Source: a virus (lineage: Duplodnaviria; Caudoviricetes). From it: a DNA stretch of 64,000 bases. The notes under the pieces are model-generated. The model ran no database searches. It was not told where the DNA came from and saw nothing but the letters and a program-made list of their open reading frames with translations. Made by a program: the position numbers and the translations under genes. Where the stretch lies: IMG/VR virus record IMGVR_UViG_3300014720_002243, positions 20,700-84,699 of that record, one strand, 5' to 3'. Below are positions 1 to 64,000 of the stretch, one piece after another. Numbering within the stretch: the stretch's first letter is position 1; every line of letters begins with the position of its first letter.

Positions 1-3000
1 TAAATATTGTTTAGGATCTAAAAATGGTTTTACACTATTAAGAAAGTCAGATCCGGTGATACTGTCAGATAAAGACCAAACAAAATTTTCTATATTATTA
101 GTATCTATGTTTTTAATTGGAAAATCAGAACCAATATTTGTGGCATTTTTAAACCTAGGATTAGTTTTGATTTTAGAAGCATCAAAAGACCTCTTACTCC
201 ACACATAAAGATCTGTTAGCTTACTGAGATCTATTCTATCTCCTTTTACAGATGATAAATTGGCTACTTCGTCTTGATCAAGAATATCTCTATTAAATTT
301 AGCTTTTTCTATTAAACCTTTAGAAATATCACTAAGAGCATTCTGATAAAGAGCATATTGATTGGAATAGATAGTCTCTGGACCAAAACTATCCTTCTCT
401 AAATCTTCGAAGTCCGATCTAATTAGTTGTAAAAATTCTAAATTTTCACTAATACTATCTCTAGATGTTCTATATATTTTAGATGGTGGCAATACTGATA
501 GATTTTTTTGTCCAGATCTTGAGGATCTACTAGCTATATCGACAGTAAAGCCGCCCGCTCCATAAATAGGTAATCCTGGATCCCCTGTTGTTATTTGCAG
601 ATTATTTACATCAAATCCAACTGGCATACCAGATCTATTCAAAGCAGATATTTTTTGATTAACTACTGGATCACTGGTGCCAGGAACCAAGAATAGAGCT
701 TTTTCACCAAAACCTTTGGTATATTCTAACTTATTAAGATCAGCTTTAGCCTTAGTAAATATAGCATTATCTATACCTCCACCAAAATCGATAACGGATT
801 TACCTTCCTTGTACCATATGGGTAATTGACTAGACAAGGCTTCTGTATATTTTTGTTGATTATATATTTGATATGTGTTAAGATCTAAATTCTGAAGAAC
901 GCTATCTATCACTGGTTTTAATCTTAAGGCTTCCGCTGCTTCTCTCTCTTCTAAGAATCTTTCTTTAATAGTTCCTATATTTTTGAATAGGGCTTCTGGT
1001 ATAGCTGGTCCTAACTGAGAAACCTGTACATTGTTTGGTGCGTTATCTGCTAAAACAGTACCATTTAGAGCCATCTTATATCTTGGATAAAAACCAATAC
1101 CAACAGAAGTTGCAGAAACTCCATCATTAATAAAGTTTTCAAATGTTTTATAGTTTTCTGAAGATGTAGCACCTAACGGGAATGCATCAGGACCAACAGC
1201 ATTTAATCCTAATGGTATTATACTAGGATTATTTGTTAATTTCATAAGTCTTACAGTATTTGCGTCTCTCAAAGTTTCTGTTAACTGTCCAGGATCAAAG
1301 TGTCTATTTTTACTAAAATTTTTGTTTCTTTTACCAGCAGCATCTGGTGGATTCTGATAAAAATCACTCGATAAACCAAAATTCTTTGTTTCTGCTTCTG
1401 AACTAGCAGAGGTAAAACCAGTTTCATTTTTCAATAAACTAGATACATAACCGCCAGTAGCATAATATTTTACCTTTCCTCCTCTAGCATAAGTATTAGT
1501 ATTAATCGCATTTAATACTGATCCATATTTTTGTGTTGCTGATTTATTGACAACAAATTCTCCAGGAGTCAACATAGCAGGAACAGTATCTGTTCCTTTT
1601 GGCTGGAATATCGAGCCACCGATATTTCTATAAACCACACCACCACTAGAAAGACCAGCGGCTGGGGTCTGTTTAGATAGTATCTCTTCTATCTTTTGCA
1701 GATGAGATACCTGGGCTTCTTCAAATTTAACCAGAGTATCTGTTATGGCGTTTTTAAATGCTTCTTCTGAACTTTGTTTAAGATTTTGAGCAAAATTTGT
1801 GTTCAATTCAGCGAGCAACTCATTGGCCTTAGACTGAATCTTTATTCCTTCTTTATATTGCTCTACTAATTGGGACATCTCCGAATTATTTTCTGGATTT
1901 CTAAGAGACTTAATAACCTCATTAAACATAGGTGTCATTCCTATGCCAGCCTCTTGTAGCATAGTCTCTAAAACATTAGCCTTAATTGTATTCTGCTCTC
2001 TTGTATCTCCTAAGAAAGGAGCCAGCATATTAAATGCTTCGAGAGTATCTCTTCTATCCTGAGCTATAGCTTGATCAGCAGCCAAAACTGGATTATCGCT
2101 ATCTCTCATTGCCTCAAACACATTTCTTGAAGCGAAAGGATCATTAACCATACCCCTCATATTATTATCTAGTCTCTCAAAAGCAGAAGATAGTTTAAAA
2201 TTATCTTCTCTTGTTGACGTTAAGTATCTTTCTATTATATTTTGTCCAGCTTGAGTTTTTGCTTGAACCTCTGATATCTTTTCTAATGCTGCGGATGCTT
2301 GTTCGCTATTGGCCGCTAGATCTTCTAATGCTTTTTGATTATCTCTTAAGGATCTTGTGGTTCTAGATAATTGATCAGTAAAACCTAATACATCTCTAGC
2401 TCCTGACCTTCCTCTGTCTTGGGCTGATTGTAATTGGTTTTGTTGAAATGCTCTTCTATTTTCTAATCTATTAATATTGTCTAATATACCTTCAGGCGAT
2501 GCTGGTCCCCCTGTCTGGTTACGAATAGTTGTGTCTCTAAAACTTTGTATAGCATTTACATCAATACTGGAACCAAAAGTTCTGCTTAATTGTGAGGCGC
2601 TATTGAATCTAATCTCACTAGCTTTTCTTAGTAAATCGCCGGCTTGTACTAAAAGTTCTACTGAAGTATTGGTCTTATCAACTAGAATACCAACTTTTTG
2701 AGCATAGTCTTCCAAAGCCTTAATGGCAATATCTTGTGCTCCCTTGAGAGCGTCTATAGAATCTTTTAATTGTGGAATAGCTTCTTCTAGATCTCTAAAA
2801 TCTACCTTGTCATCTCCACTCTTTCTTCTTTTTTCTAATTCTATGGCTATTTGTTGACCAAGCTTATCACTTAAATCTTGAGGTAATGACGACTCCGTGA
2901 GTTCTGCTCTAACGCTTTTTCTGATAGCAGCAGCTATTGCCTCATCCGTTGTTGATCCGGGCAACGTTTGTGCTGCTTGTATAGATGCTAACACAGCAGA

Positions 3001-6000
3001 TTCTATTTTTGGTCCAATATTAATTAATTCTCTAATTGTACCACTTTCTGAACCAAAGAAAGAACCGGCAACACTAGCAGCTTGTGCTCTCTCTTCATTC
3101 GTCGAAGCTCTGGGATTTCTGATAATATTAGATGTTTCACTCTTAAAAACACCTATTCTAGCTTGACCTTTAACCGAGGCTTCGGCTAGTTCTACAGAAG
3201 TGTTAAAGTTTTCTAGAGCTACAGAACTTCTATTGATAGCTTCATCCATATTTGCAAACATATTTTTCAAACTTCTGGTATAAGCTTTTGTAGCATTATC
3301 TAGATCTATTAATCCTTTTTGTCTTAGCCATATCTGCTCTTGTTGCCTTAACTGTGCTGATGCTTCTATCTGTAAAGCCTCTTCTATTCTTGCTTTCTTA
3401 ACATCCTCAGTCAGTGTTGCATCAGACTGAATGCCCCTGATAATTGCTTCCACCTCAGCATTTGATCTAGCCAAAACTTGTCTTTGAGCATTCCACTCCG
3501 GCCTTCTCATAATATCTTCGCTAGTTTCGCCGGTTGTAAATCTTTGATTAAAAACTTCTAATATAGAGCTTCTGCTTCTACCAAGCAGCAATGAGCTTTC
3601 CTCGGCTGTTGTTCCAGATGTTCTATCTGCACCGAGCGATTGAGCAATAGCCGCTGCTACTGTTCCACCTATAGCTGCCCCTATAGCTGTTCCTAATCCG
3701 GGAGCAATAAAAGTACCTATTGCGCCACCAGCTATGGCTCCGGCACCCAAAGAAGTGCCTGTTGCCATACCAAAGCGTCTATCTCCAGCACTTCTAGCAT
3801 TAGCTTCATTAATAGCTGCAATGCCAGCTGATGTCGCAAAAGTATTGGCTAGTTCAAGAGTTGCTCTATCTTGAACCTTGGAATATTTTTCTAAAGCTTC
3901 TGCTGACTTGGTTAATGCTCTCTCTTGCTGTTTTTGAGCTTCTTCTATTCTACTTTCTTTAAGAGCATTACTATAATCTATAAATGTCTGTGTAAGGGCT
4001 ACAGCCGCCGCAGTTCCGGCTCCAAAAGCTGTTGCTATTCCTCCAACTGTAGATGATCCAAAAATACCTCTAATCTGCTGATTAAAAAATCTGTTTAAGC
4101 TAACTGTATTTATACTTTGTGCAAATTGACCAAGAATCCTCTGTCCGAATCTAGAATCTGCAAAATTACCAATAGCTCTTATAGCTTGAGCAGCTTGGTA
4201 GAAACTTCCTGTTACGGAACCCACAGAAAAAGCTAATCCACTTAATGTTTTTCCTGCTACTGTCGTAGATCCAGCAAATCTTGATGTTGTTTCTATAGCT
4301 GTAGCTAAAGCTCCACCAAATATATTAGCTCTAGTTGATAATTGCTCAATAGATCTATTAAATACAGACGAAGAGAATCTTTGATATCTTTCTTGTATAT
4401 TGGGGTCGTTTTCTCTAGTATTTCTTCTTATCCTTCTACTAACAGGATTATAATCAATACCAGATGGTAAAGTTGCTGAGTAAGGATTAGGAGCACCAGA
4501 ACCCGACATAAAAGCAAATGTTCTCTGACCACCCGGACCTGTAGGACCAGAAGGTGTTGGAGGAGCCATAAAAGGAAATGTTGTTTGAGTATTTGCATCT
4601 GTTTGGGCTTTGGTGGCATCTGTTTGGGCTTTAGTGGCTTCTATTTGCTCCATAATGCGAGCACCCAAATCTTTAAGATCAGCAGAAGATAATCTTTCTC
4701 CCGTAGTAGCGTTTCTGCCACCAGTAGCCTCCCAAGCTAAATGTCTTTGTACTATCTCTTTTTGAAGCTGTGCATCATTTAAAGGATTAGCTAAACGATA
4801 TCTATCGCTGCTTTCTCTTGGATTTTTTTCCATATGCAATTGTTTACCAATATCCCACGCTGCCCAAGATTCGCTCTTGCCCCATTTACTGATAGCTATA
4901 CCAGCGGCTCTAGCCGCATCCTCCATTTCTTTTCTAAGCTTTTCAATTAGAGCATTTACTTTTATTGGGTCTTCGCCAGCTAATGCTTTAGCGTATAATT
5001 GTCCTCTATCATTAACCCCTCTGGATGGACCAATATCGCTATAATCTAATCTACTATAATAATCTTCTGGTTTAACGACTGGTTTTGGATATATTTCGCT
5101 TCCTACACCTCCTACACTCCTAGCCATAGCTTGCATTACGTCTTTAGCATCAGAGGCTCCTGACTCGAAAACTTTTCTACCGGCTCTTGCTTTTTCAACG
5201 TCTTCATAATATTCTTTACCCGGACCTTTATAACTTGAGCTAGAACGTATAGTGTCTAACTCTATAACGTCTAACTTACGAATTCCGGCTCCTAAAATTT
5301 TTCTAATTCCTTCTACTACTTCTGGTCCTAAATTATCAATATTTTTTTGAGCAAATACTAGTTGTTGTCTAAGTTTTAAATTTATATCGTCAAAAGTATC
5401 ACCTGTATTTAAAGATATAGAAGCGGAGTCTAGGGACTTCTCTATAATATTTTTAATACCTTCTGGCATCTTTTGAAAGACTTCCCATGTAGCTGCTATA
5501 ATCTCGTTTAATTGAGCTTCAGAAGCAACATTGCCACCAACATTAAATCTTTGTATTCCTCCTACAGGACCACCTTTATTATATCCTTGTAATTTGTCTG
5601 CTTGATTTAGTCTGTTAAGCTTACCGTATCCTATACTTTGAGCAGCTTTCTTATTGATAACAAACTCACCCGGGGTTAATAATGCTGGAACAGTATCTTC
5701 TGGTGAGCCTCCATTTGCAAATCTTCTAATCGAACCACCCATGGCAGCTCTCTGAAAGTATTGCAGAGCCATGGCTCTACTATCTTGTTTTCTGTTTGTT
5801 TTTATAACAGCGCTTGGATCATTGATTAAAGAAGGAGATTTGCTATAACCGCTTTGTAATATCCATGCTGGATCATTGGCTGGGGGCCATGTTTCTTCTC
5901 TTCCATATAGTTTAGGATCAATATCTGCTTGATTTCTTGTCCAATCATCTGGTTTTAATGGTGTTTTTTTAACATCTCCTCTATTTTTAAAATAATATTC

Positions 6001-9000
6001 CCATACTCTTTTGGCATCGCCACTAACGCTACTTCTATCTGAAGTTAACATAGCTCCTTTTTCAGTAGCTGCTTCCATTACAACATCATATAATCTTGGC
6101 CCATAACCACTAGTAGCTTTGGATAAACCAACGTAATATAGATAATCTCTCATTTTATATGCATTGACATATCCAGATCTATCATCATTACTCTTAAGAT
6201 ACCCTGCACTAATAGTATTTCCATCTTCAGTGATGCTTATCTTACCATAATTTTTAGAGGGCTTGTCTAAAGTAGCGGTGCCTCCATCAGCAAATTTAGT
6301 GGCTTGTAAGAATTCAGATAACGCTTGTTGTTCTGCTGTAACTCTTTGATTGGCCACAGAAGAATCTGCCACGGCATCTAAAGCGGCAAATTTAGCTCCT
6401 TTAACGCGTTTCTTTTGAGAAGCGAACAGTCTAAGCTTTTCCTCAAAATCTTTATCGCTTAATCCCATAAATTTAGCTATTTTTTTCTGTTCTTCAAATT
6501 CTGATTGTGATAATCCATACTTCTTAGCAAGAGGGTCAACTTTACCTCCCCAGAAATAACCTTGTGGCATGGTACTAGCGAAATTAGCATTTAATCCTGA
6601 TGAATAAAATATATCAGAAAGTAATTTTTGTGCTGCTGTATTTTTTTCTAAAACAATCATGTCTAATAAAGAAGGTATTATCTCATTAGCTCCTAATGTA
6701 GATGATATTTCTTTATCTAAAGATTTTATTGTTTCTGATGATTTATATTTTTCTGGTAATATCGTAGTTAATCCTCTAAAAGAAGAACTACCTGTTTTTG
6801 GATCAGTAAACATTTTTTCAGGCTGATATGTTCCTAATAAACTTTTACTAAGTTTAGATTTAGTATATATTTCTAAGTATCTATCTTTATTAGCTAAAGA
6901 CTGTTGTAGTAGATTGTCAAAGATTTGAGGATGATTTAAAGCTAAAAATCCCTGAATAGTATGGAAAGCTTCATGCGGTAAAAGACTCTCGGCGCCAGGA
7001 CCGAGAGTAATTGAATTTTTGGTTTGACTAAGCTTTTCTATAGCAAATTTTTCTAACTCTGAATATTCTGATTCTGTGAATTTACTTTTATTTTTACGCA
7101 AAGAATTTATCAAAACTGAGTAATTTGTACCTTTGGTATATCCAAAATTAGCATTAGGAATCATAAATTTTAAGGCTTTTAGAAACATAGAATTATTTCT
7201 ATTAATATCAACATTTGTACCGACTAAAAATCCATCATCAGCAATATACTCAGCCGGCATTATACTTTTAATAATGTCTTTATATTTTACTAATAAATCA
7301 TCTACTTTTCCACCTTTAGCAAACTGTTGTACCAGATCCCCTTCCGGTTCTGGTACTCCATAAACTCCTCTAAAGTATCTTTGAAATTCCTCCATAGCCT
7401 TAGCTCTAGATGTAGAGTCAATCGTTCTCTTAGCTTCTGTTGGTATATTGGCATCTATACCAAAAACTTTACCAGCTACTTCTCCTATTCCACTTGGAAA
7501 GTCTATAGCTCGTGTTCTAACAGCATCGTCTAGCACATCTGCTCCTAGAGTAGCTAATAATTGTTCAAAAATACCACCCTCTATATTTCCTTGATTAAGC
7601 ACTTCTCTCTTTTTAAGATCTAGACTTTTTAATGATCCTGGTTCTCCCATCATTCCAGCAGCTGTCTGAACTATACTGCCGGTTTGCTCACTAATATAAT
7701 CAGCTACAGCTTTATACTTAGCTGGTAACACTCTTTCCATAATTGTAGCAGATACCGAGACCGGTTCTCCTGCTGTGTTATTACCCAAGTTCCAAGTCAA
7801 TGGGCCTTGTAAACCATTTTTACCTCTAAGGCCAACAATAGCTAACATTTGTGTTTGGGCTATTTGTTGAGCTGTGCTTTCTAATAATGATTGTTGTGAT
7901 CCACTCTTTTGTTTATTAAATAAATCTATAACATAGTCTCTAGTAGCCGCATATGTGGATACGTCTTCTTCTGTAAGACCAGTAATTTCGCCGGGTCTTC
8001 TCATGAATGTCTTATAGTCGCTAAACCAATAAGGAAGATTAGTTTTTACTTTCTTTCCTAGTTTAAGATGATCATACAACGATCTACCAGCAAATTTACC
8101 AAATCTATCCTCGTTAGGAATAACACTATTCCCTAGAGCTTTTAGAACTTCTTGATTAGAAGCTGGTAATAATCCAGATCCTCTAGAAGCTGTTTCTTTT
8201 TGAACTCTAGCTAATATTGATTCTTGAATTGGAGAAAGTGTCTCAGCGGAACCTATGGACGGGAAAGAATCTCTCATACTTTCCGTAACTTGCCCCATCA
8301 TTATATCTCTATCTATATCCTGGGCTGCTGCGGATACGGATGCTGTCCTATTGGGATCTAAAGCATACATTTCAGGATATTGAGAAGATAAAGCTTGAAT
8401 AACATTGTATGCTCTATATCCAAAAGCTCCGCGAGCCATCATATCTCTTTGAGACCTGATTTGCCTTACCTGCTCCGCCACCTCTGGAGCATTTTCTCTG
8501 AGTTTAGCGCTAACATTCTTGTATGGACCTCCGGGAGCTGACTCCAATAATCTCTGCACTTCCGCATTAGAATTAGCTTTTTCTACTTCTACTACTTCTT
8601 TTATTTTTTCCAAAAGCATAGGAACCATCATACTTCGATTACGAAGCTGTGTTCTATTACCCATTAAGATAGAAGCAATGCTTGGGTCTAGATACTCTTG
8701 AAGTAAAGCATCATCTCCTTTGAATAGTGCATCTCTAACCTTTGTAGCACTAATATCTTCTATACGAGGAATATCTTCTACCTGAATTCCTGCTCTTTGA
8801 TATTTGCCAAGTACTCCTTCTTCTTTACCGGATGTAACAGCCATAGCTCCTTTTAATCTAGCAAAACGTCTTCTACCTCCTGAGCCAGCGACCTCCATAA
8901 ACTTAGGCAAAGATCCGGGAGGCTGATCTTGAGTACTAATCATCGCTCCACCGAAATTTATCTGACTCAATAAAGCCCTAAAATCTGATGGGAAAATACC

Positions 9001-12000
9001 GTATCTTGCTGAATGCTCAATACCTTCTGATCCTTCAGTCATCGGAAGATTAGGAGCAACACTAACAACTATATCTTCTATAGAAGCATCGGGGTTTTGC
9101 TTTATCATTCGAGCTAACAAACTATTTAATGCTCCTCTATGACCTCTTGTTGGAGGAGCAAATCCACCAGTATAAAAACCTCCCGCTTGTACAATCTCTG
9201 GTAATTCACTTTCTCTTTTTCTTCTTAAACCATATGAACCATCTTTTCTTCCAAGAACCATCGCTCTAGAGCCCAATTCTTCTCTTAGAACAGTTTCGTC
9301 CAAGGCAAAATCAGTCGTTGCTCCTCTTGTGGTTCCAGGTTTACGCCCGTATAACCCTTGCCCAGTAGCGTCTCTTCTTTCTTTATTCGCTTCTATTTGT
9401 TGTCTTTCTTGAGCAGAAGACGACGATAGTACATAGGCTCGGTCTACATCTCTAAGGTAAGCATCTAGTTTAGAGTCACTAGCTGTTGATGTTAAAACTA
9501 GCACTTCATCGACGTTGGCTATATCTTGTGGCGTTAGTATTTGAGAACGGGTAGTTTTTCTTAAACTTGCATCGTCTGTTGCTCCCACTCCTGTTGCCAA
9601 ACTGCTTTTACCGCTACCAGCAGCTCCAGCGATGGCTCTTAATCTTAAAAGAGATCCAGATTTTCTCGCAGTCGCTGCTCTTTTGGCTAACTCTATACTA
9701 TACGCACTAGTATCTGTTAATCCTAATTTCTCCATTTCTGCTGAAACAGTATCTCTATTGTTTGGATCTCTTAAAACATCTGTATCTATAATTCCAACTC
9801 TTCTTAATGCTACTTGTTTTAATCCTGCTAATCCTCCTACTGCAAATTTTTGTATTAATCCACCTAGGTTAAATCTAGGCTTTCCTTTTCTCTTTTTTAC
9901 ATCTCTCCCCCACTCCCACATTGGTCCAAAACTATCTCCTTCAATATCTTCAATATTATCTTCGCTTAAATGTTTATCTATATAAGTTTTAGATAATACC
10001 ATTCCATCAATAATTGTGGGTTTACCTTTTTTATCATATCCCATATTAGATCCATGAGCGTCTATCCAATATAAACCTCTTTCTGCTAGCTTACCTTGTA
10101 ATAGTTCAGCGTCTCTCATTCCTTTGTCAGTATCATCTGTTTTAACTTTATCTTGTAAAGCAGCAGTTAATTTTCCAAATTGCTGGACTTTTCTATATCC
10201 AGATACATGTTCCAGCCCTTTTGGTAGTTGATAGTTCCCTATTTCTGCTACTTGTTTCTTTTTAAATCCAATATCTTTAGCTATTTGTTGAATGCCAAAA
10301 CCTGTGCGAGAAATTTTTAGTATTTTGTTACCTATATCGAATGCGACATTTTCTCCTCCTGATCCTATAACCTTAGCCGAACTGACACCGTAAGCTTTTT
10401 CTATTTTATCTAATATACTAGACAATCCTTGTATTTTTAAAATATCCGATAAAGAATAGTAGTCATATCTACCGCCCTTATATCCTTTTAGTGCGGACAT
10501 TAGTAGTCCTTGTGTTGTAGTTTTGCCTCCTTTAGCAAATTTTTGTATTAGTCCACCAAAATTTCTACGATTAACTATTGCTTTATTTTGAGGATATAAT
10601 TCAAGATATTTATCTTTAGACAGTTCAGATTCTTTCTTTCCTCCTTCGTATTGATATCCTAATCCCTTAGACAGTAGGGTATTTTTAAGTTGATCATTAG
10701 CAAAAAATGGACGACCATATTTATCTTTACCTCCACCAGTTCTTCTATATCCTTCTTTAAAGTCTTCTGTTACGTCCTGATTTGATCTGTAAAAATTTTC
10801 TGTTTCTTGTTTAGCTGCTGCTGCAAGATTTCTTCTCCATTTTGGTCCTGAGTTTAATTCGTATGTATCTATACCTAATAGTCTACTGCTACTATTATAT
10901 GATTCAGATTTTGGCGTAAATTGAATATTTAAACTATCTCCGTCCCTGACTATCTGATTAATTACTTTCTGTGGCTCAGGAGCCCTGCCTCCACCAGCAA
11001 ATCTTTTTCTTCTACTAGCTGACCCTGCTCTTATACTTCCACCACCACCATACTTATTCATTCTTTGTAAGTTTCCAGCACCAATAGTTTCAACAGCTTT
11101 CTTTCGTATAACGAATTCACCGGGCTGTAACATTGCTGGCACAGTGTCGCTGTTACCTACTCCGGGAACAACACCCCCTCTAGCAAAAGCTCTTACTACT
11201 CCGCCACTATTTATAGTTTGTGGGCCAGTTCTTCTATTATTAGTAATACTAGAATTAAGCTGCTGTACAGCTGATGTTAATGATTGTAAAGCGTTGGTAT
11301 TTGTTGAAAGAGCCCTAGTATTATTAACCGCTGCTGCTGCATTTTGCTGATTTCTAGCTCCGCTTAAAGCTTGTCCTGCATTTTGACCAACTGATCCTGG
11401 AGATTGTCTAGCAAAGCCACCTAAAAAACCACTCCCAAATTGAAATAATGCTTCAGAACCTTTAACCGCTGCGATAGAGGTTAAAATAGGTAATAATGGT
11501 TTAGCTACAGAAGCAACCTTAATAAAGGTATTTGCTAAGGTTAATCCTACATTAACTAAAGATCTAAAACTATCACTATTACCAACATCTCTAATTAATG
11601 CTACGAAATTTTCTCTAGTTTTTACAAACTGTATGGATAGCGAAGCTTGGGCTTTGGCCGCATCGGTTGCTAATGATCCTTGTCCCGCATAAGCTACTTT
11701 TAAGGCTTCCTGTGAAGTTGCAAACTGTTGAATTAAAGGCAACACCTTACCTATTTGACGAAAACCTCCAAGTTCTTCAACTATAGAACTAAATTTCAAA
11801 TCTCTAGGATCTAAACGCCCTAATCCTTGAGCTAATAATTCAACAGCTCTATATGCTCCTACGAATTTACCTTCTACGTCGATTAATGTAACCCCATACT
11901 CTTTAAGAGCTTCAATGGTATCCGCTCTTTGAATACGCGTAAAAATTGTTCTTAAACCTGTTGCAATAGTTTCTGCGCTTTCACGAGTGGTGGCTCTAAC

Positions 12001-12954
12001 ACTAGTAAAAATAGCTAAAAACTCATTAAGAGCATCTGTACCTTCACTAACACCTTTGCTAGCACTAGCAAACACACCACCGGTACGCTGAATAGCTGTA
12101 ATTAAGTCGCTGGATTCTACGGCAAAAGCAGCGGCTACTGAATTAATAGAGCTTAAGGCTTTTTCCAAGTCTCCTGTAGAAATGCTAAACTGTCTCATTA
12201 AAGCGATAGAGCCTTCTACCGTCTCATTTAAACTGTCGAATGATGGAGCAAGAGCACTTAGAGCTAAAGCCTTAAGAGCTTGTTCTGTTTCTCTAGCACT
12301 TAACCCTGCCTGTGCTAATGTGTCTGCAATCCCTATTAACTCACCAGAAGTAACACCTAGGGAAGTAGATAATCCTGTTATAGTTCTGGTCAATCCTCCT
12401 AATTGTTCGTATGAATCTCCTGTAATCTGAGTTAATCTTACTATTTGTCTATCAAACTCTATAAATTCTGCCGTGGCTTTACTAACGGCATTAACTAAGC
12501 TATAAATGGCTCCTGTTGCAAGGCTAAAGGCGGCAAAACGTCTTACTGCCAAAGCCGATTGTCTTCCGAATTCTTCTAATTCTGTTCTAGCGGCAGCGGT
12601 TTGTTGTGCTGCTCTTTGTATGTTTTGAGTTGTTTGAGCTATATTTCTAGGTAAACCGTTTAATGATCTAGAAGCAGAGTTAGCACTAGTTTGAAAAGCA
12701 TTAAGAGCATTAGCCAATTGACTAATATTGGTTGCTGTTAATCTTGATTGAGTACTAGTTGTTGTTAATACATTATTTAATCTGGTTAATGTAGTCGCTA
12801 GTTTATTTGCATTATTCGATGCTTGTGGATCTATTTTAACTGTAACAGCAGTATCTATGGTACCTAGTTGTCTACGAATGTCAGCTATAACATTCCTTAC
12901 ATTTGATGGTCCTCTTAGATTAATCTCTGCTGTTAGATTAAAACCTTTAGCCAT
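1..12954 (-). CDS. Giant tape measure protein (>4318 aa, 3'-truncated by the window) with internal enzyme cargo domains
   Basis: Starts MAKGFNLTAEINLRGPSNVRNVIADIRRQLG at 12954. No stop was found in the parts translated by hand, and the ORF track lists no terminated ORF in this frame. It has a TP901/PhageMin_Tail-like core (~11600-12500, e.g. FIEFDRQIVRL...SVRATTRESAETIATGLRTIFTRI), a glycine-zipper hydrophobic segment (~3650-3780), and lies downstream of tail tube and chaperone genes. Confidence 0.9.
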   Translation of the reverse strand, partial: MAKGFNLTAEINLRGPSNVRNVIADIRRQLGTIDTAVTVKIDPQASNNANKLATTLTRLNNVLTTTSTQSRLTATNISQLANALNAFQTSANSASRSLNGLPRNIAQTTQNIQRAAQQTAAARTELEEFGRQSALAVRRFAAFSLATGAIYSLVNAVSKATAEFIEFDRQIVRLTQITGDSYEQLGGLTRTITGLSTSLGVTSGELIGIADTLAQAGLSARETEQALKALALSALAPSFDSLNETVEGSIALMRQFSISTGDLEKALSSINSVAAAFAVESSDLITAIQRTGGVFASASKGVSEGTDALNEFLAIFTSVRATTRESAETIATGLRTIFTRIQRADTIEALKEYGVTLIDVEGKFVGAYRAVELLAQGLGRLDPRDLKFSSIVEELGGFRQIGKVLPLIQQFATSQEALKVAYAGQGSLATDAAKAQASLSIQFVKTRENFVALIRDVGNSDSFRSLVNVGLTLANTFIKVASVAKPLLPILTSIAAVKGSEALFQFGSGFLGGFARQSPGSVGQNAGQALSGARNQQNAAAAVNNTRALSTNTNALQSLTSAVQQLNSSITNNRRTGPQTINSGGVVRAFARGGVVPGVGNSDTVPAMLQPGEFVIRKKAVETIGAGNLQRMNKYGGGGSIRAGSASRRKRFAGGGRAPEPQKVINQIVRDGDSLNIQFTPKSESYNSSSRLLGIDTYELNSGPKWRRNLAAAAKQETENFYRSNQDVTEDFKEGYRRTGGGKDKYGRPFFANDQLKNTLLSKGLGYQYEGGKKESELSKDKYLELYPQNKAIVNRRNFGGLIQKFAKGGKTTTQGLLMSALKGYKGGRYDYYSLSDILKIQGLSSILDKIEKAYGVSSAKVIGSGGENVAFDIGNKILKISRTGFGIQQIAKDIGFKKKQVAEIGNYQLPKGLEHVSGYRKVQQFGKLTAALQDKVKTDDTDKGMRDAELLQGKLAERGLYWIDAHGSNMGYDKKGKPTIIDGMVLSKTYIDKHLSEDNIEDIEGDSFGPMWEWGRDVKKRKGKPRFNLGGLIQKFAVGGLAGLKQVALRRVGIIDTDVLRDPNNRDTVSAEMEKLGLTDTSAYSIELAKRAATARKSGSLLRLRAIAGAAGSGKSSLATGVGATDDASLRKTTRSQILTPQDIANVDEVLVLTSTASDSKLDAYLRDVDRAYVLSSSSAQERQQIEANKERRDATGQGLYGRKPGTTRGATTDFALDETVLREELGSRAMVLGRKDGSYGLRRKRESELPEIVQAGGFYTGGFAPPTRGHRGALNSLLARMIKQNPDASIEDIVVSVAPNLPMTEGSEGIEHSARYGIFPSDFRALLSQINFGGAMISTQDQPPGSLPKFMEVAGSGGRRRFARLKGAMAVTSGKEEGVLGKYQRAGIQVEDIPRIEDISATKVRDALFKGDDALLQEYLDPSIASILMGNRTQLRNRSMMVPMLLEKIKEVVEVEKANSNAEVQRLLESAPGGPYKNVSAKLRENAPEVAEQVRQIRSQRDMMARGAFGYRAYNVIQALSSQYPEMYALDPNRTASVSAAAQDIDRDIMMGQVTESMRDSFPSIGSAETLSPIQESILARVQKETASRGSGLLPASNQEVLKALGNSVIPNEDRFGKFAGRSLYDHLKLGKKVKTNLPYWFSDYKTFMRRPGEITGLTEEDVSTYAATRDYVIDLFNKQKSGSQQSLLESTAQQIAQTQMLAIVGLRGKNGLQGPLTWNLGNNTAGEPVSVSATIMERVLPAKYKAVADYISEQTGSIVQTAAGMMGEPGSLKSLDLKKREVLNQGNIEGGIFEQLLATLGADVLDDAVRTRAIDFPSGIGEVAGKVFGIDANIPTEAKRTIDSTSRAKAMEEFQRYFRGVYGVPEPEGDLVQQFAKGGKVDDLLVKYKDIIKSIMPAEYIADDGFLVGTNVDINRNNSMFLKALKFMIPNANFGYTKGTNYSVLINSLRKNKSKFTESEYSELEKFAIEKLSQTKNSITLGPGAESLLPHEAFHTIQGFLALNHPQIFDNLLQQSLANKDRYLEIYTKSKLSKSLLGTYQPEKMFTDPKTGSSSFRGLTTILPEKYKSSETIKSLDKEISSTLGANEIIPSLLDMIVLEKNTAAQKLLSDIFYSSGLNANFASTMPQGYFWGGKVDPLAKKYGLSQSEFEEQKKIAKFMGLSDKDFEEKLRLFASQKKRVKGAKFAALDAVADSSVANQRVTAEQQALSEFLQATKFADGGTATLDKPSKNYGKISITEDGNTISAGYLKSNDDRSGYVNAYKMRDYLYYVGLSKATSGYGPRLYDVVMEAATEKGAMLTSDRSSVSGDAKRVWEYYFKNRGDVKKTPLKPDDWTRNQADIDPKLYGREETWPPANDPAWILQSGYSKSPSLINDPSAVIKTNRKQDSRAMALQYFQRAAMGGSIRRFANGGSPEDTVPALLTPGEFVINKKAAQSIGYGKLNRLNQADKLQGYNKGGPVGGIQRFNVGGNVASEAQLNEIIAATWEVFQKMPEGIKNIIEKSLDSASISLNTGDTFDDINLKLRQQLVFAQKNIDNLGPEVVEGIRKILGAGIRKLDVIELDTIRSSSSYKGPGKEYYEDVEKARAGRKVFESGASDAKDVMQAMARSVGGVGSEIYPKPVVKPEDYYSRLDYSDIGPSRGVNDRGQLYAKALAGEDPIKVNALIEKLRKEMEDAARAAGIAISKWGKSESWAAWDIGKQLHMEKNPRESSDRYRLANPLNDAQLQKEIVQRHLAWEATGGRNATTGERLSSADLKDLGARIMEQIEATKAQTDATKAQTDANTQTTFPFMAPPTPSGPTGPGGQRTFAFMSGSGAPNPYSATLPSGIDYNPVSRRIRRNTRENDPNIQERYQRFSSSVFNRSIEQLSTRANIFGGALATAIETTSRFAGSTTVAGKTLSGLAFSVGSVTGSFYQAAQAIRAIGNFADSRFGQRILGQFAQSINTVSLNRFFNQQIRGIFGSSTVGGIATAFGAGTAAAVALTQTFIDYSNALKESRIEEAQKQQERALTKSAEALEKYSKVQDRATLELANTFATSAGIAAINEANARSAGDRRFGMATGTSLGAGAIAGGAIGTFIAPGLGTAIGAAIGGTVAAAIAQSLGADRTSGTTAEESSLLLGRSRSSILEVFNQRFTTGETSEDIMRRPEWNAQRQVLARSNAEVEAIIRGIQSDATLTEDVKKARIEEALQIEASAQLRQQEQIWLRQKGLIDLDNATKAYTRSLKNMFANMDEAINRSSVALENFNTSVELAEASVKGQARIGVFKSETSNIIRNPRASTNEERAQAASVAGSFFGSESGTIRELINIGPKIESAVLASIQAAQTLPGSTTDEAIAAAIRKSVRAELTESSLPQDLSDKLGQQIAIELEKRRKSGDDKVDFRDLEEAIPQLKDSIDALKGAQDIAIKALEDYAQKVGILVDKTNTSVELLVQAGDLLRKASEIRFNSASQLSRTFGSSIDVNAIQSFRDTTIRNQTGGPASPEGILDNINRLENRRAFQQNQLQSAQDRGRSGARDVLGFTDQLSRTTRSLRDNQKALEDLAANSEQASAALEKISEVQAKTQAGQNIIERYLTSTREDNFKLSSAFERLDNNMRGMVNDPFASRNVFEAMRDSDNPVLAADQAIAQDRRDTLEAFNMLAPFLGDTREQNTIKANVLETMLQEAGIGMTPMFNEVIKSLRNPENNSEMSQLVEQYKEGIKIQSKANELLAELNTNFAQNLKQSSEEAFKNAITDTLVKFEEAQVSHLQKIEEILSKQTPAAGLSSGGVVYRNIGGSIFQPKGTDTVPAMLTPGEFVVNKSATQKYGSVLNAINTNTYARGGKVKYYATGGYVSSLLKNETGFTSASSEAETKNFGLSSDFYQNPPDAAGKRNKNFSKNRHFDPGQLTETLRDANTVRLMKLTNNPSIIPLGLNAVGPDAFPLGATSSENYKTFENFINDGVSATSVGIGFYPRYKMALNGTVLADNAPNNVQVSQLGPAIPEALFKNIGTIKERFLEEREAAEALRLKPVIDSVLQNLDLNTYQIYNQQKYTEALSSQLPIWYKEGKSVIDFGGGIDNAIFTKAKADLNKLEYTKGFGEKALFLVPGTSDPVVNQKISALNRSGMPVGFDVNNLQITTGDPGLPIYGAGGFTVDIASRSSRSGQKNLSVLPPSKIYRTSRDSISENLEFLQLIRSDFEDLEKDSFGPETIYSNQYALYQNALSDISKGLIEKAKFNRDILDQDEVANLSSVKGDRIDLSKLTDLYVWSKRSFDASKIKTNPRFKNATNIGSDFPIKNIDTNNIENFVWSLSDSITGSDFLNSVKPFLDPKQYL

Positions 12955-12980
12955 ATATTATGTCCTTTGAGTATTCAAAA

Positions 12981-13020
12981 ATAAAAACACCAACAAGTCG
13001 TAAAACCTGCTGGTGCTTTT
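12981..13020 (-). terminator. Putative intrinsic terminator between the chaperone-like gene and the tape measure gene
   Basis: Minus strand GCACCAGCAGG-loop-CTTGTTGGTGT followed by a T-rich tract. Confidence 0.5.
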
Positions 13021-13050
13021 AAAAAACAAAAAAAGTGAAGTAAACTAAAA

Positions 13051-13947
13051 TCAGCTATTTTCTGAAACAGTTGGTTCAACAGGTTCCTTGACTGGTTCCT
13101 GTGCCACAACTGGTTTGGGTGTTTCTGTTTTTGTATTTCCATTATTATTTTCATCTACAATAACTGGGTTACCATCATCATCTAGGAATGGAGCGGTTTC
13201 TACTATATAGGAACCTTCTTCATCTACTCTATTACCAAACTTATCAACAAAATTACCTTGTTCATCAATAAATCGACCATTCTCATCAACTAGCCTACCT
13301 TCTGCATCAATCAAACGGCCTTGTTTATCAATTAGTCTTAGTTTATCATCAACAAACTTAAATTTCTTTAAGAATTTGTTTTCTGGTAAACCAGACTCAT
13401 AATCGTTATCCAAACCATACAACATTGAAGCCAAATTTTGAGCACCCTTTATCGCAGCATCTTCTCCTATCCTATTAAGATAGTCTTCCATATCTTTAAA
13501 ATATGGCTGTTTGCTATCATTATACACCAAACAGCTTGATACGAGATAGTTAAACCTAGCATTATCAGCCTGTCCTTCAGCACTATGATTATCTAGAGAT
13601 GTCTTAACAGAGATAAGCTCTCTAATTTCATCTCTATTCTTTTTCATATCCATCGCTAACTGTTTGGCCTCTTTAAGACTAAAGCCACCCTTGGCTAATC
13701 TTCTTTCTCCGTCCAAAATCTGTTGTTGCAGGGTATTGAACTTGACCTGTTTTTCATCATTCCATAAACCCTGATCCTGTAATAGATCATCTAATTTAGC
13801 TCTTACTACTGCTTTGCTTTTAACCGCATCTGTAAAAGCTTGATTATAAACCTTCTGAGCCTCTCTCTGGTCGTGGATAGAGGGCGAACGAACCATCAAA
13901 TCAACCTTCTGTTCATTAACCATAGCTGTAAAAGTTTTAGTCTTCAT
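13051..13947 (-). CDS. Putative tail assembly chaperone with C-terminal D-x-x-G-(R/N)-(L/F)-(I/V) repeats
   Basis: 298-aa ORF directly upstream of the tape measure gene; tandem 7-aa repeats (DKQGRLI-DAEGRLV-DENGRFI-DEQGNFV). Confidence 0.5.
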   Translation of the reverse strand: MKTKTFTAMVNEQKVDLMVRSPSIHDQREAQKVYNQAFTDAVKSKAVVRAKLDDLLQDQGLWNDEKQVKFNTLQQQILDGERRLAKGGFSLKEAKQLAMDMKKNRDEIRELISVKTSLDNHSAEGQADNARFNYLVSSCLVYNDSKQPYFKDMEDYLNRIGEDAAIKGAQNLASMLYGLDNDYESGLPENKFLKKFKFVDDKLRLIDKQGRLIDAEGRLVDENGRFIDEQGNFVDKFGNRVDEEGSYIVETAPFLDDDGNPVIVDENNNGNTKTETPKPVVAQEPVKEPVEPTVSENS

Positions 13948-14267
13948 ACTTCATCGTCCTTTCTGTTTTTATCATTAAAATAGAATTTGTAGTTGTATCT
14001 CGTAAAAGGTTTATCTTGAGCTATTTTTCGAATATCATCTATAACAGCTCTAATTTGATTATTTCCATGATTTAATATACCAGTTCTAGTATACTCCCAA
14101 GTATCTTGAAACTTTTCTTGACTTGCCGTAAGAGGCTTATCGTAGTCTTCATCATAACCCCATAGGGTGCCGAACGAACTCTCGAATCTTGCCAAACAGC
14201 CTATCATAGTGGTTTCTAGTCTTTTTGATACTAAATTTATAATAAGATCTTGTTCTTCTTTTGTCAT
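13944..14267 (-). CDS. Hypothetical tail-region protein
   Basis: 107-aa ORF overlapping the next gene by 4 bp. Confidence 0.6.
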   Translation of the reverse strand: MTKEEQDLIINLVSKRLETTMIGCLARFESSFGTLWGYDEDYDKPLTASQEKFQDTWEYTRTGILNHGNNQIRAVIDDIRKIAQDKPFTRYNYKFYFNDKNRKDDEV

Positions 14268-14278
14268 ATATTAATCCT

Positions 14279-15322
14279 TTATTTAGGAGGTGGTCCTTGA
14301 TTTAATTTCATTTTAACTTCTCTCTGAACGTCTGGTAATTGGAATTCATCAATAGCTTTATCAGAAGATAAAACAACTTTTTGTCTTTCTTGCAAGGTTT
14401 GTCTAGAGTTTTGGGAATTTAGGTCAAAAATCTCTTGAGCTTCTTGATTATCAGTAGCCATTACAAATACTTCCGCAGCATTATTAGCTTTTCCACTTTT
14501 ACTAGATAATGTTTGACTCTTCTTTTCTTTTTCTCTCTTTCTCTTCTGTGAGATCATCCACCCATCCAGAGCATCATCATCCTCTATAATATCATCATTG
14601 GGACAATCTGGGTGTTCATATACAGAATCATACATCCTGCTTAAATTAATTAATACCCTTTGCTCATCGGTATAATCGCTAGAATCTGAACCAAATACAT
14701 TAGTTTTTCCACTAGCATTCCAGTACGACTTCCATATCTCTGATTTAACTAATGATTTTAAAGAATCTATACCAGGAATATTTTTAGCTATTTCATTGGC
14801 GCAATCATTCAAAAAATCTGATTCATTCTTTTTGTTTTTATTAAATACTTTGTGAGTATTAGTACTGTTATATAAACAATTCATAATAATATATTCATTA
14901 CGAATTCTAGACGCATATGCTTCTATAGTATGCTGATCTATAGAATGTTTTATATTAGATAGATTACTTGTTTGTTTTCTTATGTTTTTAATTTTATTAC
15001 GATAATCTTGTTTTTTTTTGCTAAACATAAAGTTTTCAAATAATAATACTTTGAGATCGTCTAATTGTTTATCCAATTCCTTGAGAGTGTTCTCATGGTT
15101 ATTGCTCCAAAGTCCATTTTCCATAAGAACAAATTTGGTTTTATCTAAAGTTAACCATCCATCATATATATGATCTTGGATAGTCTCTTCATATAATAAA
15201 TCTGCTTTATAATTTATTTCTTTAGAAGCTTTTCTATAGATATATTTTTTGTTGTTAATTCTAACTAACATAGAACCAAAAACAATCCTGGATAGCAGAA
15301 TATCGTTGCTAGTCCTCATCAT
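14279..15322 (-). CDS. Hypothetical tail-region protein (possible assembly chaperone)
   Basis: 347-aa ORF in the operon after the tail tube gene. Confidence 0.55.
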   Translation of the reverse strand: MMRTSNDILLSRIVFGSMLVRINNKKYIYRKASKEINYKADLLYEETIQDHIYDGWLTLDKTKFVLMENGLWSNNHENTLKELDKQLDDLKVLLFENFMFSKKKQDYRNKIKNIRKQTSNLSNIKHSIDQHTIEAYASRIRNEYIIMNCLYNSTNTHKVFNKNKKNESDFLNDCANEIAKNIPGIDSLKSLVKSEIWKSYWNASGKTNVFGSDSSDYTDEQRVLINLSRMYDSVYEHPDCPNDDIIEDDDALDGWMISQKRKREKEKKSQTLSSKSGKANNAAEVFVMATDNQEAQEIFDLNSQNSRQTLQERQKVVLSSDKAIDEFQLPDVQREVKMKLNQGPPPK

Positions 15323-15336
15323 TTAAAGAAAATCCT

Positions 15337-15480
15337 CTAATTCTTATTAGAAAGCTGCTCCTCCAATTCCTGTATTCTTGCGTCTTTATCCTTTAATTGC
15401 TGTTGAAAATTAGATATGATTCCTTGCATCTGAACCATGTCTGTATATAGCTTTCCTATAATTGTAAATAGCTCCTCCAT
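15337..15480 (-). CDS. Small coiled-coil protein (47 aa)
   Basis: MEELFTIIGKLYTDMVQMQGIISNFQQQLKDKDARIQELEEQLSNKN preceded by an AGGAGG RBS; below the ORF-track cutoff. Confidence 0.6.
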   Translation of the reverse strand: MEELFTIIGKLYTDMVQMQGIISNFQQQLKDKDARIQELEEQLSNKN

Positions 15481-15513
15481 CTGTCCTCCTGTTTATTCTT
15501 TTAACTAATTATA

Positions 15514-16524
15514 TCAACCCCAATTAACCTTAAAGTCATTGTAATTACGATAACTATATGTAATTGTAGCATTTCCACCACCAGTGTCACCACCACTGTA
15601 GTTTACTGATGTTAGCTTATTCTGTGTGCCAAGGTCGATTGTTACTACTTTTCTGCCGCTAATAACATTTTCTGAGTTACCATCAGCATCTACACCAGCT
15701 GGTAGAGCACAAACTACTAGTACGATAGTTTCGTTGCTAAGATTGCTTGTGGCACCTTGTTGGCAACCACTATCAACCATGTCTGCTGCAACACCGTCGC
15801 TATTCTGGGCTAGAACCTGGAACTCTGATGTTACTTCTACGGGGAAAGTAGCATAACGATGATAAGGTGTTCTTTGACCTAGAACGAAAATACTTTCGCG
15901 GCCCAAACTAACACTAGCACTAGCACTATTTAGCACAGCACTATTGCTTTGATTAACACTAGCTGGTATTGTCGAAGCGTCTTTATTGAAAGCCCATCTT
16001 TGAGCTACAGGAGCAATACCAGTTGATGTTGTTACTGCTGATCCGGACCATTCTTTATGGTTACCTACTAGAGTTAGTTCTTCTGTAAAATTACCGTCAT
16101 TAGTTAGATTATAACTGATACTAGAAACATACATACCTGTGCATTTTACTGTGGCCTGTGCTGTTCCTGTGGCAGCAATATTTGTATCAGCAAAAATGCT
16201 TAACTGTAGTGTGGCTCTAGCGTTCTGTAGTTCTGCTAAACTCTTGTTGGCAGCACTGGCTCCGCCACATGCTTGTAAATAAACTGGCATACGACCATCA
16301 ATAATCTTACTTAGAGTAACTTCTACTTCTGGTACTCCTTCGGTAATATAATAGCTGGCCAATTGCCCCAACTGATAAGTGGGATCAAGAGCAAAAGTTG
16401 TATTAATACCTACACTTTGCAAACCGCCCGCCTCTGTAACCGAGGGATTAGCGCTTCCGTTAATATTACCACCTAGGGCGACGTTTTGTACAGCGTAGTA
16501 AATTCTTTTATTCTGATTTGCCAT
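15514..16524 (-). CDS. Putative major tail tube protein
   Basis: Beta-rich, S/T/G-rich protein located between neck genes and chaperones; likely start MANQNKR at 16524. Confidence 0.65.
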   Translation of the reverse strand: MANQNKRIYYAVQNVALGGNINGSANPSVTEAGGLQSVGINTTFALDPTYQLGQLASYYITEGVPEVEVTLSKIIDGRMPVYLQACGGASAANKSLAELQNARATLQLSIFADTNIAATGTAQATVKCTGMYVSSISYNLTNDGNFTEELTLVGNHKEWSGSAVTTSTGIAPVAQRWAFNKDASTIPASVNQSNSAVLNSASASVSLGRESIFVLGQRTPYHRYATFPVEVTSEFQVLAQNSDGVAADMVDSGCQQGATSNLSNETIVLVVCALPAGVDADGNSENVISGRKVVTIDLGTQNKLTSVNYSGGDTGGGNATITYSYRNYNDFKVNWG

Positions 16525-16611
16525 TTTTAAACCCTTTGTTATTTGTTGGATCGTTGACAGGAAGGAATGAAATGCATCTTCAGCATAAGTATACACCAAA
16601 AAAATTAAAAG

Positions 16612-17571
16612 CTATAATACTGTTTTGATTGTAACTCTGGTAGCATTATAGTATAAATCGCTTTGTAGTGTTTCATTATCTATACTCTTAATATCTTCAA
16701 AACTAGAGTATTTCCAAAAATAAGCCGAATTATTAAGTAGATTTAAATAATTGATTCTATTGGAATTTAGTGATCCATTACTATTTAGTTCATAAACTTT
16801 GTCTTTGACCACTTTTTTAAGATCATATAATAATAATGTTCTATCTTTTTGTAGTTTAATAATATCTACAATATTTTGTTTATCTATAGCATTTTCTGTA
16901 AAAACATGCAACATTATATCTTGAGAAGCCAAAAAAACGGTCGAACCCAATTGATAAGGTTTGTAACTATTTCCTGGTATAACTTGCACTATTACGCAAG
17001 GCATTTGAGCGTTGGGTTTGCTTTTTAAATTTTTAGTATCTTCTGATCTTAAAAATGTGTACCTCTGTAGATCTTTTAAGTTAGACAAATTATCTGTAGC
17101 TTTATAGGTTTGAATAGCTTTGTAGGAATAATCCATTTGCACAGATGTATTGGCCGGTAATCCGCTAGTAAAAATAACTCTACCAAAATTATAATCTAAA
17201 GTATAAGAATACTGCGAGTTACCTGTTGGTCCAGGGATAAAAGTGCTATTGACATAAACTCCACTAATTTGTATTGGTGATATTCCTTTGTACTGGATAC
17301 CACTTGTCGATACCCATTGCCTCTTAGGCGTTTCCCAGATCCTTCCTGAAGACTCTATTAAAAATTGGGGATCAGACTGAAGCTTTAAATTATGAAAACC
17401 AATAGCGTTATTAATATTTTGTGTTGGCCTATTAATATTGATAAATCCACCTATATTTAGAAAACCCCAATCTAGAAAGCTCTTAAGGTTATCCTCTAGT
17501 TGAGTTTCTAAATAATAAGAATTAAAGTCTTCAACATTTTGAAAACCAGGATTATAATTACAATTAGTCAT
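16612..17571 (-). CDS. Putative tail completion/terminator protein
   Basis: 319 aa; position in the neck/tail cluster; C-terminal P-x-V-I-V motif and beta-strand pattern. Confidence 0.45.
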   Translation of the reverse strand: MTNCNYNPGFQNVEDFNSYYLETQLEDNLKSFLDWGFLNIGGFININRPTQNINNAIGFHNLKLQSDPQFLIESSGRIWETPKRQWVSTSGIQYKGISPIQISGVYVNSTFIPGPTGNSQYSYTLDYNFGRVIFTSGLPANTSVQMDYSYKAIQTYKATDNLSNLKDLQRYTFLRSEDTKNLKSKPNAQMPCVIVQVIPGNSYKPYQLGSTVFLASQDIMLHVFTENAIDKQNIVDIIKLQKDRTLLLYDLKKVVKDKVYELNSNGSLNSNRINYLNLLNNSAYFWKYSSFEDIKSIDNETLQSDLYYNATRVTIKTVL

Positions 17572-18206
17572 TATATATTACTTTCTATGGTTTCTTGAAA
17601 AATTTTACTTATTTGATCATCTAATTGATCTATGGCTCTTGTGATCCAGTTGTCTCTTTCTGTTCCTGCGAACTCTGGAGGAACTCTCCAAGAACTACTG
17701 GTGCTAGTTCTCATTATTGCTTCACCTGTTCTAGAGAAAGTACTACTTCCAACAACCACAACGTGGTCTTTTACTAAAATCTTACCACCTTCTAATAATA
17801 ACCAATTTAACCAAGGCAAAGAATATCCTCTTATTTTATCTTCTACTTGAGCTGCTGATGTTCCTAGAACATCTGAAAAATCACTTTTTATACAATTTAT
17901 ACTAAATCCTCCATATAACCCCATGTTTGTAACCTTAAACTGTTTAATCTCTACATTTATATTAGTAGTCCATACGTTTAATAATTCTTCTATCTTTGAT
18001 GCTGCATCTGGTATACCAAGTTCTGCCCTTAGCTGACCAGAAACTAAAGAGGAATACTCTGGACTATTTTTAATAGCATCAATAATTAAGTTTTGTATTT
18101 TATCTTTAATCTGAGGTATAGACTTATTAAAAGTATCTCTTACATCTTCCAATAATGCGTTAAGCATCATTTGTCTAATCGTACTATCGTTTTCTATAAT
18201 TCTCAT
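17571..18206 (-). CDS. Putative neck/tail-component protein
   Basis: 211 aa; gene order; WLLLEGG...NWITRAI pattern reminiscent of HK97 gp10-like proteins. Confidence 0.4.
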   Translation of the reverse strand: MRIIENDSTIRQMMLNALLEDVRDTFNKSIPQIKDKIQNLIIDAIKNSPEYSSLVSGQLRAELGIPDAASKIEELLNVWTTNINVEIKQFKVTNMGLYGGFSINCIKSDFSDVLGTSAAQVEDKIRGYSLPWLNWLLLEGGKILVKDHVVVVGSSTFSRTGEAIMRTSTSSSWRVPPEFAGTERDNWITRAIDQLDDQISKIFQETIESNI

Positions 18207-18712
18207 TTACGTTTCCACATCATAAAAATATAGTCACTATTGCCTAATCCAGCAAATCTAGTATGTTCAAATTTAGTATATCTTTCTATAGTATTATTAT
18301 TAAAATATATTTCTTTAGCATTTAATAGTTTAGGTAATAGATTTGAACGACAAATTGTTTGTACCATATTGTCAGCAACATTAATTATGTTATTGTCTGT
18401 ATTGGTCCAGTATTTACTATCAAATATAACAGCCATATATATTGTTTCTGTGGATTTTACAGTAATAAATCCTATGCCTAGACATACTGGACACACAGAA
18501 TTTTCTGGAAAAGGATTTGGTCCTGTACTGTTGTATAAACTAGAAGATTTTTGAGCAACCGGATCGTACACGCAATTATTACATAGTTCATTCTTCACAT
18601 CATACATTAGTGTAACAGGTAGAGTGAGACCCTCTTGCGAGAGCATGGAGTCTATACCTGATGCGTATATGCTTTTGAGTTCCGCATACGGAATATTAAA
18701 ACCTTCACTCAT
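18203..18712 (-). CDS. Putative head-closure protein with CxxC...CxxC zinc ribbon
   Basis: CNNC and CPVCLGIG motifs; position in the head-tail joining cluster. Confidence 0.45.
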   Translation of the reverse strand: MSEGFNIPYAELKSIYASGIDSMLSQEGLTLPVTLMYDVKNELCNNCVYDPVAQKSSSLYNSTGPNPFPENSVCPVCLGIGFITVKSTETIYMAVIFDSKYWTNTDNNIINVADNMVQTICRSNLLPKLLNAKEIYFNNNTIERYTKFEHTRFAGLGNSDYIFMMWKRK

Positions 18713-18716
18713 TGCT

Positions 18717-19223
18717 TTATACTCCTAATCCTACGGAAATAACTCTCCATTTTTGTGCTGTCTGATCATATATCAAATTAATTGAATTGTTAGGATTAAG
18801 GGTAATATTTTGACTACTATTAGTTAGAATTCTTTGATCTGTACTTATAGATGTATCATTATGTTTTATAACTATATTATTTGATCCTATATTAGTTAAT
18901 ATTCTAAGCTCTCCCTCTGTTCCGGCTCCTATACCTATAATATTATTTGTTGAGCTTGATGATAATTTTATCCATGTCGCATTTATAACTGGTATGCTGT
19001 TGTTCTCAATATCTAAAGATAAAGAAGACGAGGCGAATACTGTTCTTGGAAAGAATGGTGCCGCTCTACCTCTAGGTCCTCTTGGTCCCGGAGGCCCTGG
19101 CGGACCTTCTGGCCCAGTTTTTCCCTCTGGACCAACCAAAGCCTGAATAATAGTATTAGTATAATTATTATCAGATATATTTAATATCTCTGTTTCATTC
19201 ACAAATATAGTTTGTTCTGCCAT
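18717..19223 (-). CDS. Structural protein with short collagen-like repeat
   Basis: GPEGKTGPEGPPGPPGPRGPRGR Gly-X-Y run. Confidence 0.6.
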   Translation of the reverse strand: MAEQTIFVNETEILNISDNNYTNTIIQALVGPEGKTGPEGPPGPPGPRGPRGRAAPFFPRTVFASSSLSLDIENNSIPVINATWIKLSSSSTNNIIGIGAGTEGELRILTNIGSNNIVIKHNDTSISTDQRILTNSSQNITLNPNNSINLIYDQTAQKWRVISVGLGV

Positions 19224-19225
19224 AT

Positions 19226-20695
19226 TTATACTGCACTTTCTGGATTATATCTGTCTATTTCTATAGAAACTCCACTAATGCCATCTATAGCATTATTAAC
19301 ACTAAATACAGTTACATCGTCGGTGGTATCATAAGACGGACTAGTAGAAATAGTTCTTATTGTAAAAGCTTCACCAAAACCAGTATTATATTTAATAACA
19401 ACAAAATCGTTTATACTAAATTCTGTTGTTTTATCTCCGGAAAGGGTGACGCCGGTACCGCTAATCTCTCCTGCTCGTGTTACTCCTCCACAATACAAGC
19501 TATTTGATAACTCATTGGATTGTTCATTCTTGAAGTAAATAATAAGTTTTACTGCTCCTATAGATCCAGAATTCTTTCTTTCAGTATCTAATCCATATAT
19601 TCTCCATTCTCCTTGAGCATTAGTATTCTCAAAAGTAGACAGAGTATAGCCATATACGTTTATATTTTTAGTAGAATCAGTTTCATCAAAAGCTCCTTCT
19701 GGAAAAATATCTTTCGTAATTGGTTTTGGTCTTGCTGCTCCTAAATTTTTATTTGTTAATAAGGAGCTAAAATAGTGATTAACATTACCAACAGTGGGTT
19801 CTGAATCTGTTGGGTCAGCTCTTAAAGGAGTATAATCTGAAAGTATAAAAGATAAATTTCTTAATTTATTGTCAAAATTAAACTTATTGTTACTTACTAG
19901 TAATACTCCGCTACCAGCATGAGTAAGCAATAGTCTAACGTCTTGTGCAAAGTTATGGGACATGTTCTCTATCATTATGTCTATTCTTTCTATTACTTTA
20001 GATTCTGGAACATTGAATGATAGATACTTAGGATAAGAATTACCATAAGGATTTTCTAACACGTCTAAATCCTTAAGAATTAAAGATGTGTCACCATAAA
20101 AAGAAGGATCTGGATTAGTAAGAGAATAAATATTGGCATTACCTCCTATAAACTCACATGGCGAACCAATACAACTATCCAAAGCGGAAAAAGACACCTG
20201 TTCTTCTGTTACTATTGCTGCGTTACTTCCTGTTGACAAAGAAGCTCCACATCCTGGTATATTTACAGCTGGAATAAGTCTTCTCGTTAAATTTATATCT
20301 CCTTGTAATAATCTTTTGATTGTTTTCATACTTCCTTGAAAAAAATTGTCTGGTGTTAGTATTTCCAATTCATATTTAGCGTTAGACCATTCTATTGGAG
20401 GAGATGCTCCTGGTTGTAAAAATAGATTAGTCATTTCTGCTGATAGCTTTAAAGAAATAATCCCCTCTTCTGGACTAATAGAAAATGAGTAAAAAGGAGT
20501 AACTGTTTGTGCAACAGTTGTAAAAGTTATAACAGATAGATTCTGTGTCTCATTGTCTGGCGCTGGCAATATTCTTAATGTAACACAGTGATTAGACAGG
20601 TTTATGGGGGAGGCTGTCTCTGCGGTTAGGTATGTAAACTGAATAGAAAAAGATGTACCTTGTTCAATTGAAAAATTATATGTTGTTGCTGCCAT
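19226..20695 (-). CDS. Virion protein with N-terminal beta-sandwich and proprotein-convertase P-domain-like module
   Basis: N-terminal YNFSIEQGTSF; internal IDIMIENMSHNFAQDVRLLL...LSTFENTNAQGEWRIY..D...GSI pattern typical of P-domains. Confidence 0.5.
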   Translation of the reverse strand: MAATTYNFSIEQGTSFSIQFTYLTAETASPINLSNHCVTLRILPAPDNETQNLSVITFTTVAQTVTPFYSFSISPEEGIISLKLSAEMTNLFLQPGASPPIEWSNAKYELEILTPDNFFQGSMKTIKRLLQGDINLTRRLIPAVNIPGCGASLSTGSNAAIVTEEQVSFSALDSCIGSPCEFIGGNANIYSLTNPDPSFYGDTSLILKDLDVLENPYGNSYPKYLSFNVPESKVIERIDIMIENMSHNFAQDVRLLLTHAGSGVLLVSNNKFNFDNKLRNLSFILSDYTPLRADPTDSEPTVGNVNHYFSSLLTNKNLGAARPKPITKDIFPEGAFDETDSTKNINVYGYTLSTFENTNAQGEWRIYGLDTERKNSGSIGAVKLIIYFKNEQSNELSNSLYCGGVTRAGEISGTGVTLSGDKTTEFSINDFVVIKYNTGFGEAFTIRTISTSPSYDTTDDVTVFSVNNAIDGISGVSIEIDRYNPESAV

Positions 20696-20704
20696 GTTAT
20701 TTCC

Positions 20705-21220
20705 TTATGTATACATTCGTCTATAATATGCATTATTTGTACTAATCATTCTAGGATCAAAATTATTACCGACGAAAGGACTAAGAATAGCTCTAACTGA
20801 TGTTGCATCTTGTACATTCCAATGAGATGTTAATTCTTCATAGGTTGCACACGCTCCTTTTTCAATAACCATTTTCCATCCAGTTAAACTATTGGCTATA
20901 CTTAAGCTGGCTGGGCCAAGCACGGTCTTAATTCCTTCTAGTGCTGCTTTGGTTCTTAGTGTGCTTTGATCTATAATACAAGCTGTTTTAAGGCTAACTA
21001 AACTAATAAATATATCATCTTGGCTAACAGTAGGATCCGGAGTAATATTTGGATTTACTACATTTATATTATAGCTATTCTCTAAAGAAACATCAAATTG
21101 AACATATTTTGCTGCGACAGAGATAACTTGTAACAATCTCTCTTCACTATATGTTGGTGGATCGGACCAATCATTTATTAATGTTCGCACAATAATGGGT
21201 ATCTCGGTTTGCCAGCTCAT
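20705..21220 (-). CDS. Putative head-tail adaptor
   Basis: 171 aa directly after the capsid gene; N-terminal VRTLIND...YSEERL pattern. Confidence 0.5.
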   Translation of the reverse strand: MSWQTEIPIIVRTLINDWSDPPTYSEERLLQVISVAAKYVQFDVSLENSYNINVVNPNITPDPTVSQDDIFISLVSLKTACIIDQSTLRTKAALEGIKTVLGPASLSIANSLTGWKMVIEKGACATYEELTSHWNVQDATSVRAILSPFVGNNFDPRMISTNNAYYRRMYT

Positions 21221-21268
21221 ATTTTGACCCTCGTGCCTTTTTTGGTTATATCAATATTAAATACACCT

Positions 21269-21300
21269 AAAAAAAAAGGCCGGCGCAAGGCCAGCCTTAT
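21269..21300 (-). terminator. Intrinsic terminator after the major capsid gene
   Basis: Minus strand AAGGCTGGC-CTTGC-GCCGGCCTT followed by a long T-run. Confidence 0.75.
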
Positions 21301-21327
21301 TTTCGCTAACGAATTAGCTAATTAAAA

Positions 21328-22341
21328 TTAGAGAGCACCAAGAAGAACTCTGCGGTTGTCTAGAACAGCAAAGCCTTGCTCTGCCCAGCCGTAGAAACCG
21401 GCTCTCTTCTGACGATGTAGCGACTCGTCTTCGAAGATCTGAACCTGTTCACGAACTGGCATTATGAAGCTGTCTCTCTTGCGGAGGTCTAGACCAACTA
21501 CAACCTCTGACTTACCAGATGGTAGAGTACCATTTAGTAGGTTGCTATAGAATAGTTGGTATTCTTGACCTTCACCAAGCTCATCAACATCATGTAGATT
21601 GATGCCGAATACACGGTTGAGGGTACCGTCAGCGGCGGTATAGATCTCACGACGAGTTACTTCGTCAACTTGATCTAGACCCCAGCTACGAATATCCTCC
21701 ATAGCCTCGGGAGAAACATAAAGATCAGTCAACATACCACGGTTTGTTGAGGCAGAGTTACCGCCACCGTTTCTACGCATAACTGTCTTCATAAGGCTAA
21801 CCAAACGCTTGGTGAATAGACCATTTGCAGCATCGTTGTCAAATACAACGATATTGCGATCTACACCGGCGGCTAATAGAGTGTGCCAACCGTCGTCATT
21901 TAGCTTCTTAACGAACGAAGCCTCTAGAACCTCCATAGCACGACCAACAACATCCCAACGAGCATCGCGGGCATACTTTAAGAGATAGTCGATTGAAGAA
22001 CCAACGTCGTAGGTTGGGACCATGACGTAATCGCCTTCAACGTGTCTCTCTGGAATATATCCATGATTTGGAACAGTATAGGCTACGAAGTCTTTTTCTG
22101 TGCCAGGAGCAAGAAAATCTAGTGGGAACTCTGGAGTGGCGCCTTGTGCCAAAGTAATAGGCTCGAAGATGCCATCTAGAATATCTCCACTAAGAATACC
22201 TTGTCTTAGCGGTAGCTCTAGGGCTTTTGCAATTTGAGCATTAGCTTCTAGAGAGACTTCTCTTACGGGTGAACCAGAACGCACAAGAAGATCTGTAAGT
22301 TCTGTTGAGGGTTGAAACTTATTTACTTTGGCTGATGACAT
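21328..22341 (-). CDS. Major capsid protein (HK97-fold, inferred)
   Basis: 337 aa; follows protease/scaffold and decoration genes; C-terminal GFYGWAEQGFAVLDNRRV; strongly biased codon usage; own terminator. Confidence 0.8.
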   Translation of the reverse strand: MSSAKVNKFQPSTELTDLLVRSGSPVREVSLEANAQIAKALELPLRQGILSGDILDGIFEPITLAQGATPEFPLDFLAPGTEKDFVAYTVPNHGYIPERHVEGDYVMVPTYDVGSSIDYLLKYARDARWDVVGRAMEVLEASFVKKLNDDGWHTLLAAGVDRNIVVFDNDAANGLFTKRLVSLMKTVMRRNGGGNSASTNRGMLTDLYVSPEAMEDIRSWGLDQVDEVTRREIYTAADGTLNRVFGINLHDVDELGEGQEYQLFYSNLLNGTLPSGKSEVVVGLDLRKRDSFIMPVREQVQIFEDESLHRQKRAGFYGWAEQGFAVLDNRRVLLGAL

Positions 22342-22355
22342 TTTTTTCTCCCTTA

Positions 22356-22814
22356 TCAGGTAATATTGATATCTACTTTGACATAACCATCGGAATCTTT
22401 ACTACTGAGGAATCTTCCAACCTTAGTACTGTTGGTACTAACTGTTGTTAGATGCCCAGCTACGTCGTAGTAAGCATCAACGCCAGCCGATGGTGTTTGA
22501 CCAGAGGCTACCATGTTGGTTACAACTTGACCCTGACGTAGAAGAGTGACTTTGCCGCCCTTTTGGACTTCATCACGATGCCAGTTGATGTGCTGTCTTG
22601 TTAGATCAAGATCAACAACATCGTTTAACAATAGACCGGCGGGTTTTGTACCAGCGTTGACGCCTGTTGGATACATAACAACAGCACCAGCATCATCCAT
22701 AGATGCGCCGGCACCCGAAGTATTATGAACAACGATGCCTCCACGCTCGGCAACTGTATTCATGAAGAATGAAACATCTGTGTACTTTTCGATACGATCT
22801 GGTTTAAGAGCCAT
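22356..22814 (-). CDS. Putative capsid decoration/cement protein
   Basis: 152 aa between scaffold and capsid genes; PAGLLL...GKVTLLRQGQVVT pattern. Confidence 0.6.
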   Translation of the reverse strand: MALKPDRIEKYTDVSFFMNTVAERGGIVVHNTSGAGASMDDAGAVVMYPTGVNAGTKPAGLLLNDVVDLDLTRQHINWHRDEVQKGGKVTLLRQGQVVTNMVASGQTPSAGVDAYYDVAGHLTTVSTNSTKVGRFLSSKDSDGYVKVDINIT

Positions 22815-22829
22815 TTCTGTTCTCCCTTA

Positions 22830-24356
22830 TTAGTTTTTTAGAGTTTTACCTAGTCTGGAATAAACGAATTCAACCAAAGCTGCGCGAGTGTTCTCAGCAG
22901 ACGAGTCTACCTCTCCGCCTACACCAAGATTTACTTCTTCTTCAACTTCGGCTGTCTCAAGAATAGCTGGATCAGCAGCTTCGGCTTCAGAAGCTTTCTT
23001 CTTATCTTTCATTTCTTCCTCTTTGTCTTCTTCGTCTTTTTTAAGCCAAGGAGGCATTTTACCAGCAAAAAGACTGGTCATAGCTGCAAAAGCTTCGTCA
23101 TCTAATGACTCAAATTTATCTACTGTGGCCGAGGCCGTATCATTATCAATGCCTGCTTCGATTAGAGAAGCCATTCTTTTCATCTTCTTCTCTTTCTTGG
23201 CCATTTCTTCTTCTTTGTTCTTGTAAGCTGCAATGGTCTCATTAGCAGCATCAAGCTCACTTTTTACCTTCTTCATCTCTTCTTCTTTGAGCATTTCTTC
23301 TTCTGACTTTTTCTTAGCTGCTTCTTCTTTTTCAGTAGCGGCTAATTCAAGAGCAGAAGTTAGTTCTGTAATTTTGTCCTCGTGAGCTTTTATTGTGCCT
23401 TCGAGTTCGACTGTTTTATCTTTTAGAGTAGTAGCAGCTGTAAAGGCTTCTGACAAACCTTGTAAAGCTTCTAGCTTATTTTTGATTTCTGCTACTTCTG
23501 TCATAATAGGTTCAAGATCTAAACTCATAGTATTGTTCTCCACATTATTGGTTAACTGATCATTAGATACACCTGCTGTTGATAAATCTTCGCTTTTTTC
23601 CGTAAAAATTTTAGAACCCTCAGAAATTAGCTCTTTTGTAAAAATAATACTATCAGGATTTGCGGGCTTATTGACAAAACCCTTGCCTGAAAAAGTGATA
23701 TTTCTAAGGACTCTACCAATTTTATAGTTCTGATGTTCGCCAACTCCACCGTAGGCTCTAAGGTGTTTTGTTAAGTATGCTGTTTCATTATTCCTGGCTA
23801 ATATTTTATATTCTCCAGTACTTTTATTAATTAAACCATAATCAAAACCATTAAAGAAACACTCCATACTAACGTATTTGGTTCCGTCTTCTATTTCTGC
23901 TATAAGTTTAGCAGCTCTCTCCTTAAGCTCTGGATTGCTAAAACCCTTATAAATTACAGAACCTGTTAAAATATGATATTTATCTGGTAAATTTTCTATT
24001 GGAGTATTTTCATTAATTAATATTCCATCTTCTGTGATTGGCCAATTAGATATGATATGACCAATAATAACACTCTCATCATGCTCTAGATTGGTTGGCT
24101 TATGTTCTGGGGTATGTTTAGCCGCCCAAACTTCATTCTTATCAAATATATCGTCATTTTTATTCCATGACGAGCTAACTAAAATAGATTGGACATAATA
24201 TAAATCACTATCACTATAAAAAGCTAAACTCTTGATATGCTTAATATCAACAGGAGTATTAGAGCATGGAGAAGCTTCGGTGGCATATGATATAGCGGCC
24301 GAAGCTTTAATTTTTTCTTCTAGACCATCGGCTATTTCTTGCTCAAAGATTTGCAT
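22830..24356 (-). CDS. Prohead protease fused to a scaffolding coiled coil
   Basis: NKNDD, NLEHD, IIGHI, VSMEC and F-x-G-x-G-x-V-x-x-PA motifs, followed by an E/K-rich coiled-coil C-terminus. Confidence 0.75.
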   Translation of the reverse strand: MQIFEQEIADGLEEKIKASAAISYATEASPCSNTPVDIKHIKSLAFYSDSDLYYVQSILVSSSWNKNDDIFDKNEVWAAKHTPEHKPTNLEHDESVIIGHIISNWPITEDGILINENTPIENLPDKYHILTGSVIYKGFSNPELKERAAKLIAEIEDGTKYVSMECFFNGFDYGLINKSTGEYKILARNNETAYLTKHLRAYGGVGEHQNYKIGRVLRNITFSGKGFVNKPANPDSIIFTKELISEGSKIFTEKSEDLSTAGVSNDQLTNNVENNTMSLDLEPIMTEVAEIKNKLEALQGLSEAFTAATTLKDKTVELEGTIKAHEDKITELTSALELAATEKEEAAKKKSEEEMLKEEEMKKVKSELDAANETIAAYKNKEEEMAKKEKKMKRMASLIEAGIDNDTASATVDKFESLDDEAFAAMTSLFAGKMPPWLKKDEEDKEEEMKDKKKASEAEAADPAILETAEVEEEVNLGVGGEVDSSAENTRAALVEFVYSRLGKTLKN

Positions 24357-24375
24357 ATAATGCCCCTTTACTAAA

Positions 24376-26571
24376 TTATGATTCTAGTTTCGAATACACC
24401 ATAGAATAAAAAGAAGCTTTAGCCTGTTTCTGTTCTTCTACTGATAAATCTTTATTTAGATCATTTTTAATATTTTTTATCCAAACATTATAACCATTGA
24501 TAATATTATTAAAATCTTTTTCATTAGAAGTTACATTACTGAAAGAGTCTAATACTTTAGTTTCATCAATAATAGAAAAAGGATTAAAGCTAAATAATAT
24601 CTTTGTTTTAACTAGATCTGCTTCTTTAGTTTCTGTACTAGATAAGCTTCTCCAGTTTTTCTTTTTGTAGAAATCTAAAAATACAGGATTTAAAACTTCA
24701 CTAATTTTATCTTGAGCATTATTTGCCCAAATTTCTAAGCTAGCACCAGTTTGAGGACTAAATTCTTTGGTTTTTCTTTTTTCTGTATCTTTAGAAAGTT
24801 TAGGACGCCCCTGCTGAGGAACGCCTTTGTTACCTTGAGGAACAGGTTGACCTCCTCCGGGTGGAGATGCGGGAACTTTCATTTCCAAAGCTGACTTCTC
24901 TCCGCTCTTTTTCTTATCTAGTTCCAGCCCAACTTGACTGGGAGCAACCGATCCGTTCTGTAGTGCTATCTTCTTTAAAGAATTTTCAAACTGAGGATCA
25001 AACCATGGACCAGCTTTATTAACCATTCTTTCTGATTTCCTATCTCTATTTTCTCTATTAAGTCTTGTTTTTTCCATATCTGGATCTATGCCAAATCTAG
25101 TTTGTAACAACTCATCACTGATTAGATTTCTATCAACAAGCTGAACTAGTAGTGCTTTCTCTGCGTCCTCATTACTCAAGTCCATTCTATCAAATTCTAT
25201 TTTTGCAGCGTACTTGAAACCCATAGTTTTTTGTACGATTGCTATCTCTTTTTCCCAAAACTCTACAAGTATATCTCTTCCATACTGTAATCTTTGTGTG
25301 AGTGTTTTTAGACTAATAAAATTATTAGTAGTTCCTGCTGCCCCGAATGTTCCTGTAAGAGTTGGAGGAATACCTAATCCAGCATAGACACTATTAAGAT
25401 GTGGTATATATTTACCTTCTCCTAAAAATTGATGAACATTAGTTTTACTTTCAATAAGTTCTATATCAGGCCCCCATACTAAATCCATAGTACCACCGCC
25501 CATATTATTCCCTAAAATCTGTGCTAGTTTTGCGGTGGCTGCTTTTGTTGGGGCAATTTTATGTTCTAGGCTTCCTAGCTTAAAAATTCTAATATTACTA
25601 ATTGCACCATCTAATGCTGCTGTATCTGCTAATTTTAGTTTTTCTATTAATACAATATCATCCATGATAGCATATATCATAGGAAAAGCCCATGTTTGCC
25701 AATCATCTTTTTTGTAATGATATACTAGTGTTTTTTCTGGATCTAAAGGGTATGCTTTTTTTGTTTTTGCTGCTTCTATAATAGGGGATGGTAATTGTGC
25801 TATAACTTCTTTTTCAGCATCAGTCTTAGGAGTGTTGATAATTTTTCTAAGAGCGGCTGGTAAAACCAATTCATATTTCTTATTTGAAACGAATGATGAT
25901 AAAGGCCCAGCTGCAACATCAACGAAAACAGGATCTATAAAAGTATATCTCCAAGGAACTTCTCTTTTTTCTAGATTATTATTCTCTAGTTCATTGATCT
26001 GAAGATCGGATCCTGCAACAGCTTTATATAGCTGATCAGCGACTTTAAGATTTAGCTTTGCTGTTTGCCTATTGATAACAACATTACCTGTTTTGTAAAT
26101 GTTATTTAGGAATCTCTCTGATCTGTCTCTTCCTTTTACCTTTTTAAACCATTGTCTATAAAATCTCTCTATTCTTTTATTTTTATGAGATAATCTTATT
26201 CCTTGTGCTGCGAAATCTCCCATAAGATCTATTACATTCTTAACTAATCCCACTCTCTGGTAAACGTCCTCTGCTTTGGCTATTATCCTTTTTATTTCAG
26301 TAGGAATACTCTCTTGAGGTCTAAAGAAATCATAATCGGATCTTGTTAATCCGGGTCGGCCGCCAGTATTAGTATCTAGTCTAGAAAAATCTACATTATA
26401 TCTACGATTACCTACTGCTCTATCTATTAACGTATATTCGTCCAGTGACTGAGAAGCTGTTTTTAAGGCTTTTTGCTTACTATCCAAATCATCGCCCCAA
26501 GAAACATAAGCCTCTTCTGACAATGGTTGAGCGTTTTTTATAGAGCTATTTCTTGTAGTTTTTTTGGCCAT
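24376..26571 (-). CDS. Portal protein
   Basis: 731 aa between terminase and protease; C-terminal GRP motif; GLGIP segment. Confidence 0.75.
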   Translation of the reverse strand: MAKKTTRNSSIKNAQPLSEEAYVSWGDDLDSKQKALKTASQSLDEYTLIDRAVGNRRYNVDFSRLDTNTGGRPGLTRSDYDFFRPQESIPTEIKRIIAKAEDVYQRVGLVKNVIDLMGDFAAQGIRLSHKNKRIERFYRQWFKKVKGRDRSERFLNNIYKTGNVVINRQTAKLNLKVADQLYKAVAGSDLQINELENNNLEKREVPWRYTFIDPVFVDVAAGPLSSFVSNKKYELVLPAALRKIINTPKTDAEKEVIAQLPSPIIEAAKTKKAYPLDPEKTLVYHYKKDDWQTWAFPMIYAIMDDIVLIEKLKLADTAALDGAISNIRIFKLGSLEHKIAPTKAATAKLAQILGNNMGGGTMDLVWGPDIELIESKTNVHQFLGEGKYIPHLNSVYAGLGIPPTLTGTFGAAGTTNNFISLKTLTQRLQYGRDILVEFWEKEIAIVQKTMGFKYAAKIEFDRMDLSNEDAEKALLVQLVDRNLISDELLQTRFGIDPDMEKTRLNRENRDRKSERMVNKAGPWFDPQFENSLKKIALQNGSVAPSQVGLELDKKKSGEKSALEMKVPASPPGGGQPVPQGNKGVPQQGRPKLSKDTEKRKTKEFSPQTGASLEIWANNAQDKISEVLNPVFLDFYKKKNWRSLSSTETKEADLVKTKILFSFNPFSIIDETKVLDSFSNVTSNEKDFNNIINGYNVWIKNIKNDLNKDLSVEEQKQAKASFYSMVYSKLES

Positions 26572-26620
26572 AATTATAATAGTATTACATTAGGATTGAA
26601 TTGCTATTAATTATACACTG

Positions 26621-28651
26621 TTATCTATGATAAACACCAAAGAAGTCAGCGTCATTAGCTCCAGAGGTAAACCACTCTGGTCCTTTATACATATCTCCTT
26701 TATTTTCTACCATATCCCTAGTATTTCCTCCCACAATATCATAGCTCATAGGTTGCAAAGATATTCTTGCTTGCCTAGCCATCATGTTAGCTATGAGTAA
26801 AGCGCTATATCGGTCTTTTCTAAGTCTTCCCTTTTTACCATTTTGTAATTTTACTTCCGGAGTATCCCATCTGTCTCTGGCATTAGGACCCGTGCTAGTC
26901 TGAGTCATAACAATTGTGGTCAATTCGTTTTTTAGTTCTTCTATTTCTAAAATACATTCACTTAAATTATCATATATCGGAGTAAGATCAGATTCAAGTA
27001 TATCTTTTCCTTCTTTATCTAGAGCTAAACCTAACGTTAAACTATCAAATCTAGGGAATAGTACTGTTTTATCTTCTAAATCTTTTCTTAATCCATGATT
27101 AGCTTGGGCTGTCCAGTCTGCTTTAGCAAATTGTACCAATTCTAATATGTGTTGTCCCGGTTGATTATCTGTATCTTTTGATTTATCATAATTAATTATT
27201 GGCCAAATTAATTGCTCTCCATCTTCTAGTTTAGACGGATCGTGCAAAGCTTCTTCTATTGCTACTCCTCCTCCCTGAGCATCCAACCCTATTTTTACAC
27301 ACGGAAAAACTTTCATCAGATTACGTATCTTTCTAGTGCAAAACCCATAAAAATCATATTCTTTAACTAGGCCGGTTTTTTGTCTTTCTTTAAAATTGCT
27401 TCTATTAGTTGTCCAACAGTATACTACTCTAGCATGTGTTGGATGAACCTCTAAAACAACAATACTAAAGTTATCTTTCTCTGAGGCCGGGTCTATTCCA
27501 AACACATATTGTGCAGATGAGTTTCCGATTGTCTGTGCGTCAAAAATTATTGGTTTTTCATCAAAAATTATAGGGTTAGCATCATTTACTACACAGCTTT
27601 CTATTAAACTTCTCTTAAAGAAGCCTTGACTATCTGTTACGAAACACGCTGCATATTCCATATTGTATATGCCAGTATGAATTGTAGCTTTAGCTCTTGC
27701 TACTTGTTTATCATCCATGAATCCTTTAGGAATTAATTCATAAGGCATTCTTACTATAGAATAGTCTTTCCAATTAAACGTTTGAGGTACTTCTCCTTTA
27801 AAAATATTTTCTAGTTTTGTAGGATCTCCTTTGCTTTCTATAATAGCTTTATATCTTCTCCAATAGCTAGCAAAATGCTTAAAAGCATAGTCTGCTGTTC
27901 CAGCTATAATAGCTTGATTTCCCATTTTATAATCTAGTGCTTCTAACTGCTCATTCCATATTCCAGCTTCTGCCATTGCTTGTTTTTTAGCTTGTTCTTT
28001 AACATTCTGAATAGGACTGGCACTAACGGCGGCGAATCCAGAAACCACAGTCTCATAAATATCTGGTGATATCGATGCAAATTCGTCTGCTATAATTATA
28101 TGCGCTCTTAAACCTCTGATTTTAGATCCATCACCCATGGGAATAGCTATAACCCAGCTATCTCCTAATCTTAATGTACAACGATCAACGTCTCTTCTTG
28201 GTCCGTCATCATTACCTGAAAATATGCTTCTTAAAACAGGGCTGGTTCTCCAGATGTTTTCCATATATTCGAAAAGAATTTTACTCTGTCTAAATGCAGC
28301 TCCAACTACAACGATTTTTGTGCCCGGCTTAAATACGCAGCGTAATATACAATATAATGACATGATAAAGCTTTTACCAAAACCACGACTAGCTATAAAC
28401 ATAGGGAATGACCTAATCCAAAATTCTTGTAATATTGCGATTTGAATAGGATGCAATTCGATACCGAATAATAATTTACATGTAACACCAAAATATTTAG
28501 GATTGCAAAGCAATCTCATAAGATGCAAGTCGGGATTTTCTATATCCTCTTTGCTTCTATGAATCATTAAGTTTTGAGTAGTAGGTATTAGAGATAAGTC
28601 TCCAAGACCTAACCACGCATCTTCAAATATCTTTTTGTTGATCTTTTGCAT
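26621..28651 (-). CDS. terL: Terminase large subunit
   Basis: Walker A SRGFGKS, IRGLRAHIIIADE Walker B, nuclease GIDPA and KDRYSAL motifs. Confidence 0.9.
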   Translation of the reverse strand: MQKINKKIFEDAWLGLGDLSLIPTTQNLMIHRSKEDIENPDLHLMRLLCNPKYFGVTCKLLFGIELHPIQIAILQEFWIRSFPMFIASRGFGKSFIMSLYCILRCVFKPGTKIVVVGAAFRQSKILFEYMENIWRTSPVLRSIFSGNDDGPRRDVDRCTLRLGDSWVIAIPMGDGSKIRGLRAHIIIADEFASISPDIYETVVSGFAAVSASPIQNVKEQAKKQAMAEAGIWNEQLEALDYKMGNQAIIAGTADYAFKHFASYWRRYKAIIESKGDPTKLENIFKGEVPQTFNWKDYSIVRMPYELIPKGFMDDKQVARAKATIHTGIYNMEYAACFVTDSQGFFKRSLIESCVVNDANPIIFDEKPIIFDAQTIGNSSAQYVFGIDPASEKDNFSIVVLEVHPTHARVVYCWTTNRSNFKERQKTGLVKEYDFYGFCTRKIRNLMKVFPCVKIGLDAQGGGVAIEEALHDPSKLEDGEQLIWPIINYDKSKDTDNQPGQHILELVQFAKADWTAQANHGLRKDLEDKTVLFPRFDSLTLGLALDKEGKDILESDLTPIYDNLSECILEIEELKNELTTIVMTQTSTGPNARDRWDTPEVKLQNGKKGRLRKDRYSALLIANMMARQARISLQPMSYDIVGGNTRDMVENKGDMYKGPEWFTSGANDADFFGVYHR

Positions 28652-29111
28652 GTTTTGTATGTACTCTTTTCATAATCGACATGGCTGTTTTTTCTGCCCA
28701 ACTAGGACAACCGCAAAAGATAACATGTATACCATAATACATTTGTAACTCTACTAAATATTTTAGTATATATGCTGGTTGTATTTTAATATTCTTCCAT
28801 AGTTTTTGAGGAACATCCGAGCCTATGGGGTAATTCATCAATTGATCATAATCACATTCAATCAAGATAAAAGCATACTTATAACCAGACATTCTTTCTA
28901 TTACATCTTTAAATCTTTTTTCCGTAATATTATTAGCAATTTCTGCTATGCCCTTTTTTCGCTCAATGCATAAAAGATGCTCTAATCCTTCTATAGAATA
29001 ATCTCCGGTATCTAGTTTACGATTAGCTATAGAATGGTACGGAAACTCCCAAGGTTGTTGTTCTCTTGTATCTATAATAACGGTAAATTCTGAGTTTTCT
29101 TGATTATTCAT
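28623..29111 (-). CDS. ERCC4/XPF-type nuclease
   Basis: IIDTREQ...LDTGDYSI...IERK signature. Confidence 0.85.
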   Translation of the reverse strand: MNNQENSEFTVIIDTREQQPWEFPYHSIANRKLDTGDYSIEGLEHLLCIERKKGIAEIANNITEKRFKDVIERMSGYKYAFILIECDYDQLMNYPIGSDVPQKLWKNIKIQPAYILKYLVELQMYYGIHVIFCGCPSWAEKTAMSIMKRVHTKHAKDQQKDI

Positions 29112-29388
29112 AATTTTTTTTATTATCTAGTAATCTTAATAACGTTCCAGCATAAATTTCTTCCATACCTTTAATGCTATCGTGATGATATTTACACAGT
29201 GTTATACCGTTATTGATATCAAATCTTAATCCTGGATATTGTGACCAAGATTTAATATGATGAGCATTTAGTTTTTTCTTTTGTAAACATCCAGGCCACT
29301 GGCATTGATGCTTATCTCTCGTATAAACCCGTTTTCTCCATTCTTTATAAATTGGATCTTTGAAATTTCTAAACATGTTCATTCTCAA
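29104..29388 (-). CDS. HNH endonuclease
   Basis: RD..CQ..C...AHHI...NGITLC..HH motif. Confidence 0.85.
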   Translation of the reverse strand: MRMNMFRNFKDPIYKEWRKRVYTRDKHQCQWPGCLQKKKLNAHHIKSWSQYPGLRFDINNGITLCKYHHDSIKGMEEIYAGTLLRLLDNKKNYE

Positions 29389-30361
29389 TATCGAATTTTA
29401 CCATTTCTTCTACTAATTGATCAAATGTATATTCTGGTTTCCATCCTAGTGTTTTTCTGATTTTAGAGCTATCACCATTAAGATAATCTACTTCTGCTGG
29501 TCTATACAGATTAGGATCGACTATAACGTAATCTTTCCAGTTTAAATTAACGATACCAAAAGCTTTCATTAAAAATTCTTCTACAGAATGTACTTCTCCT
29601 GTGGATACTATATAATCATTTGGTTTTTCAGTTTGTAGCATTAAGTACATAGCTTTTACATAGTCCTTAGCGTGACCCCAATCTCTTTTTGCAGATAGGT
29701 TTCCTAGACTTAATTTATCTCTCGTTTTTCCATTGATTACTTGGCCTATATACTTAGTAATTTTTTTAGTTACAAAGCTTTCTCCTCTTCTTGGACTCTC
29801 ATGATTAAAAAGAATACCACAAGAACCATACATATCGTATGACGATCTATAAATTCTAACCAAATTATGTGATGCTAATTTTGCTGCTCCGTACGGACTT
29901 TGCGGAAACATTTGGGTTTCTTCATTTTGGTATTTTATACCTGTGTTATTTATGCTAAAATTATATCCGAACATTTCGCTGGTGCTTGCTTGGTATAATC
30001 GTGTTGCAGGAGAGGAGACTCTGATGCTCTCTAGTATGTTTACAACACCTAGAGTATTAACATTAAGCGTAAGACTAGGCTGACTAAAAGATGTACCCAC
30101 ATGACTCTGTGCTGCTAAGTTATAGAATTCGTCTGGTTGATATTTCTGAATCATACAAGAGCAGGAAACAGGATCCGTTAAGTCAAATTCTTCTAATTTG
30201 AACTCGGGGACATTTAAAATATTAGATATTCTATTAGTATTTAAATTACTTGACCTCCTAACGAGGCCCACGACGGTATAATCATGGTTTAATAAAAATT
30301 CTGCTAGGTAGGAACCATCCTGCCCAGTTACTCCTGTTACTAGTGCAACTTTTTTACTCAT
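29369..30361 (-). CDS. gmd: GDP-mannose 4,6-dehydratase
   Basis: TGVTGQDGSYLAE, NLAAQSHV, QASTSE, SPYGAAK, FNHESPRRG and RDWGHAKDY motifs. Confidence 0.95.
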   Translation of the reverse strand: MSKKVALVTGVTGQDGSYLAEFLLNHDYTVVGLVRRSSNLNTNRISNILNVPEFKLEEFDLTDPVSCSCMIQKYQPDEFYNLAAQSHVGTSFSQPSLTLNVNTLGVVNILESIRVSSPATRLYQASTSEMFGYNFSINNTGIKYQNEETQMFPQSPYGAAKLASHNLVRIYRSSYDMYGSCGILFNHESPRRGESFVTKKITKYIGQVINGKTRDKLSLGNLSAKRDWGHAKDYVKAMYLMLQTEKPNDYIVSTGEVHSVEEFLMKAFGIVNLNWKDYVIVDPNLYRPAEVDYLNGDSSKIRKTLGWKPEYTFDQLVEEMVKFDIENEHV

Positions 30362-31178
30362 CTTGTTCTACGCTTTCTGGTGTTAAGAAAGGTTTATCTA
30401 GTGTGCCGTCCTCGAATGTATGGTATTCAAATAGTTTCTCTTTAGCTTTGTTAGTTGCTAAATTAAGAATTTCCATTTCTCTACCTTCTTTTTCACGAAT
30501 AGCTTCGTCTTCTAACATACGAATTAATCCTACCCAACTACTTTTACCATCTTCGATTCTTTTAATTCTTTGCTCTCTTGTGGCTTTTAGATCCTTGCTA
30601 ATCTTTTGCTGTTCATTTAAAAGCTTAGTATACTCATTAGTATAATTAGCAATACTATTTCGTGCAAAACTTAATTGAGTTTCTAAATTTGCTAGTTTAG
30701 GAATATCTCTTTCTGTTTCTGGTTTAGCATATTGAGCGTCTACTAGTTTCTGAAGTTTTTCAGTATCTGTGATGTGTCTTTTTCTTTCTTTCATACTTCT
30801 GTTAATAAGAATGTCTATGGTGATAAATTGTTTAATCTGTAATTCTTCTGCTGGTAAAACATCTTCACGAAACTGTTTCATCAATCCTATCCAAGTATCT
30901 TCAAAATATTTTAATTCTCCGCTTTCTTCATCAAACTGCCTGAGAATTTCTGACCAAAAAGTTTTTAGATGTAGTCTTTTAATCAGATAATCGTCTGTTT
31001 TTTTGGTATCATCAGTAACATCCAGATTATTTTCTACTATATATCTTTGTATAGGAGCTGGACTTCTATTAAGCTCCTGAGCAATAGCTTCTATGCTAAT
31101 ACTGCCAGCATTTTCAGTAATGAATTTTTCTTCATCGAGGCTTAGTTGTCCTCTTTTCTTAGGTGGTTGTTTTTCCAC
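30354..31178 (-). CDS. Putative terminase small subunit / DNA-binding coiled-coil protein
   Basis: N-terminal HTH-like segment (SIEAIAQELNRS) followed by coiled coil; lies upstream of terL. Confidence 0.4.
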   Translation of the reverse strand: MEKQPPKKRGQLSLDEEKFITENAGSISIEAIAQELNRSPAPIQRYIVENNLDVTDDTKKTDDYLIKRLHLKTFWSEILRQFDEESGELKYFEDTWIGLMKQFREDVLPAEELQIKQFITIDILINRSMKERKRHITDTEKLQKLVDAQYAKPETERDIPKLANLETQLSFARNSIANYTNEYTKLLNEQQKISKDLKATREQRIKRIEDGKSSWVGLIRMLEDEAIREKEGREMEILNLATNKAKEKLFEYHTFEDGTLDKPFLTPESVEQDE

Positions 31179-31840
31179 TCTGTTGTCTCCATTAGATTAG
31201 CAATATGCTGTTGTAGTTTAACTAAATGATGTTTAGGCACTTTTGTTCCGTGTTTTATTTTTAAATAAAATTCTCTATATTCAATACCTATATTATTATC
31301 TAAAAACTCGATAATCTCTTTGCTCTGTACCCAATTTTGAAGATCACCCTTAGCGTGACTAATATCAAAACCATTATCCATATGACTTGGTTGCATAATA
31401 TTTTTCTTAGCACTATTTCTAGTATTCCAACTAGCATATAGTTCGCATTCATTCTTGTTTAAGAACTTAGAACATTGATTAGTCGAACACTGAAAATTTT
31501 TATCAAAAAAGGGACAAGTCAAACAAGGTTTATCTGGTCTTTGATAGTTGTCTCTTTTGTAATTAAAAAGCCTGTTACGAACATGAGTCCATAAGAAATT
31601 TTCTAAAGGTCTGCTTCTGTCGTATTTTTCTAGTCCCTCTAATGCAAAAATAGCTGCTTGCTGTTTCATATCGTCAAAATCATGATATCCAAATTTAAAT
31701 TTATGACCTAATCTCTTAGATATATTATCTAAAACGGTCAAAAACTCTTGTTCACTAACATTATTGGGTAAATTATTTTTGACTACTTTTTTCGGTTTCT
31801 TTTTCTTCACTATTTTCGGACGGATTTTCTTTTTGCTCAT
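31142..31840 (-). CDS. Sigma70-family (region 2-like) phage sigma factor with Cys-rich insertion
   Basis: DDMKQQAAIFALEGLEKYD...NFLWTHVRNRLFNYKR; PCLTCPFF...C...C...C cluster. Confidence 0.65.
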   Translation of the reverse strand: MSKKKIRPKIVKKKKPKKVVKNNLPNNVSEQEFLTVLDNISKRLGHKFKFGYHDFDDMKQQAAIFALEGLEKYDRSRPLENFLWTHVRNRLFNYKRDNYQRPDKPCLTCPFFDKNFQCSTNQCSKFLNKNECELYASWNTRNSAKKNIMQPSHMDNGFDISHAKGDLQNWVQSKEIIEFLDNNIGIEYREFYLKIKHGTKVPKHHLVKLQQHIANLMETTEWKNNHLRKEDN

Positions 31841-31955
31841 CTAATAATTCCGCTATACTTTTTCCTTCGGGTAAATTTAAATCACTTTCTACACTAGCTG
31901 CTGCTCCGCATGGATGAACTTCTAAGGTAGATTTGACAATATTAGCATCACTCAT
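31773..31955 (-). CDS. Hypothetical protein
   Basis: ATG at 31955 with an AGGAG RBS. Confidence 0.45.
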   Translation of the reverse strand: MSDANIVKSTLEVHPCGAAASVESDLNLPEGKSIAELLDEQKENPSENSEEKETEKSSQK

Positions 31956-32043
31956 AAAAAACTCCTTGCACAAAGTTGTCAACCACATACTATTATAGTG
32001 TTAGTACACTTTTAGTCAATTTAATTTGTTAAAGGAACACCAA

Positions 32044-32274
32044 ATGGCAACATATAAGAAATGGCTTCAGACCGAACTAGACTTTATTAGATCAAATCAG
32101 GAACTATATAATGATGAACAACTTAGTGCTAAACTAAGCCAAATGACCGGCCAAAACATTACTACTGCTATGGTTCGCCGTCAGCGTAGAAAATTGGCCA
32201 TTAAGAAAAAGAGAGGTCGCCCCAGTAAAAATAAGGTTGTGGTCTCTCCGATTCAGGATAATGTTGTTTCTTGA
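32044..32274 (+). CDS. Small basic DNA-binding protein (HTH-like with AT-hook-like KKRGRP)
   Basis: KW..ELDFI...DEQLSAKL...VRRQRRKL..KKRGRP; AAGGA RBS; divergent from the late operon. Confidence 0.55.
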   Translation: MATYKKWLQTELDFIRSNQELYNDEQLSAKLSQMTGQNITTAMVRRQRRKLAIKKKRGRPSKNKVVVSPIQDNVVS

Positions 32275-32368
32275 TCTTTTATTGTTGTGCAGCATAAAGG
32301 TCTAGTGGTGGGGGATTTCAGGGTAAAATTTGGAATCCCTCATCTTTTTTAACCAGGAGATTAATCTA

Positions 32369-32656
32369 ATGAAATTGTTTAGTTGTATGTTGGTTTTGTT
32401 TATGGTCATGATGGTGGGAAATAATAGTTATGCTTGTGAGTGGGTAAGGGCTCGACCAATTCAGACAGTAGTGGTATATGCTTATCCACCTTCGGTATAC
32501 AATGTTTATCCCGTTTATATTGCTCCTCAGCCTCAACCAGTAGTAACCTATGAAACGGTTTTGGTTCCTGTGGTGCAGCAAGGGGTACAGTGGGTTTGGC
32601 CAAATTATTATCAGGTACAGCCGGTATATATTAGACCAACATTAATAAGGTACTAA
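32369..32656 (+). CDS. Secreted Tyr/Val/Pro-rich small protein
   Basis: Signal-peptide-like N-terminus ending SYA, followed by low-complexity Y/V/P sequence. Confidence 0.55.
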   Translation: MKLFSCMLVLFMVMMVGNNSYACEWVRARPIQTVVVYAYPPSVYNVYPVYIAPQPQPVVTYETVLVPVVQQGVQWVWPNYYQVQPVYIRPTLIRY

Positions 32657-32685
32657 GCTAATTATATAGTATAGGCCACAAAGAG

Positions 32686-32713
32686 AGACAGGCAGAGATG
32701 CTTGTCTTTTTTT
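32686..32713 (+). terminator. Intrinsic terminator
   Basis: AGACAGGCA-GAGA-TGCTTGTCT followed by a T-run. Confidence 0.7.
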
Positions 32714-32752
32714 GTATAATTTGGTATAATAATGTATATAAAGGAGAATTTT

Positions 32753-34579
32753 ATGTGTGGTATAATGGGTTACAAGGGAAACAAGAAGTGTTTGCCAATT
32801 ATATTAGATGGACTTAAACGACTAGAATATAGAGGATATGATAGTGCTGGAGTATCCTATATAATAGGCAATAAATTAATTACATTTAAAAGTCCTGGAT
32901 GTGTTAATGAGTTAATTAATAATTGGATAGATTTTGATATGCCAAGTAATATTGGTATAGGTCATACTAGATGGGCAACACACGGTCAACCATCTCAAAG
33001 AAACGCTCACCCTCATACTACTAGCGACGATAGATTAAGCATCGTTCATAATGGAATTGTAGAAAATTATGTAGCATTACAAAAAGAATTAATAGATAAA
33101 GGTTACTTATTTGTTTCGGAAACAGATACAGAAGTTTTATTATATTTAATATACGATTATTTAGTAATAGAAAATTTACCATTATTTGAAGCTGTTAAAT
33201 TTGCTCTAGAAAGAGTTGTTGGGGCGTATGCTATATGCGTCATAGATAAAAAAGATCCAGAAAATATAGTAGCTGCTAGAAAAGGAAGTCCTCTTGTTGT
33301 AGGTTTGGGCGAACCGGGAGAATTTTATGTTGCTAGTGATCAATTAGCTTTAGTAGGATATACAAATGATATTGTTGTATTAGAAGATAATGTTGTTGTG
33401 GAACTAAAAGATCAATTAACTTGCTATGATATGAGAAATAAAAAAATATCTCAATGCAATATATCTAAACTATATAATCAAATATACAATATTGAAAAAA
33501 ATGGATACGATCATTTTATGATCAAAGAAATATATGAACAGCCTAGAGTTGTAGCAGACTGTTTGAGTGGTAGGATTGATGGTTATAGGATAAAACTTGG
33601 AGGTTTATTTGGTTATGAAAATATCTTAAGTACTGCGGATCATATTACTATACTTGCATGTGGATCATCGTGGCACGCTGGATTAATAGCAAAATATTAT
33701 TTTGAAGAATTTTGTGGAATAAAAACTAGCGTGGAATATGCTAGTGAATTTAGATATAGAAAACCAGTTATTAATGAAGACGATATTGTAATAGCTATAT
33801 CACAAAGTGGCGAAACAGCTGATACTATTAATGCTGCAAATTTAGCAAAATCCAAAGGGGCTATTGTTATTGGAGTTTGTAATGTAGCAGATTCTTCGTT
33901 AGTTAGATTAACAGAGTGCGGAGTATATTGTAGGGCTGGCGCAGAGATAGGGGTGGCCAGTACAAAAGCTTTTATGTCTCAAGTAATAGTATTATTATTA
34001 ATAGCACTATGGATAGAACAATATAGAGACTCTAGAATGTTAATAGATTATAGACAAGCTATTATAGATGATTTAAAAAAATTACCAATAGTATTAGAAG
34101 AAGTATTAAAGTTAAATAAAAATATAAGAAAACTTGGTGCTAAGTTCCATAAATCTAAAAATTGCATTTATCTAGGAAGAGAATATAATTTTCCTGTAGC
34201 CTTAGAAGGAGCATTAAAATTAAAAGAAATATCTTATATTCATGCTGAAGGATATCCTGCTGCCGAAATGAAACATGGTCCTATAGCTTTAATAGATAAA
34301 AATATGCCGGTAATTGTTGTGTCTAACAACAAAAAACAATATAGTAAAATTGCAAATAATATCAAAGAGATACAAGCTAGGAGCGGAGAAGTTATAGAGG
34401 TTTATGCAGAAGATAGGTTTTCTGGTGATTATGGATTAAAAGTTCCTAGTGTGGTTGATCCCGTAAGTCCTTTGATATCTAGTATGGTATTACAATTATT
34501 TGCATATTATTGTGCTATTTTGAGTGGTCACGATGTTGATAAACCAAGAAACCTAGCCAAAAGCGTAACTGTAGAATAA
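32753..34579 (+). CDS. glmS: Glutamine--fructose-6-phosphate aminotransferase
   Basis: MCGI N-terminus, LEYRGYDSAG, GHTRWATHG, SQSGETAD, LKLKEISYIHAEG, PRNLAKSVTVE. Confidence 0.97.
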   Translation: MCGIMGYKGNKKCLPIILDGLKRLEYRGYDSAGVSYIIGNKLITFKSPGCVNELINNWIDFDMPSNIGIGHTRWATHGQPSQRNAHPHTTSDDRLSIVHNGIVENYVALQKELIDKGYLFVSETDTEVLLYLIYDYLVIENLPLFEAVKFALERVVGAYAICVIDKKDPENIVAARKGSPLVVGLGEPGEFYVASDQLALVGYTNDIVVLEDNVVVELKDQLTCYDMRNKKISQCNISKLYNQIYNIEKNGYDHFMIKEIYEQPRVVADCLSGRIDGYRIKLGGLFGYENILSTADHITILACGSSWHAGLIAKYYFEEFCGIKTSVEYASEFRYRKPVINEDDIVIAISQSGETADTINAANLAKSKGAIVIGVCNVADSSLVRLTECGVYCRAGAEIGVASTKAFMSQVIVLLLIALWIEQYRDSRMLIDYRQAIIDDLKKLPIVLEEVLKLNKNIRKLGAKFHKSKNCIYLGREYNFPVALEGALKLKEISYIHAEGYPAAEMKHGPIALIDKNMPVIVVSNNKKQYSKIANNIKEIQARSGEVIEVYAEDRFSGDYGLKVPSVVDPVSPLISSMVLQLFAYYCAILSGHDVDKPRNLAKSVTVE

Positions 34580-35019
34580 TGTTTTATATTAGACCCATAT
34601 CTATATATGATAATTTAAATGAATATATGAGGTGTGTGGAGGATCTAAACGGTTCTGATGTTAGTGTCAGCAATGAACAAGAAATGAGGGGATGGTTATT
34701 TTCTAGACCAGACAATATTGTAACATATGTATGTGTTTATAATAGAAAAATAGTTGCTACGGCTACTTGTTTGTTTGAAAGAAAACTAAGATACAATCAG
34801 TTGTGCTGTCATTTGGAGGATGTGGGAGTTGTGCAAGAGTGTCGTTCTATGGGTTTGGGGCGATTGATAGTTAACTATTGTGTGGGCGAAGCAAAATTTA
34901 GAGGATGCTATAAGATAAAGCTTCATTGTAGCGATAAGCTTCTTGGTTTCTATGAGCATCTAGGTTTTGTAAAAATTAATAATGGAATGGAAAAAAATAT
35001 CAATAAACTGGCCAATTAG
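34579..35019 (+). CDS. Glucosamine-6-phosphate N-acetyltransferase (GNA1-type GNAT)
   Basis: ERK...HLEDVGV...R.MGLG...GCYKIKLHC....GFYEHLGF; overlaps the glmS stop codon. Confidence 0.8.
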   Translation: MFYIRPISIYDNLNEYMRCVEDLNGSDVSVSNEQEMRGWLFSRPDNIVTYVCVYNRKIVATATCLFERKLRYNQLCCHLEDVGVVQECRSMGLGRLIVNYCVGEAKFRGCYKIKLHCSDKLLGFYEHLGFVKINNGMEKNINKLAN

Positions 35020-35299
35020 TTTATGGTGTCCCTACTTCTTTTAGACCACCCCCGGTTTTTATGGAAAAAAGTGGCAGTCCTTTAGAAAATGAAAAAACCC
35101 CCTAAACCTTTACTCTGCAAGGGTTTACGGCGAATATTTTGGGCCACATTTTTCATAAAGCCTTGAAAATCATAGACTTACGTGCATTTTACAAAAATGG
35201 CAGGACAAAATGGCAGAAACTGCAAGAATGACATAGTGCCATAATGACAGAATCATCAAAAACGCCGAGAAAATCGTGGAAAAAATATTTTTCGGCATT

Positions 35300-35315
35300 T
35301 GGCACGGTATCTGCA
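35300..35315 (+). promoter_or_regulatory. Sigma54-like -24/-12 promoter
   Basis: TGGCACGGTATCTGCA (GG-N10-GC) about 30 bp upstream of the ATG at 35346. Confidence 0.5.
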
Positions 35316-35345
35316 CTATATATTGGTAGAAAAGAAAGGAAAAGA

Positions 35346-35534
35346 ATGAATAAGTACAGCAAAAAGGTGCTTTCCAAGCGTTTGAACAAGTTGGGCTATA
35401 CTTTGGGTCGTGATATTTTCGGATGGGTCGTGATTTCCACCCATACAGGCTTCGAATGGAAGTTCCCCACCCTAGGAGGGGTGAATAGGTTTATTCTTGA
35501 CACGGAAAGCCTCAAGGCCATGAATACCCCATAG
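35346..35534 (+). CDS. Small early protein (paralog of 36141..36350)
   Basis: RBS plus ATG at 35346; shares the L.K.GYTL.R...W...W.F..L.GV.RF pattern. Confidence 0.65.
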   Translation: MNKYSKKVLSKRLNKLGYTLGRDIFGWVVISTHTGFEWKFPTLGGVNRFILDTESLKAMNTP

Positions 35535-35600
35535 AGGGGGGTTGACAAGCGATTTTTTCTAGTGTATAATCATTTCATCATCACCAAGAGGAAAAAAGAC

Positions 35601-35924
35601 ATGACCAAGTTCGCAATCATCGAAAACGCCAAGCGTCAAGCCCGTATGTGCTTTCTCGGTATCGCTATCCCGTGCGACAAGACCACTGTTGATGGTAGCG
35701 TGATTCGTTCCGAAAAGGTTTTGAAGTTCAACCGTAAGGCTCTGCGTCGAGCCAATAGCGTCAAGATGGAAAAGGTTGATCCCCGCGTTGTGGGGGGTGA
35801 TGATAGCATGATCGTAAAGGTTGGAAAGCCCGGCTCCCCCGAAAGGGTGGAAGCACTCGCTGCTCAATACTCTGCCGTAATGGCAGAAGGGATCGAAGTA
35901 TCCCCCTTTGGGTGGGATGGCTGA
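35601..35924 (+). CDS. Hypothetical early protein
   Basis: TTGACA-17-TATAAT promoter at 35542-35570, GAGG RBS, ATG at 35601. Confidence 0.65.
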   Translation: MTKFAIIENAKRQARMCFLGIAIPCDKTTVDGSVIRSEKVLKFNRKALRRANSVKMEKVDPRVVGGDDSMIVKVGKPGSPERVEALAAQYSAVMAEGIEVSPFGWDG

Positions 35925-36140
35925 CGTAACCCGTTGAGACGCAAGGCTTTGCGTTCGACGGGGCCACAGAGGCTTGACGTAAACCCTTGCAAATCAACAA
36001 CATAGCAAATACCATGCCAAACAAAGGTAAAACCGTAAAAAGTTTTGTCAAAATCTCTTGACAGAAAAATCCAAAGATTTTGCTTGCAACCTAAAGAATC
36101 GCCCTGTATAATGTCGATATAAGAAAAGAGGAGAAAAAAG

Positions 36141-36350
36141 ATGAACAGCAAAACGATTGCCAAAGAGTTGCAGAAGATGGGTTACACACTCAAGCGGACT
36201 TCCGATGTTGAAGCCCGATGGATGGTTCGCTCGGATGTGCTAACCTACCATTGGAACTTCAAGGACTTGAAGGGTGTGGAGCGTTTCATGGTTGACGAAC
36301 GGGCTATGTATCGGTATGCTAAGGCGAACGGTGCTACGCTTCGCAAGTAG
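36141..36350 (+). CDS. Small early protein (paralog of 35346..35534)
   Basis: Own promoter and GAGGAG RBS; motif similarity to the 35346 gene. Confidence 0.65.
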   Translation: MNSKTIAKELQKMGYTLKRTSDVEARWMVRSDVLTYHWNFKDLKGVERFMVDERAMYRYAKANGATLRK

Positions 36351-36362
36351 AAAGGAAATGAT

Positions 36363-36758
36363 ATGATGTTTTCGGATTGCTGTGGTGTTCAGATTGTAGA
36401 CGATATTGCAGGATTGGAACTCTGCCCGCGTTGCTGGGAGCATTGTGAGGTTATCGTCGAAGATGAGGATATGGCCGCTGCTCGGGAAGAGATTGAAAAT
36501 ATGTCCGTCGAAGAGTATAATAGCCTTCCTCTCTATAAGGGCTGAACAATGCAAGTTTTCGATCATAGACTTTTGGTTGCTGTGCCTGCGAATAAGTGGA
36601 TCGGGGAATGGATTCAGCGTGACCCATCCCCCATATACAGAGGTACACTTGCTGCACAGTTGCGACTGATCCGCAAGAGGCACGGTACCCCCTATGCGAG
36701 GGAGTGGCGTGACCATATGGTGTGGCTTGGCAGTTATCCTCCCAAATATAAGTACTAA
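36363..36758 (+). CDS. Two small hypothetical genes (36363..36545, Cys-motif acidic protein; 36549..36758)
   Basis: Tightly packed ORFs; SDCCG...CPRCWEHC motif in the first. Confidence 0.55.
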
Positions 36759-36960
36759 TCCTAAATCGTTGGCCCATAAGGCTTTGCGACTTGGGCCCTC
36801 GGCCTAGGTTGACGCAAACCCTTGGGAAACAATACGTTGCAGATTTTTTCGATTTGGCACGAAATTATATTTGAAATTTTCCAAAGATTTCGCTTGCAAT
36901 CTAAAGAAAACTCTGTATAATGTCGATATAAGAAGTAGGAAAGAAAAAGGAGACGATAAA

Positions 36961-37668
36961 ATGGTTACCTTGAGCACCCGAGACGAGTTGGTTGAGTTCC
37001 TGTATGGTGCGGACAGCACTTCTCCCGATACGTTGGTTGGGGTTGCCACCATCGGTGGAGAGTTGCTGGCTGAGGCTCTTACCCACGATCTGCGGGATGG
37101 CACCTTCCATATTGGGGATTTCTTCCCGATGGGTGATGAGGGTGAGGGAATCACCGTTGACCGTGATGGACGCATTCTGGAAGACTATCTGTACTATTGA
37201 TCAGTATTGACAGCATAAAAATCTGTAGTATAATAGTAGAAAAGAAAGAGAGAAAAGATGCAATCCTCGATGAGCGTAAACGGTTTTCTTGCTAGCCTTC
37301 CTAGGATCGTACAGAAGAAGGTGTGGAAGGTTACGGATAAGGATGGTACGGTTGTTCAGTATGTTGGTGCTACGGATAACCGAAAGACTACTGCACAAAA
37401 GTATATCGACACCAAGTATCCCGATAAGGTACTGGTATTGACATTTTCACATTTCAATGGTATGATTACACTTCCTCGCTAACCCTTATGCAAGAAAGAA
37501 ATAATGAATCCTCAAGCAATCAATGATTCTCGGCCTCTCGTGTGGACGGTTTCGGAGAATGTTCCCGATACTTACTGCCTGTATATTGATGGTATTCTTA
37601 TGCACGAAAACCTCTCGTTCGAGGAGTTTTACCCCCTGTATAAGGGGTATATTTCTAATAAGACGTAA
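36961..37668 (+). CDS. Three small hypothetical genes (36961..37200, 37258..37482, 37504..37668)
   Basis: Preceded by purine-rich RBS and promoters; the last stop codon TAA is the first 3 bases of the repeat at 37666. Confidence 0.55.
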
Positions 37669-37922
37669 AACATGAAGCCACAAGGGTTTACAACACTTGT
37701 GAGTATAGAGGGACGATGTAAAGCCTTGTGCGACATAGACTTAGGAATTGTGCTCTTTTGGCATGGCTTTTGCTCTAGCATACTCTGTGCCAAACAGCGT
37801 CAAAATGAGAAAAAGTTTTGTCAAAATCTCTTGACATAAAAAATCCAAAAAATCTCTTGACTTTCAAGTTTTAGCCTGTATAATGTCGATAATAGAAGAG
37901 AGAGAAAGAAAGAGAGAACTAA

Positions 37923-39151
37923 ATGCTTCGCAAGATTCCAAAGACTGAAACGATTCGCAAGAGTATCCGCCGGTATGCGTATATTGCTGGCTTTACGCTC
38001 CATCCCCATAGCGTTGGGTCTATTCCTTCTGGTGTTCCCGGTACGTATAGTCTTTTCGATATCAAGATGGGCTACTATACTCATCGTAGTATTCCGATGG
38101 ATACGGTCGTTCGCGTTATAGTAGACGAACTGTATGCTATAAAGTATCGACTCGGCCCCTCTCTTGTGAGGGGTTGACAAGGTAAAATAGTTTAGTATAA
38201 TACCTAAATCAAGAAAGAAAGAGATAAAAATGAGTTGCCCTGACCCGCTTTATGATTACGAGGATTGGAACGACGAGGATTCGTCCGACGATGGATATGA
38301 TGCCATGAAGGATAACTATCTCACTAATGGTGGGTATGGTTACAATGAGCGTACCCGGCGTGAGGATCAAGAATGGGCCGATGAGTGCCGCCGTAATAAG
38401 TGGTGAATCACATCTCTATGCTCGACAAGGCTTTGCATCGAGCAGCCCCGGCCACGCTTGACGTAAACCCTTGTGGCATAAGAAAAAAGATTTTTTGCTT
38501 GACAACCTAAAGACTGGCCTGTAAAATACCGATATAAGAGAAAGAGAAAGGAACCCAAAATGAAACTTTCCGGAATGTTGGTTGAGAATCGTCGGCCTGT
38601 TTATTCGTATTCTTGGCTTTGCGAAAAGATGGCTGATCGTTCGCGTGTTTTGCTCAAAACTGGAGACGGAAAAAACCATTTTGGTCTAATCAATGGTATC
38701 CGTCCCGAGGATGGTAGCGGTCGATGCTGGCTGGTGACTCTCACCGAAAACGGAAAGAATGAAACGGTTTTTATGAGAACCTCTTGATTTTCTAAAGTGT
38801 AGACTGTAGAATACCGATAACACTAGAAAAGGAAATAGAATGACTCACAGCGAAGCGATTAGCATGGTTCATGGTAAGCGTAATGCGAAGCGACGTAAGG
38901 TTGGAAATAACACCTACGCTGAAATCCTGCATGATAATAGTGTAGGGATTATGCTTCACAGCACCTATGTTGTGAAGATTCATCCGGACGATACATACAC
39001 CCTGCAAACAGGGGGATGGCAAACGGTAACGACCAAGGATAGAATCAATCAATATAGTCCGGTTCGCGTGTATCAGCGAAAGTATGAGTGGTTTGTAAAG
39101 ATACACGGAAAGGAATACCCCTTTATGGAGGGGATGGTAGTGGGAGGTTGA
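37923..39151 (+). CDS. Small hypothetical genes (37923..38177, 38230..38406 acidic, 38560..38787, 38840..39151)
   Basis: Each has its own sigma70-like promoter and purine-rich RBS. Confidence 0.55.
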
Positions 39152-39253
39152 CGTAAACCACGGTGCCGCAAGGATTTGCGGAAACTGTGGCCGGACTCAT
39201 TTTTCATAAAGCCTTATCGTGTAAGGTTTTAGGATTTTCTTCAGTTTTGGCTA

Positions 39254-39282
39254 TTGACAAGCCGATAATATCTTTGTAGAAT
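39254..39282 (+). promoter_or_regulatory. Representative early promoter TTGACA-(CCGATA box)-TG-TAGAAT
   Basis: TTGACAagCCGATAatatcttTGTAGAAT. Similar promoters at about 39710, 42320, 43016, 43622, 45134, 45458, 47654, 48480, 49587, 50611, 52352, 53480 and 61642. Confidence 0.8.
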
Positions 39283-39302
39283 GATCCCATAAGGAGAAAA
39301 CG

Positions 39303-39596
39303 ATGCTTGCAACCAAAAGAGACATGGCCGAGCGGATCGCTGAGAAGGTTGGTGTTACTGGAGCCCAAGCCAAGGAGATTGTACAGGCAACTCTTGATGA
39401 TTTGGTGTTGACTCTTGCCAGTACGGGCAGAATCGAACTGAGGAACTTTGGTGTTTTTACGGTGAAAGTTCGGGCCGCTCGTAAGGCTAGGAATCCTCGC
39501 AGTGGTGCAACCGTTATGATTGGCGAGCGTCGTACCGTTAAGTTCAAGCCAGGAAAGGCTATGGAACAGGCTGTACAGAATCCTCTCCCCTCTTGA
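39303..39596 (+). CDS. IHF/HU family DNA-bending protein
   Basis: TKRDM...RIELRNFGVF.V..R.ARKARNPRSG..V.I..R..V.FKPGK.M signature. Confidence 0.93.
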   Translation: MLATKRDMAERIAEKVGVTGAQAKEIVQATLDDLVLTLASTGRIELRNFGVFTVKVRAARKARNPRSGATVMIGERRTVKFKPGKAMEQAVQNPLPS

Positions 39597-39764
39597 GGGG
39601 GAGCCTCTACATAAATCCAATAGACACAAGGGTTTATGCTAGGTGGCTTCGGGAGCCAAAATCGTAAAGCCTTGTGTGCATTGAACTTAGATTTTTTTAA
39701 AGAATACGCTTGACAAATGACGATAATAGATGTAGAATGGATCAGAAACCTATTGGAGAGTAAA

Positions 39765-40730
39765 ATGGAAACCTTGTTTGTTCCTGTTCGTCATGATGTT
39801 GTTTCTTTCGCCTATAAGGGTAAGTCCTATACCGGGGAAGTTCGTAGAGTTTATGAAAAGCCCAAGGGTCATCTGATGATCGTGAAGATTGCGGAAGGTA
39901 AGTATCGCTCCTGCTATCTGGAAAACTGCGAAAACTTTTCATTCATTAATAAGTGAGGAAAAATGTCTACAATCTCTGTCTGGTTGGCTGGGGTTTCTGT
40001 AGTTTTTCTTGTAGGAGGCTTTGCCTGTTGGGCTATTGAGTCTTGTAAGAATAACTGGAGAAATAGAATCACAGTAGAGGATCTGGAAGAACTTGGTCGA
40101 TTATTTGAGCAGGAAGGCTCTTTCATTGGTTTTAATGATCGTGGGGAAAAGTTTTTAGTTGGTTTCACAAAGGATAAATAAACAAAGGAAAAAGGATGTT
40201 CGGTATTAATATAGACTGGATGTGGATGGGTGTGGGATTTATTGTGGGTATTGGTTGTTCTTGGGCTGTTTGCGATCTTGTTTTTCCGATAAAGAGGCAA
40301 TAATGAATCTTTACGATAAGATTATCTTGTCGAGTTCTTTTATCCTTGGCTGTGTGGTGAGCTGGATTATTAATCACTAAACATAAGTCCTTGTCTAGCA
40401 AAGATTTGCGGCAAGGCTATGCGGCCACGAAAATCATAAACCGTTGCCAATAAAAGACTTAGGCAAAATCCGATTTTTTCAAGAACCCCTCTTGCATTAG
40501 CCGATAATGACTGTATAATCGGTGCAACACTAGGGAGAAAAATGATGAGCATCTTCGAAGATACAGATACGATCAACGCTATCCTCTCCGATCTTGCGGA
40601 GCGTGAGATTCTTGAACCTATGGCTGAACCGATTGACGATCCCGACTGTCATCCTCTGGATTGGGCGGAAGTTGTTGGGGTTGCCGATGAGATTTTCGAT
40701 GAAATCTACCCAGAATCAAACAGGAGTTGA
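39765..40730 (+). CDS. Small hypothetical genes (39765..39956, 39963..40181 membrane-anchored, 40542..40730 acidic)
   Basis: RBS plus promoters; amino-acid composition. Confidence 0.5.
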
Positions 40731-40813
40731 CAAATAAAATGTTGAACGGTATACTCTTTATTGTCGGATATATCGGTTTGTTCTATATCGCTGTAACCTT
40801 GAAGGACTGAAAG

Positions 40814-41173
40814 ATGAGCCATCCTGACCCGTTGTATGATCCCGAAAACTCTTATGAGGATGATGATATGGACGCAAACTATGACGATTACAATGATTTC
40901 CATGATGGCGTTGATGGTGATGATCGTACTAATGAGTATTGGCCCAACCTAACTACCGGCGGTGATGACGATGAGGATGGCTGGAATGAATTTGATAGTT
41001 GGGATGAGGATTATGATGATAGTATGGACGGCGACCATGATAGCGGTATGGCTTCTGCAGGATGGGGAACCGACGAGGATTACGGTTATTACGGGGACGA
41101 TGTAGAAGATTTTCATACAGATGAGGCTGTGGGTTTTGTAGATTACGACGAAGACGGCCCATATTACGATTGA
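40814..41173 (+). CDS. Extremely acidic D/E/Y-rich protein
   Basis: 119 aa with almost no basic residues; N-terminus MSHPDPLYD is shared with 38230..38406 (MSCPDPLYD). Confidence 0.7.
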   Translation: MSHPDPLYDPENSYEDDDMDANYDDYNDFHDGVDGDDRTNEYWPNLTTGGDDDEDGWNEFDSWDEDYDDSMDGDHDSGMASAGWGTDEDYGYYGDDVEDFHTDEAVGFVDYDEDGPYYD

Positions 41174-41308
41174 ACCTAAAGCCTTATCGCACAATGGTTT
41201 GCGATTAGGCTCTCCGAGAGCATATGTCTTAAACCCTTGTGAGGCAACGCTTTAGAAAAAATAAAGATTTGCTATTGCAAAAGCCGATTATAGTGGTAGG
41301 ATACGAGT

Positions 41309-41488
41309 ATGAGCAAGCGAAACAGCAAAAAGACGATCACGATTAGCCTGAATCTAAAAAAGGTTTGGGAGGTTCCTCGCGGACATTGTGAACATATTAG
41401 TGGTACCGGTGTCCACGATAATAGGGCTAGGCGTGAGCGTACCCGTGGTACTGCTAACCGTAAGGCTTTTAGAGACTATGAGGACTGA
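41309..41488 (+). CDS. Small Arg/His-rich basic protein (paralog of 50894..51058)
   Basis: KKVWEVPRGHCEH...DNRARRERTR versus KKPWELSTGHREH...DNRPKRQRTR. Confidence 0.6.
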   Translation: MSKRNSKKTITISLNLKKVWEVPRGHCEHISGTGVHDNRARRERTRGTANRKAFRDYED

Positions 41489-41779
41489 GTCTCTGCTAAT
41501 CCTAAAGGATTGACTAGAGTGGCTGTAGTCAGCGAGAATTTCTTGTATAGACATTATCAACATAAAGGATAAAATGCTAAAATCTTCTAATGTTTTGATT
41601 TCTTTGTCTGAGATCGAAGTTTGTTTGATTATTGCTGGTTTGTATACTGTAAAGGGTAAACAGGCTGATGAATCTTATAAGATTTTTGTCCAACAACTAA
41701 TCGACAAGGTATCGAAGACTCAACCGGAAACATCGATTTGCTAGTTGACAAACTCTTACAAGAAAGGTAGAATGTTGCT

Positions 41780-43488
41780 ATGACTGGTATGACGCTTAAG
41801 GATTGGATTAACGCTTATATTCCAAAAGGAAAGACTGAGGATAATATGGTAAAAGTGGTGGTTACGCAAACTGATACGTTCTGTGGTGAGCCTAACTATG
41901 GCTGGGCTAACCGATATGAGTTTATTATTCACAAACAGGCATCTCAGCGTAATGTGGTGCGTAAGGCTAAGGCTTTGGCCGGAATGACTGGTGTTAAGGC
42001 CGATACCTACGATTATGGTGATGGTTATACTGTAAAGCCTCGTGGATATAATCAGGTTATTTTTGTGGATTTTGAATAATGAAACTTTTTAAAAAGAAAA
42101 ACCCATATGAAAAAGCTAGAGAAAGAATGGAGCGTGAAACAGCTAGGGCTCTTGCTCATGTTCAGAATCTAGAAAAAATGTATCAAGAAATGAAAAAGAA
42201 GCATAAGACGTAACCTCTTGATAATCAAGGCTTTGCAAAAAGCCTCATCAATAGAAGAACTCATAAACCATTGTCCAGAAAGGACTTAAAGATTTTTGAA
42301 AAATCACTACAGAGACCCCTTGACAGATACCGATAAAGATAGTAGAATACGACAACAACAGGAAAGGAAGTTTATGCTCTACCGTTTTTATGATATTGTG
42401 GCCGAAAACGATGAAACCGAATACTCTTTGGATAAGGAATACACTCTAGATATTCCAGAACATGATATGTCTACCGCTGTTGAGCGGCAAGAATACCTCG
42501 GTAAGATGTTTGATGCTCTGATTGCTGCTACTGGTTGCAATATTTCCTCTTTTAGTTGCGACCCATCGTAAGCAGACACCCGTTTTCATAAATCCTTACC
42601 AGATAAGGGTTTGTGAACTTCGGGACCGGCATAGATATGCGTAAAGCCTTGCAACGTAAGAACTTGCATCAAAAAAAGATTTTTTCAAGATTTGCTCTTG
42701 CTTTTGTCGATAATAGAGGTATACTTAGAGAATACCACTCGAAGGAGATGCTAAAATGAGTCCTGACGGAACCTACAACGGATATGCGAATCGTGAGACT
42801 TGGAATGTTTGTCTTTGGATTTCTAATGATGAAGGTCTGAACGAGTTTGCGGCCGTTTGCCAAAACTACAATGATTTCAAGGCTAGGCTTCGTGAAGTTG
42901 ATCCCGATTCGGCTATCGCATATGAAACGCCCGACAATGTGGCTTGGAACGATAGTGCCGTGAATCTTGCAGAAATGCAGGACTATTGGGAAGAAAACTT
43001 TTCTAAGGTTTGGGGTTGACAAACGACGATACAGAGTGTAAACTGTAAGCAAGTGACGATAACAATAGAAGAAAGGGAATGATATGAGCGATTGGATTCT
43101 GATTGGCGGTGTTTTTACGGCTGTGATGGTGTCTATTATGGCCTTTGTTGTCTATGGTGTTTATGGTGGTGTTCATGCTTCGCTGTCGAACGCGAAGAAG
43201 GGAGAGGTTTACAACTTCCTTTATGAGCAGCCACTTCATGGTGATCCTGAGAGATTTATGGCTAGAGTTCTTACTGTGAATATTATGACTGACGAAGACA
43301 TTCGCCGTCTCAATAGTAAGAGCCGTTATCGTCGTAATGATCCAGAGTTTCACCGAACTAGGCATCTTATTACCGCTCAAACTGCGGATGGTAAGGTGAG
43401 AAACTTTTATGCGGAGCGTACTACGCAGTGCAAGCGACCCCTACTGGCTGGGGCTCTGTTCAAGGCTGGCTTGGCCCATCTTTTCTAA
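41780..43488 (+). CDS. Hypothetical genes (41780/41846..42079, 42374..42571, 42756..43019, 43084..43488)
   Basis: ORFs with RBS and promoters; 42756 has a TYNGYANRETWNVCLWI motif common in phage small proteins; 43084 has an N-terminal transmembrane helix. Confidence 0.55.
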
Positions 43489-43819
43489 ACTTCCTTTCTA
43501 GGTTGTCGCGGAACCTTCGCTCTAAGTCCTTGTTTACCAAGGGTTTGGGGCGAAGGCCCGCGGTACAACAAGACATAAACCCTTGAGAATCAACAAGATA
43601 GAAAAAATAAAGTTTTGACCGTTGACAAGTCGATAATACTTGTTAGAATACGTTTATGAATACTACAAACTGCTACGCTTACCCTACATACGCTTGGAAA
43701 GTTTTTAGATTTAGCCACACTTTTGTTGGTGTGATTACTGCAAGTTCGCAATATCAGGCTATCATTCTTGCAAAAGAGAAATATGGGGATTTTGTTTGGA
43801 TTGAAAGAGTTAGGTAGTT

Positions 43820-43892
43820 GGCCCCATCGTCTAGTGGCCTAGGACAACGGATTTTCGTTCCGTTTACCGGGGTTCGAATCCCCGTGGGGTCA
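43820..43892 (+). tRNA. tRNA-Glu(TTC)
   Basis: Cloverleaf GGCCCCA/TGGGGTC, anticodon loop TTTTCGT, T-loop TTCGAAT. Confidence 0.9.
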
Positions 43893-43897
43893 TTTGT

Positions 43898-43970
43898 GGT
43901 CCGGTAGCCCAACGGCAGAGGCGATAGACTCAAAATCTATTTGTTGTGGGTTCGAGTCCCACCTGGACTA
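43898..43970 (+). tRNA. tRNA-Leu(CAA) with short variable loop
   Basis: GGTCCGG/CTGGACT, anticodon loop CTCAAAA, 5-nt variable loop. Confidence 0.85.
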
Positions 43971-44075
43971 CCTAAACTGATAGGATCGGCACCGTGGCGA
44001 TAGTCAGTACCATCTGTGGGTCTTGACAAAAAATAAATATCAGATAGAATACAACTAAATAGGAGAGTATTGAAT

Positions 44076-44529
44076 ATGAAACCAGAAGATGTTATAAATG
44101 GTTTGATCGCTGCTGATGATCTTCATTGGTGCGAAGAGGAACAAAAATATATCCTATTGACAATGGATGAGGTCGATGGTATACTGCAAGCCTGTGCTGA
44201 CAACGGTATGACCGAAGAACATATGGAATATGTTATGAATGTTGTCAAGTGGTGTGAACGAGTGCGTGCTGGTCAACTGTTGTGGAAAAACTTTGTGGCT
44301 GGTCATGTATGTGTTGACGGCTTTGATGAAACTGGAGAGCCTTTCTTTGCAAAGTGTCCACCTAATGAGTGATATTACTTTTAGTGAAGTTGAGCATTTG
44401 GCTAATGGAAAGCAACTAGCATTGGTTTGTCATTATCATTATGAACTGAAAAATGGTGATGGTGCGGTAGTTTACTGGTCTTATTTTTTGGAAGATATCG
44501 AAAACTTTTTGAGGACTTATCATGCCTAA
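44076..44529 (+). CDS. Two hypothetical genes (44076..44372, 44365..44529)
   Basis: Overlapping stop/start junctions; AGGAG RBS. Confidence 0.5.
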
Positions 44530-45019
44530 CTGGTGCTTGAACAAGTTGACCGTTTCCCATACCGACAAGGCTGCTATGGATCGGTTTGTATCCGCATACA
44601 ACAAGGGAACTCTGTGCCAAGAGTTTCTTCCTATGCCAGAAGATATTGGTGATGGTTGGTATGATTGGTGCATCAACAACTGGGGAACAAAGTGGGATGT
44701 GGGTGCTGATGAAGGTACAGAGAAGGAAGAACGATATGGCTTGAAGGCTACTACTGTTGGAAATGAGGCTTGTTGCTCTTTTGACTCTGCTTGGGCTCCT
44801 CCCGTTGGTTTGTACGAAAAACTGGACGAGTTGGGCTATAAGATTCATGCTAGTTATTTTGAGCCGGGTATGGCTTTTTGTGGAGTGTGGGCTGACGGAT
44901 TCGACAACTATATCGAGTATAAGAGTAAGGATATGATTCCTATGGGTATCTGGAATGATTTTGGATTGACAGACTTCTTTCAAGATGAGGAAGAGATCGA
45001 ATCTTCAGAAAGCGTCTAA
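44522..45019 (+). CDS. DUF1281/YubB (Api92-like ferredoxin-fold) protein
   Basis: MPNWC.N.L, WYDW...NWGTKWD, FDSAWAPP and Y.EPGMAFCG motifs. Confidence 0.8.
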   Translation: MPNWCLNKLTVSHTDKAAMDRFVSAYNKGTLCQEFLPMPEDIGDGWYDWCINNWGTKWDVGADEGTEKEERYGLKATTVGNEACCSFDSAWAPPVGLYEKLDELGYKIHASYFEPGMAFCGVWADGFDNYIEYKSKDMIPMGIWNDFGLTDFFQDEEEIESSESV

Positions 45020-45180
45020 ATAAGCGGGTTCGCTCTAAATCCAAGAATATCAAGGGTTTAGGGCAAACCGGCCCGTGGAGGCTGAACGCAAACCCTTGTA
45101 GAGCATCGACTTAGATTTTCTGGATTTTGTCTCTTGACAAGCCGATAATAGTTGATAGAATGCTGGAAAAGGAGATTCAC

Positions 45181-45435
45181 ATGCTTACGCGATATGCTCT
45201 TAGCGATAATGTTGACCGGTGGGTGAGCCATGATGGTGGCACTATCAAGTTTAGTGGCAATACCATGAGCGGCCGTCCGTTTGAAATCGTAACCTATCTT
45301 AATGATGCTAATAGGTGGGCTAACGGCGAATGTATTCAAACCTGTTTTCCTTATCTCTCGTCGGAAGAAAGGGAGATTCTGATTACTGGGCACGATGATG
45401 AATCTTGGGCTTTGCTTTTCGGAGAGGCTGAATAA
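45181..45435 (+). CDS. Hypothetical protein
   Basis: IQ..FPYLS.EERE.LITG motif; AGGAG RBS. Confidence 0.6.
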   Translation: MLTRYALSDNVDRWVSHDGGTIKFSGNTMSGRPFEIVTYLNDANRWANGECIQTCFPYLSSEEREILITGHDDESWALLFGEAE

Positions 45436-45490
45436 AAATATTCTAAAGCAAACCCTATTGACAAGCCGATAATAGAGTGTAGAATACAAA

Positions 45491-45572
45491 AAGTAGCGGT
45501 GGAGTGCCAGAGATAACTTCATACTAAGCCGTGACAAGATAGAGAAGAAGCACTAAACTTGTCGTACTACTT
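45491..45572 (+). ncRNA. Candidate structured RNA A
   Basis: Follows a strong promoter (45458-45485) with no RBS or ORF; nested helices AAGTAG/CTACTT, CGGT/GCCG, GGAGT/ACTTC, GACAAG/CTTGTC. Confidence 0.45.
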
Positions 45573-45579
45573 CAAATAT

Positions 45580-45714
45580 TCGTGGGTTCATGCCTGGGAC
45601 TAGATAGGAATAAGCCATTACGATAAACTCGGACTGCGTAAGACGAGTTGACACTGGGCTTATACAGTGTATAGTAATGCCTATCTATGAGGGATAGCGT
45701 CCTCACCACGACCA
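45580..45714 (+). ncRNA. Candidate tRNA-like pseudoknotted RNA B ending in CCA
   Basis: Helices TCGTGG/CCACGA, TAGATAGG/CCTATCTA, CATTAC/GTAATG, AACTCG/CGAGTT, CACTG/CAGTG, TGAGG/CCTCA; loop GGCTTAT is complementary to ATAAGCC. Confidence 0.6.
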
Positions 45715-45749
45715 ATACAACCAGTAACCGTTTTAGCAATGAGGGTATA

Positions 45750-47176
45750 ATGACCGTTAACGAACTTATTGAACAGTTGAAGAACTATCCCGGTGATACT
45801 AGGGTGCTTACTCTTGGTTATGAGGGTGGGTATCACGATATTAGGCTAGATAATAATGATATTGTGTTCGATGTTAAGCGTGGTGATGGTGCTTGGTATT
45901 ATGGGCCTCATGAGTGTGTTAAATTTACTGATGAAGAAACTGGGACTCCGTGTTTGATTATTACAAGGGAAATTACTAGGGTTACTGATAAACATGGATT
46001 GGAATAACTCTCATAAGAATCCGCCAACTGAGGGCCAGAAAGTTTATTATTTTGGAGAAAATATTGGTATAGGTATTGGACACTATAGGTATAAAGAAAA
46101 TAGTGTATACGGTATCGAACTTTGTCCACATCTATTTAAGAATGTTGATTGGGGTTTGGTAGATGCTTGTGATGCTCCTTACTGGCTACCATACGATGAG
46201 GAGCGAGCAAAAAGTTGGTGTCCTATTATTCCAGAAAAATATACTACAGGATTATACGACTGATTATGGAACTAAAAACTCTTAGTGATATTTGTCCATG
46301 TGGACTTTGTAGTGTGGCAGCATACACTCTGGATCGTAATGGTATATGGTGGTTCTATTGCGACAAATGCTATTGGTGGTATATCGGAAACTCTTACTGA
46401 TAAAGGGTTTGCGACGATCCTGCCCGAGGAGGTTATTCGTAAAACCTTGAGAATACAAGACTTAGGGTTTTTTAAAGAATACTCTTGACGATACCGATCT
46501 ATACTGTATACTTAAGGGGAACAATGGACGGGGATAGCCACAATGATATCAAAAGAGGCTATCTGAAATGCTGGTCGAGTATGGCGGAAGCCGACATTGT
46601 TTTTCCTAATCCTACGGATTTGGCTAGAGTGGCTGTAGTCAGCGAAAGTTTAAAGGTCTTGACAAGTACTGGTCGATAAGGTATACTAGCAACATGAAAC
46701 AGAACCAACTACATGGCGAAGTAAGGTTTCATCTTGGTGGTGGGGCTCATTATATGCACTGGCAAGTGCGAATCAAGCAGGGCGGTAAAACTGTTGACGT
46801 GTATTATTACGACCCTAATGAATATCAGTTGGAAATGAGGGGCTGTAGGCTGCGTAATCGTCCTAATAAAGCCAAGCAAGTTTTTGAGGCTGGTGTGCAT
46901 GATGTGAGCGGGTGGATTCGGTGTGAAGAAACCATGCTTCGCAAAAGTTTTTATCCGGTTTTGCCTGTTGACAATCTTGAAAAGTTGTATTATAATCCGC
47001 TTCGTGATCCACACTGGCGTCGTGAAAGTGATAACAATGAGTTTATCTGGGATGAAACACAATACGCTACACTGATTACAAGTGGCAAGCAAGTTTATAT
47101 TCTAGAAGAACGAGATTGTGCATTTGACAATATTAGAGAAATAGACCCAAAGTATTTAGAAGGATTTAATGTATGA
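45750..47176 (+). CDS. Hypothetical genes (45750..46007, 45994..46263, 46266..46400, 46694..47176)
   Basis: Packed ORFs; MTVNELIEQL..YP.D N-terminus typical of phage small proteins. Confidence 0.55.
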
Positions 47177-47541
47177 TTAGTATTCAGGTGACGATTGCCG
47201 AGGCTATTGCTATTGCTAACACGGCGGGTAACGATCTGCATGATCGTATCGTGAAGGTTATTGAGGTGGCTCTTGGCGTCAACCAGAGTCGTGATGTGAC
47301 CATCACCAAGATGCCGGGAGACAATCGTCTCGCTTGTATCAAGAGTATTCGTTTGCACTCTGGCTGGAGTTTGAAAGAGGCCAAGGAATGGACGGATACT
47401 CTGGTGGGGCGATACGACAGCACTTATGGTAAGTGGATTAACGGCGCTAGTAAGAGTACTATCAAGTTGCCTACTCCCGATGCAGCCGAGACTCTGTTGC
47501 GTGAACTGACCACTTTGGGCTGCGAGGGATACCTCTCTTAA
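47173..47541 (+). CDS. Protein with ribosomal L7/L12 C-terminal-like domain
   Basis: RLACIKSIRLHSGWSLKEAKEWTD...AETLLRELTTLG resembles the K..VIK.VR..TGLGLKEAK..V motif. Confidence 0.6.
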   Translation: MISIQVTIAEAIAIANTAGNDLHDRIVKVIEVALGVNQSRDVTITKMPGDNRLACIKSIRLHSGWSLKEAKEWTDTLVGRYDSTYGKWINGASKSTIKLPTPDAAETLLRELTTLGCEGYLS

Positions 47542-47811
47542 ACTAAAGCCTTGCTGCGTAAAGCTTTACGCCAAGGCGAGACGGCGACAGAAAACGCAAA
47601 CCCTTGATACTGCTAAACTTAGGAAAAATCAAAGAAAGATTCAATGTAGAGGGTTGACAATGACGATAACCATGATATACTGATAGCATCACACGACAAG
47701 ACGCTAGTTGAGAGCAACCAACAAAGTTTCAACTTAGCACTTGACAGGTGATGTTGACGATGTATAATACGTTTACTTGGTTTGATAACACTTTTGAGAA
47801 AGGTTTTTACA

Positions 47812-48063
47812 ATGAAGAAGTTTTCTTTTGCGGTTGATGTTGTTGGTGATGATGTTGATTCGTCGGCTGTTGTTGATGCTCTGCGTAAGACGCTTACAAG
47901 CGAACTCTCCGACGAGGTGTTTGCTAATGTCAAGCCCGCTGGTGTCAAGGCTTTCAGCGAGCAGGGTTATAAGGTGTGGCGTGCCCGCGTCACTGGTGTG
48001 ACTGCCGAGCAGGCCGGTGATGCTCACGATGGCAAGATCGCCAAGGAGGAGGCTACTGCCTGA
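47812..48063 (+). CDS. Hypothetical protein
   Basis: ATG at 47812 with RBS; tandem promoters upstream. Confidence 0.6.
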   Translation: MKKFSFAVDVVGDDVDSSAVVDALRKTLTSELSDEVFANVKPAGVKAFSEQGYKVWRARVTGVTAEQAGDAHDGKIAKEEATA

Positions 48064-48101
48064 CTTGACAAACTGGACTGTGCCAGTATAAATAGGTTTT
48101 A

Positions 48102-48282
48102 GGCACAGTGCGGCGGGATAACTTCCCGCGTAATATGCCGGGGATTCAACCGGCCTAGCAGAGTCTAACCAACTAATAACCAGCGTGGTTGCTGGGAAGG
48201 GGTCTGCTGCTAGTAATATAGCGATGGTAAAGTGATCCCACCATCTAACCGTATAGCCCGCACGGGACGCCGTGACGGGCTT
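48102..48282 (+). ncRNA. Candidate multi-stem structured RNA C
   Basis: GC-rich non-coding stretch after a promoter at 48065-48092; stems GCGGGA/TCCCGC, GCCGG/CCGGC, AGCAGA/TCTGCT, CCAGC/GCTGG, GATGGT/ACCATC, GCCCG-CACGG/CCGTG-CGGGC. Confidence 0.6.
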
Positions 48283-48293
48283 TCGGCAATAGA

Positions 48294-48365
48294 GGCCCCA
48301 TAGTTAAATGGATATAACAAGTGCCTTCTAAGCACTGGTTAGAGGTTCGATTCCTCTTGGGGCTA
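48294..48365 (+). tRNA. tRNA-Arg(TCT)
   Basis: GGCCCCA/TGGGGCT, anticodon loop CTTCTAA. Confidence 0.9.
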
Positions 48366-48532
48366 TTTCTCTAAAGCATTGAAGCGTAAGGCTTTGCGAA
48401 TATTGTGGGCGGAGGCGAAAATCATAAACCTTTGTGATTCAAGGATTTACGCATAAAATCTTTTCTTCAAGAATAGGGCTTGACTGTACCGATAATCTAG
48501 TGTAGAATCGAGAGACACGCTAGGAGAAAGTG

Positions 48533-49243
48533 ATGAAAACTGCAAACGGTAATGACAAGTTAGGTAAGGAAAACTGTATCGTCGTGTCTCGTCCCGTTGG
48601 CGATACTTGTCCACCAGACTGTGATTTTTTGGGTAATGGTTGCTATGCCGAGGACTTGGAAAATATCTATCCCGGTGTGCGTCCTGCTGGTATGCAGAAT
48701 CTTATCACGGAAAAAAACCGTATCCGTTCGATGTTGGTCGATGCTGTCAAGAAAAATAAAGATGTTCGCTGGCATGAACGCGGCGACTTTTTCAAGGACG
48801 GTCAACTCGACAATGAATATGTCGATAATGTATTGTGGGCTTGTGAGAGTATCGTGGCCGATGGCGGTAGTCTGCCAACAATGTGGGCATATACTCATAT
48901 TTATGATACTAGACTGTCTACTGAACTTGGTAAGTATATAAATATGTATGCTAGTATCCATGATGGCGAAGATATGAAACAGGCAAAGGCCGCTGGTTTT
49001 AGGCATTTTGCGTGGTGCGATAGTGATACTAAGATTGCCCCTAAGCGTCCGCGTAGTAAGGCTAAAGCCGACGCATGGCGAGCAGCATTACCGAAACTGG
49101 TTGTCTTAGAGGGGGTAAAGTTTATCACTTGCCCGGAAATCCGTCGTGGTCGTGGTGTCGTCACTTGCACGAAAACTAAAAATAGCGTACACTGTGATTT
49201 GTGTCCGCGTGGCTTGGCTAATGTTTTGTTTCCCTCCCACTGA
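48533..49243 (+). CDS. GP88-like Cys-cluster (radical-SAM-like) phage protein
   Basis: TCP..C......CYA, VRWHERGDF, WAYT and C-terminal CP...C...C..C motifs. Confidence 0.6.
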   Translation: MKTANGNDKLGKENCIVVSRPVGDTCPPDCDFLGNGCYAEDLENIYPGVRPAGMQNLITEKNRIRSMLVDAVKKNKDVRWHERGDFFKDGQLDNEYVDNVLWACESIVADGGSLPTMWAYTHIYDTRLSTELGKYINMYASIHDGEDMKQAKAAGFRHFAWCDSDTKIAPKRPRSKAKADAWRAALPKLVVLEGVKFITCPEIRRGRGVVTCTKTKNSVHCDLCPRGLANVLFPSH

Positions 49244-49250
49244 GGATAAG

Positions 49251-49487
49251 ATGAAAAGTTTTACATATGAGTGCGTTACTCTTGAAGATATTTGTAAGCA
49301 TAATCATTTGAATCATGCCGAAATAATGGATGCTGTTTCTAATAGTGATGTATCTTTTGGTACTAATGCTGACACTCTAATGACTAGAAGTATGTTACAG
49401 GACATTGTGGACGATTGGTTTGATAATCCTACACAGTTAGATTGGTGCGGCTACGATGATCGTATCCTCATTAGTCTAGGAAGTTGA
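49251..49487 (+). CDS. Hypothetical protein
   Basis: GAGG RBS, ATG at 49251. Confidence 0.5.
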   Translation: MKSFTYECVTLEDICKHNHLNHAEIMDAVSNSDVSFGTNADTLMTRSMLQDIVDDWFDNPTQLDWCGYDDRILISLGS

Positions 49488-49658
49488 TCTAAAGCCTTAA
49501 TACGCAAGGGTTTGCGTCAAGGCGACACGTCAAGAAAAGACATAAACCATTGATACGTAACGACTTAAGATTCTAAAGAATCAGCATTGACAATGCCGAT
49601 AAATAGTGTAGAATACAAGCAACTAAACGGGTATTTCTTATGTCTAGATGGAGTGAAA

Positions 49659-50258
49659 ATGGCTAAGAATAAGTTTTCTTATGTGGGTAAGTATGCTGAT
49701 GGAGGGAGTCAAAACTCTTTCTACAAAGTAAAGAATACCAAATACGGATTCAAAAGTTTTCCAAATAAAAGTTTAGCAACATTCGCACATAAGGTACAAT
49801 CTGTATTGTCCCAAGATATTCTTGCTCCAAAAGTTTTTAGTCCCGTTTGCAGGATCAGGATTCCTAACTTCTTTATGGGTCGTGGAGGTAAAACAGAGAC
49901 TCACATGATTCTGAGCGATTGGGGTTATCTTACTGAAATCGCTTTACCTTTTAGATGTAAGTCTGATGACTATTGTGATGGAGACTGTGCTCATAATACA
50001 GGGTGTGTGCATCATGATACTATTTGTAATCTTATTGATGATATTGGTGGTTGCGGGCTAGACTACATTGATGCACATGAGTACAATCTAGGGTATGTCA
50101 AAAGAGGAAAGAATAAGTTTTTGGTAGTTATTGATGTCGGTGCCGAGAGCATTAGTCCTCAAGATGATGAGGATTATTATCCCGAAGTGTGTTGGGATGG
50201 TTCGGAAGATATGGAGTGTTGCTGTGAACAATGTAGGAGCAAATACGCATATGCCTAA
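49659..50258 (+). CDS. Stand-alone protein-kinase-like protein
   Basis: Gly loop DGGSQNSF, YGFK lysine, catalytic IDAHEYNLGY, VVIDVG. Confidence 0.65.
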   Translation: MAKNKFSYVGKYADGGSQNSFYKVKNTKYGFKSFPNKSLATFAHKVQSVLSQDILAPKVFSPVCRIRIPNFFMGRGGKTETHMILSDWGYLTEIALPFRCKSDDYCDGDCAHNTGCVHHDTICNLIDDIGGCGLDYIDAHEYNLGYVKRGKNKFLVVIDVGAESISPQDDEDYYPEVCWDGSEDMECCCEQCRSKYAYA

Positions 50259-51252
50259 GTATTATATTAAGTGTGGTTCTTTGGAACTCAAGTACAGTAC
50301 AAATAAAAGCCCTATTGAAGCAGCCGTGGTTGCTATAAATGAAACAAACAAGTTTGATGTTTTAGACGAATATTTTTATATTGATGAGCGAGGTTTTAGA
50401 GACTATATTAGTGCTGATAAAACTACGCAAGTAATCAAACTAAATAAAGTAGCCAAAATCGCAGGATGGAGAATCAATAAAGAACAAGATTCTGATTGCG
50501 AGGGATTCTGACATAACTCTTTGTGGCGTAAGGCTTTGAGCCTAGCCACTCTGGGCGACATTTTCCACAAACCACTGTCAACAAACAACTTAGGAAAACT
50601 AAAGAATCGGTTGACAGATACCGATAAATATGGTATGCTCATCAGAAGAAAAGGAGAAAGGATGATCCAGTGGATTGGGGTGATTATAGCGTTACTCGGA
50701 ATGGCCTATAACGGTGTAAAAGACTATCAAAAGGGTGATATTAAACTACCACAACTGCCAGAAAAACAAGTATTGACAAAACCCGTTTATCCAGTACAAT
50801 ACTGTCTGATGGCTTATGATCCTAATGTAGATAAGGTTTTTTATCAGCACGAAAATGGACAATGGTATGAGTATGCACCACCTCAACGACGATATGCGAC
50901 CCAAACGCAACCACAACAAAATCAAAATCAAGGTCAAGAAACCTTGGGAGTTGTCTACGGGTCATCGAGAGCATCGGGATACCATTATGGACAACAGGCC
51001 CAAGCGTCAGCGAACACGACGAGATATTGAGCGTGCTTGGCAAGAGGAGTATGAATGATGTATCACTATATTACAGTACAGGTTGTTATGCGTGACTGTA
51101 AAAATAAAGAGGATGCCGAAGCAAAATGTTCTAGACTTTTACCGTATCATCCAGATGAAAATACAAGACATATGGAATCTTGGGAGATCGTAAGGGTGGC
51201 AGAGGCTAGGCCGTATTATAGCGAACAGTGTGTTGACAATATACAAGATTAG
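50251..51252 (+). CDS. Hypothetical genes (50251..50511, 50662..51030 membrane-anchored, 50894..51058 basic, 51055..51252)
   Basis: RBS and overlapping junctions; 50894..51058 is supported by its paralog at 41309. Confidence 0.5.
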
Positions 51253-51271
51253 TATATGATATATAATATGT

Positions 51272-51347
51272 TGGGGAGTAGAGTAGTCCGGTCTAACTCA
51301 CTGGTCTCATAAGCCAGTATTCGTTGGTTCAAATCCAACCTCCCCCA
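51272..51347 (+). tRNA. tRNA-Met(CAT), initiator-like
   Basis: Anticodon loop CTCATAA, 1:72 mismatch, T-loop TTCAAAT. Confidence 0.85.
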
Positions 51348-51351
51348 TTTT

Positions 51352-51423
51352 GCCCGCATAGTATAATGGCTATTACAGTTGATTTGTAATCATCGGATAC
51401 TAGTTCGATTCTAGTTGTGGGCT
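51352..51423 (+). tRNA. tRNA-Thr(TGT)
   Basis: GCCCGCA/TGTGGGC, anticodon loop TTTGTAA. Confidence 0.85.
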
Positions 51424-51494
51424 TCCGGGATGGTGAAACGGTATCACAACTGACTTTGGATCAGTTTTTCTACGTTCGAATCGTAGTCCCGGAA
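51424..51494 (+). tRNA. tRNA-Gln(TTG)
   Basis: TCCGGGA/TCCCGGA, anticodon loop CTTTGGA. Confidence 0.88.
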
Positions 51495-51509
51495 TATAAA
51501 GGAGATATT

Positions 51510-51929
51510 ATGCTTGGCAGTAATGCAATATACTTGGCTCAAGAGATTGGTAGTTGGGGTCTTATTCATATGGATAAAGACCAAAAAATAGACACTATTA
51601 AAAAGAATGAAGTTATTATTCGTGCATTTAAAAATGCTATTCATGATATGGCAATAATGATGTATGAGTTTATGACTAATGATAGACGATCTAATCTATA
51701 TGGTTATAAGATGAAGTTTGCCGCAATAGAGAATATCTCATCTGAGTTATGCTCTTGTTTGACTTATAATAGTAATGTAGCATTTGGACCTTGCGATAAA
51801 GACTACAATAGAATAGCAGATGACTTGGAGTCTATGGCGAAAATATTAAATTTTGAGATAGATAATAATATGACTAGTATCGAAAGTTATAAAAAAACTT
51901 ATAAAGTAATGGAAAGAGTAACTGTCTGA
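51510..51929 (+). CDS. Hypothetical protein inside the tRNA cluster
   Basis: AAGGAG RBS, ATG at 51510 (the ORF-track start overlaps tRNA-Gln). Confidence 0.6.
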   Translation: MLGSNAIYLAQEIGSWGLIHMDKDQKIDTIKKNEVIIRAFKNAIHDMAIMMYEFMTNDRRSNLYGYKMKFAAIENISSELCSCLTYNSNVAFGPCDKDYNRIADDLESMAKILNFEIDNNMTSIESYKKTYKVMERVTV

Positions 51930-51933
51930 TTTT

Positions 51934-52006
51934 TGCCTAGTAGCACAATGGTAGTTGCAAGCGGCTGTTAACCGCTGGGTTGTAGGTTCGAGTCCTACCT
52001 AGGCAG
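51934..52006 (+). tRNA. tRNA-Asn(GTT)
   Basis: TGCCTAG/CTAGGCA, anticodon loop CTGTTAA. Confidence 0.9.
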
Positions 52007-52009
52007 TTT

Positions 52010-52080
52010 ATTGGCGTAGTTCAACGGTAGAATGACGGTCTCCAAAACCGTAGATGAGGGTTCGATTCCCTCCGCCTTTG
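52010..52080 (+). tRNA. tRNA-Trp(CCA) with mismatched acceptor stem
   Basis: Anticodon loop CTCCAAA; acceptor ATTGGCG/CGCCTTT has two T-T mismatches. Confidence 0.7.
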
Positions 52081-52083
52081 TTT

Positions 52084-52170
52084 GGAATCTTGGCCGAGTG
52101 GTTTAAGGCAGCGGTTTACTAAACCGCCGAGGGTTAAAATCCTCCACAGGTTCGAATCCTGTAGATTCCG
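52084..52170 (+). tRNA. tRNA-Ser(ACT)
   Basis: GGAATCT/AGATTCC, G73, long variable arm, anticodon loop TT-ACT-AA. Confidence 0.88.
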
Positions 52171-52172
52171 TT

Positions 52173-52252
52173 GGTGGGTTTCCAGAGCGGCAAATGGGCC
52201 TGACTGTAGATCAGGTGCTTCGGCTTCGGGGGTTCGAGTCCCTCACTCACCA
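52173..52252 (+). tRNA. tRNA-Tyr(GTA)
   Basis: GGTGGGT/ACTCACC, anticodon loop CTGTAGA, variable arm present. Confidence 0.9.
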
Positions 52253-52594
52253 CTAAACTGTTTGACCTCAAGGGTTTACGACTTTTATTGGCGAGTAATC
52301 AGATCGCAAAGTCTTGGTATTGAAGGACTTAAGAAAATCTAAAGCATCCCCTTGACGCTGGCCGATAAACAGATATAATGACCACACGGAGGCTGACGCA
52401 GAGTTACGGACAAGCGAGAATATGGGAAGAAGCAAACCCACCGTATAAAAAACTCAAAGAGTCCAACCAGAGAGTTAACGGTTATGGCTGCCCCTGTCTC
52501 GCCTAATGCTACAAGATTGGCGATGGTGGCTGTAGTCAGCGAGAAAAAAGAGACTATTGACATATTCTTCACCTAACGATACAATCGAACGTAT

Positions 52595-52667
52595 GGGCCT
52601 CTAGCTCAGTTGGTAGAGCAAGGGTCTTTTAAACCTTTGGTCGTGGGTTCGAGTCCCACGGGGCCCA
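52595..52667 (+). tRNA. tRNA-Lys(TTT)
   Basis: GGGCCTC/GGGGCCC, anticodon loop CTTTTAA. Confidence 0.92.
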
Positions 52668-52884
52668 CTTGACAAGTTTCGTTTATTGGTGTAGAATACC
52701 CTAAAGGGAGTTTTTTATGTATTACGAATATGAATACGAAAACTTGGTCAATAACACAGATGACTTGTATTCTGAACAAACAGAGTACGAGTATACTGAA
52801 AATATTGAATGGCAAGACTATTACCATAATCTTACAGAAGAACTAGAAATCATCGAATAGATATCTTCTATTATCTATTTATCA

Positions 52885-53382
52885 ATGTCTAATATATTGA
52901 ATAGCACGATTGAAAACCATCGTAAAACAGAAGATGGTAAATATATTCAGGGGGCCAGTCACACCTGTCATGTTCTGAATCACAAGGAACGAAATAGGAT
53001 TATTATAAAAGCTGTTTGTGATCTAAGAAAAATCAGTAATACTTTTGATAGTATTGCCTGCTGCGGTGTGAGTGGACTGATGGTAGTTCCACAAATCGCA
53101 GAGTTACTCAATAAGAATATTATTGTGGTAAGAAAGGGGGAACGATGCTATTCGGAGTTTCGTACCGAGGGAGTGGCCCCTTTTCAATATATTATATTAG
53201 ACGATTTAATCTGTTCTGGCTCGACCGTTAAGCATATCAAGAAAGTAATCAAGGATGAATACTCGCGTTCTCATTGTGCTGGTGTGTATTGCTATCTGCC
53301 TAATGAATGTGCTTATAGGGCTGACGAGGATGGCTCTAAACTCTGCAAGCGTGATCTTGGGGTTCCGCTTCTAAATCTATAA
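52885..53382 (+). CDS. Type I phosphoribosyltransferase-fold protein
   Basis: PRPP-binding loop YIILDDLICSGST; IIVVRK. Confidence 0.8.
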   Translation: MSNILNSTIENHRKTEDGKYIQGASHTCHVLNHKERNRIIIKAVCDLRKISNTFDSIACCGVSGLMVVPQIAELLNKNIIVVRKGERCYSEFRTEGVAPFQYIILDDLICSGSTVKHIKKVIKDEYSRSHCAGVYCYLPNECAYRADEDGSKLCKRDLGVPLLNL

Positions 53383-53550
53383 GACACAAGGGTTTACGAA
53401 AAACCCAAACGCCGCGAAAAATCACAAACCCTTGGCAAATCTAGGCTTACGTCAAAAAATTTTTCCACAAGTTTGAGGCTTGACAGACCGATAACATAGT
53501 GTAGAATCATTGTAGTTGAACGAGAGAACGATAACACGAAAGGATTGGAT

Positions 53551-54495
53551 ATGCCTGCTGCTGTTGAACAGATGATGTTTGTTGGTGAGACTCCTTGGCA
53601 CGGCCTTGGTAATCAGGTCGAGGAAGGTGTCAATGTTAGTGACGCTATGACCGCTGCCGGTCTGGATTGGGAAGTCGGTCTGAAGGATTTGCAGACTGTT
53701 GACGGTATTCCTGTTTCGCATCGTGCGACCTATCGCAAGAGCGATGGTAGCATCCTCGGTGTCGTGGGGCCGCGTTACACTCCGCTCCAGAATAAGGATG
53801 CTTTCGATTGGTTCCAGCCTTTTCTGGATGCTAATGAGTGTTCTATTCATACTGCTGGTGCTTTGCACTACGGTCAAAAGGTTTGGGTGCTTGCTCAACT
53901 GAACCGTGACAATAGCGAGATTGTTCCGGGTGATGAAGTGTGCAAGTTTATTCTGCTTTCTAACTCTCACGATGGTAGTACCGCTATTCGTGTCGGATAT
54001 ACTCCGATTCGCGTGGTCTGCGTTAATACGCTGTCTTATGCTCACAAGCACAATGACAGTAAACTGATTCGTATTCGTCACACTCGCTCCAGCCAGAAGA
54101 ATCTGGAAATGGTTCGTGATATTATGGACAATATTAACGCTGGTTTTGAGGCTACTGCGGAACAGTATCGGTTCCTTGCTAGTAAGACTTTCAATCAGAA
54201 GGATATTGATAAGTATGTTAAGATTGTGCTCGATATTAAGGGTGCTGACGAGGACATTAAGACTCGCACCCGTAATATCATGGATGATGTTCTTGCTCGT
54301 ATCGAAGGCCCGAAGCAGTCGGCTACCAATGTCCGTGGTACTTGGTGGGCTGCTTATAACGGCTTCAATGAATATCTAAACTATGGTAAGGGTCGCACGA
54401 CCGATAATCGTCTCGACTCTCTCTGGTTCGGACAAAATGCGAATGACAATATGAAGGCACTTAATACTGCCTTGGAGTTCGCTAACGCTATCTGA
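53551..54495 (+). CDS. DUF932 family protein
   Basis: PWHGLG, AGLDWEV, Y.PLQN..AF, NSHDGS, TPIRVVC.NT, IRHT, TWWAAYN motifs. Confidence 0.88.
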   Translation: MPAAVEQMMFVGETPWHGLGNQVEEGVNVSDAMTAAGLDWEVGLKDLQTVDGIPVSHRATYRKSDGSILGVVGPRYTPLQNKDAFDWFQPFLDANECSIHTAGALHYGQKVWVLAQLNRDNSEIVPGDEVCKFILLSNSHDGSTAIRVGYTPIRVVCVNTLSYAHKHNDSKLIRIRHTRSSQKNLEMVRDIMDNINAGFEATAEQYRFLASKTFNQKDIDKYVKIVLDIKGADEDIKTRTRNIMDDVLARIEGPKQSATNVRGTWWAAYNGFNEYLNYGKGRTTDNRLDSLWFGQNANDNMKALNTALEFANAI

Positions 54496-54821
54496 CGCGA
54501 ATCCCGGTAGCCGTAAATCCTTTAACCACAAGGGTTTGCGGCAAACCGGCCCGCGAATTTTTGTCGCAAAGCCTTATCAGTCAAGGACTTAGTTAAACTT
54601 AGCGACTCATTCTTAGACTTACGCTATAGACATTCGACGCAAGTGACGATACAATGGAACGTAAGTGTAGGAATACCAAGGATTTAGGGAAAGTTTATAA
54701 TCCACTTATGAATCCGTAAAATGATTGTAAGTAGTTAAAATATTCCAAACTTTTTTTGTATTACCTTATCCGGCCCGATTGGCGGTCTTGGCGATAGTCA
54801 GCCAGAATATGGAGTCCTTTA

Positions 54822-56724
54822 ATGAAAGTATATGTAGTATTTGATTTTCCTGAAATTGAAGATGCTAATAGTGAGGATGCTACCTTTACTATTGATAGTC
54901 TTAGTAAAGATCTGAAAGATTTTTGTAATGAGGCCGAATATGACTGGTATATTGATGATGCAGAAGGAGAAGTAAAATGAACGAATATATTCATGCTATT
55001 AATAATGCTTTACAATATGCTTCTCTCAGAATGAAATGGTATGAGGACACTAAGGAATCTAGGTATTTGTATGAGGCTTTGGATTGGATTGATGTTGCTC
55101 ATATTTATATGAAGGAAATTAAATAATGATTAATGTTACCGATAAAAATCGTGACGATATTATTAAAGCATATGCCCACCGTCTGCTGAACGATATGGAT
55201 TGTGATACTCTTTATACCTTTGCTTATGAGCAGTTAACTCAAAGTAAGGATTTGATGGATAATATTCCTCTTGAGAATGAGATTAAGGAATACTATCCTG
55301 AACTGCTAGAAGATTTTCCAGTATAGTTCTGCCATTGTGGCAGCCGATAACTATGGTATAATGGCACTAGACACCGGAGGTACTATGAAAAATATTAACC
55401 AGATTATGCGGGAGCTTGAGAAACTTGGTTATAAAATCGAGTATGGCAATGGTAGTATAGCCAAGATTTACCCGGCCGATAATAGTCAACCTTTTTACTC
55501 TTTACATATTGGTGAGCGTGCTATTCATCCTCTTAGGCGATTTGCTAAGAAAAACTGGAATATAGATTTGAGGAACATTTAATGAAACTTGTAAAAGTAG
55601 AGATTGAACTAGGTATTGATGACGAGCATTGTGGAGATAGTCACGAAGATATTGCATTCTATTTAAATAAGATGCTTTATACTGATCCAGAATTTTTTGG
55701 TGAATTTGGCAAAGAAAACATTGTTAGCGTGGAGGATTTCGAATGAAATACGATGAAGAATACGGTACCTATAAATTTAATACCAGAGATATGGAGATTA
55801 TTCTAGATGCACTATCTTACGTTCATTGGAATGACAAGTCCCTTAGTAATTCTGATAGGGATTATATTGACGGCCTATATCAGTCTCTGGACAATGCTGG
55901 AGTAGTCAATGCAAATTGATTTGTCTTCTAATGAAGTCTGGAAGATTCTAGACGCTATCGAAACATACAAGAACGATTATGCTGTTAGTGTAGCTGTTCA
56001 AAAAACCTTTTCTAATATCGAAAAGAAATTGAAACAAGCCGTTGATTCTGCAAATTCTAAGTAGCTGATACGCAAGGAGTTGTGTCAAGGCTCCTCGTAG
56101 TGTACAATGGGCGTGTTCCTGTCTGAGTGTTATCTAACCAAAAGAGGTAGTTTATATGCTTGCTGTTTTTATTATTGGTGTTGGTATTGTTGCTGGTTTC
56201 TTCAATGGTTACTGTTCAACTGAGGGCTCTCGTAACTAACACCGATACTTGATTATAGACTAATCGCTCTAAAATTGCAAGAGGCTGTTCTTCAAAAAGT
56301 GGTGTGATCACCACAACCTTGTTCTAGGTTATTAATTGGAAGTTAAAAACACCTCATTTCAGAGATTAGAAAAGAACATAAGGAGAGTAGGATAAAGTAG
56401 TACCACCTATATATTAATTGCCCCGTCTGCATAACATATAAGGTAATTCTTGCTTCTGTCAAGAAAGATAATTTTTAAAGGGTATTCAATATGTTTAAAC
56501 CTCTACTGATTATTAGTAGTCTGTCGATGCCCTCCGTATTTGAGCCAGTTGAAAGTTATAGTATGCCGGGTCATAGGATTTATATATCGACCCGTACAGA
56601 TGATCCTGTGCTTCCTAAATGGAAATCTCCGTTCTCAGATACTCCCGAATCAACGCATGACTGGATTCAAGAGAACATAGATAAGCAAATGTATAAACCG
56701 GTTATTGAAGAACTAGAGCATTAA
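54822..56724 (+). CDS. Run of short hypothetical genes (including 55126..55326, 55385..55582, 56491..56724)
   Basis: Packed short ORFs with overlapping stop/start codons. Confidence 0.45.
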
Positions 56725-56839
56725 TGTTTTTCCTAATCCTCTAAGTTTGGTCTGTGTGGTCGTAGTCAGTCAAATTACGAGGTCTCTTTAAAATTTTCTA
56801 TAACAACCATGTAGACACTGAAAACTTTCATGGTATAAT

Positions 56840-57025
56840 GCGGCTAGTCAACGAAGCCAACAGTCACTCGTAAGTTTTATGGTGGACTGTAGGAGTCATG
56901 GACAAAAGGTGTTCTTTTAACTTTTGTTTATGAGGCGCTTTATGAAGACTAGATACATTAACGAGTTGTGAAAGATTACAACTCAGTCAGCAGAAGTAGC
57001 CGGGAGTAATTTCTCGGCTATTTTT
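56840..57025 (+). ncRNA. Candidate structured RNA E with intrinsic terminator
   Basis: Promoter TAGACA...TATAAT at about 56812-56839; stems CTAGTC/GACTAG, ACAGTC/GACTGT, TCATGGACAAAAG/CTTTTGTTTATGA, GAGTTGT/ACAACTC; terminator at 56997-57025. Confidence 0.5.
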
Positions 57026-57132
57026 GTTTAAGAACGTAGAGGTTGACAAGTTAGCCCTTTTTCTTACTATAACCACACGAACCATATGCCAACGGACTGG
57101 TATATATTTTTAAACCTTTTTAGGAGATTATT

Positions 57133-57730
57133 ATGAAGAATCTTGTAATTGCTACTATGCTCGTATTAGGTGTTGTTGGCTCAAGTTATGGCGGCGAATG
57201 TGTTAATGGTAGTTGTTTACTAAGAAGTCGTGTTGTTAATGTAACACGCGAAGTAATTAGCGTACCAGTAACAGTAACACGTAGAACTGTTGAGGCTACT
57301 CGTAATGTTGGTCGTAAAACAGTAAACCGTGTTCGTAATATTGTTCGTTGATATTTTTTAACTCACATTTTCAAGGAGGAAAGTAATGAAATTATTAATA
57401 GCAATTATGTTTTTGGCTCTCTCTATCACTAATGTTCAGGCCGCAAGACCACGATACTATAGTAATAGTCAGCCAAATACTAAGACCTATTCATATGCCG
57501 TGAACCAAAGCGGAAGCGATCAAGAACGATGTCAAGCGGAAGCTAATTATATGGCCTCTAATAATATTACTGGTCATGTATGGGGAACAATAGGAAGTTT
57601 TGAAGGTGTGGGTTATGGAGGTAATCCTAATTGTAACACTTGTATTCCTAGTAGTAACTTGAGACTAACAGGAGATGCTAGCGCTCAAGGTAGGAACGGA
57701 ATGTGGTATAGGGTTAGGTCGTGGAGATAA
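57133..57730 (+). CDS. Two secreted small proteins (57133..57351; 57386..57730, CAP/SCP-like)
   Basis: Signal peptides; CVNGSC motif; GH...FEGVGYG...C...G.A...G..G.WY pattern. Confidence 0.55.
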
Positions 57731-57740
57731 AAGTCTCTAA

Positions 57741-57813
57741 GCAAGAGTAGCTCAATTGGCAGAGCGTCAGGTTTCCAACCTGAATGTTGAGGGTTCGATT
57801 CCCTTCTCTTGCT
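57741..57813 (+). tRNA. tRNA-Gly(TCC)
   Basis: GCAAGAG/CTCTTGC, anticodon loop TTTCCAA. Confidence 0.9.
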
Positions 57814-57927
57814 TTTAAGAACTTAAAAATTTGTACTACTTAATGTAGTCGGATCGCTCTTAATGATAATAGTCAGCGAGATTTCATAACTCTTACTGTT
57901 TCACCTAAACAATTCGAGTCGATTTTT

Positions 57928-59770
57928 ATGGATGCAGTTAGTCAAAAGTATTATATTAAACTAGATAAACAAATAACATGTGAATTTATCTGTCAACAAG
58001 CACAAAAGATTGTGACTCAATTTCAACAAACCAACGGTCAGGATTTGTCCGATGCTCTTCTAATATTGGAAGTTAAGAACATATCTCATACAGCAGAAGC
58101 TAATCCTATTTGTAAGTTAGAATTTAAAAACTAAAGGTTGCCAAATTTGTTCACGGTCTTACTATAATAGTGTTATAGTCTCACCTAATGTTCTAGACTC
58201 GGAATTATGGGAACAGTCAGTCAAAATGAAAATAGATACCAATCAATTTATTGTTGAGAAACAAGTGGCCGGTGAAGAAACTCTTTACTTTACTAGTAGA
58301 GGAAATGAAACATTCTTAGATGATATGGATAATCCAAGATTGGAAAAAGACGGCCCCACAGTATACGCTAAAGCTATTAAGGATAAGAAATCTAGGCAGC
58401 TAACTAAGGATGTCCCAATAGGCTATAGTTATTTTATCAAGACAGAACCCAACAAAAAGATTTATGATCCTACGGTTCTTCATAGCGTAGAATCAAAGGT
58501 TCAAAAGTCTTTTATCAATAAGACCTGTAAGAATGAATTAGTTTTTACAGAGGTCACACAAAGCGTGTTCGATCAGTATGTATCATTTTTAAGAACAGGA
58601 AATAGTTTATGGCTAAACAAAGCCCAAAGAGACCTACTATAAAAGCCAAGAAGAAAAAGGCTCCGGCCCGCAAGTCTTGCTCTAAAACTTGTGACAAAAA
58701 TAAGGCCAAAGTTTGTCAAGTTGTTCAACCAGAAATTCCCCCGGTCGCACTTGAACCAAAAGTTTCTCTAGTAGCAAAAGTACTCAACAAGATTAAGAAT
58801 ATTTTTAGACTAGGGTGATATATCTATGAGTGGAATTCTCCTAGGAATATTGTGTTCTATTTTATTACTCTCTATTCCCGTCCTCTCCTATCTGTCTTTT
58901 GTCTATAAGGAGTTGGGACGAAATGAAGTATACAGGGAGCAACTCAAAAAGTCAAGACATGACATTAAATATCATCAATAATTTGTTGGCACAATCAACC
59001 AACATTAATCGCAAACCAATTTGCCCCCAATTGATTCATGATGAACCTACTAGATTATTGGTTATATTAATTCTACTACCCCTATCACTACTAATAACAT
59101 ACAGAATACTAAGGAGTTTCAATGAGTAGCGATCTGGGGATTATGAAAGATTATGGTGAGTTAATTTTAAGTTTCGCACCAATATCTTATGGATTATTAT
59201 TTTTCTTATCTGCAACACCAATTCAACACCGAAAATGAGGAATATTAAAATGATTGAATTTCATAAGCCTTTTATCAAATCTTTGGTATTTTGTGCCATA
59301 GTTACAATAGTTTCTATGGTTTGTACCAGAATTTTTATTGAAAATTATATGTCTTCAAACAAATCAACCCCCTCTTTTACATCTCAGAAATCCCAGGTTT
59401 CGTCCGAAAGCAAGTAAAAATACTTTATGAAACCTATTTCTCATTAAAATCGAGCAATTTTTACTTATTGATTTTCGCGGTGGTTAAATTTGACCACATT
59501 CTATTTTGTCTAAAGAAAACAAACCGGCCAACCGATATTGACAAAGCGAGCCTTTGTGGTATACTGTCTAATGGTAGGAAAAGTAAATATTATAGGGGAT
59601 TTATGTATAAGAATGTATTGTTGACCGATAAAGAAATTGCTCTTCTCAAGACAGTTATTAATCAAACTTTGCACGAAAAAGTAAGCATTGATCGTAATAA
59701 CTTGACCATTATTCTTAATCGTCTTAGGGATGTAAAACCCACTAAAACCTATAATCAAACTATCAATTAG
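57928..59770 (+). CDS. Hypothetical genes (57928..58134, 58226..58642, 58609..58818, 59235..59417, 59603..59770)
   Basis: ORF track; packing and orientation. Confidence 0.45.
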
Positions 59771-59791
59771 GGTTAATAACCCACAAATCAA

Positions 59792-60160
59792 ATGCAAATC
59801 AAAACAGCAAAAAAACTATTGGCTAATATTAGATTTAGTCAAGGTAGAAATGTTGCTCGAAACGATAAGGGTCAAAATTTAACTGTTTGGAACATTGATT
59901 TAACAGATGATGATTTGATTAAAAAATATGATGAGCAAAACGGTCAATGTTATTGGAGCAAAAAAACACTAAACGAGGAATATAACTATATCAATAAACA
60001 TCCATTGGCTATTAGTGTTGACCGTATAGATAACAGAATAGGATACGAATATAACAATGTGGTTTTAACTCTTAGGTTATTCAACTTGGGTAGAGGTTCG
60101 TATGCTGGTAATTTTGCTCCTATTGTAGACTTTATCTATCAAGAAGAAAATAATTTATGA
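59792..60160 (+). CDS. HNH-like/His-Me endonuclease-family protein
   Basis: Q.G.CYWS...ISVDRIDN..GY...NVVL....N motif. Confidence 0.7.
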   Translation: MQIKTAKKLLANIRFSQGRNVARNDKGQNLTVWNIDLTDDDLIKKYDEQNGQCYWSKKTLNEEYNYINKHPLAISVDRIDNRIGYEYNNVVLTLRLFNLGRGSYAGNFAPIVDFIYQEENNL

Positions 60161-60180
60161 ACACAAATTAGTAGAGAAAA

Positions 60181-61281
60181 GTTAAAAGCGTTGGCCGATT
60201 TTATTAATAAGTATTTGGAGAATGAATAATGGAAAACTTTGATTTGGATGATTATGTGTCTTTGGCTATCGAGTTTAGAGAAGATAAAAACTTTGAGGGT
60301 GAAAATATTAAAGAAATGAAGTTTCATTTTGCCGATGATAATTTTGGTGTTAAGTGGTATCCTACCAAAAAGAGTATTATTAATTTTATTGAGGTTCTCA
60401 AAAAGATTGAATCTCAAATGACTGACGATACCAATAGAGATGAAAATGAGGATGAGGATGACTAAGGGGTTGGCCGATTTTATTAATAACTATTTGGAGA
60501 ATAAATAATGTATGATATGCCAGAATATCTAAAAAGAAAAAATGACAATTATCTAAATTCTTTAGAACTCAAAGAAACAATCAAGAATTTTCTGGTTGAG
60601 TGGAAAAATAAAGACGAAAAAGATATTGACTTATGGGATTTCTATTGGGAATCTTTAGAACTTTTGGAAGAGATTGTAAATTTGGAGAATAAATAATGGG
60701 CAATCCGGCCAAATCTATAGACACATATTTTATTGGAGATAATCTTAGTGTGAATGTTGGAAAATGTTCTACTAAAAATAATGAGTATTTTATTTTTGAT
60801 TTTTTATCTACACGAATTGACGGCGAACCCTCTTTTGAAACTTATATGACTAGAGATAAGTTAAGGGGATTAGCCGTATTTATTTTGAACTATTTGGAGA
60901 ACAACTAATGGGGAAATCGGTCGAATCTTACAAAATAGGAAATAGAGGAGATCAAATAAACCTAAATATTAGAAATAATAATTATGAACTAATTTTGTGG
61001 TGCGTTGATAACCACTATCAATATCAAAATCCTCCTACTGTTTATGTTATGAGTAAGAATGAAATGAAGGGTTTGGCCGATTTTATTAATAAGTATTTGG
61101 AGAATAAATGAGTGAAAACATTGAAATTGCTAATATTATAGCTAATCTAATAGTAATAGCAGATAATCTTGATGAAATTAGTCAGATCGAATCGGATAAA
61201 ATTCGCTCTATAGCAAATCAATTGATGGTAATGTCACCTCTGTTAGAATCTTTTAAATTACCTTTTGGAGAATGAATAATG
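60181..61281 (+). repeat. Repeated gene-junction sequence TTGGCCGATTTTATTAATAAGTATTTGGAGAATAAATAATG
   Basis: Full copies at about 60191, 60471, 60870 and 61073; partial TTTGGAGAAT(A/G)AATAATG at about 60681 and 61264. Confidence 0.8.
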
Positions 61282-63224
61282 GTCGGATTAGTATTATTTG
61301 GTATACTTGGTTATATGGCTAGTGTTCGTATTTATGATTATTATAAAGGATATGGTGATCTTTTTTAAGAATAAGGACTAAAATATGAAGAAAAAGAAAG
61401 TGTCTAGAAAAAATAAACCGACCAAACAAAAGATTGATGTTGTAATAGAATCATTAGTTCATCTTGAGCAAAGAGTAAAAGAACTAATAGAGAAGGTGGA
61501 AAGTTTGGAAACTCAAAGATATTATCACCCATATAATGCTGAACCAAAAAAATATTGGCCCAATGTTCCATATCGCTATGATAGCGTATCATGGACTTAC
61601 TAGTATTTTAAGACAAAGTGGCCTTTTGTTAAAGAGAACTATTGACAAACGCCGATAACATGATATAGTGTTGCTGTACGCTTTAACCATTCTGGAGACT
61701 AATACAAATGGGTAGTGGAAGTTTTGCTGTTAGTAGTTTTGTTATAGGATATGATGATCTGAAAAAGATTGTTCCAGAACAAATTGCAGCGATTGAAAAT
61801 GAAAAGTTTTTTGAAGATATTGGGTGGGGCACTATTGCTCAATGGTTGAGTTGGGATGATATTGCTGTGGTTGAGGATGCTATTTTGGATTATTGTCTTG
61901 ATGAAGATCAGGATGATGATTATAATCAAAATGTAGCAGTAGAAACATCTAGATTGTATGTTAATCATATCAACAATCTACAAAGTTCTTTTAACGAAAA
62001 AACCGGCCTAACTCTTTATTTTGACCACTATGATGAAGATGGTGGTGATAGGTATGATAATCCTAACGATAAAGATGGATGTATATTCTGTGTTGGTGGT
62101 ATGATGGTACTATCTCCTGCCGGTGAGAAATATAAGGATATTGTTGTTGAACGTAGATGGACACAATACGGTTAATAAAACTTAAAAGGATAATATGAAA
62201 AAGAACATAATGAAAAAATGGGTAAAAGCCCTAAGAAGTGGAAAGTATAAAAAGACAGAAGGAGCCCTAAAAGAAAAAGTGAAGGGCAAATTCGGCCATT
62301 GTTGTTTAGGTGTTTTATGTGAATTATATAATATAGATCAAAAGAAGAATAAAAAGAAAACTATTAAAGAACAAGAACTTCTTACAGGATGCGTATCTTT
62401 CGACCATGAAGTTGCTGAATTACCCGAAGTTGTGAAAAATTGGGCGGGAATGAGTAATCATTATGGTGGTTTTATAAATAATGCGAAAGTTGTTAATAAA
62501 AGCGGACAACTACCATTCTACTCTTTGAGCGAATTAAATGATTTTGGAAGTTCGTTTAAAGTTATTGCCTCTATCATAGAGGATCATTGGGATAATCTTT
62601 GATAAAAAGGAAAATATTCATGTCTAATTACATAGATGAAGATAAATTGGATCAATTGGATCAAGAGAATAAAGAATTAATTATACACAATAAAAAATTG
62701 AGTGATATAATATTTGATGCTGAAGTTAGACACTACAGAAGCAGAAATATAGAAGAAGCAATAAAGCTTAATAGTAAACTTAAAATAACAAATGATACAT
62801 TAGCAACTAAAGTAGAAGATATATATGACATTTAAATGTATGATAACAAAACTTTAATCACAACAATACAACTAGAGTTTGATCTTATTGAACTTCATTA
62901 TAATCCTAACTTAAAAAATAAGCCTTATTTGGTCAGGATTTATAACTATAATAATATTGATCCAGAAGAACTAAGACTAGATATAGAACAAGTTGATGAT
63001 CTATATAACACCTTAAAAAGGTATAAATTATTATGAGTGAAAATCCACTACAATCTGCTACTAAAACTTGGATAGAAGCAGTACAAAAATATTATGAGAA
63101 TACTCCACGACATGAATTGACCCAAATTTATGTTCGCGGATTTTTTGCAGGCTGGAGCGAGCGAGAGATTTTAGAATTAGCCGAAAGATTACTAAAGAAC
63201 AATCAAGAATATCCGTTAAGATGA
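60229..63224 (+). CDS. Run of hypothetical genes (60229, 60508, 60696, 60908, 61385, 61708, 62195, 62599, 62836, 63033)
   Basis: ORF track; 62195..62602 has a W.KALRSGKY...CCLGVLCE motif common in phages. Confidence 0.55.
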
Positions 63225-63556
63225 AACTCTATATCGCAGTATTAGATGAATTCCCAGACTATATGACTCCCACATTAGTGGCTCATGCTGTTTTGGGGGC
63301 TCACCTAAAGTTCCAAGATCAACCTGAATATCAAAACTGGTTAACTAACTCTTTTAAGAAATGTGTTGTGCGTGTTAATAGAAAAGAATTCTTAAAGATA
63401 TGTGAACTACCAGATGCTTATTTGGCTCATGAAAATCATACATTAAATGCTGAGAAGTCTTGTGCTATTCCTTTGCCGTGCGAAAATAGCCTCTTGCCAA
63501 ACGTGTTGAAGTATGCTAAACTATGGAAACCGATCAATGAAACAATACAAAGTTAA
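63221..63556 (+). CDS. Peptidyl-tRNA hydrolase 2 (Pth2)-like protein
   Basis: MKLYIAV...TLVAHAVL...W...SFKKCVVRV pattern. Confidence 0.65.
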   Translation: MKLYIAVLDEFPDYMTPTLVAHAVLGAHLKFQDQPEYQNWLTNSFKKCVVRVNRKEFLKICELPDAYLAHENHTLNAEKSCAIPLPCENSLLPNVLKYAKLWKPINETIQS

Positions 63557-63976
63557 CTTAACTCTTTTTCTAATTATCCTAATGGTCGCACTATTTTTCA
63601 TAGTGGTCGGGCCGTTCATTCAAATTTGGGCAGTTAATACTCTGTTTAAGACAGTAGTTGAATATTCTTGGCTAAATTGGGCCTGTGTTATACTTTTAAA
63701 TAGTAGTATTAGTGCGTTTTCTTATAGGGGAAGATCATGAGTTATTATTACACACCAGTATTTCAGATTGATCCAAAATTTCCACATTCGGGGAATGGAA
63801 AATGGACGCACGTTTGGGAACATACAAATAGACCAGTGCCTACTTATAAAGAATACAGTAATTGTTTACATGATAATTGTAGTTCTTGTAACGGAACAGG
63901 AATAAGAAAAGATGGGTTAGGGGCTTGTATTCATATGATTAGTTGTCCGTGTTCTAAATGTAGTCCAAGGATGTAA
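63537..63976 (+). CDS. Membrane protein (63537..63740) and Cys-rich protein (63737..63976)
   Basis: Two transmembrane helices; CLHDNCSSCNGTG...CIHMISCPCSKC. Confidence 0.55.
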
Positions 63977-64000
63977 TAATGAAAAAATTTATTAATCTCA

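Follow-up and report, generated by a model that had tools for sequence, protein, structure and literature searches.

As reportedly described by Piuri and Hatfull in 2006, mycobacteriophage tape measure proteins contain embedded cell-wall hydrolase motifs. In the polymorphic toxins CdiA and Rhs, a short conserved pre-toxin motif marks the point at which cassettes are swapped, and the Rhs pre-toxin junction doubles as an autoproteolytic site. In phage T5, the tape measure protein pb2 holds an enzyme domain that is parted from the remainder of the ruler by a mapped cut after R1127, as described in PMC10038345, and lambda gpH (853 aa) is cut in a glycine-rich region to give gpH*, of about 78 kDa and roughly residues 1-710, according to PMC12617516. 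Polyvalent proteins (Iyer et al. 2017) are described in PMC5512222 as giant mosaics of kinases, GNATs, nucleotidyltransferases, nucleases and peptidases that are thought to be delivered along with DNA, with autoproteolytic release proposed. Sle1-type effectors of actinobacterial contractile injection systems, likened here by their description in PMC13277306, share a tape-measure-related scaffold, exchangeable domains, loading into a tail-like tube and ejection.

Tape measure proteins that bear enzymes, like polyvalent proteins that are injected, are kinds already known, and the giant protein reported here is a variant of both. The T5 and mycobacteriophage enzymes attack peptidoglycan at entry, whereas the cassettes of the giant protein are of nuclease, kinase-like, nucleotidyltransferase and acetyltransferase types. 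The polyvalent examples are head-packaged or conjugative, and neither 'tape measure' nor 'tape-measure' appears anywhere in the main text of PMC5512222 (0 hits), whereas in the present case the tape measure protein itself does the carrying, with a repeated tape-measure junction module separating the units. Sle1-type effectors belong to a bacterial nanomachine rather than a phage and have a single functional domain per protein (PMC13277306). CdiA and Rhs differ in their single variable tip, their motifs and their delivery route.

The stretch of DNA analysed (64,000 nucleotides, hereafter the window) belongs to an 84.7-kb viral record, a metagenomic contig estimated to be 57% complete. We found that a single unbroken minus-strand frame occupies window positions 1..12954, encoding 4,318 residues inside the window and running on for ~6.7 kb past its left edge, and that in the full record this ORF reaches 6,543 aa (G000:C1:14022-33653). 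Residue i corresponds to window positions 12954-3i+1 .. 12954-3(i-1), such that 5520-11200 covers residues 585-2478; all features below are on the minus strand. Pfam recognised only the N-terminal tape-measure core (11200..12954, residues 1-585), whose PhageMin_Tail domain lies at residues 191-384 and which is present in 52/58 giant relatives. The PF10145 match (E 1.1e-21) is the only such locus in the whole record, bearing out the identification as a tape measure protein in an earlier note on this DNA, and four tape-measure PHROGs were among the PHROG matches (E 1.9e-17 to 1e-08). A large terminase and an unrecognised head-tail block lie upstream of the gene, and ORFs of 2,240, 225, 1,663 and 398 aa lie downstream. 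We conclude that the ORF encodes an enlarged tape measure protein, of 6,543 residues, from an uncultured aquatic tailed phage.

C-terminal to the core, the chain is divided into cassettes, and enzyme types had been proposed for most of them in the earlier note. The giant protein's own cassettes all score under Pfam cut-offs, including cassette B (10525..10986, residues 657-810, closing with GGLIQKFAKGG), which reaches 17.1 bits against the SNase cut-off of 21. Nevertheless, a profile of cassette B matched 31 PDB sequences, all of them thermonucleases (best E 0.0065), it matched phrog_452 endonuclease (E 6.2e-5), and D671, G672, D673, R691, D696, E699 and R748 are invariant in 10 sequences; the profile matches and invariant residues support the proposed thermonuclease as an SNase-like nuclease. 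Cassette D (7309..9831, residues 1042-1882, closing with QQFAKGG) comprises a P-loop of Walker-A type (GSGKS, about 1112-1117), then a HIGH nucleotidyltransferase (TRGH at 1269-1272, ISATKVR at 1401-1407), an unassigned middle part and an equally unassigned C-terminal unit. The first two assignments held up, with PF16581 detected in 10/15 relatives' cassettes, PDB matches to MJ0951 (E 2.1e-4), NMNAT and PPAT, and the nucleotidyltransferase motifs T..H and IS.T..R invariant among relatives. The C-terminal unit (about 1775-1877) has a D..ExK-like pattern seen only by eye, and the PD-(D/E)xK-like domain suggested earlier is not supported.

Cassette C (9832..10524, residues 811-1041, closing with GGLIQKFAVGG) is a small kinase-like domain (GSGGEN..LKIS; DAxxxN; IDG). 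Its Gly-loop, LK, D-x4-N and IDG are invariant in 8 sequences, and its leads in a language-model atlas are kinase families throughout (scores 0.86-0.89), including Kinase-PolyVal PF18762, a likeness to the polyvalent proteins; it had no match among PDB sequences, and we keep the proposed protein kinase as a lead only. Cassette E (6544..7308, residues 1883-2137, closing with YFWGG) does have the HExxH motif for which it had been called a peptidase, and this motif (H1994, E1995, H1998) and a downstream Glu are invariant. The peptidase fold did not follow: the model is all-alpha, and no zincin match was found by Foldseek against PDB (best E 0.47) or BFVD (best 0.23), or against VIA (best Z 6.8 over 56 residues). 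Cassette F (6280..6543, residues 2138-2225, closing with KFADGG) is a short helical unit, as had been noted, and occurs in 7/58 relatives, exclusively alongside E. For cassette G (5707..6279, residues 2226-2416, closing with GGSIRRFANGG), the predicted model, with a mean pLDDT of just 64.8, found only GNAT-fold acetyltransferases at Foldseek ranks 1-12 (best E 6.5e-4, probability 0.69-1.00), agreeing with the GNAT assigned from the letters.

The earlier note had placed most cargo boundaries at F-x-x-G-G linkers. On translating the ORF, all of the listed linkers were present in the order given: RFAGGG (residues 652-657), NFGGLIQKFAKGG (798-810), FNLGGLIQKFAVGG (1028-1041), QQFAKGG (1876-1882), YFWGG (2133-2137), KFADGG (2220-2225) and AMGGSIRRFANGG (2404-2416). 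FYTGG (1260-1264) was rejected as a cassette boundary, as it sits within the nucleotidyltransferase active-site motif. Residues 585-2478 contain 13 [FWY]xxGG motifs against 1.47 +/- 1.18 expected, a number reached in 0/2,000 shuffles, and 7 FAxGG against 0.06; across the whole protein, 25 [FWY]xxGG were observed where 3.27 were expected. An aromatic residue stands at -3 of 25/71 GG sites, compared with a background aromatic frequency of 0.076. In 130 non-redundant relatives, F is enriched 4.3-fold and Y 3.8-fold at this position, with 430 FAxGG and 203 YAxGG counted.

What is new is that, judged from sequence, the aromatic-x-x-GG motif forms the leading edge of a ~60-residue junction module, with the consensus GG-x-[IV]-R-x-FA-x-GG ... 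DTVPAMLTPGEFV ... IG...L...N ... [FY]-x-x-GG. The module's first 11 residues recur as a short junction, GG-x-[IV]-[QR]-[KR]-[FY]-[ANS]-x-GG, that closes each cassette. The giant protein has six copies of the module and at least five short junctions. Two full modules bracket the cargo stretch, L1 (10987..11199, residues 586-656; GGVVRAFARGG..DTVPAMLQPGEFVIRKKAVETIGAGNLQRMN..RFAGGG) and L2 (5527..5706, residues 2417-2476; ..EDTVPALLTPGEFVINKKAAQSIGYGKLNRLN..YNKGG..RFNVGG); L3 lies at 1447..1644 (residues 3771-3836), and L4-L6 fall outside the window. This arrangement recurs: among 63 proteins having both the core and segment H, a full module stood directly after the core in 42 and directly before H in 38, and within the cargo stretch in only 3/63.

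The module is widely distributed, with 25,919 database representatives (E<=1e-3), the best 150 of which span 2,122-7,872 aa with 4-11 copies apiece. It also occurs in ordinary tape measure proteins, in cyanomyovirus virion proteins encoded beside the baseplate hub, and, in the PDB, in the tape measure protein Douge gp16 (E 1.8e-8, 2 copies). Lambda gpH has one copy, HFATGG...RGEFVFTKEATSRIGVGNLYRLM..YATGGYVG, at residues 732-792 (hmmsearch E 3.2e-6; hhalign probability 96.7%, E 3.5e-10). The module has no resolved coordinates in the lambda and Douge structures, and the junction segments have pLDDT <50 in both of our predicted models.

We then asked whether exchange of cargo follows the junctions, using 58 giant relatives (3,005-6,985 aa) and 130 non-redundant sequences in total. 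Cassettes B, C, D1/D2, E, F and G occur in 11, 7, 43, 14, 7 and 32 of the 58, frequencies that are biased upward because similarity to the cargo was the criterion for choosing these relatives. Cassettes are gained and lost independently and reordered (B-c4-D, D-c4, c4-c15-D, c15-c4-D), with only 25-60% identity within cassettes. Splitting the 130 sequences at the motif yields clusters that vary little in length, among them a B cluster of 132-202 aa (29 members) and a G cluster of 172-264 aa (33 members). Moreover, 41% (19,957/48,264) of alignment end-points fall <=12 aa from a motif, compared with 6.3% expected, and 38% do so in alignments >=150 aa, whereas other GG sites give 21.6% against 13.7% expected; end-points are not independent, and counted as unique 10-aa bins 19% (1,352/6,963) are no more than 15 aa from a motif. 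The alignment of homologous tape measure proteins that the earlier note had called for therefore maps cargo swaps to the aromatic-x-x-GG motifs, and supports a tape measure protein that carries exchangeable enzyme-like cassettes between glycine-rich junctions.

We consider the best overall explanation, with a probability of roughly 55%, to be that of junction-bracketed enzyme cassettes in a giant tape measure protein that would be ejected and may be cut at its junctions. By analogy with other tape measure proteins, the chain would lie stretched out within the tail lumen, to be expelled ahead of the DNA into the cell envelope. The cassettes, assumed to be stored unfolded (folded 20-90 kDa domains in three or six copies are too large for a ~4-nm tail lumen), would be the first to reach the host, where they would fold and work on its nucleic acids, proteins or nucleotide pools. 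Glycine-rich junctions would let the units behave independently and, by the parallel with lambda gpH, would mark the points at which separate products are cut from the chain. Given swappable enzyme units in a tape measure protein, a toolkit of enzymes may thus enter the host before the DNA, with a putative role in host takeover or anti-defence as proposed in the earlier note.

That assembly or gene calling has artificially fused several genes into this ORF, as might be suspected of an incomplete metagenomic contig, is very hard to credit: the 19.6-kb frame has zero stops, the 58 relatives come from independent sources, and 80 further metagenome loci have this core with long open frames after it. 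At 15 loci the ORF terminates within the locus, and the downstream ORF contains the junction module at 0/15, so split versions of the gene are not indicated. It is also improbable, if less so, that the module is structural, keeping tape measure chains in register or binding the tail tube or hub, with the cassettes as passengers of little or no catalysis after ejection (e.g. length spacers, or assembly or envelope-acting parts). The breadth of the module family, extending to ordinary tape measure and hub-adjacent virion proteins, fits such a role, as does a length spread of about 2,000-7,900 aa with tolerated spacer inserts, and 18 of 19 other cassette-type representatives scanned lacked a Pfam match, the remaining one being sub-threshold. 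Against it, the SNase, nucleotidyltransferase and kinase-like units have catalytic residues that are invariant among relatives, cassette G is 48-88% identical while other parts diverged far more, and cytoplasmic substrates are what such enzyme types act on.

Whether junctions are cut bears on a more serious but still rather doubtful alternative, in which they are flexible hinges and conserved recombination splice points rather than cleavage sites, comparable to the pre-toxin motifs of polymorphic toxins, and the chain is ejected and works uncut or, as in lambda, has a single cut close to its C-terminus. Shuffling precisely at the motifs, the likeness of two junctions of the giant gene in DNA (~27/33 bases) and the disorder predicted at junctions all agree with it, as does the single, near-C-terminal module of the Clavibacter phage CN1A and lambda tape measure proteins. 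None of four protease families (Peptidase_S78, ClpP, C48, C39) was found in the 57%-complete record, and 44/58 relatives lack cassette E, the one candidate for a built-in peptidase. In PMC5512222, the N4 virion RNA polymerase, an injected polyvalent protein, is described as remaining uncut, and the plasmid polyvalent proteins ArdC and TraC1 as delivered uncut. Yet protein-level conservation over 11-60 residues, beside cassettes only 25-60% identical, exceeds what a recombination scar needs, the homologous gpH region adjoins a real processing site, and hinge and cleavage roles are mutually compatible. Cleavage at the motifs is plausible in view of the module's homology to gpH near its cut, and we suggest, tentatively and at somewhat below even odds, that the chain is cut at some junctions. 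The lambda cut, in the glycine-rich region just ahead of the module (PMC12617516), is a positional parallel only, as its site is estimated: the estimated point (~710) lies ~20 residues ahead of FATGG and the module, and a cut after FATGG-737 would by our computation yield 80.1 + 12.2 kDa. Furthermore, gpH has one module, one cut and no enzyme domain, compared with the six modules and additional short junctions here. In T5 pb2 the residues after R1127 are AEGG, and the cut-site region has no detectable homology to the junction module (hhalign probability 0.06%).

Beyond L2, segment H (1645..5526, residues 2477-3770) is a long scaffold, helical and of low complexity, in which residues 3073-3104 form a hydrophobic stretch rich in Gly/Ala; the last part of H is common to 41/58 relatives.

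The giant reading frame occupies window 1-12954 on the minus strand, contributing 4,318 codons there before running past the window edge, and extends in the full record (84,699 bases, with an estimated completeness of 57%), of which the window covers bases 20700-84699, for 6,543 codons without a stop. Residues 191-384 of its product match PF10145 (PhageMin_Tail) with a score of 78.1 bits (cut-off 33.2; E 1.1e-21), the only Pfam family to exceed its cut-off in searches with the whole protein and with separate segments, and five tape-measure PHROGs families match across residues 27-876. No chaperone or tail tube gene was identifiable around the frame, which shares its strand with the large terminase gene and a set of unrecognised structural ORFs, lies downstream of both, and is followed by ORFs of 2,240, 225, 1,663 and 398 aa. 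Given the PF10145 and PHROGs matches, the finding that no other locus in the record matches PF10145, and the gene order, we accept this product as a tape measure protein of the TP901/PhageMin_Tail type.

An earlier note had described the protein as a chain of enzyme cassettes separated by glycine-rich linkers, and all the linkers it named were confirmed in the same order. Between residues 585 and 2478 (window 5520-11200), which span the cargo from the end of the tape-measure core (CORE) to the start of a helical scaffold (H), the aromatic-x-x-GG motif occurs 13 times, compared with 1.47 +/- 1.18 in shuffled sequence (none of 2,000 shuffles reached 13), and FAxGG occurs seven times against 0.06 expected from shuffles. 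One of the 13 motifs, FYTGG at residues 1260-1264, belongs to the active site of the nucleotidyltransferase and does not count as a linker. Across 130 non-redundant relatives, phenylalanine and tyrosine are enriched 4.3-fold and 3.8-fold, respectively, at position -3 of GG, and the linker consensus, GG-x-[VI]-[QR]-[KR]-[FY]-[ANS]-x-G-G-x-V, is longer than previously recognised.

Searching with residues 650-2420 identified 58 other proteins of 3,005-6,985 aa. By segment-wise BLAST at a coverage of at least 60%, cassette B was detected in 11 of them, C in 7, D1/D2 in 43, E in 14, F in 7 and G in 32, frequencies that are biased upward because the relatives were picked by cargo similarity; the units were present or absent independently of one another. 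The ends of the relatives' alignments cluster at 12 of the 13 motif positions of the giant protein, with further breakpoints lacking a motif near residues 690, 1000, 1775 and 1860. When the 59 proteins were compared all against all, 41% of alignment end-points (19,957/48,264) fell within 12 residues of a motif, as compared with 6.3% expected from coverage. Among alignments no shorter than 150 residues, and likewise among those no shorter than 300, the proportion was 38%. At control GG sites lacking the aromatic residue, 21.6% of end-points were found against 13.7% expected. As end-points are not independent, we also counted unique 10-residue bins, 1,352 of 6,963 of which (19%) lay within 15 residues of a motif.

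We then included 88 loci taken from viral and metagenome contigs; when the 130 non-redundant sequences were cut at the motif, they fell into clusters narrow in length, including B (n=29, 132-202 aa), G (n=33, 172-264 aa) and D (n=53, 676-1,307 aa). Written out, the architectures follow the order CORE, shuffled cassettes, H and a variable C-terminal part, with differences in cassette order and not in content alone. In the 63 proteins having both CORE and H, cargo length ranges from 307 to 2,463 aa (median 1,630). That cargo swaps follow the motif, as had been proposed, is well supported. Among the 15 loci that contain the end of the ORF, none showed the gene split at junctions.

The enzymatic assignments made earlier from hand translation fared unevenly. 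For cassette B (residues 657-810), the thermonuclease assignment is supported: D671, D673, R691, D696, E699 and R748, comprising the catalytic and calcium-binding set of SNase, are invariant in 10 sequences and align to thermonuclease by HMMER, and the 10-sequence profile matches 31 PDB sequences, all of them thermonucleases (best E 0.0065). Cassette B also matches the endonuclease family phrog_452 (E 6.2e-5); against SNase (PF00565) it scores 17.1 bits, below the cut-off of 21, and this family is detected at E<=0.01 in 2 of the 10 members. For cassette C (811-1041), eight sequences share an invariant Gly-rich loop, LK, D-x4-N and IDG, and the named atlas neighbours are all kinase families (T7 kinase, Kinase-PolyVal, Pkinase, YrbL and OspG), which at scores of 0.86-0.89 serve as leads only. 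The protein kinase reading is a candidate one, carried by these motifs and atlas leads; the cassette gave no Pfam, PHROG or PDB sequence match, including in a search of the profile against PDB. Kinase-PolyVal was seen solely as such a lead (score 0.86), and none of the polyvalent signature families (MPTase, Kinase-PolyVal and LPD domains) exceeded its Pfam threshold in the protein or its segments.

Cassette D (1042-1882) bore out the predicted combination of a P-loop with a HIGH nucleotidyltransferase. It carries a Walker A motif together with TRGH and ISATKVR, in which T, H, I, S, T and R are invariant in 15 sequences; PF16581 is detected in 10 and PF01467 in 2 of these 15 members, and the PDB matches, to MJ0951 (E 2.1e-4), NMNAT and PPAT, fall at exactly these HIGH motifs. 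The C-terminal ~100 residues of the cassette travel separately in many relatives. For the PD-(D/E)xK-like element proposed here, the alignment consensus shows conservation of an E..D..ExK-like pattern, with no fold or profile match: residues 1501-1884 gave no usable atlas match, and the end of the cassette has no Pfam or PHROG match. In one relative's D-type cassette (1 of the 15 alignment rows), we observed a match to ADP-ribosyltransferase PF03496 (E 1.8e-4), which adds one more to the enzyme types among the family's cargo.

The H, E and H of the cassette E HExxH motif and a downstream Glu are invariant in seven sequences, in line with the motif reported earlier, but the designation 'peptidase' is unsupported, as the AlphaFold model of cassettes E and F (1883-2225; pLDDT 71.3) is entirely helical and no peptidase occurs among its Foldseek PDB, BFVD or VIA-wide matches. 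The best scores of this model were E 0.47 in Foldseek PDB (di-iron proteins), 0.23 in BFVD and Z 6.8 over 56 residues in the VIA-wide search. For cassette G (2226-2416), the predicted core runs strand-strand-strand-strand-helix-strand-helix-strand (pLDDT 64.8), and GNAT-fold acetyltransferases fill Foldseek ranks 1-12 (best E 6.5e-4), with the anti-CRISPR acetyltransferase AcrVA5 lower in the ranking. With one match at E<=0.001 and this pLDDT, the model lends moderate support to a GNAT fold, in agreement with the original assignment; the cassette G profile matched nothing meaningful among PDB sequences. In searches that depend on shared words, no stand-alone homologues of E were found among proteins of 143-457 aa, and the two obtained for G are both likely fragments, as they lie on ~1-kb contigs. 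More generally, PHROGs searches of seven segments matched cassette B only, Pfam searches of nine separate segments returned the sub-threshold SNase and faint matches only, and the cargo gave no match to PDB sequences by phmmer or to 50,697 phage records by tblastn.

Many cassette types found in the relatives are missing here, among them common units of 431 aa (34 proteins) and 406 aa (20 proteins) (foreign cassettes include L008:12557-13903 and L012:10112-11320, given as locus and position). Among 19 representatives of these absent types, 18 had no Pfam match at E<=0.01 and one had a sub-threshold match. Such cassettes of no known family form a pool of unassigned cargo domains, which makes the catalogue a resource for finding new effector activities.

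Both ends of the cargo carry a module of ~60 residues, GG-x-[IV]-R-x-FA-x-GG-x-VPG-x-G-x-x-DTVPAMLTPGEFV-[IV]-x-KK-A-x-x-x-IG-x-x-x-L-x-x-x-N ... [FY]-x-x-GG, which corresponds to the long linkers noted earlier and is present in six copies in the protein; each short linker between cassettes consists of just the first 11 residues of the module. With a profile built from 32 copies, we detected 25,919 representatives at E<=1e-3 among 1.84 billion proteins, the best 150 of which are 2,122-7,872 aa long and carry 4-11 copies each. Among cultured phages, tblastn located the core of the first copy (L1, residues 586-656) in tape measure proteins, namely those of Clavibacter phage CN1A (close to the C-terminus), Gordonia GMA4 and Nitrincola 1M3-16, and in cyanomyovirus virion proteins encoded beside the baseplate hub. 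In Synechococcus phage S-SCSM1, a T4-like cyanophage, the core lies in a 950-aa virion protein annotated 'endolysin' (L095, locus 1174-4026), whose gene has the baseplate hub genes on one side and the tape measure gene on the other; matches in S-SM2, P-TIM68 and Bellamy are similar. The module is thus not confined to siphovirus tape measure proteins.

Against PDB, the module profile matched Douge gp16 in two copies (E 1.8e-8), residues 732-792 of lambda gpH (E 3.2e-6) and, weakly, JBD30 (E 0.3), and hhalign aligned the module with gpH at 96.7% probability. The module part is unresolved in the lambda and Douge structures (PMC12617516 for lambda), and the junctions of the giant protein are predicted with confidence in the disordered range, at pLDDT <50 in both models. 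Separately, a Gly/Ala-rich hydrophobic stretch, AIAGGAIGTFIAPGLGTAIGAAIGGTVAAAIA, at window 3642-3737 (residues 3073-3104), is similar to the hydrophobic, glycine-rich region lying ahead of the module in gpH and may be a membrane-inserting part.

Two known cuts bear on whether the junctions are processed. PMC12617516 describes gpH* as a product of ~78 kDa, estimated to span roughly residues 1-710. In the gpH sequence, ...GGAVGGGASASGGTAIQAAAAKFHFATGG(737)..., a cut after G737 would yield fragments of 80.1 and 12.2 kDa, and the size of gpH* would place the lambda cut at the leading edge of the module or within ~20-40 residues upstream of it. T5 pb2 is cut after R1127 (...FVPR|AEGG...), freeing an enzyme domain, according to PMC10038345; its C-terminal region shows no similarity to the module profile. 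These cuts may be taken as precedents, not proof, for cleavage here. Against cleavage, protease families S78, ClpP, C48 and C39 are absent from the record, which is an estimated 57% complete, cassette E is neither universal among the relatives nor peptidase-like in its modelled fold, and injected polyvalent proteins that remain uncut are described in PMC5512222. We consider cleavage at some junctions of the giant protein a tentative proposal, with odds somewhat short of even. The reading that we favour, at a probability of roughly 0.55-0.6, is that of a cargo-carrying mosaic tape measure protein whose cassettes would be delivered on ejection.

The components of this reading have counterparts in known systems. 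An enzyme domain lies within the tape measure protein T5 pb2 (PMC10038345), polyvalent injected proteins carry the same enzyme types (PMC5512222), and a tape-measure-related modular protein acts as an effector of a bacterial injection system (PMC13277306). Like polyvalent proteins, the giant protein joins several unrelated enzyme domains in a single chain whose make-up is shuffled mosaically from relative to relative. Tape measure proteins are not mentioned in the text of the polyvalent-protein paper. Our literature searches, judged by titles and abstracts, turned up no description of such a cargo architecture or of the junction module. Mycobacteriophage tape measure proteins reportedly also contain enzyme motifs.

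Among phage proteins, tape measure proteins enter the cell first, and if they carry exchangeable enzymes, they would offer an early counter-defence route that precedes any phage gene expression. A more encompassing and rather unlikely reading would combine these elements into a large, previously undescribed polyprotein class of tape measure proteins (2,000-7,900 aa, 4-11 modules), in which the [FY]-A-x-G-G edge of the module would be a general processing site, including for the gpH to gpH* cut, and which in aquatic phages would free a mix of cytoplasm-acting enzymes that disarms host defences before genome entry. This mix would comprise a nuclease, a kinase, an NMNAT-like nucleotidyltransferase, an acetyltransferase and, in a relative, an ADP-ribosyltransferase. 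The link to gpH provides a testable candidate answer to the forty-year-old question of where and how gpH is cut. If its whole length acted as a ruler, 6,543 residues would imply a tail of ~1 micrometre, and the size of the protein raises the question of how cargo is stored inside the narrow tail tube.

Elsewhere in the window, a change in the sign of the GC skew near position 32000 coincides with a flip in orientation from minus-strand late genes to plus-strand genes, marking a divergent transcription boundary. Window 35000-58000 has a G+C content of 0.42-0.44, higher than in the structural block (~0.33), and table 11 gives few long ORFs in it; many small early genes probably occupy this stretch. 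Reading any one stop as sense lengthens the frames about equally, so there is no signal of stop-codon reassignment behind the shortness of the ORFs at 35-58 kb. Twelve plus-strand tRNA genes (Glu, Leu, Arg, Met, Thr, Gln, Asn, Trp, Ser, Tyr, Lys and Gly) lie at 43819-57814, some of them in a tight array at 51271-52253. A 615-aa protein encoded at 32732-34579 on the plus strand has an end-to-end match to phrog_13807 (E 1.4e-206) as well as weaker matches that are glutamine-amidotransferase-like, and an ERCC4-type nuclease (phrog_3490, E 5.7e-19) and a nucleotide-sugar epimerase (phrog_540, E 9e-75) are encoded at 28623-30361 on the minus strand, directly upstream of the large terminase gene.

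Follow-up and report, generated by a model that had tools for sequence, protein, structure and literature searches.

Paired imperfect palindromes form a phased array upstream of early promoters in a tailed phage and probably serve as docking sites for a regulatory protein

Introduction

The promoter-early stem-loops (PeSLs) of T4-type phages are among the closest described counterparts of the elements analysed here (Arbiol et al. 2010, PMC2839356; Comeau et al. 2014, PMC4122927). As those papers present them, PeSLs resemble the cassettes of our phage in being composite intergenic elements of ~100-190 bp that recur among small early or ORFan genes, in joining a G+C-rich structured element and an A/T-rich stretch to a strong sigma-70-like promoter and a Shine-Dalgarno sequence, and in being kept while the genes they flank differ or shuffle. 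The upstream element of a PeSL, however, is described as a simple transcription-terminating stem-loop (PMC2839356), whereas in our phage its place is taken by two sequence-conserved 9-7-9 palindromes, offset by 53 bp in a 78-bp unit, which lacks pairing covariation and lies at helically quantised distances from its promoter. The phages also differ, those of the two papers being T4-type myoviruses and ours siphovirus-like, with a tape-measure ORF. By analogy, we read the unit as part of a PeSL-like regulatory cassette.

In the p4/p6 early-to-late switch of phi29, each imperfect inverted repeat binds a dimer of the phage regulator (Camacho and Salas 2010, PMC3100819), with a histone-like protein cooperating in bending the DNA and controlling RNA polymerase (PMC3100819; PMC1904284), and pseudo-symmetric half-sites are read partly via DNA shape (PMC3100819). 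As far as these accounts describe it, phi29 shares with our phage the placement of paired imperfect inverted repeats beside early promoters, but has four sites in one control region (CTTTTT-15 bp-AAAATG), whereas our phage carries 42 palindromes, paired into 21 units across 19.5 kb, that differ from the phi29 sites in sequence and have 7-bp spacers. We identified no p4-like protein, and the histone-like gene shows no conservation in the relatives.

Bacterial repeats and recombination sites offer further parallels. REP/BIME elements of E. coli carry an IHF site between two palindromic units, and BIME-type mosaics sit at gene ends. Our units similarly have arms containing CAANNNNTTR and two inverted palindromic units flanking a linker, but they hold the full IHF consensus in few arms (5 of 84) and are promoter-phased within a single phage region. 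Integron attC sites (59-base elements), which lie directly after the cassette stop codon, comprise two simple sites of inverted core boxes with a ~7-bp spacer around an imperfectly palindromic centre, and in the res site of gamma-delta/Tn3, site III is a 25-bp 9-7-9 element and sites I and II lie 53 bp apart centre to centre. The geometry of our unit is similar to both, but the R-box consensus is absent, no folded-strand pairing was seen, the cassettes have their own promoters, and neither integrase nor resolvase was found in five records. Ahead of many early promoters, the unit most likely provides a docking site for a putative regulatory protein.

Results and Discussion

An array of 21 co-oriented double palindromes

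We analysed a 64,000-nt stretch (the window) of an 84,699-bp record (G000) of a large, uncultivated phage from lake water. An initial annotation had described 21 double palindromes in its early region, and printing and aligning them gave 21 units of 78 bp, all in the same orientation, within positions 35103-54591. Each unit consists of two 9-7-9 imperfect palindromes whose starts lie 53 bp apart in 20 of 21 cases and 54 bp apart in the unit at 50514. The annotated pattern, allowing up to 3 mismatches on both strands, matched 52 times, against a mean of 0.69 and a maximum of 3 in 100 dinucleotide-preserving shuffles, and a single match, at 20066, fell outside the array. A 78-bp weight matrix, of the kind suggested initially, found zero units beyond 35103-54591 in the whole 84,699-bp record. 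The units, and one gene lying among them, are as follows (supporting methods after the semicolon).

35103..35180, +, unit 1 (double palindrome); pattern, matrix, alignment
35927..36004, +, unit 2; pattern, matrix, alignment
36762..36839, +, unit 3; pattern, matrix, alignment
37666..37743, +, unit 4, first TAA is the stop of ORF 37504-37668
38411..38488, +, unit 5, outer arms degenerate; matrix, alignment
39154..39231, +, unit 6, precedes the HU-family gene cassette; matrix, alignment
39303..39596, +, HU/IHF-family gene within the array, a possible accessory and not a conserved partner; Pfam 4e-28
39612..39689, +, unit 7; pattern, matrix, alignment
40384..40461, +, unit 8, half-decayed unit at the orthologous G002 junction
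41177..41254, +, unit 9; pattern, matrix, alignment
42211..42288, +, unit 10, first TAA is the stop of ORF 42079-42213, full IHF consensus on both strands
42589..42666, +, unit 11; pattern, matrix, alignment
43523..43600, +, unit 12; pattern, matrix, alignment
45036..45113, +, unit 13; pattern, matrix, alignment
46387..46464, +, unit 14; pattern, matrix, alignment
47544..47621, +, unit 15; pattern, matrix, alignment
48372..48449, +, unit 16, tRNA-Arg ends 6 nt before
49490..49567, +, unit 17; pattern, matrix, alignment
50514..50592, +, unit 18, 54-bp offset via a 1-nt linker insertion; pattern, alignment
52254..52331, +, unit 19, abuts the tRNA-Tyr end
53372..53449, +, unit 20; pattern, matrix, alignment
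54514..54591, +, unit 21; pattern, matrix, alignment

The plan of the unit is four 9-bp half-sites arranged outer-7-inner-28-inner-7-outer around a G+C-rich centre. The single consensus first proposed fits the first palindrome (0-6 mismatches) better than the second (1-7), the latter being a conserved hetero-palindrome, TAAACCCTT-N7-AAsGACTTA. Its polarity is conserved: the promoter-proximal arm is TAAGTC-type in 14 of 21 window units and 17 of 19 units of relatives, and the partner of that arm is TAAAC/G-type in 20 of 21 and 15 of 19, respectively. The GC-rich linker centre also stands, with 66% G+C in the central 10 nt against 43% regionally, though GGCC itself is present in only 9 of 21 linkers. 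Every unit lies downstream of a gene or tRNA end, and, reading the ORF and tRNA lists by eye, 12 of 21 unit starts overlap the preceding stop codon or tRNA end or lie no more than 6 nt from it, in line with the siting first described; the TAA at 37666 and that at 42211 serve as both stop codon and first arm, as had been claimed. The array is not an assembly artefact, as several units at a time are covered by difference-free contigs from public lake-water runs (one contig of 5321 nt covers 35619-40939); one of these runs may represent the sample of origin.

Units precede early promoters at helically quantised distances

Downstream of most units lies a TTGACA-n-CGATAA-n-TAGAAT promoter, which belongs to a distinctive sigma-70-like class. 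The promoters and promoter-like sites next to units 2-21 are as follows.

36084..36112, +, promoter TTGCAA/TATAAT, 79 bp past unit 2
36894..36921, +, promoter TTGCAA/TATAAT, 54 bp past unit 3
37857..37884, +, promoter, 113 bp past unit 4
38499..38527, +, sigma-70-like promoter, 10 bp past unit 5
39254..39282, +, CGATAA-class promoter, 22 bp past unit 6
39710..39738, +, CGATAA-class promoter, 20 bp past unit 7
40491..40519, +, CGATAA-class promoter, 29 bp past unit 8
41275..41302, +, promoter, CCGATT spacer, 20 bp past unit 9
42320..42348, +, CGATAA-class promoter, 31 bp past unit 10
42698..42725, +, CGATAA-class promoter, weak -35, 31 bp past unit 11
43622..43649, +, CGATAA-class promoter, 21 bp past unit 12
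45134..45161, +, CGATAA-class promoter, 20 bp past unit 13
46485..46512, +, promoter, CCGATC spacer, 20 bp past unit 14
47654..47681, +, CGATAA-class promoter, 32 bp past unit 15
48480..48508, +, CGATAA-class promoter, 30 bp past unit 16
49587..49614, +, CGATAA-class promoter, 19 bp past unit 17
50611..50639, +, CGATAA-class promoter, 18 bp past unit 18
52352..52379, +, CGATAA-class promoter, 20 bp past unit 19
53480..53507, +, CGATAA-class promoter, 30 bp past unit 20
54627..54655, +, promoter-like site, 35 bp past unit 21

Across the 44 units examined, 31 have a CGATAA-class promoter within 70 bp downstream, and the 13 others were excluded from the analysis of distances. Unit-to-(-35) distances cluster at 16-22, 28-32, 39-41, 45, 51 and 59 bp, with a best period of 10.6 bp, equal to 53/5 (R 0.68; 0 of 5000 uniform null sets as high under the same period scan), where the units are paralogues and orthologues, so that neither these ladder statistics nor the shuffle tests draw on independent samples. 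All 45 acceptable promoters of 51 units gave R 0.55 at 10.5 bp, and relatives alone gave R 0.56. The initial placement of the units at transcription-unit boundaries, just upstream of the next promoter, is thus borne out with quantised distances. Of the strong promoter-like sites in the region, about half lack a unit, as do some CGATAA promoters of the relative G002, so the unit is dispensable for promoter function.

The unit and its 53-bp spacing are conserved in related phages

The 78-bp unit recurs in the IMG/VR records of at least four related phages and in six metagenome contigs; 4 of 69 IMG/VR loci matching the pattern hold real units, and the rest do not. Eight units are present in G002, a complete 161-kb relative, eight in G004 and three in G001. 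With a 25-bp single-palindrome matrix and no spacing imposed, neighbouring palindromes in relatives were 53 bp apart in 29 of 32 pairs, 54 bp in two and 103 bp in one, and 53 bp apart in 17 of 17 pairs detected in G000. The helical phasing first proposed is supported by the 53-bp offset kept in related phages and by the 10.6-bp period to the -35. Early genes common to G000 and G002 form rearranged blocks, with 21 units in the one and 8 in the other, and at one orthologous junction the G000 unit is full whereas its G002 counterpart is half decayed. G001 and G004 keep both units and CGATAA-class promoters, though their sampled early genes are unrelated to those of G000.

Weighing the explanations

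Several observations would suit an RNA-level 3' untranslated element of each cassette that terminates or attenuates transcription, is processed in the manner of RNase III sites or stabilises the 3' end, with the early RNase III sites of T7 and REP hairpins as parallels. Unit starts crowd stop codons and tRNA ends, all units are oriented with transcription, the consensus is palindromic with the first palindrome paired in 81% of cells and its mismatches favouring G.T over A.C (25 vs 4 in the window), the centre in relatives is GGGGCnnGCCCC, followed by a T run in a few units, and the analogous PeSL stem-loop is described as terminating transcription (PMC2839356). Pairing itself, however, does not appear to be what is conserved. 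Local hairpins pair 72.2% of cells and shuffled controls 72.7%, with 426 of 500 shuffles reaching the observed value, permuting unit halves among 51 units revealed no arm pairing with excess complementarity (z -2.8 to +1.1), and no compensatory changes occur in any pairing scheme checked for the arms. In the second palindrome, the polarity of the promoter-proximal arm creates A.C mismatches on the transcript (41 A.C vs 4 G.T in the window), and two A.C mismatches of this palindrome are conserved on the sense strand. Linkers fold no better than shuffled sequence (mean z-score -0.29; 9 of 39 below -1), the region shows no enrichment of canonical intrinsic terminators (20 vs 14.1 expected), and the units have zero matches to Rfam families. 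Because their deviations are uncompensated, the arms are conserved as sequence and not as hairpins, which supports the DNA-level action claimed initially and makes an RNA-level role rather improbable, since neither the 10.6-bp ladder nor the cross-phage conservation of stem sequence is explained by it; the absent covariation may still be compatible with recognition of the stem sequence as such in an RNA or single-stranded element, and none of the RNA runs searched carried the phage.

The rearranged early-gene blocks, the unequal unit numbers, the decay at an orthologous junction and the units and promoters persisting beside unrelated genes would also fit a recombination or mobility element (PeSL-like shuffling linkers, REP/MITE-like descendants from a host or attC-like sites) for which regulatory position is secondary. 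Two simple sites round a central imperfect palindrome recall integron attC, and the inner arms at 28-bp spacing recur in a Chloroflexota repeat. Yet no tyrosine or serine recombinase was found in the five records, complete G002 included, the structural covariation expected of folded attC or REPIN hairpins was not seen, and joints in metagenome contigs, of low confidence, are not consistently placed at units. In the repeat-bearing Chloroflexota genomes, the phage-type 9-7-9 palindrome is not enriched (0-6 matches vs 0-3 in a backwards control), and the genome scan gave no chromosome-wide family of the phage-type unit among the matches listed. Strict co-orientation, confinement to one region and promoter phasing suggest selection for a cis-regulatory role, and we consider mobility unlikely, if the least unlikely of the alternatives. 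Binding by IHF or HU, as first envisaged, would mean that host IHF or the HU-like protein of the phage makes paired in-phase sharp bends, by which DNA is wrapped or looped at each boundary between cassettes. The phasing is real, the best-conserved arms (CAAGGGTTTR) include the CAANNNNTTR portion of the IHF consensus, the window has 16 sites with the full consensus WATCAANNNNTTR where 7.27 are expected, 5 of the 16 being inside units, and an HU/IHF-family gene occupies its own cassette in the array, its product matching IHF-alpha (8.7e-14) and HU (1.7e-13) in PDB about equally. The matches initially listed are exact, on both strands at 42211 and on one strand each at 45036, 47597 and 49543. The full consensus is nevertheless limited to 5 of 84 arms and 4 of 42 palindromes, and matches hinge on the variable spacer, where the WAT part falls. 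The arms are palindromic and carry information far above what IHF needs; an IHF site is asymmetric and is not known to have the GGG/CCC core and two-fold symmetry that the units conserve. Furthermore, PF00216 was found in 1 of 5 records and not in complete G002, which has eight units. A DNA-level element, phased, boundary-sited and promoter-adjacent, thus survives from the initial interpretation, while IHF or HU as its specific binder is doubtful and the least probable of the alternatives. The looping or wrapping, the protection from nucleases and the ratcheting of incoming DNA suggested at first are conjectural.

We favour, with a probability of about 0.55, the reading of the unit as a double-stranded-DNA binding platform for a dyad-symmetric protein, forming the upstream part of a promoter cassette. 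Such a cassette begins with a gene end and the unit; an A/T-rich stretch follows, then a sigma-70-type promoter whose spacer holds the conserved CGATAA motif, a Shine-Dalgarno sequence and the next early gene. We infer that a protein binds, and the candidate binder would be a dyad-symmetric oligomer, for example two dimers on the same face of the DNA, separated by five helical turns. Among 20 early proteins scanned, no DNA-binding family was detected beyond the HU-like gene. Because unit-to-(-35) distances are whole helical turns, the bound protein would most likely act on RNA polymerase at the downstream promoter, with promoter activation or a timed shut-off of early genes as plausible effects; given its position, the unit could also insulate against read-through from the preceding cassette.

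As a separate observation, four Chloroflexota genomes contain 311, 216, 137 and 21 copies of a repeat that has the inner arms, at the 28-bp spacing, as its core, a lead that is so far unexplained.

Architecture and setting of the early-region array

The early region of this phage is punctuated by 21 copies of a 78-bp double palindrome (window 35103-54591), which we read as part of early promoter cassettes: an operator or insulator module in helical phase, bound by a putative dyad-symmetric protein; we put the probability of this reading at roughly 0.55. Early-gene regulation in uncultivated large phages is almost uncharted territory, and the unit can be recognized from sequence alone, is conserved in related phages, and makes clear predictions. 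Its internal spacing is fixed at five turns, and whole helical turns separate it from a defined promoter class.

A pattern search of both strands allowing up to three mismatches returned 52 matches, compared with a mean of 0.69 and a maximum of 3 in shuffled sequence, and all except one fall at 35103-54591. When printed and aligned, the copies resolve into 21 units of 78 bp in a single shared orientation, each with a 9-7-9 palindrome at either end and, between them, a 28-bp linker that is G+C-rich at its centre. From the start of one palindrome to the start of the other is 53 bp, except at 50514, where an additional linker base makes it 54 bp. A search of the 84,699-bp record, of which the window is bases 20700-84699, with a weight matrix derived from these copies found no unit outside the array. 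Lake-water contigs identical to the window span several units, meaning that the array is not an assembly artefact, though one such run may be the source sample. The array is confirmed much as the initial annotation described it, including the TAA at 37666 and 42211 that serves as both stop codon and first arm. Its account of each unit as two imperfect palindromes of one consensus holds for the paired 9-7-9 layout, but the second palindrome proves to be a hetero-palindrome, with a TAAAC/G-type left arm in 20 of 21 copies and a right arm that is TAAGTC-type on the opposite strand in 14 of 21. Likewise, the linker centre is indeed G+C-rich (66% in the window units), but GGCC, said to be frequent there, is present in only 9 of the 21 linkers.

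The record carrying the array (G000) is a phage fragment from lake water, with a CheckV completeness of 57%, that encodes a large terminase subunit; the INPHARED collection holds no close phage, only a single 74-bp match. No RNA run was among those listed for the phage. The array occupies a divergent plus-strand arm of small genes, mostly of unknown function, with 12 tRNA genes and about 40 strong sigma-70-like promoter matches. As we read the lists of ORFs and tRNAs, 12 of the 21 units start within 6 nt of, or overlap, an upstream stop codon or tRNA end. Three enzyme-like genes lie at the divergent junction beside the array, with a possible role in sugar or DNA modification:

29369-30361, minus strand, nucleotide-sugar epimerase-like gene
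32732-34579, plus strand, 615-residue protein with a glutamine amidotransferase-like region
34579-35019, plus strand, acetyltransferase-like gene

Conservation of the unit and its spacing in related phages

Exact matches to the pattern were found at 69 loci in IMG/VR, only four of which hold real units by weight matrix, and further units were found on six metagenome contigs. Structural proteins of the relatives are 30-86% identical to those of G000.

Related IMG/VR phage records and their units
G001: 46-kb fragment; 3 units
G002: 161 kb, terminal repeats, rated complete; 8 units within one stretch of about 16 kb
G003: short fragment; carries the same unit as G001
G004: 36-kb fragment; 8 units

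Spacing was assessed with a 25-bp single-palindrome matrix that imposes no spacing, recording neighbour distances of up to 120 bp. In the relatives, 29 distances were 53 bp, two were 54 bp and one was 103 bp, while in G000 all 17 detected pairs lay at 53 bp, with none at 54 or 103 bp. Conservation of this spacing in related phages, on which the initial annotation had staked its reading, is thus borne out. The relatives also show a cleaner linker centre (GGGGCnnGCCCC, GGGGCCGGCC), and their whole unit approximates a 78-bp dyad with TAAGTC-type outer arms and TAAAC-type inner arms.

Early genes common to G000 and G002 form colinear blocks whose order differs, with 21 units in the former and 8 in the latter. 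The units and promoters of G000 recur in G001 and G004, but its sampled early genes do not. At one junction that is orthologous between the two records G000 and G002, a full unit and promoter are present in G000, whereas G002 (locus L087, 8161 region) has lost the second palindrome while retaining the first, the G+C centre and the promoter. Solitary palindromes or half-decayed units are seen in the relatives at this 8161 region, at 4459 and 11807 in G002, and at 45853 in G001. CGATAA-class promoters without units also occur in G002.

Helical phasing of units and early promoters

Most units are followed by a promoter of the form TTGACA-n-(C)CGATAA-n-TAGAAT, which has an A/T-rich stretch, often with AAAGAAT, ahead of it and a Shine-Dalgarno sequence and start codon after it. 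The region's remaining promoters have neither the CGATAA motif nor a unit. The (C)CGATAA spacer motif and TAGAAT -10 element are common to all related phages (window 39254-53507; loci L085, L087, L088, L232, L246, L328), and the spacer motif may be a second recognition element.

For 44 units from G000, G002, G004 and four metagenome contigs, we determined how far the CGATAA-class promoter that comes next, taken at its -35 hexamer, lies from the unit's end, keeping the 31 with a promoter within 70 bp and omitting the other 13. The distances fall on a ladder: 10 at 16-22 bp, 12 at 28-32 bp, five at 39-41 bp, one at 45 bp, two at 51 bp and one at 59 bp. Across a period scan of 7-15 bp the peak lies at 10.6 bp (R 0.68), and none of 5000 uniform random sets scored as high over the same scan, although units are related by descent and such p-values overstate their independence. 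With a looser promoter definition (45 acceptable promoters for 51 units, some more than 100 bp away), R was 0.55 at 10.5 bp, and 0.56 for the relatives alone. A simple repeated insert does not account for the ladder, since the intervening sequence differs among distance classes. Because the period is one-fifth of the internal spacing (53/5 = 10.6), the promoter and the two palindromes share one rotational register, and it is difficult to account for a ladder found in several phages except through a face-of-helix constraint.

Arm conservation and RNA pairing

Neither an RNA element nor a passive mobile remnant would need such a helical ladder. Were the palindromes to act as hairpins, a change in one arm should be matched by a compensating change in the other, which is not what is seen. 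When 39 units were folded as two local hairpins, 72.2% of cells paired, compared with 72.7% when partners were shuffled (the observed value was equalled or exceeded in 426 of 500 shuffles). Folding each unit as a single long hairpin, with outer arms on outer, inner on inner and the linker folded, gave a marginal excess, 67.2% as against 65.5% (14 of 500 shuffles as high), which vanishes within lineages. Half-permutation among 51 units revealed no excess pairing for any arm pairing (z -2.8 to +1.1), with linker values of -0.5 in the window and +0.9 in the relatives, and linker folding energy is close to that of shuffled sequence (mean z -0.29; 9 of 39 linkers below -1). On the sense strand, the second palindromes of the window contain conserved A.C mismatches (41 A.C as against 4 G.T), and no unit matched a covariance model of Rfam 15 at E up to 1 across window 33000-58000.

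The arms are instead kept as sequence across phages whose proteins are about 50% identical, while the 7-nt spacers vary. Uncompensated deviations combined with conserved arm sequence bear the signature of sequence-specific recognition, which would most simply mean a protein that reads double-stranded DNA. Positions 4-5 are AC in one arm type and GT in the other, which is the same base-pair step on opposite strands, making shape readout a possible explanation. Taken with the 53-bp offset and the 10.6-bp ladder, the lack of covariation supports the initial proposal of a helically phased boundary and promoter architecture acting at the DNA level.

Candidate binding proteins

The initial annotation had proposed IHF or HU as the protein that bends the units. 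The HU/IHF-family gene at 39303-39596 is real, with about equal PDB matches to IHF-alpha and HU, and the four palindromes listed as carrying the full IHF consensus (WATCAANNNNTTR) do carry it. That consensus is of the E. coli type, and it is present in only 5 of 84 arms and 4 of 42 palindromes, with 16 matches in the window compared with 7.27 expected; the arm consensus accounts for its CAANNNNTTR part only. Moreover, the HU/IHF family (PF00216) was found in one of five records, and the complete G002 lacks it in spite of having 8 units. An IHF or HU protein is therefore a rather unlikely binder. No DNA-binding family was found among the early proteins searched (20 in Pfam, 10 of those in PHROGs). 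As G001 and G004 have the units and promoters of G000 without its sampled early genes, the data suggest that the binder comes from the host or, if it is a phage protein, from another part of the phage genome.

A related repeat in Chloroflexota genomes

In a bacterial genome collection, the inner-core pattern AAGGGTTTR-N28-YAAACCCTT matched many contigs of a few Chloroflexota genomes, one of them labelled Candidatus Leptovillus affinis. There it forms the centre of a roughly 60-bp element, AGACCCCAAGGGTTTG-N28-CAAACCCTTGGGGTCT, whose inverted 16-bp arms covary (C-G/T-A variants) while the inner 28 nt vary, and which is often tandem with periods of 64-155 bp (L122, L128, L115, L118 and many other loci). 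No Rfam family matches this repeat, and 80 other sampled genomes of the same class had at most one imperfect match each.

Copies of the Chloroflexota repeat at up to two mismatches, with backwards control
G005: 311 copies; control 2
G006: 216 copies; control 2
G007: 137 copies; control 0
G008: 21 copies; control 0

This repeat and the inner core of the phage unit share both their inverted 9-mers and the 28-bp spacing between them, which may reflect chance, common descent or a single host protein. Should the binder be a host protein common to the chromosomal repeat, the unit would offer a sequence-based clue to the host and a case of a phage copying the genome-organizing sites of its host. A fuller version has the units mimic sites of a host protein that also organizes the Chloroflexota repeat, recruiting it to early-cassette boundaries as a phased, chromatin-like array that insulates and drives early promoters; if true, this would also suggest filamentous Chloroflexota as hosts for a phage with a 6543-residue tape-measure protein. 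We consider this improbable. Phage-type 9-7-9 palindromes are not enriched in the genomes bearing the 60-bp repeat, a search with the phage HU-like protein gave no match in them, and a 20-kb query from the 84.7-kb record gave tRNA-level matches only, with no spacer-like match. Phage-type units were found in no bacterial genome among the matches listed. In addition, the genome labels AalE and SlAct hint at an origin in sludge, and the phage comes from lake water.

Comparison with known elements

Several established classes of element were weighed against the unit: IHF sites, intrinsic terminators, attC and res sites, and REP-type repeats. For each, a defining feature was looked for and not found, so the unit does not fit any of them. 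An IHF site of the E. coli type would call for both a consensus match, seen in 5 of 84 arms, and a conserved cognate HU/IHF protein, found in one of five records. Nor do the units fit a Rho-independent terminator: they do not present a G+C-rich hairpin with a U tract, terminator-like sites are not enriched at 35000-54999 (20 compared with 14.1 expected), and only one (41209-41221) falls in a unit linker. The geometry of attC and res sites does resemble that of the unit, but this is a likeness only. No IntI-type recombinase was found in the five records (PF00589 in 0 of 5, compared with 14 of 14 control genomes), nor a resolvase or invertase (PF00239 in 0 of 5), leaving site-specific recombination by a phage enzyme unsupported, and the folded-strand pairing expected of attC is barely above shuffled sequence in the long-hairpin comparison (67.2% versus 65.5%) and shows no excess in the within-unit permutation. 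Apparent joints between lake contigs and an abundant relative are many, but they are short-sided, at 85% likeness, and are not taken as evidence for unit-mediated recombination. As for REP, REPIN or MITE-like repeats, the units are confined to one phage region, and repeat-bearing Chloroflexota genomes are not enriched in the phage-type palindrome.

In its proposed mode of action, the unit comes closest to the upstream operator pairs of phage early regions, as in phi29, and to portable regulatory cassettes of the PeSL type. In phi29 there are pairs of imperfect inverted repeats, each bound by a p4 dimer, with a histone-like protein that assists DNA bending and promoter switching (PMC3100819). 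PeSLs (promoter-early stem-loops) of T4-type phages are described as cassettes of a stem-loop, an A/T-rich stretch and a sigma-70 promoter that flank ORFans and mediate their shuffling (PMC2839356, PMC4122927). The cassettes here, which differ in number and may be half-decayed among rearranged early genes, resemble PeSLs in this behaviour. The promoters are strong and sigma-70-like, with A/T-rich DNA upstream of the -35 and a Shine-Dalgarno sequence and start codon downstream, and the cassette is conserved while the ORFans that it flanks differ or are shuffled between related phages (G000, G001, G002, G004). Unlike PeSLs in the strict sense, the units belong to a phage that is not T4-type, having a giant tape-measure ORF with a PhageMin_Tail domain, and they are probably not simple terminator stem-loops. 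The centre is G+C-rich (66% in the window; GGGGCnnGCCCC in relatives), with a mean linker fold z of -0.29 and no covariation. The module is a variation on known phage regulatory cassettes. No published description of it was found in the literature searched, where text matches to the two 9-mers were only unrelated, primer-type ones. A portable promoter and operator module around shuffled ORFans extends the PeSL idea past T4-type phages, and the unit makes its binding factor, activation versus shut-off of early promoters, and insulation of neighbouring cassettes all testable.

Additional features of the genome

A single ORF of 6543 residues fills window 1-12954 on the minus strand and continues beyond it (G000:14022-33653), with a PhageMin_Tail (tape-measure) domain near the N-terminus; parts of it are matched by G001 and G002. 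Tape-measure proteins usually scale at about 1.5 angstrom per residue, and if the whole ORF sets tail length at this ratio, a tail of nearly 1 micrometre would be expected.

The lake-water runs X1-X4 also contain a related phage at about 10 times the depth (about 230 versus 23 in X1), whose early-gene patches are 85-95% identical to window 35000-54999 and differently ordered. Within the early region, a full-model match to the Pistol ribozyme (RF02679) at window 48072-48135, plus strand, scores 56.5 bits against a gathering threshold of 34.5 in Rfam (E 5e-08) and sits between the ORF at 47812-48063 and the tRNA-Arg gene at 48294-48365. Finally, ARAGORN places a tRNA-Ser with the anticodon ACT, an unusual wobble A, at window 52083-52171 on the plus strand, within four abutting tRNA genes whose end is the exact start of unit 52254.
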